Of a DNA stretch of 64,000 bases, positions 1 to 64,000 are shown piece after piece; position 1 is the first letter of the stretch; the number at the start of each line of letters is the position of its first letter. A model generated the notes under the pieces. It had not been told where the DNA came from. It saw only the letters and a program-made list of their open reading frames with translations, and searched no databases. This DNA comes from Octopus sinensis (Eukaryota), in NCBI RefSeq assembly GCF_006345805.1, contig NC_043005.1, positions 21,638,001 through 21,702,000 on the forward strand. Direction: 5' to 3'. Made by a program: the position numbers and the translations under genes.

Positions 1-106
1 TACAATGATGAATTTAAGTTGTGTGATCTGAGTAATGCGACTCAGTTGAGTGATGATGTACTTAAACCCAGCGATGGAAAATGGGATATATACTTAACTA
101 ACCCAG
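1..106 (+). CDS. Exon C0 (5' end outside window): PAN/Apple-like subtype C
   Basis: [35 protein letters not shown]; donor CCAG|GTCAGT at 106/107; near-identical to the 3' part of exon 62091-62327. Confidence 0.9.
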
Positions 107-432
107 GTCAGTAAAGTGTTTCTATTTCATTTGTTGTGTGCATGCCTGGTGTATTTACATAAATGTGTGTGTGTGTGTACATATTTATCTATTTATGTGT
201 CTATATATTTATATACATAATCATATATATATACAGGTATGTTGGTCCATGCAGGAAAAAGAGAACTCAGACTATGAGTACATGTATATTTTTATTACTA
301 TTTAGCAGAAGTAACAGAGTGACTCAAGGTTTGGGATTTTGTGCATTGGCACTTATCAAAGTTTGATAAGTGCCAGCACATGCAACTCTCAGACCTTGAG
401 TCACTCTGTTACTTGTGCTAAATAGTAATAAG

Positions 433-469
<37 letters not shown>

Positions 470-714
470 ATATATATATATATGTGTGTGTGTATATATA
501 TATATATGTGTGTGTGTGTATATATATATGTGTGTGTGTGTATGTGTCTCTCTCTCTCTTGTTTCTCTCCTTGTGTTTTTCTGTGTCTCTTTCTGTAGAA
601 GAGCTTAGGCTCGAAATGTAAAAGACTTTTTCAATTCCTGAGCGTTATACTAATACATCTGTTTGTTTTCTACACCACCTGTCTTCATCTTTTGTTTTTT
701 TGTAAGCTCTCCCT

Positions 715-746
<32 letters not shown>

Positions 747-3700
747 TAAAGCAGCAGAAAATTCAACAAAACCTGTTACTCTGAGTTTCCTGTTGCCGTT
801 CATTGGACAGTTTTTGCTAGAATGGAACCGATATGTCCATATCGGTTCCATTCTAGCAAAAACTGTCCGATGAACGGCAACGGGAAACTCAGAGTAACAG
901 GTTTTGTTGAATTTTCTGCTGCTTTAAATAAAGCATATTACTCTACCACTGGTATTTGAGTACTCTTTTTTCCACCTTGTTTCACATTTATGTGTTTACT
1001 CCGGTATATATATATATATATAGCCTCAGTATATTCCATTACAATTTGCCTTTCTTCAGTGTTAGAGTTACAGCTAGCCTGCCTTTAATTTAATTTATTG
1101 TTTTTATTCTAATATTCCTCTTCGTTGTTATGAGCCTGCATCAGTATTGTCTCTATCCTGAGCTTGTTTCATTTTCAGTCTGTTGAAAATTTATATATCA
1201 TGTTCTTAGTATATTTCCCCCCTCGTTCCAGTCATGCAACTTCTTTGTTCACAGTACACCCACCCATTTCTGCCACTTCATCTATACTACAAGTCTTCCT
1301 TCTATACCAGATACTCTTCTTCTTCTTCTTCTCCTTCTTCTTCTTCTTCTTCTTCTTCTTCTTCTTCTTCTTCTTCTTCTTCTTCTTCTTCTTCGTCTTC
1401 GTCTTCGTCTTCTTCTTCTTTTTCTTCTTCTCCTGCTGCTGCTCCTCCTTCTTCTCCTCTTCTTGAAACTTATCTCGTGTATCAGAAACACTTTTACTTT
1501 CCTCACCAAATTTCTACTCCCATCAGCACTTTATCAACCACACTATTGCAATACCAAAGGCATAGCTAGCATCCTCACCTTGCTAATGTAACTCAAGCAT
1601 ACTTACCAGTTCACTAATTAATCTGTATTATTTATATTTCATAAACAATGGTCGTCTGCTACACACTCTTCTAGTAGATGCAATGGGGATAGGCTGATAT
1701 AGTTTTTACTTGTTGGTGACATTCATGCAAATATATTCAGATGCTGAATACTATTCACCATCACCTATTCCTTCTTATTATCAATTACACATCCTTGGAG
1801 TGAACATAATCAATGTAAGCACATTGAAAGTTAGGTCTGGTAGTAAGATTGTCTAAATGCAAGAAAAGAAGCATGAAGATGTGTGATGCATTCAAGAAGT
1901 AAGGTGGAGGGGTGCTTCAGCCAGGTTCATCACAGGCAAAGAACATAAATATAAAATATTCTGAGTAGATAGTGGTGATCGGCTAGATTATATAGGCATA
2001 TTTCTAGATAAAAATTGGCTGGGTAAATTGATCAAGGTAGTCAGAATGTGTGACAGGATACATATGCTTAGATGAGTTTTGCAAAGTAGTACAACTACAT
2101 TAAATTTTACATTGGATCAACCATGGATTTAAAAAAAAACTTTCCCACTCATGTAAATATTTCTTCCTCCAACACAAGACATGTTCATGAAATATTAGTC
2201 TTGGAATATATGCATGACATTAGATAAAAAAATATACACACTATAAATTATAGTAGCTATACTACATACAATGGATCCCTATAAAGAAGATAGATGTAAC
2301 TACTGTTTATGCATAAATAAAGCATTGGAAATTTTTATGGGTAGAGAATAATAGAAACAAAATGATCATTCACTGTTTGCAGAAAAACTCTTGACTATTC
2401 AATTTCTATAAGAACAGAAGTATAAAATATGAAGTTACAATATTCACATTTCACATCTATATTTGAATTATAAGTATGGAAGAACATAAGTAGTTGATCT
2501 AACCATATTGAAATTCCTACATATTGTCTTATACCTGTCTATAGCATCATCATCATCAACCAATATCTTCCTTAAGTCAAAACTTTGCTCCTGCACTTTC
2601 AGCAAAACATTGCAGATAGAATAGTTTCTTGACCAAAAGAAGGTTGCAAGTTGGAGATACAGGTTTATGCACTGAGGGACCCATCCACCCTCATGTCACT
2701 TTCAATAATTTTCCTTGAAGAGAATATGTTCCTCTCCATTCTCATCTTCTTTACACAGTGAAACTTTAAAAATACAGATTACAGATTGACTGAAGACATT
2801 AAGTCCAAATTGCCAGGCCTTTCAGCCTCATCCATCACACAACCTCTTTTGCTATAGCTAGCAGACAGAGGAAAAGGAACATCTCTGCTCAGTTAAAGGA
2901 GGATTTGAGGTAATCAAAATGATGGACTTGAATTACCAGATCTGTCCCACACACAATAGCATCAGTTTGACATAAGTCTGCATGTGACAAATTTCTGGAC
3001 ATGGAATATAAATTGTTTTGAATAAAATAAACAGTGAATTTAGAAATAATATTTCACAGGAAAAGCCACAAAGACAAAAAGGCTTTAAGATTAGGAAAAT
3101 ACATACCAAGTCCATCAATAATATAGAACAGTAGACAGAAATAGATACATGGGATTATTTTATGGTCTTCAGCAAAAATAGTTATGAAAGACTGCTTTTG
3201 TTATTTCAATGTGGCCAAAATGCTCTGGATACTCAGTTCCGTTTCCAACATGACTTTGATATTGAGCCTGTCAGTGATCATTTGTTGAGAATCCAGTTGC
3301 TACCCTGTTTTGTATTGCTTGCCCACCCATCATTGTTTCTGGGTATTTAATACCTGCCTTTGTAAATGAAATATGTCAGTGAAACGTTATTAACAGAATC
3401 ATAATATAAAATGTAAGAAGTTAAGGGCTGAAAGACTTGCCTGAGAGGGTCTTCTCTGAAGATCTGTTGTTCAGGTCCCTTGAGAGTTTCTTGCCACTAA
3501 ATGTGAAGACAATTAAAAAAGGGAAGGAAAAAATTAAAAGATAATAAGGAGCCCAAGACTTAGCTCATTCATATTCTTCTGAACTAAACTATACTGATTG
3601 CACGGGAGGAAATTTTATCAAAATAATAGTGGTAGCTACTAGGTCATTTGTCATAAGTGTGTATTTAGCCGGCTAGAAAGAAGTAGGGAGGCTTGCACTG

Positions 3701-6700
3701 AGAAAAACATTAATGATCTTCATATCTAACCAACAAAGAATTGAAATACCAATTACTATTAAATGCTTAATGATGGTTAATGATTAGAATACGTTGATGT
3801 TGTAACTTCCAAATTCACTTTCTTGTTCCTGTGCTTTAGTGTATCTTATTGATAAGTGAGTAATATCAAGCAAATATTTTAATATGTATTTTATTTAATA
3901 TATTAAAAACCAGAAATTCCTTCTGACTTATCCTTAACTTACTCTTAAAATATCTCAATAAACTTAATTCTTCTTTATTATATTTTTCTGAAATCATTCT
4001 AATATTAACTGTATCCTTAATAATTAACTGGAGGTGGAATAATCTGACTTACAGGGGGACAATTGACTGTTCTCTTTGTTATAAATACTTCACCCTGTCT
4101 TCAGTTTGAGAATATATTCACATCATGACTTGCATAACATTTTTTCCTTTAATAATACTTCAACAATTAGGAAGAATTTTAATTTGCTCTGTTTTGTCTT
4201 TTGCCACAACCTGAATCTAATAAAGCAAGATAATAAATTTCAATGCTTTCTTAGTCAGAGGCAAAGAACTTGTATGTTTATTTTGGTATAAGCCACCCAT
4301 TTTTATCTAGTTGGTCAAACATTGACCAAAACTGTCTTATAATAAGTGACATAGTTCCTGTAACCATTGCTTTGGTCATTACTGGAAGACAGTATGGTTT
4401 AGCTCTGGAGAAGATTAATAGAGTATGTTCTCCACTTTCTTCAATTGTTTGATTATGACATTTATTAATAAATGTGACTATTGTATTTGGGAACTATGAT
4501 ACTCCAAACTTATCAGAAACTCATGTAAGCTAACTGGAATAAAATATGTAAATATCCATCATTTTTGTACCTTTCTTATAATACTCTGTAACTACATACC
4601 AGCTTTACTCGGTGACTAAACTTTGAGACTTACAAATTGGACTGGTAATGTTTTGTTAAAGCATGGATTATCTGGATTTCTAAATCTATCATGGCTCAGC
4701 TTTGTTAGTCTGGTTTCCTTTTCTACACAGAGAGCTTACATGATATTTCACCAGGATCCTTAATCATTTCTTTTCATGTGATATATGTATGTCTGTATGT
4801 GTGTGTGTCAATATCTTTAGTTTGTTACAGTCAATATCTTATATTCTAGATTTGTCATTATCTCTTCATTCACATCCTCCTCCTGACATATATTGACCAT
4901 TGATATTAATTTCTATTATCACTTCCAGTTATTACAATAGTTAACTGTGGACCTCCCAAAGATGTTGTTGAAGCAAAGAAGTCCTACACTACCACCACCT
5001 ATAAATCTGAAGTGACCTACACATGTCCAGGAGGACGAAAGTTGAAGTCAAAGTGTAAAGACGACAATAAATGGACTCCAGTTACATCCAATTGCAAAGG
5101 TAATGTAAATAGGTTCTCTTTCGTTGTCTCTTTCTAGGTTTTTTTTTATTAAATATCTTTGTCAGAGAAAGAATGACTGTATCCACGACAATTTCCATGG
5201 TATTTGTGGCTGGTTGAAGGGAGAGAGAAACCTATCCTCAGAGGAGAAAACTTCCTAAATCTATGCAATAGAGAGAGCATAATTAAAGCTATCCAAGATT
5301 CAGACAATGGTATTAATTTGGGTAATGGATTAAATCTGCCAAACAAGAGCAGCAAATGAGGCAGTGTATTCTCTCCAGCAGGCGTCTGTATATTTTGTAT
5401 CTAACATATTCCATTCAAAATCCTTTGTCCTGAAGCGGATTTTTAATTATGGAGCCATAAGTCCACACAATGCCACATTCTTGTTCAGTAAAATCTACAG
5501 CTCTACCTCAGCAAATCTAGGAAGTTTTTCTCTTAAATTCTAACTTCAGCTTTCTTTCCCACACTTCATTTCATCCCCTGAAACTCTGTAGAATATAGTG
5601 CATGGAATTTTTCTTTACTAGAAAAAGTTCTGATGCTCTAATGGTCTTCCATTCCACCATCCTAAATCATTATGAGACAAATGATGATAGTGCTTTTAGA
5701 TAGAAAAAGAGGCAACATTTTTCATTAGAAAGATGTTAGTATCATTACCTCCAGTACTTGATTGCTATTTTGTGTTGTTGACCCACCCCTGACAGGAATG
5801 AAAGATAAAGTTAATATAGGCGTAGGAGTGGCTGTGTGTTAAGTAGCTTGCTTACCAACCACATGGTTCCAGGTTCAGTCCCACTGCGTGGAACCTTGAG
5901 CAAGTGTCTTCTACTATAGCCTCAGGCTGACCAAAGCCTTGTGAGTGGATTTGGTAGATGGAAACTGAAAGAAGCCCATGTATATATATATATATATATA
6001 TATAGCATGGAAAGCGGACGTTAAACGATGATGATGATGATGATGATGATGATATATATATATATGTATGTGTGTGTGTATATGTTTGTGTGTCTGTGTT
6101 TGTCCTCCCCAACATCGCTTGACAAACGATGCTGGTGTGTTTATGTCCCCATAACTTAGCGGTTCGGCGAAAGAGACCGATAGAATAAGTACTAGGCTTA
6201 CAAAGAATAAGTCCTGGGGTCGATTTGCTCAACTAAAGACAGTGCTCCAGCATGGCCACAGTCAACTGACTGAAACAAGTAAATGAGTATGGGCTGGATT
6301 TCAACTGCGAACATGATGAGCCTGTATACATACCATAAAGCATCTCTTCCAATGCTGTAATTAGTATACAGGTATACATTTAATATAAAGATTAAAATGA
6401 TGATGAAATCCTTTTCAAAGTAGAAGGAATTTTATCTTGGACCAATTGAAGAACCACCCACATCAAAGGTCACCGTGAACTTCTGAGACAAGAGTCCTTT
6501 CCGTTCAATATTCTTTGACCTACAGGTTTATGCTATGTGGAACCCACCTACCCTCATGTCACTTTAAATAATTTTCCTTGAAGAGAATATGGTCCTCTCC
6601 ATCCTCCTTTTCTTTACAAGTGAAACTTTAAAAATACAGATTACAGATTGACCAATGAGCAAATTCCCAATTACCAGACCTTTCAATCTCATCCACCACA

Positions 6701-9700
6701 CAACATCTTTTGCTATGGCTAACAGACAGAGGAAAAGAAACTTCTCTACTCAGTTAAAGGAGGATGAGGGGCTGTCATAATGATGGACTTGAATTACAAC
6801 CAGATCTGTCCCACACACAATGGCAGCAGTTTCACATAAATCTACATGTGACAAATGCCTGGACATGGAATAAGTGCATGGAACAGCACTCTTGGACAGA
6901 AATGTTTGATGGTATATCCATGACTGTAGATCTTGTCTTGTACCAGTAATGCACTTTGGTAGTATTGCCAAGGATTCCAGGTAGTTGTTCATAGTATTCT
7001 CTGATGAAAAGGATCTTTGAAACAATCTTTCCAGTTCATTCTCATGAATGCCTAGAATATCCTTGAGAATATTGGTTCTCTTTCCCCTCTGCTAATCTTC
7101 TATAGATTGCTAGAGTGTAACACCTACCAATTCCATTGTCCAGGTTAGGTTTGATGTGGCATACTTAGGATTACATTAGGTAATCTGACCTTCCCTTCTT
7201 AAGATTGTGGAATATAATTAAGAGAGATTTAGTTAATATATCTAACATGTTGGACATCCAATAGAGTGCTTCCACCATGGTGGTCAACAGTAAATATTAA
7301 CCCTCTGAAAGATCTTATACAGCTTATCTGTCAGTATAATCTGATGCCTGGTTCAACACTACCACATGACCCTTCAGGGGCAAATGTAGTCGAGAATACA
7401 TCAGCAATGATAACATATTTATTAGAGATGCATGCATTCACATTGAGCCACAGATGCATTGATTGGGCAGGGATGATATGAATCTCACAGGTGTAGAATG
7501 GAGGATACCGTCAACACTTCATGAGATTGCTGTTTCTGTCATGAATTGCTATGTCAGAAATAAAAATATGACCTCATTTTAATCAGTCATGTATTTATTA
7601 TTTAAGTATATGACAAACACAATTAGAGAAAGCAATGAGATTGTGTGCCATTCGCATCTTTCTGAAGGGCAGTAATTGTCTATGTAAATTGAACTGACTT
7701 AGATTGACAATCAAATCCAGATTATTGACTCACACCACTCAATTCATATATATACATTAAAAGAACAACTAGGGAAAAATACTCATATGACTTACAGCAT
7801 GAAAAATAAATAATAATGTGTGGGGCAAAAGTGTATTTACTAGCATGCAAGCATCTCATTATCATTTCCAAAACTCTATTAATGAGCTTCTCATTAATCC
7901 ACAAAATACACAGTGATTCTTCAGAGCATAGTCAGCATCTCTTGTAAAGAGCATTGTACGATTATGCATGTCATATTGTGGTCCAAGTGAGATCGTATTC
8001 GATCATATTATCTTTAAGTTGCCACAAAAGTACCAACATCACTGGGATATCTCTTGGCATGCTAGTAAATGACCATTCGCACCATATAGTAGATACAAAT
8101 TAGCATAACCGTTGACAAAATTAATAATCACAATTTACCTAATTGTATGGATGAATAACAACTTCCTTATTTTTAGAAATACCCCACCATATAATTTATC
8201 AACACCACTGGGATAATTCTTGCCCCTTGTATACTGCTTAGAGAGAGCTAAAGGCTAACTTGGGCCTGTCAATATATATCGCTATCCAAAAGATGAAAAC
8301 ACAACAAACCTACGAGTGACTACACTGGATATCCTAAACCTGGCATTGATGTTTTCTACAGGCTATTGGTTGTTTGATTAGCTGCACATTCAAAAAACAC
8401 CCTTCTACTCTGTGCACCATTGTAGACTGCATATGCATGCTATTATGGACTACAACCAATATGCCTAAATGGAATATATAATCAGAGATTACACTATGTT
8501 CATGCAATTCTTGATCTGTTGCTGACTTATGTCATTTAGTTGTTTCATTATTATATTGCATAATTGTACTTGCCACCTCTTCTTATGCATAACATCTCTG
8601 TGTCTGTGTGTCCGATTTATCTATTTGTACTTAAATGGTTGTGTATCTGTGCACGATTACATACATCTATGTGCCTATTCATATACACTTATATAGATGT
8701 GGAAGTATCTATGTACAGAAATGTGTTTCAGTGTATGCGTGAGCATATATTTCCATGAAGATGTGCCTAGAAATGTATGTAAATGTGCCTTATATACAAA
8801 TAACTGTAAATATATGTATATTCATACATATACATATAGCAATATATACCAGACTGTGTGAATATGTTCATGTGAGTATATATGAGTGTATATCAATATT
8901 TATTTCTGTATTTAAGTGTGTATAAGTACCATAAATATAAATCAGTGAGACTGAGTGTTGCGCAGCATAGAATGTGTGACCCCCACCAAGCGGTATTGTT
9001 TCACTTGCCACTAATCAACACCAGCTTTATTAACACTTACTTAATTCTGTGTACAAATGTCTGTATGTGTGCCAGACCACACGTCTGTGTGTTTGTATGA
9101 GCATGTATACATATTCCAGGCCATTTATATGTGGGTGTTGTACATCCATATCTATTAACAGTGTCATGTAATAACTGTTTTTGCTGTATTGTGTATTTGC
9201 TTCTTTTTGTATCTGATCTTTTTGATCAAGCTTCCATAAGAATGAAACTCTATCCCTTAACTTGCCATTTCTATCTATGAAGGCCAAAAAGAAACTAAGC
9301 AATAATAAGTTGTGTGAAACAGTTTATTTTAATGAGACACCTCTTGAAATCACCTGAAGAAACACAGCTACACTGACGGAACCTGATTCCTTTATATGTA
9401 TCCTCAATGCAGAATTTGTGAATTTGTGTTTAAGTTCTGTATCTATCATAAATATTGGTAACATCAACAATAATTATATTCTTGTTAACAACGGATGGAA
9501 TCCATAGAGCATCAGACAAACTGCACTGGGTATTTTTGTTCTAGATGTATTATATAACTTTTGAATTCAAATTCTGCTAATGTCAACTCTGCCTTTTCAG
9601 GCCCATTAAAATTTTTAAAAAACCAGTCAAGTGTAGGAGTCAACTTAATTGATTAACTTCTACCTCAAATGTTTGTCTTTTTTCTATATTAGAAATCATT

Positions 9701-11175
9701 GTTGTTTTTGGTGTTTACATTTGTCTCAATCTTCCTTTAATTCCAGTTTCTAAGATCCATTTTGTGAAAGTAAAAGGTGCAATTCTGGATGTACCTGGAA
9801 AAACTTTGGGGAGTACTGAAAGTGTAACAACAGATGTCTGTGCAGAAAAATGTTTGTCTGACAAAAATTGTTTATCATTTGAAATGAAGAGAAAAAGTGG
9901 AAAATGCTACTTATCAAAGGAAACTGCAGCTTCCTCCAAGAAAATAAAAGCAGCCAAAGGCAAAGATTACTACCAACGAGTAAATGGTAATTATTCTTTG
10001 TGTTTCTATTTTCTATAACAGAAAGTGACCTGATCTTAGACCATGTACTGAAACAAAAACAATTGCAGCATGGAAGGTGTTTATAAACCATTTAAAAACA
10101 CACAAAAACTGTTAGATTCACTTCAACATTTAAATTTAATTTGCCAAAATATTTTTGTCGCTGTGAGACTGCGACCTGTTCACTGACAAAATTCTGTGCT
10201 TTATCTATTTTGGCAAATTAAAATGAAATGTAGAAGTGAATCTAACAGGTTTTGTGTGTTTTTAAATGGCTTACAAGACCTTCCATGCTGCAATTGTTCT
10301 ATTTTCTAGTTTTACTGAAATTTGTGATTCCATTTCTATGTCATAGTACAGTCTATTCCAATAGAACATCCACTTCACTGGCACCTCTGTCGGTGGCACG
10401 TGTAAAAGATTCAAGCAAGGTCATTGCCAGTACCGCCTGACTGGCCCCCGTGCAGGTGGCACGTAAAAAGCACCCACTACACTTTCGGAGTGGTTGGCGT
10501 TAGGAAGGGCATCCAGCTGTAGAAACTCTGCCAGATCAAGACTGGAGCCTGGTGCAGCCATCTGGTTGCCAGCCCTCAGTCAAAACCGTCCAACCCATGC
10601 CAGCATGGAAAACGGACGTTAAACGATGATGATGATGATGATATATATATATATATATATATATAGTATTTACAGTTCCTAAAATTGCTTATTTCAGGAA
10701 TGTGTTTGTGCCTGTGGTTATAGATAAACTTGCCAATGTCTTTAAAGAAACAGTTCTATATATATCGTGCCGGTGGCACACATAAAGCACCATCCGACCG
10801 TGGCTGTTGCCAGCTTCGTCTGGTCTCCATGCCGGTGGCACGTAAAAAGCACCATCTGATCATGGCCGTTTGCCAGCCTCGCCTGGCACCTGTGCTGGTG
10901 ACACGTAAAAAGCACCCACTACACTCACGGAGTGGTTGGCGTTAGGAAGAGCATCCAGCTGTAGAAACACTGCCAGATCAGACAGGGCCTGGTGCAGCCT
11001 TCTGGCTTCCCAGACCCCAGTTAAACGGTCCAACCCATGCTAGCATGGAAAGCGGACGTTAAACGATGATGATGATGATGATGATATATATATATAGGAA
11101 TATATATATATTTCAGGAATGTGTTTGTGCCTGTGGTTATAGATAAACTTGCGAATGTGTTTAAAGAAACAGTCC

Positions 11176-11226
<51 letters not shown>

Positions 11227-11240
11227 TATATATAGGACTG

Positions 11241-11282
<42 letters not shown>

Positions 11283-11631
11283 ATATTGTATAGAGGGCAT
11301 TATTACACATAAATGCCTCACACTAGGAGGGACAAAGTCATTACTACCAAAATTATACTAATCATACCCAAATGCAGTTTTTCAAAGCAAGACATTTTGA
11401 AAAACTGCATTTGGGTATGATTAGTATAATTTTGGTAGTAATGACTTTGTCCCTCCTAGTGTGAGGCATTTATGTGTAATAATGCCCTCTATACAATATA
11501 GATATAATTAATTTGTTCAAAAGGAAAAAAATTATTTTTGAATTCTTTTCTTTTATGAAGTTTTCACGCTAGCTACCCGATAATTTCTTGTTAAGATCCC
11601 TTATTAAGAGATTATCCTTAATTGTTAAACT

Positions 11632-11663
<32 letters not shown>

Positions 11664-14600
11664 TTATTTTATAGAAGGAGCTTCTACAGGACTAGAACTG
11701 TTTCATTCAAATGAAATCATCAGGAAGCTTGGTGTCAAGAATAGTTTTGGCATTTATACATTTAGGCAGATTTAAGGGGGTGGTGGTGGGGGACTTTTTT
11801 GGGGTAGGCATGGCGCAAACTGTCTTTCTTAGGGGAGTGGTCAAAAGAATCAGTGATAAAGTAGATAAATAAATAAATAGAATAATAGAATAGAGTTTGA
11901 GGTAAATAAGAAGACTATTGCTTATATATATATATATACATACATATACACACACACATATATATACATATATATACATACATATACGTACACACACATA
12001 CACATACTCATACATACACCCAAACACATATATATATATACACACACATATATATATATATACAAATACACATACACATACATGCCAACATGCTAGCACA
12101 CGCACACATATATCTACACACATATATATAAAAGAATATACACACCCATACACACACACGCACATATATATACACATATATACACACACACATATATATA
12201 TATATATACATATATATACATATGTGTATACATGCACACATATACACACACATTTCCTCCCGTATTTTATTTTTATTTTTATTTTGACCTAGACCTACCA
12301 ACCAGGCACTGAAGTAGACCCTCCCCAGGGAGCTAGCCGGCCTAAATGAAAACCATTTATTGCCCCTCTCCCTTCCTTTCTATCTCTCTTCCCACGGATA
12401 TGAGCACAAACACTCACACACACACACACACTCACACGCACACTCATACACATACACAAACGCACATGTTCTATGTATACACTTACATATACACACACAA
12501 GTACACATATTCATACATACATAAGTGTACCCACTTTCACATAAACGTACACATAACTATGTACACACAGAACCACATATATAAATGTACTTCAGTACAC
12601 ATAAACACACATGAACATATATAGGACTGTTTCTTTAAAGACATTGGCAAGTTTATCTATAACCACAGGCACAAACACATTCCTGAAATAAGCAATTTTA
12701 GGAACTGTAAATACTGTTAGGGCATTCTCATACAACATTTGTTCATAAGTAACACTTTTCTGTATGTCTTCAATTACTTCTTTTGTGTGTGTGTGTGTGT
12801 GTAAGTAAAGAAATTCTTGTTATTTTCTTTTAAAGCTGAATGCCAGTTGTAGTAGTATTAGTAGTAGTAGCAGCAGCAGCAGGAATTTCAAAGTTTGTGA
12901 TGACAGTGTTAGTTCATATCACCAACCTCATCATCATCATCATTGTTCGACCGTGGTCGAGACAATGGAATTTACCATGCTACTCCAGACTTCACGGTCC
13001 ATCATGGCATTACAGAGGTCCTGTTGCTGGATTCCTGCATCCCTGGAGATTACATCAGGGTAGGAGAGTGTGCGCCCTCTGGTATTGCGAGTAGATGGCT
13101 TCCAGAGGAGAAGAGTAGAAATTGCCTCGTTTTCAGCTCTACAACAATGTCCAGCAAACTGGACTCTCCTACCTTTCATCAACCTCAGTTCTTTACTGGT
13201 ATTATATTGTAACTACACCAGAAGAATGAAAAGCAGTATTCCCCAACAGAGTTTGAACTTAGATTGTAAAGAGTTTAAACATGGAATGTAAATGGCTTTT
13301 GCACAGTATCTCATTATCTGTTGCTCTCTTCTGATATGCAAAATAACAGGATCAAATAATATAATTTTTCAGGCACACACACAAGTATCACAAGCTCTTG
13401 AATGTGCATAGTGTTAGAGTTTGTTACTCTTCCAGCATTGTATGTTACAATAGGAAATGCATACACATATTGAGCTTTTATTTGAGACACCTATTTGTAA
13501 CTGTTTAAATCCATCCACCTCTCTGAAGAGAGAATTCTACATAAGACCGTGGTATATAGAGCAACCTTCACTGCAACTGACGGTTTCTCATTGAATTACA
13601 TGAGACTTACAGCCAGTAACTTCATGGAAAATTTCACTCAACTTATACATTCCTTTAAGTTCATGTACAGGGATAAGTCCACCTTACTGTACTCTTTCAT
13701 TTGGAATCTACCCAGCATAATCTGAAGCTTTCTTAACAAATCATAATCTTTTCCTACCAGAGCATTTAATTGCAGTCTTTGTCTTTCTAATCCATAGAAG
13801 ATGAAAAACACATACATAATGTGTACATAGACAAGTGGAGGAGATAAATATGTGTGTGTATGATTGCATATGCATGTATTTATAGTTATGTATATTTTTG
13901 TGTATACATGTATATATTGTTTTTGAGACATTCCAATATGTTAAAACCTTGTTCTTCAACAAAAAATTTCAGTTCAAACATACCTACCTCTCTGCCTACA
14001 TACATGTAAATGTACATATATACATGGTTAATCCAAACAAGAAAGCACAAAAAAACACAACAACATGAGGACGTGGAACAAATATAGTATTATTGGATGC
14101 TCAGGAAAGAAGGAAAGAAGGAGGGTTTAACGTTTCAAGCGGAGCTCTTCGTCGGAAACATAGAAGAAGGAAAGATCCAGAGAAGGGAAGACAGAGGAAA
14201 AAAATCGCCAACGGTACACACGCGGTCGTTTATGTGTGTATTCAAAAGAACTGTGTAAGGCCAAATTGATTCACTGTTGCATGAGTGAATTCTTTAGCCA
14301 AAAATGAAACCACCAAGTTGGCAGAAAACTCTTGGCACTTTGCTTGCCTAAATGTTATGTACAATCTGTATATAAGGTGTCACAACAAATCATTGTAAGT
14401 CCAATTACATAGGTGACTAATGAACAACCAGCTGGGAAGAAGAGGATGTGGGCTTGTGCCAAACAAATTTTGATAAACACAATTGAGCTGTCCAAAGTAT
14501 GAAAACACAGTAGAATCCTTGTGGCTATATGGCTAAATTACAACATAAGTATAAATCTATATGTATTAATAGTTGTTTTTATGTTCAATTATAATAAAAC

Positions 14601-17600
14601 AATTTTACATTAATCTGAAGGGTTACTCTATACATTTGTATAGTACAAAATTATGATTCGCATGCAATAATATTGTTGACAGTAACTTTGAAGTTTTGGC
14701 CAGCTAAGCAGTCTAACAATGGTTTAGGAGACCAAAACTTCAAAGTTACTGTCAACAACATTCTTATATAAAAATTATGTGTGTGTGTGCGTGTGTGTGT
14801 TTGTCTCTTTGTTTACATCCCAGTAACATAGCAGTTTGGCAAAATAAACTGATAGAATAAATATGTTCAGATTCCAAATTCTGAACATATTTATTCCAAG
14901 GTCAGCTTTGCCTTTTGTCCTTTTGAGGTTGAGTATTGGGGCTGATGCAGTTGACTGGCCCTCTCCTCAAAATTTCAAGTTTTGTGCATATTGTAGAAAG
15001 GATTGGTGGTTAGTAAATGAAATCATCATTATTATTATGATTAAGGCAGTGAGCTGGCAGAATCACTGGCACACTGGACAAAATGCTTTGCGACATTTCG
15101 TCTATCTTTACCTTCTGAGTTCAAATTCTGCCACAGTCGACTTTGCCTTTCATCCTTTCAGGATCGATAAAACACTGGAATCAACTATTCCCTTCCCCCA
15201 GAATGTCAGGCCTTATGCCTATAATAGAAAGGATTATTATTATATGTTTGGCTTTTGCTTTGTATTTGTACAAGCGAATTCTAAGTCTCACCCAGAGATT
15301 TCAAGACAACAGGTTAGAAGTTCAAGTTGGTGTTAAAACTAGTATGCCATCTTTTTAGGTTCTGCACAGAGTATAGTTCTAAAGAATGTTTAAGACTTTT
15401 TCTTTTATATCTTTCAGGAAGATGGGTATCATTTTATGAAAATTTATTCAAATCCCTTTCAAATGGTACAAATTACGTTTATAAAGAAATTTGAGGTGGG
15501 TGGGATTTTCCCCATTTTTTAAAACCCACAGTCTTCGGAATGATGATGTTGGTGGTGGGGGGCATCTTTGAAAAAGCTTTTGAAAACTCATTTTTTTTTA
15601 CACCCCGCTCCGTCATCATCTCACTCCAGACCTATTTTGGCCAATTTTTTTTTTTGCACTTCAAAGCCATGGGAAGAACATTTTCAGTAAACATTTTTTT
15701 AAAAATTGTTAATAGGTTCAGAAGGAAAAGTGATTTAAGAGTGGTTTGGCTGTTGTTTCTAGTACATCCAAAGACAGCCCTCCTTGTTTCTTTATCACTC
15801 TCACATGTATTGATGTTTTTCAATATTCTTTCCCCATAAATACATTTATATGCTATAAAAAAAGAAAATTTGAGAAATTATGAATTTTTTGACACCCCCA
15901 CACCCTGCCCTTGATTGTTTCTGTTTAGAAATTAAAATATTGGAGAGTCTGAGGTCATTGCTGGCATTTATCCACACTGATTTAAAAAATTATGGTAATG
16001 TACTTGCATAGCAAGTTACTTGATCTGAGATTGTGTGCTGAAACAAAGTCAATTGTAGCCCTTTAAAATGGAAGATAAGAAAGTTCATTTTTGGCACTTG
16101 ATGCTATTCTTTTTCCATAAAGAGAAAAAGGCCTCACAAGCAACCAAAGAATTATGCGTAGTTTATGGTGATGTTTCTTTATCCAAAAGAACTGTACGAA
16201 AGTGGTTCGCAAGGTTCTGAACTGGAGATTGGAGCCTTATTGATAAAGAGCGATCAGGCAGACCATCCACTACAGATGATGACCAAGTCAAGTCATTAAT
16301 TGAGAATAACCCACATTGCTCAACCTGAGAATTGGCAGAAATCCTCAACCTATCAAAATCCGTCGTTCATGAGCACCTAGTAAAGCTTGGGTACCCAATC
16401 ACTACTTTGTTTGGGTACCACATGAGTTGAGTGAGAAGAACCTTTTGGATCACATTTCCATCTGTGATTCGCTTTATAAATGGAATGAAAATGCGCCTCT
16501 TTTAAAGCAAATTGTGACAGGTGATGAGAAATGGATTATCTACTGAAATGTTCAGAGAAAGCGATCCTAGAGAACGCAACATGAGCCATTCTTAGCCACT
16601 CTAAAAGTGAGTCTTCACCCTAAAAAAGTCTTGCTTTGTTTCTGGTGGAATTGGAAAGGAATTCTGTATTATGAGCTTCTCCCAAGTAACCAGACAATTA
16701 ATTCTAAGAAAACTGCAGACAACTTGACGAGTTAAAAGCAGCAATTCAAGAGAAACATCCAGAATTGACCACCAGAAAAGGTGTTGTTTTCCAATATGAT
16801 AATGCAAGACAGCACGTTTCTTTGGGAACCAGAGAAAAATTGCTGCAGCTCGGCTGGGATGTGTTACCCCATCCTCCATATTCACCAGATATTGCTCCTT
16901 CGGACTTCCACTTATTCAGGTCTCTGCGGAATAGTCTTAATGGTAAAAATTTCAATTCCTTGGATGATGTAAAAAGATACCTTGATGAATTCTTTGCCAT
17001 GGAACCATCTCAATTCTGGGAAGAGGGTATTTTCAAGTTAAAGGAAAGATAGAGATGCATTGTGCAACAAAATGGTTCATATTTGGTTGATTAAAAATGT
17101 AATGGCAAGTATTTATTGACCTTTTCCTTTCCTTTAAACATCTGGATTAACTTTTCAGACAACCCAATACATCCCTCTTCTGCTGGTGTGCTTTTCTTTA
17201 AGATTAAATGGTTTTAACAACACTTGACACATTGGCTAAACACCTGTTGATCAGCAATTAGACAATACTAAATTAATCCACGAGAAAAAGTTTATACAAA
17301 TGATACACAACTTAAATTTTGAAGGAAGCTTTCAAATGAGTCTGAAGATTTATTAAATCTCACATGAATTACAATTGTAATTTTGCAGATAAATTATTTG
17401 TTTATAATAAATTGTCCATTTAAAACAAATTATGCACCAAATGCTATATAATATTTAATGTGGTTGGGAGAATAAAATGTATTTCTTGTTTTCTTTCCTT
17501 TCTTTTCAAGCTGATGATGATATTTTAGAATTTAAAAGCACTTCCATACCAGGAGAAGATATATTTGAACAGCTAAAAGATGTGACTTTAAAGGAGTGTG

Positions 17601-17883
17601 ACCATGCTTGTCATCAAACTCCAGGATGTAACTCTTATGAGTATAAACAAAAAGCTAAATTCTGTGATCGAAGTAATGTGACTCACTTGACTCATGACCT
17701 TGAGCCCAACAAAAAGGGTTGGGATACTTACGTCATTAACCCAGGTCAGTAGAATGCTTCCATTTTATTTGATTTTATTATGCACATGCTTGCATGTATG
17801 TATGTGTTTGTGTGTATTTACATAATCATACATGTGTTTGTGCAATATATATTGATATATATATATATATGTACATATATATA

Positions 17884-17933
<50 letters not shown>

Positions 17934-18230
17934 ACTTACATTGAAAGTCAGCAAGCTTTAGAAGCGTTGAAATGTATTGAAAGATTCAGATAACGGAATA
18001 ATTTTTTTCTCAAACGCAGGATAATGCAATTATTTAGCATGAACAGGATAAACTATCCATATTTTTGAGAAAAATCTGTCTCATGGCTAGCCACCAACAA
18101 ATGTTTCTGCAAAATATAGATAGTTTATCCTGTTCATGGTATATTATTAGCATTATCCTGCATTTGAGAATGAAATTATTTCCTTATCTGTATCTTTCAA
18201 GATATATGTGTTTGTATGTATGTATGTATG

Positions 18231-18280
<50 letters not shown>

Positions 18281-21200
18281 TACATATATATTTACACCAA
18301 ATGATAAGAAAATTCTTTAACACATCTTTAATGGGCGATCAGTGTATTGTTTCTTGTCTTTCTTGAGTTTCACAGCCAAATGGCTGGGTGGATTTGTGAA
18401 AAATGGCACACATGTGGAGATGGGTGTATAGACTGGAATGCGGTTTGTATTTTTTTTCCTAGCCCCCATATTTACTGAGAAAATTGATTAAAACTTTTCT
18501 AATGGAATTCCTGTTTGTTCCGCCATTAAAACAACCAGTTGCTCATAGAGCCAGCATAAACCATTTTGCTAGCAACAAGGGGAGTACAGGATGACAGTCA
18601 GCCAAAACTTTCGCTATGATGTCTCTCTTCTGTCACCTCTCTGTGGGGTTAATAATCTTAATCTTTAGTTACAGTTTTTCATTCAAACTACATAATAGGC
18701 AGAATTGTCGGATTAAGACAGTAGAGTGTTTTGAGGGAGTTTTTGGCTACTATCTCTACCAGTTCTAGCTACCATGTAGAGGTCTGAACTGTCTAATCAT
18801 TAAAACATTGATTTAATTATGAACATTGAAAGAAATTATACATTAATCCCTGTTTTTTGTAAGCAGTTGTATTTGTAAAAAATTTTATTTGCAGAGAGCA
18901 GAAATTGAAAGAAGATATATGAAATGGACATGTGCGTGTGTGTGTGCACACATGCTTGCACGTGTGTATGTGAGAGAGAAAGTGAGTGAAGGTGTGTGTC
19001 GTGATGATTAACGTCTTTTAAGGTACACAAGCATACAAAAAAAATGTGAGGCCATCATATAAAATTTTTACGATAGTTGATTTATGGAAAAGATTATGTT
19101 AAATTTTTGAAATGCAAACCAAAAGCGATCACACCCACATCATCCAAACAGACCAGGTAAAACCGGGCTTAGCTGCTAGTATATATATATATATATATCA
19201 TCACCATCATCATCATCATTGTTTAATGTACACCTTCAATGCTGGCATGGGTTGGATGGTTTGACATGGGCTGTCTTGACAAGAGCCTGCACCAGACTCC
19301 TGTGACTGTTTTGGCATGGCTTTTACAGCTGGATGCCCTTCCAAATGCCAACTATTTTACAGTGTGGAATGGGTGCATTTTGCATGGCTCAAACACTTGC
19401 AGGATCACCAAGTAATTTGCAAGACAAAAATCCTTTTAGAGGAGAGGGGACATTGAAGGAAGTGATCTTGTGTCAGATGATGAAAGGTTCAAGTGAGATA
19501 GAGTGACAGAAACAGGTATGTTGCTATAGAGGAGGCTCATGGTAACCTGACCAGAGAGGGAGAGAGAAAGAGTGATCAAGAATGAGGACAGAAACAGGTG
19601 TGCTACTGAAAGGTGATACATGGCTATCCATCCTGAGGGAAGGGAAAGAGAGAGTAAGAGACAGCAAGAGTGCAAGAGAGAGCAGGAGAGGGATGGTGGC
19701 GAAGTGTTAGATCATACTCACAAATGGAGATCAGATTATAAATGGGATGGTAGGGTAAAGGAAGTGAGAGATATGTGTTTAGAGGGGTGAGGGACTATGG
19801 GATAGCAATGATACAGTGAGCAGGGCTGTGAGGACAGGATTGGGGAGTGTAGTTTGGTGTGTTGGAGTAGGGTGTGTGGATCGTTTTATCATTAAGTGTG
19901 AGTGGGAAACACAGCACTTCTAGAACTCAGTTTCACTGAATTGGGCATGTCTTCTCAAGAATCATATATCACCAGACATCTTGATCCATTGTAATTTCCT
20001 CTATGAGGCCCAAAAACCTGAGATTGGTCCTCACACTTCTTCCCATGTCTGCCTGGGTCTACCTTTTCCGCAGGCACGATCCACTTTTGGTGATCAGCTC
20101 TTCTTTATACGGTTATCTTCATTTATATTCATTACATGTCTAAACCAGTATAGTCATCTCTCTTGCATGCTGCACGCAATTCCTCTTATGCCCAACTTTG
20201 CTCTCAACACATTTGGACTTTGTCGTACATGCACATCCAACTGAGCATACGGCCTTCATTTCTTTCTGGTCTTTGCATGGCTTCTGCATTCAGAGCCCAT
20301 GTCTCACTACCTTGGAGTATAGCCATTCACACACAAGTATAATATAATCTACCTTTCCCTTGAAAAGAAAGTCCATTTGTTGCCAACAGAGGTAATAGCC
20401 GTCTGAACTCTCTCCATCCTCTTCTTACTTTGGAAACAATACTTTCAGATCCACCATTGCTAATTTGGTCACCTTGGTAACAGAAACTATTTACTACCTC
20501 AAGAGAGCCTCCTGGGCATTTGAGAGAGTCTAGTTCCTATGTGACCTTAGTGCTTATTCTTCTTGCACATCTGCCACAAACAAAGACAGCTTTATCTGAA
20601 CCACTACTTGTATGCTAAATTCATCACTGTATTAGTGGCTGACTTTCACGTTACTGACAGCACCATTGTACATGGATTGTACAGCTCTAACAAGTCATTC
20701 TTCTAATCTTAACTTCCTTAAAGACCACTAGATAACATAGGAGGGGAATCAGGTGAAAGCTTTCTCCAGGTCGATGCAAGCTATGTATAATGGCTTTTTT
20801 TGGCCATCTACTTTTCGTGCAATTATCTCATTAAAAAGACTCTTCCCAAGTACAAAACCAAACTGAATCTCATCGTAACAAAACTCCAGAAGATAACCAA
20901 AACTTTCAGATAGGGACTGTTGGAATCACAAAAGCACAGCACTCAAAATTACTAGAGAGCTTAATGACCACCTCAAGAATGCAGTTTCCACAAAAACTGT
21001 TTGCTGGGAGCTTCACAACGCCAGATTTCATGGGAGGGCTGCAATCAGAAAACCACCACTTTCAAAAACAAATGCTGCAAAGCATTTAGAGTAGAGTAAA
21101 AGCCTAGTGAATTGGTCCCTAGAGCAGTGGAAGAATGTTATTTTATCAGACAAATCATCCTTTACCCTATTTCCAACCACTGGCCAAGTATATGTGTGGA

Positions 21201-24200
21201 GAAAACCAAAAGAAGCATTTGATCCAGACTGCCTTCTTCCAACTGTTAAACATGGAGGAGGATCTGGGGTGGGGTGCGGGCTATATCTTGGAAATCCATC
21301 GGTCCAATGGTTTCTTTTCATAGCAGAATTAATAGTCAAGACTATTTACACATTTTATCTGATCAAATTCATCCTATGGTTGCAGAACTGTTTCCAGAGG
21401 GAAACACAATCTTTCAGGATGATAATATACCAATTCGCACAGCTAAAGTTGTTACTAAATGGCATGAGGAACATTCTAGTGAAGTTGAACTTCTTATCTG
21501 TCCACTATAGTCCCCAGATCTCAATATTTTTGAACATTTATGGTGCATTTTAGAACAATAAAGTAAGGAGTCAATATCCTTCACCATCATCACTACAAGA
21601 ACTGGAGACTGTTTTAGCTAATGAATGAACAAAAATTCCTTTGGAAACGATTCAAACTTTGTATGAGTCCATACCTCATAGAATTCAAGCAGTAAATACT
21701 GCCAAAGGTGGTCCTACCCCATATAAAAATAAATTTGTTTGAAATTTTAAGGTGTTTCCATTATTTTGTCCAACCCCTGTATATATAGTTTTATATATCT
21801 CTATATGTATTTGTATATGTACACACACAAACTAATAGTGAAAAAAGGGGAGTTAAGATGCAAATTGTTTTAATATTTCCATTGAGGATACAGCACTTAA
21901 TGTCCACTTTTCCATGCTAGAATTCAGACAGAATTTGTTGAGTTGAATTATCTATGGCTGGATGCCCTTACTATCACCAATCATATCCAGTTTCCAACTA
22001 AGTTAATATTTCCCATGACCAGATGGGTTTGCACAGAATATTGCAAACAAAGTACATGATGGTGACACTCATTTACAACTATCTCATGGAGTCAAAACAT
22101 GGAAGCATTAACACTCACACACACATACACACATGAAGGACTTCTTTCAGCTTCCATCTACCAAATTGACTCACATGCATTGATTGGCCCATGGCTGTAG
22201 TAGAAAACACTTACCTAAGGTGCCATGCAGTCAAACTGAACCCAAACATCTTATCACATGATCATGCCACCTTCTCCCCCTCTTTATCATCATCATCATT
22301 TAATACCCTCACTAGCATGGGTTGAACGGTTTGACTGAGAACTGGGCAGTTGGGGAGCTGCCTCAGGTTCCAATTTGATTTGGCATTGTTTGTATGGCTG
22401 GATACCAACCACTCCAAGCGTGTAGTGAGCAATTTTTACATGCCACTGGCATGGGTGCCAGTTATGTAACATCAGCATCAGCCATAGCTATGATCTCACT
22501 TGGCTTGACAGGTCTTCCCATGCACGGTATATCGCCAAAGGTCTTGGTCACTTGTCACTGCCTATGTGAGGCTCAATGTTCAAAAGGTGTTTCCTGCATG
22601 CCACCAGCATGGGTACCAGTCATATGGCTCTGGCATCAGTTATGACTACGATTTCACTTGGCTTGACAGATCTTCTCAAGCAGAGCATATCACCCAACAT
22701 TCAAAGGTTGCTTTCTACATGGAGCTATCATGAGCATTTGAAAGGCAGCAACTTTGAATAAGAACTGATTCAGGTTGATTCAACCTGTCCAGTTTGCACA
22801 TAAGCATATTATGGATTAAAAATTATGGTTTATAACTGTAACATTCTTCACTCAACTTTGTGTTTCATACAATACTATGTAGTATTCAGAAGCAAACTGT
22901 GCATTTACTATTCAATCAGGAGTACAAGGGAAATTACATGGATTACACAGTTCACTCTAATTATCTCTTGATTACCAGTCATCAATCTAGTGACCCAAGT
23001 TGTGTTATCACAGAATAATCAAAAGGGAATTTGCCTGGATTTCACTGTCACTATGCCTTTAAGTTGTGTGTGTGTTAGGTATGTATCTATACAGACATTG
23101 AGTAGGTATGTATGTTCTTGCACATATACTTATTTGTATGTATGTGTACATTTACAGGTATATGTACATATGTACAAGTGTAAATTTCTTCAGTTTCTTT
23201 CACCGAATGTCTCAACATCTTAAATTCTAAATATTTCATGTGTGTGTATGTGCAAGCACACATATGTATGCATATGTGTATCTTTGTATTTATATCTATG
23301 TGCAAATTACTGCAATTTCATTCACTAAAACCTTTCATTCTCCTCATTCTCACCTGCTTTATATCCTCATTTTCACCCTCTTCAATATACTCACAACTAA
23401 TATCAATTTCTCTTTTCAATTTCAGCTTATGCACGTATTGACTGTGGGCCTCCCAAAGATATTGTTGGTACATTAAAGTCCTACAAAACTACTGCCTATA
23501 AATCCGAAGTACTCTATACTTGCTCAAATGGAATACAACTAAAGTCAATATGTCAAAAGGACAACAAATGGACTCCAGTAGCATCTTCTTGTAAAGGTAA
23601 CATAAATAGCTTTCTCTTCTGTTGTCTCTGTTTAAGAAATTTTGTTAAATTTTTCCATTAAATGCCTTTGTCCCTTACTATTTCCACAGCATTTGCAGCT
23701 GGTGGGAGGGAGAAAGGAAGTTGTCTTCAGACCAGAGACTTCTTCATATGCTTGCAATGTAGAGGATTCCATTAATATTATTCAAGTGCCAGATAATGCT
23801 GTTAAATTTGGTGATGAATCAAGTTTCCTGACCAAGAAATTCTTTTCTACTCTAAGCACAAGGTCGGAAATTTTGGGGGAAGCAGCCAGTCGATTAGATC
23901 GACCCCAGTACACAACTGGTACTTAATTTATCAACCCCGTAAGGATGAAAGGTAAAGTCGACCGTGGCAGAATTTGAACTCAGAACGTAAAGACAGACGA
24001 AATACTGCTAAGCATTTCGCCCAGTGTGCTTAGCTTCCAAAAAGTTTCCATCCAGTAGTTTTCATTCACAAGAATTTGTTGTGAAGCAGATTTTTAACCA
24101 CACTCACAAAACTCTACCCATTTCTACACTGTTGCTAAGTAAACTTATTATCTCATTAGCTATACTTCACCTTATCTTGATACATTTTCTCTGAATTTCT

Positions 24201-27200
24201 TACTTGATCTTTCTCACCCATATTATATTTCATCATCCTAAGCTCAGTTCAATTTAATGCCTTGAGTCATTCTTCACTAAGACTCTGCAATCCTCTGAAA
24301 CAAACTTATGCTCCTTTTATTCTCTCCCAGTTCACCACCCTTGATTAAAACAATAATACTACTAATTTTAATAATAAAGATTCTTGATTTGCACATGAAA
24401 CCAACAGTTTTTGATGGACAGGTATTGTCATCACCATCAACTTTACAATTTAACTGGTCCTTTATGACATTGACACCCATAAGAATTAAAAGCAAAGTTA
24501 ACTTTGGCTTCATTTGAACTGACGTCCAAAAAGAAGTATACTGTAAAGTATATCTTTCAATTCTCTAATTAGCACCCATGTATACATTGCAAATAAAGAT
24601 GAGGATGGTGATACAATCCCCTTAAATTTAGCAGGATCTCTATTGAGAACCAATTGAAGAAACCTGCCTTTGAAAATCATCCTGAACTCCAAGGATAAGT
24701 CTTCTCTCCAATTATTGTACCTCTACCAAGTTTTATGCATTCTGGTCCCAATTTCCTCTTGCCATAACTACTAGACAGAGGAAAACTGCTTTCACTGATG
24801 GTTAAATGAGGTCATGGGGATATTTTCATGATGGACTTGACTAACAGCCACATCCATCCCCCATACAACAACAATGGATTTATATAACTCCATAAATCAG
24901 CAATACTTGAACATTGAATGAGTGCATGCAAAATGGTTTTGTTTTACAACATGAATTTCGATGAGGCCTATCTTATGATACTTATATGACTGTAGATTTC
25001 ATCATGGATTAATTGAGCCCTTTGGTAGCTCTGCCAAGCCAAGAACTTCAGAAAGTTGTCTATAGTATTCCTTGACAAAATGTCCTCCAAAACACAACTT
25101 AGCAGTTCGTTGTTCATCAATACTCAGAACAGCCCTAAGAATGTCAGCACTCTATCCCTCCACTAAATCTCAATGGATTGCTAGAGTGGAAGAACATCCT
25201 CCAATCCCTTTGCCCAGATCAGATTTGATCCTGCATTCTATATCTTCTGAAATCCTGAAATACACTTTTTAAAGATGGTTGGGAATGATTGAGGGAGATA
25301 TTGTTTATAGTTCTAACACATTATATGCCCAGATAGGGCCTTTCATAATGGCAGGTAAATTTCAGATTTATTATCACAAGCTAAATTATTTCACACAGCT
25401 TATCTTCTGGTGTAATTTGTTGCCTTATTCAACACCACCACCTGGCCTTTGGATGGTCTTGGTGATGGTGATGGACACTATTTGATCCAATCTTAATATA
25501 TCTATTACAGTTGCAAACATTCATATTGACCAAGAGTTGCTCAGGCTGAGCATGAACCACTTTAATCTCATGTATGTAGGAGAGAATGTGACCTGAGAAT
25601 TTCATGGCTAAGTGGTTTCTGCCAGGGATAGCTTATTAAAACCTATAAATACCATCTCATTGTAATCAATTATGTATTGTTTTGTTTAAGTATGTGGCTG
25701 AACATAATTAGAGAAAACATTGAGACTGTGTGGTACTCATGTCTTTCTCGAGGGCACTAGCTGTCTATGTAACATGAACTGATTTAGACTGAGAATCAAA
25801 CACTGATCATTGACTCACACCACTCAATCCAAATTTATACTAAAAGAACAACTATAAGAAAAATACTGAGTCATTTCCTGCATGGAGAACAAAGAGGAAA
25901 ATGGCTACTTTTTGAATGAAGATATTATGATCAACTATAATTTTACTCTAATTCATCGTTAAAATAGATAGTCTCATCAAGAAATTTGGAAGAGACAAAA
26001 GTTTAAGTTTAGTGAATTCAAATTTTTCTGCTTACTGTATTAAGTTGTGAGCATCCACATTTACTACATATTTATATTTATTTACTAGATGAAGATGAAT
26101 GTCAGATCATTTTAGCTCTTCAAGGCAAAACATTACAAAATCAGTGGAGTGATGCCTTGACTAGCCATATTTAGTTACATCCTTTTACATTCTGGGCTCA
26201 AATCCCACTGGAATGTACTTCACTTCTCATTCTTCTGAGGTTGATTAAACAAGCACTGCTCAAGAACAGAGGTTGATAAATTTTTGTGTATCCTCACTGC
26301 AGGATCTGTGGCCTTGTGTTTAATTTGGGAACCATTATCATTAATATTGGTAACTTCAACAATAATTATGATTCTTCTTGTTGTTATGGGTGTTGGATTG
26401 ACAGAATCATTCAACTGACAGACAAAATGTGTTGTGGCATTTGCCCTTCATATGGCAATGAAATAAGCTATCAGTCAAGTGTAGAGACTAATTTAATTGA
26501 TCAGTTCTTACCTAAAAATTTAGACTACTTTTTATGTTAGAATTGTTGTTGTTGTTATTTTTCATTGGCTTAAATTTTACTTTAACTTTAGATCCTCAGC
26601 TCCATTTTGTGAAAATAAAAGATGCAGCTCTGGATGTACCTGATAAAACATTGTTGAAAGATGTAACAGCAGATGAATGTGCAGAAAAATGTCTGTCTGA
26701 TGAAAGCTGTTTAGCATTTGAAATAACCAAGGGAAATGGAAAATGTTACTTATCAAAGAAAACTGCTGCTACCTCCAAGAAAATAAAGGGAAACAAAGAC
26801 AGAGATTACTACCAACGAGTAAAACGTAATTATTCTTTGTATTTTATTACTGGAATTCTCTTTTCTATTATTTCTGAAATTTGTGCTTCATACTATATAG
26901 ACCCCAATTTCTGTAAAGGCATTGACAGGTTTACCTATAAGGCCAGATATACACACATTCCAGAAATAAGCAATATTAGGAAATGTAAATACTGATAAGA
27001 CATTCTCATACAACTTTTATTCACCTTGAACAATTTGATGAATGTTTTTAATTGTTTTTTATGTAAGAAAAGAAATTCTTGTTGTTTTTCTTCAACCTGA
27101 GTAGTAATAGTATTACTAGTAGTAGTAGTTGTAGTGGTGGTGGTGGTAGTGGTGGTGGTGGTGGCGTTAGCAATAACAGCAACTTTTTCTTCATTTCTCC

Positions 27201-27993
27201 ATGTTAGCATCCCTTAGTACCGTTACAACTCCATGTCTTAGCTCTAGTCTTTCTTGTTCATTATCCAATATTCAAAATAACAGAAAAGTAAAACCAATTT
27301 ATGAAGTTGTATATTTCCTATATTTTCTCATGGATAATATAGCAAGATACCCTTTCTATCACCAACCATTATACTCAATGAAGTCAGTATATTTTCCATA
27401 TGCATGTGTGTGTGTGCATCCACGTGTGTGCACAGTGGTATATTTATTTCCATATAACAAATCAGAGCACTGTAAATGGAGCAACAAACGTAAGTTCCCA
27501 CTGTTGGATGAGGACATACATACATACATACATGCATGCATGCACACATACATACATACATACATACATACATACATCCATCCATCCATCCATACATACA
27601 TACATACATACATACATACATACATACATACATACATACATACATACATACATACATACATACATACATACATACATACATACATACATACATACATACA
27701 TACATACATACATACATACATACATACATACATACATACATACATACATACATACATACATACATACATACATACATACATAGTACATACATACATACAT
27801 ACATACATACATACATACATACCTACATACATACATACATACATACATACAACATACATACATAATACATACATACATACATACATACAACATACATACA
27901 TACATACATACATACTACATACATACATACATACATACATACATACATACATACATACATACATACATACATACATACATACATACATACATA

Positions 27994-28024
<31 letters not shown>

Positions 28025-28140
28025 CATACATACATACACATACATACATACATACATACATACATAATACTACATACATACTACATACATACATACATAC
28101 ATAATACATACATACATACATACATACATACATACATACA

Positions 28141-28171
<31 letters not shown>

Positions 28172-28173
28172 CA

Positions 28174-28204
<31 letters not shown>

Positions 28205-28910
28205 CATACATACATACATACATACATACATACATACATACATACATACATACATACATACATACATACATACATACATACATACATACATTCCGCAGAT
28301 GAGATCCAGAGATTCTCCATATAGAAGACACTTAGTTGTGCTCAAGTGATGCAAACTTATACTCTGATGTGTTTACAGGGGAGTGATTCTGCAAAGGTAA
28401 AGAATGGCTATAAGAGAAATCAAGTTAAGAGCGTACAGAGGCAATTAAGCAGATAACCATAAGTAGATACCTTAAATATATTAAGCATATTAAATATAAT
28501 AATTTGGGTATGGAATGCAAAAGATATACATATGTATATATGCAAACGAGAGAAAGCAAAATGTGGAGACTTTCGGGTGGTGAATTTTTAAGTATAAATA
28601 TATAATGGCCACATCTACCACAATTATGGACCTCCGAGCCCCCAGAAACAGTTGTTGGACTTCTAACCTTTTTCTTCCACCCCTTTAATTTTCTCTATCA
28701 TTTTGACTCTATTTATGTTGGACTTATTCATATAATTATATATACACTTATACATAAAAACCCATCATCTGAAAGTCTCCACCTTTTGCTTTCTCTCATT
28801 ATGCATGTATACATATATACATATTTTGCATTTTATACCCAAACTATTATATCTAATATATTTCATATATTTAATATGTTTAATGTATCTAATTTTTTAT
28901 CCACATATTT

Positions 28911-28947
<37 letters not shown>

Positions 28948-29106
28948 CACAGGAGTGGGTGTACGGTAAGTAGCTTGCTTACCAACCACATGGTTCCGGG
29001 TTCAGTCCCACTGCATGGTACCTTGGGCAAGTGTCTTCTACTATAGCCTCGGGCTGACCAAAGCCTAGCGAATGGATTTGGTAGACGGAAACTGAAAGAA
29101 ACCCAT

Positions 29107-29148
<42 letters not shown>

Positions 29149-32100
29149 TGTGTGTGTGTGCATATGTATATGTTTGTGTGTCTGTGTTTGTCCCCCCAAC
29201 ATCGCTTGACAACTAATGCTGGTGTGTTTATGTCCCTGTCACTTAGCAGTTTGGCAAGAGAGACCGATAGAATAAGTACTAGACTTACAAAGAATAAGTC
29301 CTGGGGTCAATTTGCTCGACTGAAGGTGGTGCTCCAGTATGGCCACAGTCAAATGACTGAAGCAAATAAAAGAATAAAAGAATATACACATATGCAAATC
29401 TATTTTTTATACACATTATCATCTTCATCATCATCATTTAATGTCCTTTATCCATGCTGCAATGGTTGGATAGTTTGACCAGTGTTGGCAAGCTAGAAGG
29501 CTTTACCAGACTCCCGTCTATTTTGGCATGGTTTTTATGACTGGTTGTTTCTCCTTCCTAATGCCAACCACTCTGATAGTGTAATGGGTGCATTCACATA
29601 CCACTGGCACGAGTGCCAATTTCGTGACCCCAGTGTCTTCCAAGACTACCGTTTTACTTGGCTTGATGGGTCTTCTTCTCAAGCACTGCATAATGCCAAA
29701 TGGAGTTGGTCATCGCCTTTATGAGGCCCCATGCTTGAAGCCCATCATAATGCCAAATGGTCTCAGTCCTTGCTTCCATGAGGCACAACACTTGAAAGGT
29801 GCTTTTCATTTCCCCCAGCACAGGTGCCATTTGTGTGACACCAGTATTTACCATAACTGCAATTTTACTTAGCTTGATGGGTCTTCTTAAGCACAGCATA
29901 ATTCAAAAGGTGATGCCCAAAAGGAGCTGGGTCTCAGTCCTTGCCTTCAAGATATTTATGCACATATACACATGCAGACTCCCAGACACAAACCTAGTCA
30001 TACATATCAGTATTGATATAGAGATATACAGATATGCACATAGAACTATATATACATAAAGGGGCACACACACATATGATTATACACGCTCATACATATA
30101 TACATATATAATGTGTGTGTACACTTGTAGACACTAAGTCATAGAGTTACAGACAGGCCAACATGGACAATATACGAGGTGGTATCAAAAGGTCCCTGGA
30201 CTAGTTATGTTTAATAAAAAGTAACTTATTTACTTAAGTTTTAACAACAACATCTTCAAAATAGTTACTTTCTGCTGCAATACACTGGACTCCTGTCTGT
30301 TTTGGCATGGTTTTTACGCCACTTTCGTAATCTAGCCTGGAAGTTGTTTTCCAATTAGTGAGTTGAGGACTTTCTGTGATTCCCTCTGGATCTTGATAAC
30401 AATGTTAAAACTCATATGTTTGAGCTGCATTTTTATCATAGGGAAGAGATTGAAGTCTGTAGGTGCTAAATTCGGTGGATAGGTTGAGTGCAGAAGCAAT
30501 ACCATGTTGTTTTGGGGAGAAACTATTGAGTGAGGAGAACTCGGTGAAGAATCCAATTCTTTGTGCTCCACATATCTCATCACTTTCACTGAATGTCCTC
30601 CCTCAAATACTTCAAAACATCAAAGTAGAACACTTGATTGATGGTTTGACACTGTGGGACAAATTCTTCTGCTTTCTAAATGCCTATACCACTCGAAACA
30701 TTGTGTACAACCCATTGCCTCATCACTGTAAGCCTGCCAAAACGTGCTCAATGTCTCCGTAGCAGACTTCCCAAGTTTAATGCAAAACTTCACGTTCGCT
30801 CTTTGTTCTTTCCATGAAAAATATCACAGACTGCAGCATATGCATGATCACAAAAAACACGAATTTCACAACTTAGAAAGTAAACACAGTGACATCACTC
30901 AAGACACTGCCTCATAAAGGTCACTGCTAGCTCTCACTGTGTACACAACCATATGCTGCCATCTGTTGGTGCACTACAGAACTAGTCCAGGAACTTTTTG
31001 ATACCATCTATATATATTCATACATATACACAGAAAAAGGCAAAGTTAAGGGAAGAGAAAAATATATGTAATATACATATTCATACACACACATATATAT
31101 GCAGATATATGTGCATACACACATTTGGCCACACTCACGTATAAACAACTATATATTCACACACACAAACACATAAATATTTGCATATGCACATGTGTGT
31201 GTGTATATATGTATATATACAAATACACACAAGCACACACATATACATATACATACATATACTGAGGGCAACAGACCAAATCTATGGCAGGAGCAAAACC
31301 TCTGCCAGATAGAGGATGACATGGTGATGGAACAGTGATATTGACAAGGCCATAAAAGAGAAGAGGTGCATCTGGAAAGAATGAAAAGGTGGAGGTAGCA
31401 GAGAATCATATCAGAAAGCTAACAGGGAAGTTAGGCATCATGTTTACCTAGATAGGGCAGAAGCAGAAAAGAAGAGATTTGTCAATGTCCTGTAGCATGA
31501 AGATAAGAAACTTGAAGTGTTCCAGATTATGAAACAATATGACAGAGAGAATTGAGATATTGTGGAAGAGAAATATGTATGGATGGATTATGATATACTA
31601 AGCAGTTGGTAATTCAGTCAAAAAAGAAGCATGCGAGAGTTACAATGAAAGGCTATTGAATGCAGAGAAGAATAGGATAAAAGAAGTTTCCTTCATATGA
31701 ACCCAGCAGAGGGACTAGCTATCTTAGAGGAGAGAAGTATGGTAGATAAGGAAATTAAAGATATGAAAATAGTGATAGACCCTGGTCCATCTGGGCTCAC
31801 TGGTAAGATGTACAAAACATCTGTATAGTACAGTACAGAATAGTCACCCTCATAGTTAATCAGGTTATTCAGGAATGTGTAATGCCTACTGACTGTTGTA
31901 GCAGCATTATTGTTAGCTGCTACAAGTGTAAGGGAGATACCTTAGATAGAAGCAATTACAGAGGCATCAAACTTCTAGACCAGGTGAGGAAAATTATAGA
32001 GTTATACCCCAATTAATTGGGAGCGGAAGTAGGGTAGATGAAATGCACTGTAGCTTCACCCTGGAGAGAAGCACTACTGGTGCTATTTTCATAGTCAGGC

Positions 32101-35100
32101 AACTGCACAAGAAATCTTTAGTCAAGAATAAACCATTATAATTAGCATTTGTTCGTGTAGAGAAAACCTTTAATGGAGTACCTTGCTGTTTGACTAAAAT
32201 ATTAGAAAATCATCTGGTACATTGTTTTATAAATGAACAATATGCTGTAATAAAAAACAATCCATCCAGAAAATAATTTTTCAGCACAAGACACATTTAT
32301 AAGAATGAATACATATTCTAGTGCACCACAACACAAGAACAAAAGCTCACCTGTATGTTTCAGTTGTAGGTAATCCATTTGTCTTCTGATGGTTTGCTTT
32401 TCTTTAAGATTGAATGGCCATATCATTTGATATGTTTAGGAGATTGTCAACCCTACTAAAATACACCATGAGAGATGTGTACAAATATATATTGTCTGCA
32501 CCCTATGTATTGAGACAAGCTTTTGAAAACAAGTTAGAAAAATGTTCTGTAACACAAACGAATTCTGATTGAGATTTCATTTTGTAGATCAATTATTTTC
32601 TTTTATTCTTTAACTTGTTTCAGTCATTTGACTGGGGTCATACTGGAGCATCGCCTTTTAGTTAAAGAAATCAACCCCTATACTTATTCTTTGTAAGCCT
32701 GTTACTTATTCTAACAGTCTCTTCAGCCGAACCTCTCAGTTACAGGGACATAAATACACCAACATCGGTGGTGGGGGACAAACACAGACACCAAGACACA
32801 TACATAAACATATACATATATACACAACAGGCTTCTTTCAGTTTCTGTCTACCACATCAACTCACAAGGCTTTGGTCAGCCTGAGGCTAAAGTAGATGAT
32901 ACTTGCCCAAGGTGCCACACAGTGCGACTGAACCCAGAATCATGTGGTTGGAAAGCAAGCTTCTTACCACACAGCCTAGAAAATCATGCACCACATGCTT
33001 TTCAATATTTAATACATGTGTGTGATATGCATGTGATATGTATTTGTGATTGGTTAGTGAATGACTATGAAATATATCTCTTGTGTTTTTCTTCCTTTGC
33101 AGTTGATGACAAGCCTGTTGTGATGAAAAAAGTTAGCGTACCAAGAAGTGCTACTCTAGGAGAGCTTGAGAATGTGAACTTAAATGATTGTAATGAAGCT
33201 TGCAATCAGTATTTGGGATGTAATTCTTTTCAGTACAATGAGCAAGATAAGTTATGTGAATTGACTAATGCGACTCAGTTGAATAATGAACTTAAACCCA
33301 ACGACGGAAGCTGGGACATATACATAGTTTCCCCAGGTTAGTAGAGTGTTTTCACCTTATTTATTGTGTGCATGTCCATGTATTTATAAATAAATACGTG
33401 TGTTCAGAAAACAGATGTTCAAGGATGATGAGGATATATATATATATATATATATATATCATAATCATCATCATCATTAACCCAGGTCAGTAGAGTCTTT
33501 CCATATTATTTATTGTGTATATCTGTATGTATTTATATATACATATATGTGTGTGTATACAGAATACAGACGTTAAAGGATGATGATGATGAATTATATA
33601 TTTACACACACACACACAAGGTGGTATAAAAAGATTCCTTGACAGGTTGTGTTTAATAATAAGTAACTTATTTACCTAAATTTTAACATCATCTTTGAAA
33701 TAGTCACCTTTCACAGCAATACACCTGCTACTTTTAGCATCCGACTTGGAAGGCATTTTCTGTAAGTGAGTCAAGGACCTCCAGTGATTCACTATGGATT
33801 TTGACAATGATATTAAAGCAGCAACCTTTGAGCTACATTTTAATCTTCAGGAAGAGAGAAAAGTCTGCAGGTATTAAATCTGGTGAATAGGACGGGGAGC
33901 GGAAATGATACCATTTTGTTTTTATTTTGGTGAGAGACTCATGCCTGATGAGAATTCAGTGAAGAATCCTATTCTTCATGCTCCACAGATCCACACCACT
34001 TTTGCCAAATGTCCTCCATGAAATGTTTAAGAATGCTGCAGTAGAACTCTTAATTCATGGTCAAGTCCTAGAGGATGAATTATGAATGATGCTCATGGCA
34101 GGCCTTGCAGATTGATTATCCTCTTCCAGGGATGTTCTTCTACTTTTGAAGCAGCCATGCCACTCAAAACACTATGTACAACCCATTGCTTCATTACTGA
34201 AAGCTTGCTGAAGCATGCTCAATGTCTCTGTAACAGATTTCATAAGTTTAAAGCAAAATTTCACGCTGGCTGTTGGTTCCTGTCCATGATAAAATCACAG
34301 ACTACAGCTTACACTTGATCACAAAAACACATTTTTCACAATTTGTGAAGTAAACACAATGTCGCTCAACACACTGCTTCACAAAGTTCACTCCTAGCTC
34401 TCATTACACACACAGCCATGTGCTGCCATCTGTTGGCATGCTGCAGAACTAATCTTCAAATTTTTTAATACAATCTTGTATGTGTGGTCTGATCAGCAAG
34501 TACCCAGACTGTTGCCATAGTAATGAAGCTAAAGCACACAGAGAAAAAACCACTTGGCACATATTGACTTTGAACTCTGCTGTGCATGGGCACTAAGTTT
34601 TAACATTGTAGCTCACAGCCACTGTTTACAGCAGAACTTGGAATGAAGGTTTCTAGCATGTGATCATCATTGACCATGACAGAGACATTTGAGCAGAGAA
34701 TCTGCATGAAATTTTACCAAAAGCTTGGCAATATCTACTCAGAGGCCTACACAAAGTTTTCAAAACTTTTCATCATTCTCGATGCAATCAAGGAGATCTT
34801 GTGCAACTGAAACCTGAGTGTCTTTCTGGTCAGCTGAAAGCAGTTTTAGCACAAACTTGGCAGACATGGGTCTCATGCCCAAATCTTCAGTGATAATGGA
34901 CTGAACTGAACTGTAACTAATCTGCACATCCTCTGATAAGTCACAGATGGTGATTCAACAGTTTTCCCTCACAGCTACATGCACATCTACAATGTTTTTC
35001 TCAGTTCTGCTGGTTGCAAACCTCCCAGAATGTTTGTCAATATTGACATATTTTTGGCCATCTTCGAAACGTCTGAACCACTCTTTTGTGCTATGCATAC

Positions 35101-38100
35101 ACTTCTCTCCATAAACTTTCTGCAACTTTGAGTAGGCCTCTGAGTAGGAATCACCATGACAACTTTTTCTGTCATCGTCAATGTTATGATCACCTGCTAT
35201 ACACCCTCTTCCAAGCACTGCTGTAAACTGCAGAAGTGAACTAGAATGTTAAATCTTAGTGCATATGCACAGCAAACTACAAAGTCAGTCTTTGCTTAGC
35301 AGCTTTTACTTCTGAAGATGAAAGTAGAGTGTGGTGCTGATTTTATACCAAAGTGACCAATAAATTTGCCAATAAGTAATAAAGAAGTGAATTGATTTAT
35401 GAATAAATTTTAAATAGCTCGTTATATTTAGGTTCTCTTATGTTCTCAGATTTCACTTATAACCAGTAATAATCATCATGGCAATCCCTTCACCAGGGTA
35501 TTGTTAATGAGGGAACATTAAAACTAGTGGAGAGGATATCAAGCTCCAAGTGTGGCCTGTTAGTAGGAAAGCATTTTCACACATTAAAATTAGCATATCG
35601 CATTCAGCTTTTGGTGAGGAGGACAGGAAGGTTCCACTCCCTTAGAAATTGGCCTACATCATGGATTGCATGTTCTGGTTTCCAAGTAACCTTCATCACT
35701 GATGTGAATGTGTGCATATGTGTGTGTGCATGCAAATGATTCAGTTTTATTTAGTCAATAACTTCCACTCTAAATTTGTTACTATCTCCTCATTCTCCCT
35801 TTCCTCCTGTCATAAACTCAAAATTGATATGAATTTCTGTCATCACTTCCAGTTGTCACAAAAGTTAACTGTGGAGCACCAAAAGATGTTGTTGGTGCAT
35901 CTAAATCCTATGATACTACTAACTATGAATCTGAAGTGATCTATACTTGTCAAGATGAAGAAGAATTAAAGGCAACATGTAAAGAGAATAAGAAATGGGC
36001 TCCAGAAGTGTCTTGTAAAGGTAATGTAAATAGGTTCTCTTTTTGACTCTATCTCAGTAATTTTGTTTTAGCTTTGTGTTCAATTTCTATGTCAGAGGAA
36101 GTCTGACTGTATCCATAAAAATGTCCATTGTTCATGACTGGTAGGAGGGTCAGAGGTAGTTATCTTCAGACCAAAGACCTTCCTAAATGCTTGCAGCACA
36201 GTGGGCTTCATTAAAGATATTGAAGAGCCAGGTAATGTTATTAATTTGGTATATGGGTTAAGTCTGTCAAACAAGAGCAGTATACGAGGAAGTGTGTTCT
36301 TTCCATAAGTCCAGACACTACCACATTCTTGTTAAGTAAACTTGTTACATCCACATCTCTATCTCAGCCAATCTAGGTATTTTTTTCCTTAAATTCTACC
36401 CTCAGCTTTCTTCCCCATACTTTGTTTCATTCTCTGATACTCTGTACAATACAATTCACTGAATTTTTCTTTGCTAGAATTCAGCAATCCAAAACTTCTG
36501 ATCCTCAAATGGTCATCCATTCCACCATCCTTAATCATAATGAGACAAATAATAATTGTGGTTCCTGATAGAAAGAGCATCAATAATTTTTCTATAGAAG
36601 GATGTTAGTCAGTATCATTACCTCCAATACTTGGTTGCTATTTTTTGTTGTTGACCCACTCCCATTTAGCTGCATTTGAACTGGAATCAGGAAGAGTTTG
36701 GATAAATACCATAAAGCTTTTCTTTCAACTTTTTATTTGGTATCCATGTATACATTAAAGATAAAGATGAGAATGATGATGCAATTCTGATGAATTGAAA
36801 ATGAAAATTGCAGAGTGCCACTATCAAAGACTACATGAACTCCAAGGACAAGTCTCCTCTCCAGTTAATATTCTGTGGCATACAGGTTTATGCACTGTGT
36901 GACCCACCCATTCTCACATTTCTTTCAATAATTTTTGCTGGGGGAGAATATCTTCTTCTCCATCCTCATCTTCTTTACAAGTAAAACTTGAAAAATACAG
37001 ATTAGGGATTGACCAAAGAGAAAAGTCCTCATCGTTATACCTTTCAACCTCATTCACCACAAACCTCTTTTGCTATAGCTAGCAGACAGGGCTAAAGGGA
37101 CTTCTCTGCTCAGTTAGAGGAGGATGTGAGGTAAACATAATGATGGACTTGAATGCCAGCTGGGCCTGTCTCATACATGATACCTGCTGTTTGACATAAA
37201 CCTACAAGTCAATAATGCCTGGACACTGACAGACATGTAAAATTAATTTGTTCCACCATGAACAGCACTGTCTGTTAGAACTTCTATGACTACATTTTAT
37301 CTTGGTTTTGTAGAGCAATTTGATAACACTCTCAAGGGCTCCAAGAAGTTGCCCATAGTATTTCATGGCCAAAAAGTTCTTTGAAACAAATTTCCCACCT
37401 CATTCACATCAAACCCCAGAATATCTCCCTGAGAATATCAATGATCTTCCACTCAATTTGTCTTCTATAGATTACATGCATGTCACCTTGATTACTTTGA
37501 CTGACCAGTCCGTTGGGCGTCCATTTGACACCGCTGGTCACAGCATGCTGTCCACTCCTCTCTGGATCATGCCTTTCTCATCCACGTGATCCCAATCGTC
37601 CTCCTGAAATCATAATTCCACCGTCGTGGAGGCCTTCCAGGTGGTCATTTCCACTCACGTGGGTACCACTTGATAGCTGCACAGGTCCACTGATTATCGG
37701 TGAGCCGGGCTACGTGTCCAGCCCATCTAAAGTTGTAGTGTGTATGCTCTGCAATGACATCCCTCATGCCGGCTTCTTTCTGATGATCTCGCTACTGATG
37801 TGCTCTCTCAACGAGATACCAAGCATTGACCTTTCTATGGCTCTTTGAGCCATTACCAGTCTCTGCTCTTCTCTCTTCGTGGTATCCCATGTTTCACTAC
37901 CATATAACATTGCAGGTAGAACTGTACTGTTAATGAGGTTGGCATAATGGATGTGCTCAAGGAAAGGTTGGACATGACCACCTGCGCCAACCTCATCAAC
38001 AGTACAGTTTTACCTACAAGTATGTAATGCCCACTAATTACATTGCCCAAGTCAAGTTTGATTTGGTATACTTAAGATTATATGAAGTACCCTGACTTTC

Positions 38101-41100
38101 CCATTTTTTAAATTGTGGCATGTGATTGAGAGAGATTTTGTTAATATATCTGACATGTTGGGCATACATATAGCAAGCTTCCACAGTGGCTGGCCCACAG
38201 TAAATGTTGAACTTAATATTGTAAGCTAACAGATTAGACACAGTTGATCCTAAGGTATTATTATATTACGCCCAACTCAATACAATCACCTGGCCCTTCA
38301 GATGCTTATAATGTTGGTGATGGACAATATTTGGTATAATTTTAATATATTTATTACATTAATAAACAGGTGCATTGACACACAGTTGCTCTTGCCGAAT
38401 GTGGACTGCAGGTTATGACACATAGTTGCTCTTGCCGAATGTGGACTGCAGGTTACTATAGAGTTCATGACATAGCTGTTTCTTTCATAACTAGCTTATA
38501 AGGAAATATAAATACCACCACAGTGTAATCAATTATGTATTCATTATTTAATTACATGACCAAACATATTTAGAAATGCCATGAGTTTATGAAAAATACA
38601 TGTCTTCTTCAAGCTCACTAATTGTCTACATAAAGTAAACTGACTTAAACTGAGAATCAGACCCAGATCATTGACTCACACTATTCAATCCATATTTGTA
38701 GTAGTGGAAAATACTCAGGGTCACTTTCTGCCTCAAAATTAAATAGAAAAATGGCTACTTATTGAACCACGTTGTGATGTCTAATTAAAATTACACTCTC
38801 AACAGCTGGTAACATCATTATGCTAATCACTTTTCTTGTCATTAAATTCAGAAGAGAGAACCTCGTGAGATAATCACTTTTTTTTCTCATCTCATTAATA
38901 GGATAATTTTTGAAGAAATTAAATTCCCTAGCTTGTTACATGAAGTTGTGAGTGTTCACATTAACTTCTTAATATTTATTTACTTGGTGATGAATATGAG
39001 ATTTTAATTTTCCAAGACAAAACACTGCAAAGTCAATATAGAGATGGGCAATAATCTTTTCCATGACTATTCATATTCAGTTACATCCTTTCACTTTCTG
39101 GGTTCAAATCCCATCTAAATGTACTCCACCTTTCATAATTCTGCGGTTGATAAAACAAGCATTAATTAAGTACAGAGTTTTACTTACTTTAATCTACACT
39201 CACTGCAGAATGTGTTATCATGAATGTTTGTAACATCAACAATAATTGTAAATATTTTTGTTGGTGATGGATTGAGAGAATCATCAGAACATCAGATGAA
39301 ATGTGTTGTATTTTTTCTGGCCCTTTGACTTCTGAGTTTGGATCTGGCTGGTGTCAACTTTTCCTTTTCCAGTCCAATAAGATAAAATACCAGTCAATCT
39401 GCTCCTACCTCATATTTTTGTCCATTTTGCTATATTAGAAATTATTGATTTTGTTTTTGTTGTTTACATTTTTTCAATCTTATTTTAATTCTAGTTAGTA
39501 AGATCAATTTTGTGAAAGTAAAAGGTGCAATTCTGGATGTACCTGGGAAAACTATGTTGAATAAGAAAAATGTTACAGCAGAAGCCTGTGCAGAAAAATG
39601 TTTGTCTGACAAAACTTGTTTATCATTTGAAATAACAAAGAGAAGTGGAAATTGTTATTTATCAAAGGCGACGGCAGCTTCCACCACAGAATTGAAAACA
39701 GCCAAAGACAGAGATTACTACCAACAAATAAAACGTAATTATTCTTTGTTTCTCTCTTCTTCTGAAACTTGTGATTCATTTGTACTTCATAGTTTATAAA
39801 TAACCATTTCTGTAAAGATATTGACAGATTTATCTATAAGGACAGATATAAACACATTCCAGAAATCAGTAATTTTAGGAACCATAGATACTGTTAAGGT
39901 ATTTTCACACTGCATTTGTTTATCTTGATCACTTTTCTGTAATATGTTTTCTTTTGTTCCTTTTTGTGTGCAACAAAAGAAACATTTGTCATTTTCTTAA
40001 ACATGAATAGTATTGTAGTAGTGGTGGTTTCAAATTTTGGCACAAGTTTTGAAGGAACAGTGTTAATTCTAACCATCAACCCCAGTTCTTGACTGGTATT
40101 ATTTTGTATCTTCACTGGATGGATGAAAGGCAGTTTTCCTTGGCAGAATTTTGAACTTGAAATGTATGAATTGGAAGATATATAGCTAGGTAGTATGGTA
40201 TTTTCACAGTATCTCACCAATTGTAGCTCTCTTCCATAATATGATATCTAGAATTATAGAAGAATATAATGCTAATCTATTTAATTGTGTATTTCTGATA
40301 TATTTACATGGTTATTATGGCTGGATGCCCATCTTATCACCAATGCTTTTACCAAACTTCTGCCTTATTACTTTAATATCTGAGGAATTGTGAGTGAAGA
40401 ACAAGTTGATGAGGAACTGTTCTTGTCCAGTTATATTTTAATTTGCTTTGTGAGTGAATGTGAGCTCTGAGGCAAGAGTAACTGGTTTGTCTTTAGCAAG
40501 CTTTACCACATGTGTACATATTGCCATGCTACTAAAATCAGAGAAATTGTATGTTGGAACTAAAGAGTTCTCACAACATAAAATAAAAATAGTTCCATAG
40601 CATAATTAAAAGAAGACATCCAGCAAATTCACTTACATTCATCTCAAGAATTTTGTCCTTTCCTATCAAACTTTCCTTCTTGATACCCTTGTTAAGGGGA
40701 AATTCACTAGATCTTGTAATCCCTAAGTAAGAATATCCATGATTCCTAGAATGACATTCAATATTTCTTAGTCAAAAAGAAATGTGAGCCATTTATTTGT
40801 ATATTTATGAGAAGCTTTAACATGACTTCACCGCAATATTTATCTTGGATACCATCAGGAAGTTCAAACACATTTACAGCTCAGATTTATAGATACAGTT
40901 GCACAACAATTTGAGGTGATATGAACAGCCATACCTGGATTCTTAAATGAGTTTGATTGTTGTCAATATAACTACATTCAAATAATTGGACATCACTGCA
41001 AACATAGTCAGGTACCACACAAAGTATACTCCTACAGAAAGCCTAATAAGATGAATGAACGCTATAAGAATTTCAATTCTAGCTTCTAAGCTCTAATATG

Positions 41101-44100
41101 ACACAATTCTTGGTTCCAAGCTATAATATGACTTCAGAAATGGATATTTTAGACACGTTTTACAGCATACAAGCCATTAGCTGGAATGGAATTTCGTAAA
41201 ATGTCCATAAAAAGCAAGCATTCACCACCTTCATAAATGAAGGCAATTAGAAAGATAAATTCATTCAGTCCTCCTTTCAACCTAAATATCTCCATGAATA
41301 TTTTCAGGAAAATTTTATCATGCTTTAGACACCATTTTTCAAGTGCATAAGTATCACAAACTTATGAATGTGCATAGTGTTAAAATTTATTATTTTTATC
41401 TAGATAACAAGGCTTCTAGCATTGTTTTTTACAATGGGGAAAACATACACTTACCCAGACTTCATCCAAGACACCCACCTGTAACTGTTAAAATCAATGC
41501 AATTTCCCATGGTGAGAATTTTGTTGTTATGAGAGTGGTATGTATAGCAACCTTCACTCCATCTGATAGTCTCTGGAAAAAAATACATGGGACTTACAAC
41601 CAGTGACCTTAAGTAAATTTTCACTCAGCATATATACTATTTCGAGTTTATGAATAGGAAAAAGCCCACTTCTTTGTCCTGTTTTCTGTGAAGACTTTAG
41701 GAACAGGAAAGTGATGTATGCTCAAGCTTACTCAACAGACCCTTCTCTATATTTACCTGCGGTCTCGTGGTTATTATTTGCTAATAAATAACCACGAGAC
41801 TGCAGATTCAACTGACTTCTATCATTCTACCTCACAGTGGATTTAATAAACTGTGAACCTAACTATAATGTAAAACTTTCGAACCTTTGAACATTTTCTT
41901 TTCCGATGTATCCCCCTAACTTTTGCTTTTTTCTCTACCTCTGACTTCTTCATTCTGATGATGTCTACCATTGGCAATGAAGTAAAAATACAAATATATA
42001 TTTCCCTCAGCATGGTACACAGATATGATCGTAAACTACTCTTACTCTCACCTTTCTTAACTAATTAAATAATGGCTTCCTAGCACAAAAGACACACTTC
42101 TTATTGTTATTTTTCCACCATTTTCTTATCGTCTATATAAATTAAACTACGGTTTACCCTCCAAATTACCTGATGCTGTATACCTTTCACCAAGGGCTAT
42201 ACCTACTGAAGTATTTACCAGGAGTGCTTTGGATATATCTATCACTTAGAGGGTTTAAACACCTGTAACTTGTACCTGCATATTATATATATATAGATAG
42301 ATAGACAGACAGACAGACAGATATGTGTATATATATGTTTGGAAATTGATAGATATGTGTATATATATGTTTGGAAATTGATATATTTGTAATTTTAAAA
42401 ATCATTAGGTAAAAATTGATCAATTTCACCCAATAAATGTGAAACAATTTTTTAGTCATAGATCTGCATTATTATGAGGAGTTTTTACAAAATAACCAAT
42501 ATCAGCCAATGAAATGTTGTATGTGCTGAACATTGTGTGGGGACCAAATCAATAGGACCTGCACTACACTCTGAGCTGTATTTGCACCTGAAAAACATGT
42601 TCACTCCCATCTTGGAAGCCATCTACTGCAATTTGCAGCAGAGTGTAAGGATTTGGGTGGGGAGGGGAGGCATAGTAGCACAGCTGGAGATGGTGCTGAA
42701 CAAGGGGGATTGCATAGAATATTTCAGACCCAGAACTTTCTACAATACAAAGTTAAAGATTTTGGTAAATGTGCTTGTCCAGATGTTCTTGTTTTGATAG
42801 AGGATTGATCAGTTTGAATTAGTGAAAAACATTTGACGAGGTGGACTATTGCTACCTAGTAGCTGTTCTAGGACCTGTCAGGGTCCTTCTTCAGGGACTG
42901 GATCACCACAATGTACATTGGCATCTATTGAGTGTGCGTATCAAATGTTTTTTGTCCGTTGAGGATGCCTCTCTCAGCTTTTCAGTTAGTTGTAGCCCTG
43001 GAGCTTTTGCTGCTAAGGTTGGAGATTTTTAGGCTTATCTTGATATAGGCTACAAGAGGGCCATGCTGGAGGCTTATCTTACTTGATGTAGACTATAGGA
43101 GGGCCATATTGGCTTACCAGTACAATATCACTTACATGGTACTGGAGACTTTTGATATAGATGGACATAATATTGAAAGAGTATCTCATGTACTACAGCA
43201 AATTGGTGGTCATACAACAAGGCACATGGAGGGGCAAGCCCATGTTGGTCAATGGGGATTTGTGCCACCTTTACAAGCGTCAGTATGGGTGCATTTACAT
43301 TGCACTGGCACAGGTGCTTTATACATGAAACCTGTTCCCACAAGGCAACAATATTAGGATTACTCAGCTGAAGAGTGATGCAGGGGACATGCTTGTATGT
43401 ATGGATGGTCATGATTGTACTTAGCTCGACATGTGTTCTTCAAGCAGAGCAAACCACCTGAAGTTTCAATCCCTTGTGTGGACCAAATTCTGTAAGGCCA
43501 AAATTCTGAAGATCCTTTCTCACCACTTTGTACCATGTCTTCCTTGGTCTACTCTTTCCACAGGTTGCCTCCACAGTTAGAGCTCAGTGCTTCTTGATAC
43601 AGCTATCCTCATCCATATACATCACATGACAATAAAACGTCAGTCTTCTTTCTTGCACACTACATCTGATGCCTCACATATCCAGTTCTTCTCTCAAATC
43701 ACTTACACTCTACTATGCATACACACTGACATTACCCACCCGGCAGTGCATGCTGGCTTCATTTCTTTCAAGCCTTTGCATATCCTCTGTACTCACAGCC
43801 CATATCTTACTGCCATGTAGCCGAACTATCTGTACACAGGTATCATACAATCTGTCTTATTACAAACAGAGGTAGCAGCTCTCTGAACATTGCCTAACCC
43901 ATTCTTATTCCAGTGACTATGCCTCTATTGCTAACTTGGTCACTTAAGTAATGTAAACACTTTACTACTTCTAAGGATCCACCTGGACATTTGAGGGAGT
44001 CTATGTTCTGTACATTCCTAGTGTTTAATGTACCGGTACATCTGCCACACACAAAGACTACTTTTTCTGTTGATCTTCATGTGATACCGCTGCACCCCTT

Positions 44101-46541
44101 ATGTATCTATAGCTTTCACTGAGTACACTGTATGGAGCTTCTTCCAACACCTTTTCTACATATCCAGCAGGGCCATCTCCTTGAAAGAATCAGTGATTTG
44201 TTTGTTTTCCTACTTACTACGGCTTTGATCTTTGCTAAATTAACTTTAAGGTCCTTTGATTCCAGACCTTGCTTCCACACCTGAAATTTCTTCTCTTGTT
44301 CTGGTAGTGATTCAGCAATAAGAACACAGTCAGCAGTCTAGAGAAGCTCCTAAGGGCAGTCAGTCTTAAATTCCTTGGTTATAGCCTGGAGGACTATGAT
44401 AAATAAGAGGTGACTGAGAACTTATCCCTGGTGGACTCCTATTTGTACACTAAATTCCTTTCAGAAATCATTGCTAACTTTCACCTTACTGACAGTATCC
44501 CTGTACATGGTTTGTGCAGCTCTCACCAACAACTAATATGTTCCTAGATTCTGCATTGCCCACCAGATAAAGAAACAGGGGACCCTGTCAAATGTTTTAT
44601 CCATGTAAACAAAAGGCAAATCCAGAGATATTCTGGAACAATTACTTCACCTGAAAGATAGCATCAGTAGTGCTCAGTCCTGGCACCAATCCAAACTGCA
44701 TCTCATCTAGGATAATTCTCTTCCTAATTAATTGAATTATAACCCTTTCTGTAGTTTTTGTCACCTGGTCCACTAATTTGATACTTTTGTAATTTTTTGG
44801 TTTAAGGTGTCACCTTTACATTTATAGCAGTTGACTATAATGCGACCGCAGCAGTCACTGGCTGTGACTCCTACATAGATAACCTGACTAATTATAAGGG
44901 TGACTATTTTATATTCCACTCCAACAGATATTTTGTGCATCTCAGCAGTGATTCCTGATGGGCTGGGGCTTTTTTCTGTCTCCATATCCTTAAATTGTAT
45001 TATCTACTATGTTGTTATCGATTTAGATAGTCAGTCTTTCTGTTACGTCCACACTAGGCAGATTGATTGGTTATCAGGTGACTGGCTGGCTTCCTGAATT
45101 TGACATTGCAGATCATTAAGTTATTCCCACCACAGAAGTCCAGTAGCCTAGAAATGAGAAAATGCTAAGCCTGAAAGGTCAAGCAGAAGTCGTAAACAAT
45201 TACATCAACTCGATCATATGTTACCACATGACTTTCATGCCACTCCAGTTCATTCTCTCAATGGAGTGGAACATCAACTCATCTACTTTTTATAGAAGTG
45301 ATGTGTTTCACTAGCCAGGTGCTCCATTTCATATCAACACTCACTGAAAGACATACTGAGCATGCCATGGTTGAGGATGCAGTGACACCCACTAAAGCTG
45401 CAATATCTCCAGCTATTCCTTGTCATCATTTGTCAAATGTGTTTTCACAGATCTTCTCTTTGACAGAGATGCATTTCTGCACCAAGGAGATATACAGACA
45501 GGGTGCTTGGCATCTGAATGTTGTCAAACATTTACAGTCTGCTTCCAGTTAGGGAATATGGTTACTGGAAGTTCCATATTGATTTTCTTTCAGTGATTAT
45601 GGGAGAACAAGAATGACTACATTCTCAAGGAAACTCTGGGTGTTAAAGGAAATATACTGGTTGATCTGTTCCTGAGGACTTTCAGTTTGGGGGTCCATGG
45701 AAAATTTGCAGAAATCTCTGGCCAGGCATTGCTGCCAGGAAGAGAATTGCAAGTTCAAGATAGATTCTACAGCCATGGAAATGACATTGGCAAAGCCTGT
45801 CCAAGTTGTTTGTAAAGTGATAAAACTGTTCTGTATGCATTTGTCATTTGCCTATGCTTTACTGATTTGTGGAGTTTAGATTTGAACACCTACTGTCATA
45901 TGTCAGACAAATCAAGCTATCAGTCGACTCCATTGTGAAAATTATTCCACCACATTTCTTTAACCAGACTGATCAGAGAACTGTAGTCTGTCTGATGGCT
46001 TTAGTAAAGTAGATTGAATAGAAGGACTGAAGACAGATGCCTTTCTCTTTGGCCAAGTTCTCCACTTTTCCAAGTTTCACTTGCAAAGGAAATTGAAAGT
46101 AGAGAGGGAAGTGCTGTCTCCTAGAAAATTTGTTTAAAAGTGGGTAAGTGTGGTCAGCATGGTTGAAGGGAACAGGGCAGCTCTGAACATACACATTTAT
46201 TGGAGAACTACTAGAATAGTGCTCATGCCTTAGTGTTTATGGTGGCCATGGTTTTGTGTTTTCATCAGTAACTCTGAGATTTCTTCGCTTTTGGGGAATT
46301 ATTATTTTTGTTTTTTTTGGTTTTTCCCGCCCATACTAGTATGGAAGTCAGATGTTAAACAAGGATGTTGACAATGGCTTTCTTTTTGTGATTTTACTTT
46401 TTACATACACTTTTGTAATTTCCCACATTGCATCATTCTATATCAGTTCCAGCTTTTTGCCAAATCTTAGATGTTAATAAAGAAACATTAATGGTGTTGT
46501 TGTTGTTGTCGTCATCATTGGTAGTAGTAGTAGTAGTAGTA

Positions 46542-46573
<32 letters not shown>

Positions 46574-49500
46574 TAAGGGACTGAGCTGCCAGAATTATTA
46601 GCACACCAGACAAAATACTTAGAGGCATTTTGCCCATCTTTACGTTCTGAGTTCAAATCCTGCTGAAGTCAACTTTTCCTTTAATCCCTTAAGGAGTCAA
46701 TATAATAAGTACCACCTGAGCACTCAGGTTGATGTAATCAACTAGCCCTCTCCTCACAAAATTTCAAGCTTTGTGCCAACAGTAGAAAGAATCCTAAAGG
46801 CAGCAAACCAGCAGAATCATTAGCATACCAGACATAAAGCTTACTGGCATTTCATCCATCTTTATGTTTTGAATTTGAATTTCCCACACAGTTGACTTTG
46901 CCTTTCATCTTTCAGCAGTCACTGAAATGAGTTGCAGTTGAGCACTGGGGTCAAAGAAACTGACTTACATCTCCTCCTCACAAAACTTCACATCTTGTGC
47001 CTATAGGAAAACGAATCATCATCATCATTACAGCATTATTACTCTTTCTAAGACAAAGAGCTTGCAGAATTATTAGCAAACCAAACAAAATGCTTAGTGC
47101 ATTTCTTCTGGTTTTACATTCTGGGTTCAAATTCCTTTCAAATTACCTTTGCCTTTCATTATTTTGGATCAATAAAATGGATATCAGTTGATCATTGGAG
47201 CCAGTGTAATTGACTGAGCCCCTAACTGAAAAGTTCAGTCCTTGTGCCTATAGTGCAAAGAATCTTTATTTTTAACACTAATATTATGTTGTATATTTAA
47301 AACTTTAGATAATTATGTACAAGTACCTTATAACAGAAATTTTTTTAAATATTCGAAACTCATCTGGTTCATTATTTTCTAAAAGGATAATTCAATATAA
47401 AAATACAGTCCATCCATGAAATTATTTTTCTGCATGAGCTGCCCTTCTCAGATTTAATGTAAATTCTAGTACATCATAAGACACACATGGAACCTTGCCT
47501 CACTGCTTTAGGTTGTACATAGTACATTTGTACATCCCCTCTTCTGGTGGTGTACTTTTGTTTAAGATTAAATGATCATAAGGATACTTCACATACTGGT
47601 TGACGATCTTTTGCATTATGTTAAGATTCTACAAAAGCACACTGTTAGATAGGAAGGCACAAATGGATTACATGCAACTTAAATTTTGAAACTAGGTTTC
47701 AAATGTGTCTGAGATGGTCTACATTCACATGAACTCTGACTAAGTTGTCATTTTGTGGATCAATTAATTGTTTATAATGCAGGCATGTCCAAACCCTGCC
47801 TGCATGGAAAATGAACATTCATTGATGATGATAATGACCATTTAAAATAAATTATGCAACAGATGCTATATTTAATATACGTGTGTGAATATAAAATGTC
47901 TTTTTTGTTTTCTTTCCTTTCTTTTTTATCTAGCTGATGATGATGCTTTTACACTTAAAAGAACTGCCATACCAAGGCCTGATACATCTAATTGGATTAA
48001 AGGAGTCACTTTAAAGGAGTGTGATCATGTTTGCCTTCAAATTCCAGGATGTAAATCTTATGAGTATCATGAAAAAAAAGAATTCTGTAATCCATCTAAT
48101 GAGTCTCACCTGACTTATGAACTTAAACCCAACAAAGATGGATGGGATATACATATCATGAGCCCAGGTCAGTGGAGTGTATTCATTTAATTTTATGTGT
48201 GTCTGCATGCATGTGTCACTTTGTGTGTATCTAGACATGCACATATTTATTATATATATGTTTATAATACACGCACACACACATACATATATACCTCAGT
48301 TCAAGGGAATATTGTAGCTTATGGTCAGCAGCTTGTTAGCATCTAGTATACATATGTCTTGTATAGAACACTCAAGGGCAAAAATAATAGATCAATAAAA
48401 TTCATTATTCAATATATCACAGCCACTTTACTGTATATCAAAATTGATGACGTAATTTTAAGATGACAAAGGCTCCAGATTGAATAGCTATGTACATTGC
48501 ACAGTATGTGATGAATAAACATAGGATGGAAAATGGACAAATAGACTTAAGTATTGTGTTGTCCGGAAAGTTCATGCTGATTTTTAAAGGAAAGAAAAAG
48601 GTCAATAAATACTTGCCATTACATTTTTAATCAACCAAATCTAAATCATTTTGTTGCACAATGCATCTCCATCTTTCTTTTAACTTGAAAACACCCTCTT
48701 CCCAGAATTAATGTGGTTTCGTGGCAAAGAATTCATCAAGGTATCTTTTTACGTCATCCACGGAATTGAAATTTTTACCATTAAGACTATTCCGCAGAGA
48801 CCTGAATAAGTGGAAATCCGAAGGAGCAATATCTGGTGAATATAGAGGGTGAGGTAACACATCCCAGACAAGCTGCAACAATTTTTTTCTGGTTCCCAAA
48901 GAAACGTGCAGTCTCACATTATCATGTTGGAAAACAAAACCCTTCCTGTTGGCCAATTCTGGACGTTTCTCTTGAATTGCAGCTTTTAACTCATCCAGTT
49001 GTGTGCAGTATTTCTCAGAATTAATTGTCTGGTTACTTGGGAGAAGCTCATAGTACAGAATGCCTTTCCAATCCCACCAGACACAAAGCAAGACTTTTTT
49101 ATGGTGAAGACCTGCTTTTGGGTCGCTTACTCCAGGATCGCTTTCTCAGAAAATTTCGGTAGATAACCCATTTCTCATCACCTGTCACAATTTGCTTTAA
49201 AAAAGGCATTTTCATTCCGTTTATAAAGTGAATCACAGATGGAGATGCGATCCAAAAGGTTCTTCTCACTCAACTCATGTGGTACCCAAACATCGTAGCG
49301 ATTTATGTTCCTAAGCTTTACCAGGTGCTCATGAACAACAAATTTTTGATAGGTTGAGGCTTTCTGCCAATTCTCAGGTTGTGCAATGTGGGTTATTCTC
49401 AATTAATGACTTGATTTGGTCATCATATGTAGTGGATGGTCTGCCTGATCGCTCTTTATCAATGAGTCTCCAATCTCCAGCTCAGAACCTTGCGAACCAC

Positions 49501-52500
49501 TTCCGTACAGTTCTTTCAGATAAAGAAACATCACCATAAACTGTGCATATTTCTTTGGTTGCTTGTGAGGCATTTTTCTCTTTACGGAAAAAGAAAAGCA
49601 TCAAGTGCCAAAAATGAACTTTTTTATCTTTCATTTTAAAGGGTTACAGAATTAACATGGGTTATAAGAACATAAACCTTCTTCAATGAAAAGATAGCTT
49701 AAACTATGTTCTAAATGGAGGTGTAGTCAAATCCTATTTTATGGACTTAACCATGTTCTAAAATAAGTTGAAAGGTAAGCTACAATAAATCAGCATGAAC
49801 TTTCTGGACAACCCAATGCAATGCACTTAATGGAGAAATGCACTTCAGAACAGTACATATTTCTGAAGCAGAAAATTTCAAACTATAAGTGTAATTACAT
49901 CATAAAATAATGATATAATATGCTTCATCTTCAGGTATGACACCACTTAGATCAAATCAAATTCCACATTTAGTATTGATGCAAATATCAAGTGTATTAT
50001 GACATAACTACACTTATGATTTGAATTTTTCTACTTTGGTAATGTGCTGTATTTAACTGCATTTGTTCATTATTATTATTCATATGGCAGTTTGACCAAG
50101 GGAGCCCGACAGAGTAAGTACCAGATTTGAAAGCGGGTACTTATATACACACACTTATATACACACACTATATATATGTGCGTGTGTGTGTGTATGTGTG
50201 TATATATACACATAATTATAGTGGCCATCCTTTGACACGGGATTTATTGCTCCTGGAAAAAGTTTCGAGAAATTGCTAAAGATTAGTTGAGTACAGAATT
50301 GATAGTATTTTCTGATTGAGATTTATAAAAATTATAATTATTAACATGTCATTTTGAAAAAATGGTGGAATTTCAGAAAATGTTGCCCACATAAGTTGGA
50401 TTTTCTTCATTTTGACAGGGATTTTTCCTTTTTTTTACTATGCACATCAAAATGAAGCAGAGTAGCCTTTTATGAAAAAGGATGTGAAAATCTAAAATTT
50501 TTTTCTCACCCACTCCTTCCTAGGACCCTTTTAAATTATTTTCCAATCCTACACTTAGAAACGAGGTGGGGAAGCTTATATTTTTTTAACTAGACGTTGA
50601 AATTTATGAAAATCCACAATTGTGTGATATTGAAACATGACTGCAATGACCATCATCATTCTTTCCCCACTCCTTTTATTTTAATGCATTTAGATTTTTT
50701 GCAAACAACTTGCAGATGCAAGTGCCACCAGTTGAAAGCTCTGCATAACAGATGCTAGCAAACATATGAGGTCATCAGGAGAGAATGTGCACCATTTTGG
50801 GGCCTAATTCTCAATGGCGTCATTGTGCACCAGCCCCATCAGCACCTCACTGAAATGAGGCCCCACTTGCTAGATCAACTGGTTATCAGGTTTTGCTCAA
50901 TATTCTTCCAGCCATTGCTCATCATCTCTTTTTAATCAAATCCAGTAGTTTGCATTTTTCGCTGTAGTTTTGATATCACTCATGGTGGTATATGCTTTAC
51001 AATGAGTTAGGCATAATGGTAACAACCGTTGCCTCACACTGTGTCCAAGAAACCCCTACATCTAACTTTGATTTTAAAATAATCTGCTTTCCAGCAAGCA
51101 TCTTCACATTCTTCAAGGAGGTTTTCATAAAGATCAATCTTTCAGACCCAAGTGGCATCAATGCTATTTTCATGAGGAACCATTAACTCAGCTAGATTTA
51201 CAACTTTCCCCCATCATTTTCAAGTTTGTGGTGAAGAAAATTTTTTTTTAAATTCCTATCAAAACAGAAAATACATGTGGATGACCTATTCTGAAATAGC
51301 ACCAATTAATAAATTGATTGATTTCTCTTCTCACCTTTTCCTTATATGGTATGAAACAGTCAAATTTCACATCATTAAAAATAGAAAAACATGCATGTAT
51401 ACATACACGTTTTTATATGTGTAAGCAAATTTCTTCAATTTGATTCATGCAATATGTTTTATTGTAACATTGTCATTATTTCCTCATTCTTACCTTCCCA
51501 CTAAAATGCACATACCATTGATGTCAATTTCTGTTTTCAATTCCAGCTATTGACAAAATAAACTGTGGACAACCAAGAGACATTGCTGGTACATCAAAGT
51601 CCTACAGTTCCACCAACTACAGAGATGAAGTGACCTACACATGTCCACATGGAGAAAAACTAAAATCAAAATGTGGAAAGGACAAAAAATGGACTTCATT
51701 AGATTCTACCTGTGAAGGTAATGCAAATAGCTTCTCTCTCTTTTTATCTCTGTCTATGTATTTTGTTTTATTTTTATGCTAAATGCCTTTGTTAGAGTAG
51801 GACTGGCTGACTCTATGGCAATTTCTGCAGCGATTATGGATGGAAGGAGGGAGAACAGAAGCTATCCTCAGTTCAAAGACCTCCCCAAATACTTGCAACA
51901 GAGTGGACATCATTTATTCTACCCAAGGGCCATGTATTAGATTGGATGATGGATTAAGTCCACCAACCATATAGGTGATACGTGGCAGTTTCTCCCTCCA
52001 ACAGCCTTCCACAAAGCTTTCGTCTACTAAATTTCATCCTTAGTTGTGGAGCAAATTCTTAACCACATAAGCAAGACTCCACTCAGGACCACAGAGTTGT
52101 GAACGAACCTTCTTAACCTCACACTCATACCCAAAGGATTCTATGTGTGTCTTCTCTTAATTTCTAACTTTTTCACTTGAGCTTTCTGAATCTTGTCAGT
52201 GGTGGAGGTTGATGGGTATCCTGTGCCCTCTTCATACTGGTAGCCAGAAACTGCAAGAAGCCAGTTGTGTATGTGTGAGCACAAGCATCTTTCTGTCTAT
52301 GTTTGTTCCCCACCACCACTACTTGAAAATGGTGTTGGTTTGTTTACATCCCTGTAACTTAGTGATTCAGCAAAAAGAATAAATACCAGTGCTTTAAAAA
52401 AAAAGTACTGGAGTTGATTCATTCAACTGAAATTCTTCAAGGCAGTGCTCCATCATGGCCACAGTCTTATGACAGAAACTAGTTAAAGATAAAAAATTCT

Positions 52501-53347
52501 AATTCAATTAAGGGAGCTCATATGATATTTAGACTATGTATCAGTAAGAATCAGAGGTAGATGTTTGACCACAATTAGGTTTGTGGTAAAATTTAAATGA
52601 TTTTGAAAATTTATGGTCACATATAGAGAAGGCTTCATGTTGCTCCTTTAATAATTGTGTGGGGATATGTGATAGGATTTATATAGACTCCTTCAAACAT
52701 AGCTATCAGGGGGCATTTTAGCCTTGGTATGGAGGACCTGAGTCAGTGATGAACCAAGCTGTATCATATGATAAGGTAGTGTATATGTTCTGCAAAAGAT
52801 GTAAATCTACTGTCTTTCATATTTAGATGAGTTTAACTGCACTGAGTATCTTTGCTTAAAATGAATATAAACCTTGGTTGAATTTTGGAGTTAAGGACTG
52901 TGCACTTATAAACTACATTAAACTTCCTGCACTGAACTTGTAACAGGCATTTATCCCAAATTTTGAAGTTATATATGTATGCAGACAGACAGACAGACAT
53001 AAATATCCAAAAGCCAAAACCTGGTTTATCGATATCCCTAATTGCATAATATTTTTATTTTGTGCTGTTAAATGTTTTAATTCTTTCTGTTTTCCTCGCA
53101 TACTGTTTTTCTCTGTTATCTTAGTGCAGTATGGTGGATTAATTTAAGACTTCAGCTCTTATTTCTAGCAGGTAGATGCTTGTTAAGCATCATTACGCTT
53201 CGTGCAAATTTATAAGTCATAGCTATATAATGCTATTGCACCTGCAATCCACCTATGTCACTGCTGGTGATATCAATTTTAAAATTTATCCACAGATGAT
53301 GTGAACAGTAGTGACATCTGGTTTCAAATCTCAGTGTTTGAATGTTT

Positions 53348-53396
<49 letters not shown>

Positions 53397-56300
53397 TGTT
53401 GTGTCTGAGGAGAGTCATTTTATTTTTGTGCCTTATAATTTAACACACTCACCGGTAAAATTTCCTCTTATTATTTATTTTTATTTTCCTAAAATTGTTG
53501 TTGCATCTTGCAACCTTTCCAATGGTCTTGAGAGTCAAGACTATTGAAAATGACTCTCCCCAGACACAACAGAATATGTTTCAACACATGAACTCACATA
53601 AAGAATCTTGCAAACCAAATCCAAAAATGAAATATATATACACACACACACACACACACATATATCTATATGTATGTATGTTGATAGATATTTAGGTAAG
53701 TAGCTATGTATCTAGATAGGTAAGTAAGTAGGTTAGTATAGTGGTTGATTGGTTCATTGTAATATGTGGGTGGAGAACACCATATATCAGGCACTTGTAG
53801 AACTTTATTTTACTGAGGTGGGCAGGTTGTCTACTTTGTATACTCAGACAGCTCCATCCTTTGTCATCCCCTTTGTGTGGTTCAACATTTAGAGATCAGC
53901 TCACTACCTGACCTAATATCTTACTGGGTCTTCTTCTTTCATAAGTTCCTTCCACTTTAAGCGATTGGCATCTTCTTTATATAGCTGCCTTCATCCAGAC
54001 ATATCACATGGCCAAGTCACCAGTCTTCTCTCTTGTACATTATATTACACCTATTATGCCTAATTTTTCTGTCAACACATTTAAACTTTTTAGAGCATGC
54101 AAGCTGATATTACACGTTCTGTGGAGCATACTAGCTTCATTCATCTCTACTCTTTGCAAATCCTCTCCATTCACAGTCCACATCTATTGCTATATAGTAT
54201 AGCTGTTTGTACACAACACATAAAATCTGCCTCTCACTCAAAGAGAGAAATGTTTTGTTGCTAACAAGAGTAATAGCTCTCTGGACTTTCTCTGTTTCAT
54301 TTTTAATCAAGCAAAAATACATTCAGAATATCTTCCTCTACTGCTAATTAGGTCACCCATGTAACAGACACTGTCTACAACCTCTAGGAAGCCTCCTGGA
54401 AAATCCAATTCTTGTGTGTCCTCAATGTTTATTGTTCCTGCACATCTGACACATACAAAGGCTACTTTCTCTGTTAACATACCTGTAATTACACTGCACT
54501 TCTGATGTGTGCATGTCTTACCCTGAGTACCATATTGAATTCCAACCAACATCTTTCCTACTTATTTAGCAGGGCACGCACATAATATATATGCAACATT
54601 GATGTCAATTTCTGTTTTCAATTTCAGCTTTTGAAGACATTGACTGTGGAAATCCAAAAGACATTACTGGTGCAGCAAAGTCCTATGAAACCACCACTTA
54701 TAAATCTGAAGTGACCTATACTTGCCCAGAGGGAGAAAAACTAAAGTCAATATGTGAAAAGGACAACAAATGGACTCCAACTGTGGAAACTTGTAAAGGT
54801 AACATATGCTTCTTCTTTCTGTTCTCTCTGTCTATGTAATTTTGTTTTAATTTTGTGTTAAAGAGGAAGACAGACTGAATACATGACAAGTTCCTCAATG
54901 TATGTGGGGGAGAACTCAGACCAGGGACCTCACAAATGGTTGCAGCAAAGTGGACATCTTTAATTCTACCTAAGGGCCGGGTAATAGCATTACACTGGAT
55001 GATAGCTTGATTCCACCAACCAAGAGCTAGAAGTGTAGACAGTTTTTCCTCACCTCTTCCACATAGTTCACATCCATACATTTCATTTACAAGGCTTAGT
55101 TGTGAAGTGAATTTTTAACCATACAGAAAAATTCTACCTTGTACCTTATGTTTGTCAAGTAAACTTACTACCTCCATCTTGATAGCTTTTCTCTTAACTT
55201 CTAGCAGGACATTTCTCTACCATACTTTGCTATCATCTAGAACTCTGTAAATATAATGTCTGAGTTTTTATTTGCTAAAATGTAGCAATCCCCTAATACA
55301 GATTTCTGATGCCCTTGTTATCTTTCATTCAACTACCTATAATTATAATACTACTAATAACAATAATGGTTTCTGATTTAGGCACAAAGCAGTAGTTTTT
55401 AATGGATTGCATTTAGTCAAAACCATGAACACTGCTAATTGCCTGGCACATTGTTTTATTCATCCCCACAAGATTGAAAGCCAAATTTGACCTTGGTTTA
55501 ATCTGAACTGATGGCCAAAAGAGCCTGATTACTTATTGTAAAGCATTTCTTCTAATATTCTAATTAGTACACATCATCATCATTATTAACATCATCATAA
55601 TTTAACATCTGTTTTCTATGCTGGCATGGGTTGGACAGTTTGACAGTGTCTAAATAACTGCAATGCTGCATTAGGCCTAATATCATCTTTGGCATGGTTT
55701 CTGGATATTTTTCCTCACACTAACCACTTTACAGTGTGTACTGGATCCCTTTCCTTGGTTCTGGTAAGATCACCAGTAGCTTGCAAGACAAAATACAGAA
55801 ATGGTAACAAAATGCCCCCTAAGCTAAGTGGGAGTGTATTTGAGAGAGTGAGAGGTAGATTTGTGCTGTGTGTTGAAGGCTAAGGTATGATAGAGCGACA
55901 AGCATAGGTGTCTTACTATAGAGGAGATACACTGGTACTCCATATTACATGATGATAGGTAAGAGTAACTATAAAAGAGATAAAGTTGGTGATAGAAGGG
56001 TACTAGATCTTGCTCTCAAGGTAAAAGATAATGAATATAAGGGAGAATATAGATTGTGGATAAAGAAGGAAGAAAAGGATGCGTAATTTCATAAGGGTGT
56101 GGGAAGAGATGGGCTAGAAGTGAGTGTATTGAGTGATAAAGGAAGATGACGCTTTGGCTGATGGTAAATATCGGTATAAAGAGAGAGGTGAGAGATAGAA
56201 TTGACTCAAGGAGGAGGAAGTGACGAGTACAGTAGCAATGTCATATATTTGTTAGTAGATGAGAAAATAGGGAGGTGATATATAGGGTTTCAAAGTGGAG

Positions 56301-59300
56301 GGAGGTGAGAGTATGATGAAATGTGGAAGTTATGGGTGTTAGAAGATCATCAGGGTGGGTATAGTGAGTGGGGAAACAAATGTGGGAGAAGGGGTCATTG
56401 AGAGTGTGTAGAGAACAATAATAGATAGGAGTGATGTTGAAGATGAGGTGTGGCAAATGTAATATGTAGCCTAGTGTGGAAGGAGAAACTACTGAAAGTA
56501 CAGAGAGTGGGGTAATATATGGAAAGTAGTATGAACAGGGATGATAATGAAAGAGAGAGGGATGTAACTGGTAGTGCCAGAGGTGAGGATGAAATATGTG
56601 CTGATTCTGCCCTCAAATGACTTCAGCAGCTGAGTAGTACCATGTACACATTGAATATAAAAATGAGGATAATGTTACAATCTTCTTGAATGTAGAATAA
56701 TCTCTGTCCAGAAACATTTCAAGAAACCTGCCATCAAAGATTACCTTGGACTCCAAAGATCACTGTGTCCTCTCCAATTATTGTTCTCTGAGCTACAAAT
56801 AATCCTCATCCACACAAACCAATTTTGCCACTCTCACATAATTTCCCCTGAAGACAGTAGCTTCCTCTCCATCCTCAAATTCTTTACAAATGCAGATTAG
56901 AGATTGACCAAAGAGCAAACACACTGTTGTCTGACCTTTCAGCCTCATCCATCATGCAACCTCTTTTGCTATCAAACACAGAAATACTGCCCTCACTTCC
57001 TTGATAAAGAGTATGAGGTAATCATTCCACACATAACAACAGCTATCTGACATAACTTCATAATGCAGTGGTTGCTTGGACATTGAATAAGTGCATGCTA
57101 CATGATTTCATTTTACTTCATGCTTCTCAAAGAGGTTGGCTTCCCAATGTTCTTCCCTGAGGAAAAGTCTTCCAAAACACATTACCAGTTCATTGTTGTC
57201 ATCGATGACCAAAGCAACCCCGAGAAAAAGGTAATTAAAATTCATTAAAATGACAGATGTATTGGACTTTCAAAGAGGTCAAATTGTTGGTGCTCATATG
57301 ACAGGTGCTAGTGTAACGAAAACAGCTGAAATGTTTGGTGTATCAAGAAGTACTATCTCGAAAGTAATGATAGCCTTTGACAAAGAGGGAAAAACCTTGT
57401 TGAAACAAAACACTGGAAGAAAACCAAAACTTTCAGATAGGGACTGTTGGACTTTTACACGAATTGTTAGAAAGGATCACAAAAGTACTGCTCCCAAAAT
57501 TACTGCAGAGCTTAATGACCACCTCGAGAACTCACTTTCCACAAAACCTGTTCACTGGGAGCTGCACAAAGCCAGATTTCATGAGAGGGCTGCAATCAGA
57601 AAACCACTACTTTCAAAAGCAAACGTTGCAACATGTTTAGAGTGGAGTAAAAATCTACAGAATTGGTTCCTAGATCAGTGGAAGAATGTTATTTTCTTGG
57701 ATGATTCATCCTTTACCTTATTTCCGAACACCGGCTGTGTATACATGTGGAGACAGCCAAAAGAAGCATTTAACGCAGACTGCCTTCTTCCAACTGTTAA
57801 ACATGGAAGAGGTTCTGTGATGATCTGGGGGGGCAATTCACTCTCAGTATGTGTGTATGTGGTCGGGTGTCAGGGTTAAAATTCTTTTAACGTCTTATTT
57901 TGGTCATGAAATTCAAAAGAGAGAGCCTTGGAAATCTGCTGGTTCAATGGTTTCTTTTCATGGCAGAATTAATAGTCAAGACTCCTTAAGCTTTTTATCT
58001 TATCAAATTCATCCTGTTTGCAGAACTGCTTCTGGAAACAAATGCAATCTTTCAGGATGATAATGCCCCTATTCAAACTAAATTTGTTACTGAATAGCAT
58101 AAGGAACATTCTAGTGAAGTTGAACATTTTATGTGGCCACCACAGTTCCCAGATCTCAATATTATTGAACATTTATGGTGCATTTTAGAAAAGCAAGTAA
58201 GGAGTCAATATCCTCCACTATCATCACTACAAGAACTGGAGACTGTTTTAGCTGAATAATGGACAAAAATTCCTTTGGAAACAATTCAAACTTTGAACAA
58301 GTCCATACCTCATAGAATTCAAGCTGTAATTACTTCCAAAGGTGGTCCTACCCCATATTAAAATAAATTTGTCTGAAATTTTAAGGTGTTTCCCTTATTT
58401 TGTCAAACCCCTGTATTTAGGGTAAACAATGAGAATCTGTGATTTTAAGTGCACTAAATGTCTCTATAAAATGAAGTGAAGTGCACTGAGGATCAAACCC
58501 ATATCGTTGACACACATCACTTAATTCCTATTTATACTAAAAGAAAACCTATGGCAAAATAATCAGGGTCGCTTCCTGCATGGAAAACAAATAGCAAAGT
58601 GACTACTTGTTGAACTAAAGTATTATGATTAATTAAAGATTCACTCTCAGTATGTGTGTGGTGGTGTGTCAGGGTTAAAATTATTATGTTCAAATTATTA
58701 TGTATTATTTTGGTCATGAAATTCAGAAGCGAGAGCCTTGTGAAGATAGTCTCTCTTCCTTTTTTCAACTCATTAAAAGTAAAATTTCAACAAATTAAAA
58801 TTTTTTGGTTTGCTACTTTAAGTTGTGAGTGTCCATATTTACAACATAGTTATATGATTCACAAAATGGTAATGGAAGGGAAATGATTTTTACTTTCACA
58901 GACAAACCTTTCAAAAATAGTAAAGTGGTGAGCTACATTTTTTTACATTCTCAGTTCAAATCCAAAAAAGCAGTGTTTCACCTTATATACTTCTGAGGTT
59001 GATAAAACAAGTGCTAGTCAAATACTGAGGTTGATGTATATTCACTGCTCAATGTGCAGAGAAGCTATTGAGTTGTTCCTTGTGTTTGAGTTAGGAACCA
59101 TTATCATTAATATTGTTACCATCAATAAAAATTATAAATATTTTTCTATTAAGGATGTATCCATAGAATCATTGAGTGTCAGATAAAATGAGTTGTGGCA
59201 TTTGTTTTTGTTCTTTAGTTTCAGAGTTCAAATGCTTATGATGTTAACTTTGCCCTTCTAGGGCCAATGAAATTTGATAGTGGTCAGTTGTAGATGCCAA

Positions 59301-62300
59301 TTTCATTGATCAATTCCTACCTCAAAGTTTTAACTTAACCTCGATGATGGAAAATTATTGCTTTTATAGTAGATGTTATTGTTTATTGGTTTAAATTTTC
59401 CTTTAATTGTAGATGCTCAGATCCATTTTGTGAAAGTAAAAGGTGCATCTCTGGCTATAGCTGGGAAAACTGTGTGGAAGAAGAAAAATTTAACAGCAAA
59501 AGACTGTGCAGAAAAATGTTTGTCTATCCCAAAATGTTTATCATTTGAAGTAAATATGGACAAAGGAAAATGTTTCTTATCAAAAGATACTGCAGCTACC
59601 TCCAAAAAAATTATGACAACCAGAATCAGAGATTACTACCAACGAATAAAATGTAATTATTTTTTGTATTTTATTCTACAAACTAGCAATGCACCCCAGC
59701 ATTGCCTGGGTGTTATGACCTACAGCCACATTGTATTATTTGTTCCTTTCTTATGGGCAGAATCAGCACTCGAGGAGCATCAAGTAAATAACTTTTCTTT
59801 ATAAACATGTTTATAAAAATATTTTCCTTTATAAACATGTTTTTCAGTCATTTTCTGATGAACAATATTTTTGGCACCAAAAATATGTACAATGACAGCT
59901 TAGATCAGAAGGAAATCCTAACATTGACCTCAAAATTACCTCAATATTGTGTGATACAGCCTCGTTTTGGTGTTAATTTTTCTAGTAAAATAGAGTTACT
60001 GTTCAAAAAACTTACTTCATGCTGGTAGCTGAAAAATTGCTCAGTCTTTTGATACCCCATATAGCAAATATTGGCAACTCAGTTTCATGACTACAAATTG
60101 GGTAATGTAGAAGCTGAAACAATTCTTCCTCATCCCATAATATTTGTTGATAACACACATATACATGTACATTAGCTTCCCCAATGAAAAGGCTATGTTC
60201 AAAAGTATTATGGTTTTCTGCAAGCATATTTGGTATCAGTTTATATCAATGTTGAGGCCAACAAAATAAAAAGGGACTTTTTGGTTGTATGTATATGTAC
60301 ATATGTAAGGATATGGGTAAATAGGGTTAGTGGTGTGGGCAGTTTGGCATAAATGTATAGGGACGCTGTGCTTCTTGAAAATAAATGGGTTATGCTGCTA
60401 TGCAGAAGTGGGGCAATAGTAAGAAAGCAATGTATGGCTTCATGACAGATGAATGGTGAAAGCCTAAGAAATAAAGTAAAGTATATTAACAAGTTGCACA
60501 AGAAAAGGACTTTGTGTTGCTTTTGAGTGCAACCATGCAAAAGTAAGCAATCAAGACTTAGGGATGTAAAGAAATTGATGCCAAATGAGGATGTAGAGGT
60601 ATCCATATTGCAGAAGGTGAGGTACATGGAAAGGAAGCTGCTTCATTATAGCACCATCTCTGTAATGTTTGGGCAGACTGCATACTTCAGCAAATGTTCA
60701 GTGAAGCTGGCAAAGCTTCTAGGTAAACTATGTTTCATATATCTCCAGTTTTGGTAGAATAAACATACATGTGATCCTTCTTTTCAAAATATCTTGTTGC
60801 TGGTAAAATTGGAAGAATGACACATTAGACACTCTCTCTAAGAAAACAGATAATTGGATAATCGTATTAATTCCATTATGCAGAAGACAGAATTGAAAAA
60901 ATTTTGTGAAAATTTCTGTGAAAATTCTTAAAGAAAGCCCTTGTTCCAAATCATTGCCTGATTCATGAGCTCATTTTCAGCAATCTGAAACCTATATAGC
61001 TGGTTCCAAAGTTCTAGTGCTCTTTTGCTGGCAGCTTTACATTTTGCTATTGCTCTTGTTTAGTAAGTCTTGTTCCTGACATTTGATTCCTTTTTCGTTT
61101 ACATCAGTAGACCACTTGGGTGGTTGGCATACATGTTGCATATTTTAAGCATGACTGGATGCCAACAGGTCTTCCATTTCATTGCCCTATGAAGGTCTCC
61201 TACTAGGCTTGAGAGCTCCAGTATCTTAGATACTCATGGGAATCCATGCCATTACCCGGGTAGGTATTAGTTTCCATCATTGAAACAAATGAAAGTGATT
61301 TTCTACAGGATTTGCTCCCTGAGTGAGTTTTGTTGAGATTTTACAACATCAACCCTAACTTGCCTGCCAGCCAAAGCTTAGAGATGCAAAGTTCACCCTG
61401 TGTAATCTCCCATGTATAAGTTTAGGGTGCTAAAAAAATTTAGTGAAATCACTGCCACTATTATTATCACTACTATTGTTGCTTGTTGTTGTTGCATTAT
61501 ACATATTCTTTAAAAAGATAATTATGCAGAAGAAACAGCAATTAAAATTTGGAATAGAATATTTAAAAACCATCTCATGCATCATTTTATGAATGGACAA
61601 TATATTATTAAAATAAAAAAATTCATCCAGAAGATAATTTTTCACCTTAAGACACACTTTTAAGAATGAATATGTATTCTAGTGCACCAGGATACATAAA
61701 CAAGAGCCCACCTGAATGTTTCAGTTGTAGGTAATCCATTTGTATATCTCTCTTTTAATACTCTGCTTTTGTTTAAGACTAAATGATCATAAAAACATTT
61801 GATATGTTGGTTGACAACCTGTTTAAGGGAATATTAAAACTATACCATTAAAGAAGACAAAGTTTCCTATAAGTCTAAAGATATTCTACAACTCTCATAA
61901 ATTCTGATTAGGGTATCATTTTGTGGATCATTTATTTGTTTATAATAAATCGGCTATTTACAAAATTATACACCACATTCTCCACAGTATTAAATATATG
62001 CTTGAAAATGTGTGTGTGTGTGTTTTTGTTTGTTTGTTTCAGTAGGTGAATGTGTATAAAATATATTTCTTGTTTTCTATTTTATTTCAGTTGATGGAGG
62101 GCCTGTTATGCTGAAAAAGGTTCACATACCAAAGAAGGCTACTTTAGGACGGCTTAGGGATAAAACCTTAAAGGAGTGTGATAAGGCTTGTCAACAATAT
62201 GAAGGATGTAACACTTATCAGTACAATAATAAATCTAAGTTGTGTGATCTGAGTAATGCGACTCAGTTGAGTGATGATGTACTTAAACCCAGCGATGGAA

Positions 62301-63982
62301 ATTGGGATATATACTTATTTAACCCAGGTCAGTAGAGTGTTTCTATTTTTATGTGTGCTATGTGTATATAAATATAAATATATATTACATGCATATATGT
62401 ATACATATATACTTATATATATATGTATTAAGACCTTTGGTACTATGTTGTGCCTAAGAAGACCCATCAAGCCAAGTAAAATCCCAGTCAAAGCAGACAC
62501 TGGTGTCATGCAAATGGCACCCATGCCCGTGGCACGTAAAAGCTCCCATTACACTCTCAGAGCAGTTAGCATTAAGGAGGGTATCCAGCCATAGAAACCA
62601 TGCCAAATCAGATTGCCAGCTTGCCAGCTCTGTTTAAACTGTCTAACCTATGACAGAAAGGACAACAGATCTTAAGTAGTGATGGTGTTGATGATGATGA
62701 AATATATATATATATATATATATAAATATTATAAATTTCTTTATGAAGTTAATTTTTCAACTCATTATTGTAAAAGCTAAAGTGTTATTATCTGTCTGTT
62801 ACTTTATATATTTTTTGTGACATAATTCTAATAATTATTTTATCCTTAATAATTAATGTGAAAAGGAATAATCTGACTTATAGGAGAAAAAGATAGTTTT
62901 CTTAGTTAAAAAGAGTTCACCCTGTCTTCAGTTTGAGAATATATTCATATCCTAGCCTGAATAACAACTTTTCCTTTAATTTAGCATTTAGGTGGAATTT
63001 TAATTTGCTCTGACCTGTGTTTTGCCACAACTCTGAATCAAATAGAGAGAGATAATAAATTTCAATGCTTTCTTGTCAGATAAACATAAAAGTGGAGAAC
63101 TTTTATGTTTATTTTGGTAAAAGCAACTCACTTCTCTCTCATTAGCCAAGTATTAGCCAAAACTGGCTCAAAATAAGTGATATTGTTCCTACTACTATTA
63201 TTTTGGTCAAATTTCTTCCCTGACAGACAATATGATTTAGTTCTGGAGAAGATTAATGGAGTCTGTTCTCTACTTTCCTCAATTGTTTGATTATGGAATT
63301 GATTAATAAATGAGATTATTGTATTAAGGAAGTATGATTCTCCAACCTTATCAGAAACCTGTGTGAGGTAACTGGAATAAAATTATTGTATTTGGGAATT
63401 CTGATATTCCATCCTTATTAGAAATTTGTGTAAGCTAGCTGGAATAAAATATGTGAATATCCTTTATCTTTGTAACTTTTCTGTAACATTTTGTAACTAC
63501 ATACCAATTTTACTTGAGATTTACAAATTGGATTGGTGATGTTTTATTAAAGTATGGATCATCTGGATTTCTAAATCTATCACAGCCCAATTTTGTTAGC
63601 CTGGTTTCATTTCCTTCGCAGAGAACTTACAAGATATTTCACTAGGCTCCTTAATCATTTCCTTTCACGTGATATGTCTGTATGTGGGTGCAGATGTCTT
63701 CAGTTTGTTTCAGTCATAATCTTTTATTCTAAATTTGTCATTATTTTCTCATTCTCAGCCTCCTCCTAACATACATTCACCATTGATATCAATTTCTATT
63801 ATCACTTTCAGCTATTACAAAAGTTAACTGTGGACCGCCAAAAGATGTTATTGGTGCAAAGAAGTCCTACACTAACACCACCTATAAATCTGAAGTGACC
63901 TACACATGCCCAGGAGGACAAAAGTTGAAGTCAAAATGTAAAAGTGACAATAAATGGACTCCAGTTGCATCTAATTGTGAAG
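1..63982 (+). CDS. Internal part of a large multi-exon gene encoding a repetitive, probably extracellular PAN/Apple-Sushi(CCP) protein (15 exons in window)
   Basis: 15 exons with polypyrimidine-AG acceptors and GT donors (exon 1 is cut by the window edge), all phase 1-1. They splice into one open frame of 3022 nt with junction codons V,V,A,A,D,L,V,V,P,A,A,D,F,A. Each complete exon has exactly 4 Cys. Confidence 0.85.
309..414. repeat. Imperfect fold-back hairpin
   Basis: 22-bp perfect outer arms (309-330/393-414) and 14-bp perfect inner arms (347-360/362-375). Confidence 0.85.
741..932. repeat. Fold-back palindrome with 95-bp arms and 2-nt loop
   Basis: 741-835 pairs with 838-932 at 93 of 95 positions; both mismatches are CpG to TpG in the left arm. 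Confidence 0.95.
855..908 (+). ncRNA. Candidate minimal type I hammerhead ribozyme (Penelope-like repeat)
   Basis: Stem I CTGT(863-866)/ACAG(897-900), extendable to 12 positions with one mismatch. Core CCGATGA(867-873) is a U4C variant. Helix II CG-GCAA-CG, GAAA(884-887), helix III ACTC-A-GAGT, GUA cleavage after 896. Confidence 0.6.
1314..1463. repeat. (TCT)n microsatellite
   Basis: Direct observation; explains the poly-S, poly-F and poly-R ORFs. Confidence 0.95.
1805..2085 (+). mobile_element. RTE-like LINE endonuclease fragment
   Basis: Decayed frame [38 protein letters not shown], typical of an APE endonuclease N-terminus. Confidence 0.6.
4929..5099 (+). CDS. Exon S1: short Sushi/CCP-like domain
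   Basis: Acceptor ttccag, donor G|GTAATG, 171 nt. (V)[56 protein letters not shown] shows the CxxP..YxC..C...W....C pattern. Confidence 0.85.
5819..6288 (+). mobile_element. tRNA-derived SINE with internal microsatellite
   Basis: A-box-like TGGCTGTGTGTTAA and B-box-like GGTTCAGTCCC; further copies at 28946-29380 (+) and 32600-32976 (-). Confidence 0.75.
6400..7250 (-). mobile_element. Old Tx1/L1-like LINE remnant shared by paralogous S-to-A introns
   Basis: Minus-strand [27 protein letters not shown] and [10 protein letters not shown] (CCHC-like). Homologous blocks at about 2600-3010, 24640-25300, 36780-37480 and 56700-57205. Confidence 0.5.
9747..9986 (+). CDS. Exon A1: PAN/Apple-like subtype A
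   Basis: 240 nt, ttccag|..G|[60 protein letters not shown] has the CxxxC..C.SF..C.L PAN core. Confidence 0.9.
10370..11085 (+). mobile_element. Two tandem SINE/LINE-tail copies ending in (GAT)n
   Basis: ggcacgtaaaaagcacccactacact..ggcgttaggaag..aacccatgc..ggacgttaaacgatgatgat occurs at about 10480-10640 and 10905-11085, with three imperfect subrepeats of about 62 bp at 10769-10915. Confidence 0.65.
11276..11506. repeat. Perfect palindrome with 111-bp arms and 9-nt loop
   Basis: 11276-11386 is the exact reverse complement of 11396-11506. Confidence 0.95.
11679..11729 (-). ncRNA. Candidate type I hammerhead ribozyme
   Basis: Minus strand AGCTTC-CTGATGA-TTTCATTTGAAT-GAAA-CAG-TTCTAGTC-CTG-TA-GAAGCT. 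6-bp stem I, canonical core, 4-bp stem III, GUA site; helix II is weak. Confidence 0.65.
12922..13200 (-). mobile_element. RTE-like LINE 3' end with (TGA)n tail
   Basis: Minus ORF ..[27 protein letters not shown] ends just before a (TGA)n tract. Confidence 0.65.
14125..14159 (-). ncRNA. Candidate minimal (dimer-type) hammerhead, degenerate
   Basis: Minus strand GTTT-CCGACGA-A-GAGC-TCC-GCTT-GAAA-C-GTT-AAAC. Palindromic ACGT helix III; U4C core. Confidence 0.45.
14673..14758. repeat. Inverted repeat with 27-bp perfect arms
   Basis: ttgttgacagtaactttgaagttttgg and ccaaaacttcaaagttactgtcaacaa with a 32-nt spacer. Confidence 0.85.
16051..17167 (+). mobile_element. Decayed mariner transposon, 5' end missing
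   Basis: Transposase from ATG 16068 with stops and frameshifts. Motifs [36 protein letters not shown]. Degenerate 3' TIR ..cagacaacccaa followed by TA. Confidence 0.9.
17511..17744 (+). CDS. Exon B1: PAN/Apple-like subtype B
   Basis: 234 nt, ttcaag|..G|[63 protein letters not shown]. Confidence 0.9.
17977..18200. repeat. Imperfect fold-back (MITE-like) element
   Basis: Arms of about 100 nt, including caggataatgc/gcattatcctg and catgaacaggataaactatc/gatagtttatcctgttcatg. Confidence 0.8.
19900..20877 (-). mobile_element. Decayed RTE-like reverse transcriptase fragment
   Basis: Minus-strand QFGF..G and CIDLEKAFT motifs; similar to 43400-44995 and 53990-54590. Confidence 0.65.
20878..21779 (+). 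mobile_element. 5'-truncated Tc1-like transposon
   Basis: Transposase fragments [30 protein letters not shown]; 3' end ..tgtccaacccctg followed by TA; homologous to 57210-58413. Confidence 0.88.
23426..23596 (+). CDS. Exon S2: Sushi/CCP-like domain
   Basis: 171 nt, ttcag|..G|[63 protein letters not shown]. Confidence 0.85.
26592..26825 (+). CDS. Exon A2: PAN/Apple-like subtype A
   Basis: 234 nt, tttag|..C|[60 protein letters not shown]. Confidence 0.9.
27514..28290. repeat. Long (TACA)n microsatellite, about 780 bp
   Basis: Direct observation; explains the HTYI/MYVC ORFs. Confidence 0.97.
28946..29380 (+). mobile_element. tRNA-derived SINE
   Basis: Colinear with 5819-6288 (accaaccacatggttccgggttcagtcccactgc..). 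Confidence 0.75.
30175..31010 (-). mobile_element. Internally deleted mariner-derived element
   Basis: TIRs GGTGGTATCAAAAGGTCCCTGGACTAGTT and its near complement at 30979-31008, TA-flanked. Minus-strand remnant [14 protein letters not shown] is a YSPDLAP-type motif. Confidence 0.8.
31270..32190 (+). mobile_element. Decayed RTE-like reverse transcriptase fragment
   Basis: PGPSGL.GKM, then [22 protein letters not shown] motifs with many lesions. Confidence 0.65.
32600..32976 (-). mobile_element. tRNA-derived SINE, reverse copy
   Basis: Reverse complement of the 5819 family (gcccaaggtgccac..gactgaaccc..ttcttaccacacagcc). Confidence 0.7.
33103..33336 (+). CDS. Exon C1: PAN/Apple-like subtype C
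   Basis: 234 nt, ttgcag|..G|[64 protein letters not shown]. Confidence 0.9.
33617..34478 (-). mobile_element. Second copy of the mariner-derived element at 30175-31010
   Basis: Colinear similarity: gtggtataaaaagattcc..gtttaataataagtaacttattt at the start and ..gctgccatctgttggc..cagaact at the end. Confidence 0.75.
34486..35230. mobile_element. Mariner N-terminal (HTH) remnants on both strands
   Basis: Plus strand [13 protein letters not shown] near 34690; minus ORF 34955-35218 [27 protein letters not shown]. Confidence 0.6.
35853..36020 (+). CDS. Exon S3: Sushi/CCP-like domain
   Basis: 168 nt, ttccag|..G|[62 protein letters not shown]. Confidence 0.85.
37490..38040 (-). mobile_element. RTE LINE 3' fragment inserted in an intron
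   Basis: Minus-strand [47 protein letters not shown], the canonical RTE C-terminus. Confidence 0.8.
38378..38457. repeat. 40-bp tandem duplication (2 copies)
   Basis: gacaca(c/t)agttgctcttgccgaatgtggactgcaggtta(t/c) twice. Confidence 0.9.
39495..39734 (+). CDS. Exon A3: PAN/Apple-like subtype A
   Basis: 240 nt, ttctag|..C|[60 protein letters not shown]. Confidence 0.9.
43400..44995 (-). mobile_element. Decayed RTE-like reverse transcriptase
   Basis: ORF 44773-44985 [23 protein letters not shown], followed by QFGL, VHQG-like and downstream RT motifs. Confidence 0.7.
45130..46190 (+). mobile_element. Tx1/L1-like LINE C-terminal fragment
   Basis: [20 protein letters not shown], ..[13 protein letters not shown], ..[17 protein letters not shown] in decayed frames. 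Recognised by eye only. Confidence 0.5.
47934..48167 (+). CDS. Exon B2: PAN/Apple-like subtype B
   Basis: 234 nt, atctag|..G|[63 protein letters not shown]. Confidence 0.9.
48554..49816 (-). mobile_element. Full-length decayed mariner transposon (same family as 16051-17167)
   Basis: 30-bp TIRs TTG(T/G)GTTGTCC(G/A)GAAAGTTCATGCTGATTT with 2 mismatches; TA at 48552-48553; disrupted transposase 49634 to 48627 with [23 protein letters not shown]. Confidence 0.93.
51547..51717 (+). CDS. Exon S4: Sushi/CCP-like domain
   Basis: 171 nt, ttccag|..G|[63 protein letters not shown]. Confidence 0.85.
53391..53577. repeat. MITE-like element with 31-bp inverted termini
   Basis: atattctgttgtgtctgaggagagtcatttt and aaaatgactctccccagacacaacagaatat, one mismatch, next to (TA)n. 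Confidence 0.75.
53990..54590 (-). mobile_element. RTE-like LINE fragment with Cys-rich insert
   Basis: ORF 54307-54552 ..[30 protein letters not shown]; same family as 43400-44995. Confidence 0.65.
54628..54798 (+). CDS. Exon S5: Sushi/CCP-like domain
   Basis: 171 nt, tttcag|..G|[63 protein letters not shown]. Confidence 0.85.
57210..58413 (+). mobile_element. Decayed Tc1-like transposon, left TIR lost
   Basis: ORF 57250-57879 has a paired-like HTH ([20 protein letters not shown]), RKPLL and [12 protein letters not shown], then frameshifted FQDDNAP and [15 protein letters not shown]. 3' end ..tgtcaaacccctg followed by TA. Left boundary approximate. Confidence 0.9.
59413..59652 (+). CDS. 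Exon A4: PAN/Apple-like subtype A
   Basis: 240 nt, ttgtag|..T|[60 protein letters not shown]. Confidence 0.9.
62091..62327 (+). CDS. Exon C2: PAN/Apple-like subtype C
   Basis: 237 nt, tttcag|..G|[64 protein letters not shown]. Confidence 0.9.
63315..63448. repeat. 67-bp diverged tandem duplication
   Basis: attattgta..ctggaataaa twice; the paralogous intron near 4480-4545 has one copy. Confidence 0.75.
63812..63982 (+). CDS. Exon S6: Sushi/CCP-like domain
   Basis: 171 nt, tttcag|..G|[63 protein letters not shown]; 17 nt differences from S1. Confidence 0.85.
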
Positions 63983-64000
63983 GTAATTTAAATAGGTTCT

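Follow-up and report, generated by a model that had tools for sequence, protein, structure and literature searches.

A probable internal stretch of a very large octopod gene made of single-module PAN/Apple and Sushi exons

Introduction

What kind of gene lays out small four-cysteine domains one to an exon across tens of kilobases of octopus DNA, and to what larger structure does such a stretch belong? The question is raised by a 64-kb segment of the Octopus sinensis genome (assembly GCF_006345805.1, contig NC_043005.1, positions 21,638,001 to 21,702,000 of the forward strand), here called the window and numbered from its first letter, which consists of AT-rich eukaryotic DNA (GC 0.32-0.40) with microsatellites and transposon relics. 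A first-pass annotation made from the letters alone had read the window as part of a giant extracellular protein gene built of PAN/Apple and Sushi (CCP) modules. Our analysis leads us to regard the window as, in all likelihood, an internal stretch of a very large octopod gene of secreted type with the architecture [PAN(A)-PAN(B or C)-CCP]n, in which each module occupies one phase 1-1 exon; the window probably lies in the 3' part of that gene.

Results and Discussion

Exon anatomy of the window

Exons were located by tblastn with two PAN-like open reading frames, followed by a scan for open frames with four cysteines. This gave 15 exon calls, all on the plus strand, comprising nine PAN-like and six Sushi-like open segments. 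A regular expression for the classical long Sushi spacing had no match in the window, and the Sushi-like (S) exons came from the listing of four-cysteine open frames. The PAN-like exons fall into a single class A and a second class with two subtypes, B and C, which show about 55% identity inside a subtype and 37-49% across subtypes, and the order along the window is C-S-A-B-S-A-C-S-A-B-S-S-A-C-S. Complete exons are 168-240 nt long, each a multiple of three and each with exactly four cysteines; every exon has one best acceptor (a polypyrimidine tract with AG) and one best donor (GT(A/C)A), and the phase is 1-1 in all window exons. The exon calls thereby confirm the array of 15 exons described in the first-pass annotation, with one four-cysteine domain each, in this order and open at both ends, and the boundary rule given there (a last base of G, C or T and a first dinucleotide of TT, CT or AT) applies exactly to the exons of the window.

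On the plus strand, exon 1 (1..106) is the 3' part of a C-type PAN/Apple exon clipped by the window start, and ends in phase 1 at the donor CCAG/gtcagt. It is followed by a Sushi/CCP exon of 171 nt (exon 2, 4929..5099), an A-type PAN exon of 240 nt (exon 3, 9747..9986) and a B-type PAN exon of 234 nt (exon 4, 17511..17744), each with four cysteines and phase 1-1. The Sushi/CCP exons 5 (23426..23596, 171 nt) and 8 (35853..36020, 168 nt), both called from their four-cysteine frames and splice sites, enclose the A-type exon 6 (26592..26825, 234 nt) and the C-type exon 7 (33103..33336, 234 nt). Next come the A-type exon 9 (39495..39734, 240 nt) and the B-type exon 10 (47934..48167, 234 nt), which is the most divergent exon of the window, and then a pair of adjacent Sushi/CCP exons, 11 (51547..51717) and 12 (54628..54798). 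The series closes with the A-type exon 13 (59413..59652, 240 nt), the sole window exon with a final T, the C-type exon 14 (62091..62327, 237 nt) and the Sushi/CCP exon 15 (63812..63982, 171 nt), from whose donor GAAG/gtaatt the gene runs on past the window.

Splicing of the 15 exons yields a stop-free peptide of 1007 aa with 57 cysteines, nine N-x-S/T sequons and 14% lysine. The introns measure 1.5-8.2 kb. Tblastn of the window on both strands revealed no additional domain exon and neither a GON exon nor a signal-peptide exon, and a scan for Rfam families and one for tRNAs gave no hit in the window.

Domain identity and fold

The spliced peptide matches the Pfam family PAN_1 (PF00024) in eight stretches with 213.7 bits (E 2.2e-64, gathering score 21.4) and the family Sushi (PF00084) in six stretches with 54.6 bits (E 1.4e-14, gathering score 20.7); besides sub-threshold noise, Pfam found PAN and Sushi only. 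Single exons of each type also exceed the gathering scores when scored alone, with PAN_1 scores of 45.1 bits for type A (exon 3), 26.6 bits for type B (exon 4) and 37.7 bits for type C (exon 7), and a Sushi score of 24.2 bits for exon 2 that covers positions 1-56 of the 56 in the profile. These domain matches are far beyond chance. They are also nearly exon-wide (for example, 4-77 of 79 and 6-55 of 56), which bears out the first-pass remark that the domains have almost no linker between them. The eight complete PAN exons all contain exactly four cysteines, and the cysteine columns are invariant in 17 homologous units as well as in 25 A-type and 27 B/C-type exons. Likewise, all six S exons of the window have four cysteines and a KW motif ahead of Cys4, and the tryptophan between Cys3 and Cys4 does not vary among 36 S exons.

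Compared with solved structures in the PDB, a profile built from 17 homologous S-A-B units matched DAF, CR2 and MCP in their CCPs and TgMIC4 in its apple domain. An AlphaFold2 model was obtained for a homologous S-A-B unit of O. bimaculoides (mean pLDDT 81.8), which stands in for the window peptide and is 53-65% identical to related units. The top Foldseek matches of this model were the prekallikrein/factor XI apple, TgMIC4, SML-2, and the N domains of HGF and plasminogen, with a probability of 1.00 for the prekallikrein/factor XI apple, TgMIC4, SML-2 and HGF-N. The PAN/Apple and Sushi/CCP identity proposed at first pass therefore holds by Pfam profile, by sequence matches to the PDB and by the fold of the homologous unit; the contrary outcome that had been named, an absence of any profile or fold match, did not occur, and both kinds of match were obtained.

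The apples of prekallikrein and factor XI and the N domains of HGF and plasminogen, the best Foldseek matches, have the PAN/Apple fold of the array, in which a helix packs against an antiparallel beta-sheet. Vertebrate apples also occur in tandem and bind proteins, but four of them are packed as a disc on a protease, CCP and GON domains are absent, and at 10-20% sequence identity the vertebrate apple proteins are not orthologous to the array. Toxoplasma gondii MIC4 and Sarcocystis SML-2 are multivalent adhesins of tandem PAN/Apple domains with galactose-binding lectin activity (PDB 4a5v, 2yil/2yip) and may serve as a functional analogy for what a PAN array is capable of, although the apicomplexan proteins belong to a different kingdom and contain PAN domains only, about 2 to 6 of them, and no array of one domain per exon. 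SVEP1, CSMD, DAF, CR1, CR2 and MCP carry CCPs on class 1-1 exons in long beads-on-a-string arrays, as is the case here, and CCP-rich mosaic proteins of this kind are the best sequence matches of the S exons. In contrast to theirs, the CCPs of the window measure a short 56 aa and alternate throughout with pairs of PAN domains.

Repeat unit and block duplication

Self-blastn of the window revealed a higher-order repeat on the plus strand at 4775..48200. The S-A-B block of exons 2-4, together with intron flanks, recurs ~30.5 kb downstream as exons 8-10, and the S-A-C block of exons 5-7 recurs about 28-33 kb downstream as exons 11/12-14. Exons 1-2 and the intron between them match exons 14-15 at an offset of ~58.9 kb with 78-83% nucleotide identity and 85-86% amino acid identity, and exon 12 is a local duplicate of the CCP exon 11 together with its flanks. 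The self-similarity of the window thus reaches beyond the exons and well into the introns, and the six domains S-A-B-S-A-C constitute a super-repeat of ~30 kb, copied introns included. Because introns as well as exons are similar at offsets of ~30 kb and ~59 kb, we conclude that the array grew by tandem duplication of multi-exon genomic blocks. The mechanism of such growth would be unequal crossing-over from one repeat block to another, an event that exons in phase 1-1 tolerate.

The first-pass annotation had described a strictly repeated PAN-CCP-PAN architecture, and in this respect it chose the wrong unit, as the small cephalopod proteins GON-Abd-1 and GON-SepT-1 (see below) show PAN(A)-PAN(B/C)-CCP and the window a six-domain higher-order repeat. 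The repeat unit is PAN(A)-PAN(B/C)-CCP, as the short GON relatives carry their modules in that order.

The domain copies are 45-86% identical to each other. For paralogous exons, the median Nei-Gojobori pN/pS was 0.59 (S), 0.81 (A) and 0.70 (B/C); a few pairs of A exons exceed 1, over only about 80 codons, and there is no convincing case for diversifying selection. Across homologous units and exons, scaffold residues are invariant and many surface positions are variable. Taken with pN/pS ratios of 0.6-0.8, the invariant scaffold residues fit a conserved scaffold with variable surfaces; alternatively, the ratios could reflect relaxed constraint on a partly redundant array.

Homologues in Octopus genomes

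A search of 5.8 billion protein clusters returned eight close matches, all of them predicted uncharacterised proteins from O. bimaculoides, O. vulgaris and O. sinensis. In an exhaustive HMMER scan, the O. bimaculoides model P0002, which took the place of the window peptide as the query, had 394 hits in 1.84 billion representatives at E<=1e-3, and those from about 30% identity downward aligned to the tandem Sushi stretch of the query only. The predicted relatives are LOC118764742 and LOC118764741 in O. sinensis, CAI9728790.1 (4470 aa) in O. vulgaris, and LOC128248837, LOC128248838, LOC128248840, LOC106869402 and LOC106869390 in O. bimaculoides. They share the grammar and exon structure of the window, with 45-87% identity per exon, and no member of the family departs from the grammar S(S)-A-B/C; as gene models they are fragmentary, automated and without exception uncharacterised. 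The name 'SVEP1-like', which the automated pipelines gave to some of them, is misleading, since Pfam gives only PAN, Sushi and, in the GON-bearing O. bimaculoides model described below, GON; no VWA, EGF, pentraxin, HYR or CUB domain was found by Pfam in that model or in the window peptide. The best identity of each window exon to any database protein is 62-87%. None of eight open reading frames of the window had an exact counterpart in a collection of 15 billion proteins, and megablast against the O. bimaculoides, O. sinensis and O. vulgaris loci matched transposons and exon flanks only, with 75-92% identity. With regard to novelty, the first-pass view that this architecture belongs to no characterised family stands in that none was found in the databases and literature searched, but the family is already annotated, as predictions, in three Octopus genomes, and small named relatives exist.

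A collinear counterpart of the window is LOC118764742 (XP_036361601.1, 2643 aa), with residues 1631-2637 of which the window peptide aligns at 66% identity with four gaps. The match covers the last 1007 aa of this protein, and the domain order is identical, S-S pair included. For window exons 11-15, the last five domains of this protein are clear orthologues by position (82, 86, 65, 73 and 82% identity), exon 11 corresponding to residues 2309-2364 and exon 12 to residues 2366-2421, and these five exons are closer to O. sinensis than to O. bimaculoides sequences.

In O. bimaculoides, the homologous locus (CM046610.1, 88.258-88.816 Mb) is annotated as a series of models of 1133, 709, 1865, 761, 4083 and 1067 aa on one strand, and CACHD1 comes right after the array. 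In four stretches within 88.248-88.816 Mb, amounting to about 165 kb, domain exons run on in phase through the gaps between the models and through 10 kb upstream of the first, and 74 of 74 exons checked had four cysteines, AG and GT splice sites and a length divisible by three. The O. bimaculoides array thus reads as uninterrupted for at least 567 kb, and the term 'giant' used at first pass is supported by homology to it. The loci of O. sinensis and O. vulgaris are continuous in the same way, and their exon spacing resembles that of the window; the domain-exon matches found there by tblastn are free of stops and, with the exception of one partial copy, have four cysteines. The same grammar and order are conserved in O. 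sinensis, O. vulgaris and O. bimaculoides.

Most of the Octopus models start at a methionine within a domain, and several end by reading into an intron (for example, P0002 with '...ISICTS' and LOC118764742 with '...EECLYP'). None of the array models has a signal peptide, and no 5' end was found in any of the species. As the domain exons continue in phase across the gaps, the models start at mid-domain methionines and their ends are read from introns, we regard the models as fragments of one continuous array. The last O. bimaculoides model alone has a proper end, which consists of a GON domain (PF08685, 6.3e-33) followed by a Cys-rich tail; a signal-peptide exon was not found near the terminal A exon of this species. 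The older O. bimaculoides model LOC106869390 stops exactly where the GON-bearing model starts, and window exons 11-15 are collinear with the S-S-A-C-S part of this older model, so that window exon 15 would lie ~15 domain exons upstream of the GON end. The link of the window to this end would thus run through collinearity with O. sinensis and O. bimaculoides sequences.

Extent of the transcription unit

In its most far-reaching form, the internal-stretch reading makes the ~0.57-Mb locus a single transcription unit of ~280 one-domain exons. The product would be a secreted [PAN-PAN-CCP]n-GON protein of ~15,000-20,000 aa, among the largest extracellular proteins, that arose by runaway octopod amplification of a 450-aa coleoid salivary/venom-gland protein and whose length and modules could vary from species to species and among individuals by unequal crossing-over, and possibly from transcript to transcript by exon skipping. 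We put this extension forward tentatively; its figures of ~280 domains and 15,000-20,000 aa are extrapolated from the 165 kb sampled, where exons occur about once every 2 kb.

It is also possible, with a probability that we would place well short of even, that several independent genes of medium size (about 700-4500 aa) make up the locus as a tandem cluster and that the window lies within one of them or spans two. Gnomon and the O. vulgaris annotation divide the locus into models of 667-4470 aa, three pipelines in all split the array, and the independent O. bimaculoides and O. vulgaris pipelines start one model at the same orthologous methionine (P0002 and P0157). Yet these models, most of which begin inside a domain, have no signal peptide, their ends read into introns, and the gaps between them, like the 10 kb before the first, are filled with intact domain exons in phase. 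Moreover, a single GON-bearing set of terminal exons was found, in the last model, which likewise speaks against a succession of complete genes.

Relationship to the coleoid GON proteins

A search with PAN and the GON tail identified named relatives of the array outside the genus Octopus, namely GON-Abd-1 from Abdopus aculeatus (UniProt R4G2C1, 465 aa) and GON-SepT-1 (R4G2C9, 451 aa) and GON-SepT-2 (R4G7D8, 503 aa) from Sepioteuthis australis, as well as an unnamed protein of Acanthosepion pharaonis (CAE1175485.1). These coleoid GON proteins have the architecture signal peptide-PAN(A)-PAN(B)-CCP(1-2)-GON, with a single PAN-PAN-CCP(1-2) unit in 359-503 aa and a signal peptide in the three full-length ones. 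They thus contain the same three modules as the window (A-type PAN, B-type PAN and CCP) in the same order, and all 15 window exons match the corresponding module of GON-Abd-1 with 39-58% identity. In the O. bimaculoides locus, GON-Abd-1 aligns with the terminal exons (A, B and GON) at 46-69% identity, and the unusual motif 'KCWSDK' in the last A domain is common to GON-Abd-1 and the O. bimaculoides array. In contrast to the single unit of the small proteins, the window has 15 modules and neither a signal peptide nor a GON exon, and the homologous Octopus loci have dozens to hundreds of modules; in O. bimaculoides a GON domain closes the array, and the window, which has none, is open-ended. By these sequence relationships, the window gene would be a greatly expanded relative of the coleoid GON proteins and no typical member of that group. 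In the simplest history, the internal unit of a small coleoid secreted protein would have been enormously amplified in the Octopus lineage.

Names of the form "X-Abd-1" and "X-SepT-1" reportedly originate from posterior venom gland transcriptomes, the work of Ruder et al. in 2013. Saliva or mucus as the setting of the product is a lead, because the short relatives bear names in the style of posterior salivary (venom) gland transcripts; the expression of the short relatives says little about the giant form.

Two further observations concern the N-terminal region of the small proteins. Residues 1-27 of GON-Abd-1 align to the in-frame intron flank at 9677-9746 of the window, and a relic signal peptide before A exons was considered on this ground and rejected, since B/C and S exons have similar in-frame open reading frames in their pyrimidine tracts. 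Separately, an A-B PAN pair straight after a signal peptide is also present in Argonauta zonadhesin-like proteins and in a WSC-domain protein of O. bimaculoides, which suggests that the pair may be an older binding cassette of octopod secreted proteins.

Exon phase and combinatorial splicing

A symmetric phase of 1-1 is classically the mark of extracellular modules that have been shuffled. It permits duplication of exon blocks without loss of frame and is no indicator of regulated skipping. The first-pass annotation had called the exons freely recombinable, and it is correct that every exon skip stays in frame; the accompanying finding that no junction forms a stop is not significant, given that only 0.52 stop-forming skip junctions are expected among the 105 donor-acceptor pairs of the window (with base frequencies from 74 related exons), and the free recombinability itself is a by-product of the construction of class 1-1 arrays.

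The idea that the phase 1-1 exons are used combinatorially, through skipping or alternative first exons in the manner of Dscam or the clustered protocadherins, and so give rise to a recognition repertoire, finds no support here, and we consider it improbable. That the reading frame survives every possible skip would allow such use, but symmetric phase 1-1 is generic among shuffled extracellular modules, the lack of stops at the junctions equals the chance expectation, and the rule on end bases is broken in O. bimaculoides, where there are exons that begin with AA or AG and exons with a final T. Divergence among the domains (45-86% identity between copies) and a fairly high pN/pS would suit a repertoire. 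One Gnomon model splices at an internal phase-1 donor within an intact A exon, and several A domains are truncated in the O. vulgaris model, and in either case this could be an annotation artefact. The few truncated A domains aside, the domains follow one another in the annotated models as they do in the genome, the collinear O. sinensis model holds all 15 counterpart domains in order, and all window exons have strong splice sites of constitutive type. Lastly, in-frame hydrophobic stretches, two of them with an ATG, lie ahead of A exons and might be taken for alternative first exons, but they are translated polypyrimidine tracts and precede B/C and S exons as well. All exons would normally be included in the mature transcript.

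Integrity of the array

It might be suspected that the exons belong to a repeat in decay and without function, or that the assembly has collapsed or expanded a tandem repeat and so produced the array as an artefact. This suspicion could draw on the repeat-rich window and on introns full of transposon relics and microsatellites, but it deserves hardly any credence and is effectively refuted by exon integrity across genomes, given that the 15 window exons and 74 O. bimaculoides exons have open frames, canonical splice sites and, where complete, four cysteines, that the O. sinensis and O. vulgaris matches are free of stops and, save one partial copy, retain four cysteines, that pN/pS is below 1 overall, that copies 45-86% identical are not the near-identical ones expected of assembly duplicates, and that order and content are kept between species.

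Conclusions

The probable gene to which the window belongs would, by its predicted peptide, encode a secreted, Lys-rich, N-glycosylated, rod- or bead-like glycoprotein. The long beads-on-a-string array of extracellular-type modules envisaged at first pass is supported by the domain profiles and the exon structure. Such a product would simultaneously present a large number of PAN surfaces (lectin- or protein-binding) and CCP surfaces that differ slightly from one another, and may serve a secretion or matrix as a multivalent binder or cross-linker.

The finding on gene structure is well supported. The domain types and the exon logic are already known, and full-text searches (for the domain combinations, the identifiers, and GON with cephalopod or venom) found no literature on this family. 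In the literature searched, there appears to be no description of the architecture, of its scale or of its link with the GON proteins of coleoids. The "uncharacterized" and SVEP1-like models of three Octopus genomes are now tied to small GON proteins of squid and octopus, and their recognition as array fragments matters for annotation and for expression or proteomics work that relies on them. For studies of ligand specificity, the diverged PAN and CCP modules of the array form a natural series. If it is a single gene, it would be a textbook-scale case of a giant protein built by tandem duplication of class 1-1 module exons, and a lineage-specific innovation of octopuses that is unmentioned in the genome papers searched. 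With hundreds of PAN (lectin-like) and CCP modules, its product would be a candidate for a major structural or adhesive component of the saliva, mucus, egg coat or sucker matrix.

A-type PAN exons

Nei-Gojobori comparison of paralogous exons gave pS values of 0.19-0.20 between copies among the A-type PAN exons (window exons 3, 6, 9 and 13) as against 0.34-0.50 for the co-duplicated Sushi/CCP (S) exons of the same blocks, although the counts are small. Over all pairs, and again with small counts, the median pS of the A exons was 0.27, lower than the 0.39 and 0.44 of the neighboring S and B/C (other PAN types) exons, respectively. Because of this low synonymous divergence, some A-exon pairs show pN/pS near or above 1, values that likewise come from small counts. 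The low pS of the A exons could stem from gene conversion restricted to the exon or from synonymous sites being under constraint.

In-frame translations directly 5' of the acceptors of the four A exons in the window (9653-9746, 26516-26591, 39449-39494 and 59373-59412, + strand) are hydrophobic and signal-peptide-like, and two of the four contain an ATG. The signal peptide (residues 1-27) of GON-Abd-1, a small Abdopus aculeatus protein with homologous modules, aligns with window positions 9677-9746. Most likely, these stretches are merely the polypyrimidine tract in translation. Alternatively, the A-exon flanks may keep a relic of an ancestral first exon that would have encoded a signal peptide plus an A domain.

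In the O. bimaculoides stretch L002 of the homologous array, the Gnomon model LOC128248837 exits an intact A exon (14983-15222) through an internal phase-1 GT ("...CAEK|S...[quoted passage not shown]...TLWTD..."). The internal GT is either a genuine alternative 5' splice site or a recurring annotation artefact.

Intronic elements and repeats

Pfam identified Mariner/Mos1-type transposase relics (Transposase_1, 5.6e-20; HTH_48, 3.1e-5) in introns 3 (16765-17052, + strand), 7 (34955-35218, - strand) and 10 (48708-49402, - strand), and of the mariner copies, those spanning 16060-17172 and 48552-49817 match one from the O. vulgaris locus at 89-92% identity. Two Tc1-like relics (HTH_Tnp_Tc3_2, 8.5e-10), in introns 4 (20877-21785) and 12 (57250-57879), both on the + strand, share 80-87% identity with each other. 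A short interspersed repeat of ~220-330 bp lies in tandem in intron 3 (10441-10765 and 10883-11184) and again in intron 14 (62515-62724). The loci of O. bimaculoides and O. sinensis also carry copies of it, at 83-91% identity, and ARAGORN detected nothing tRNA-like in the repeat. Also present, at about 27300-28350 and 1280-1500, are a compound microsatellite of ~1 kb, all frames of which read as a short repeated peptide (e.g., MYVCMYVC), and a long T/CT-rich tract. On each strand, both of these create numerous long ORFs that are spurious.

Downstream neighbor of the array

In O. bimaculoides, the next gene downstream of the array, directly after its GON-bearing end, is CACHD1-like (dCache_1, CACHD1_C; L001 37416-41495, corresponding to CM046610.1 at about 88.822 Mb) and a useful synteny anchor for tracing the locus to its 3' end in further species.
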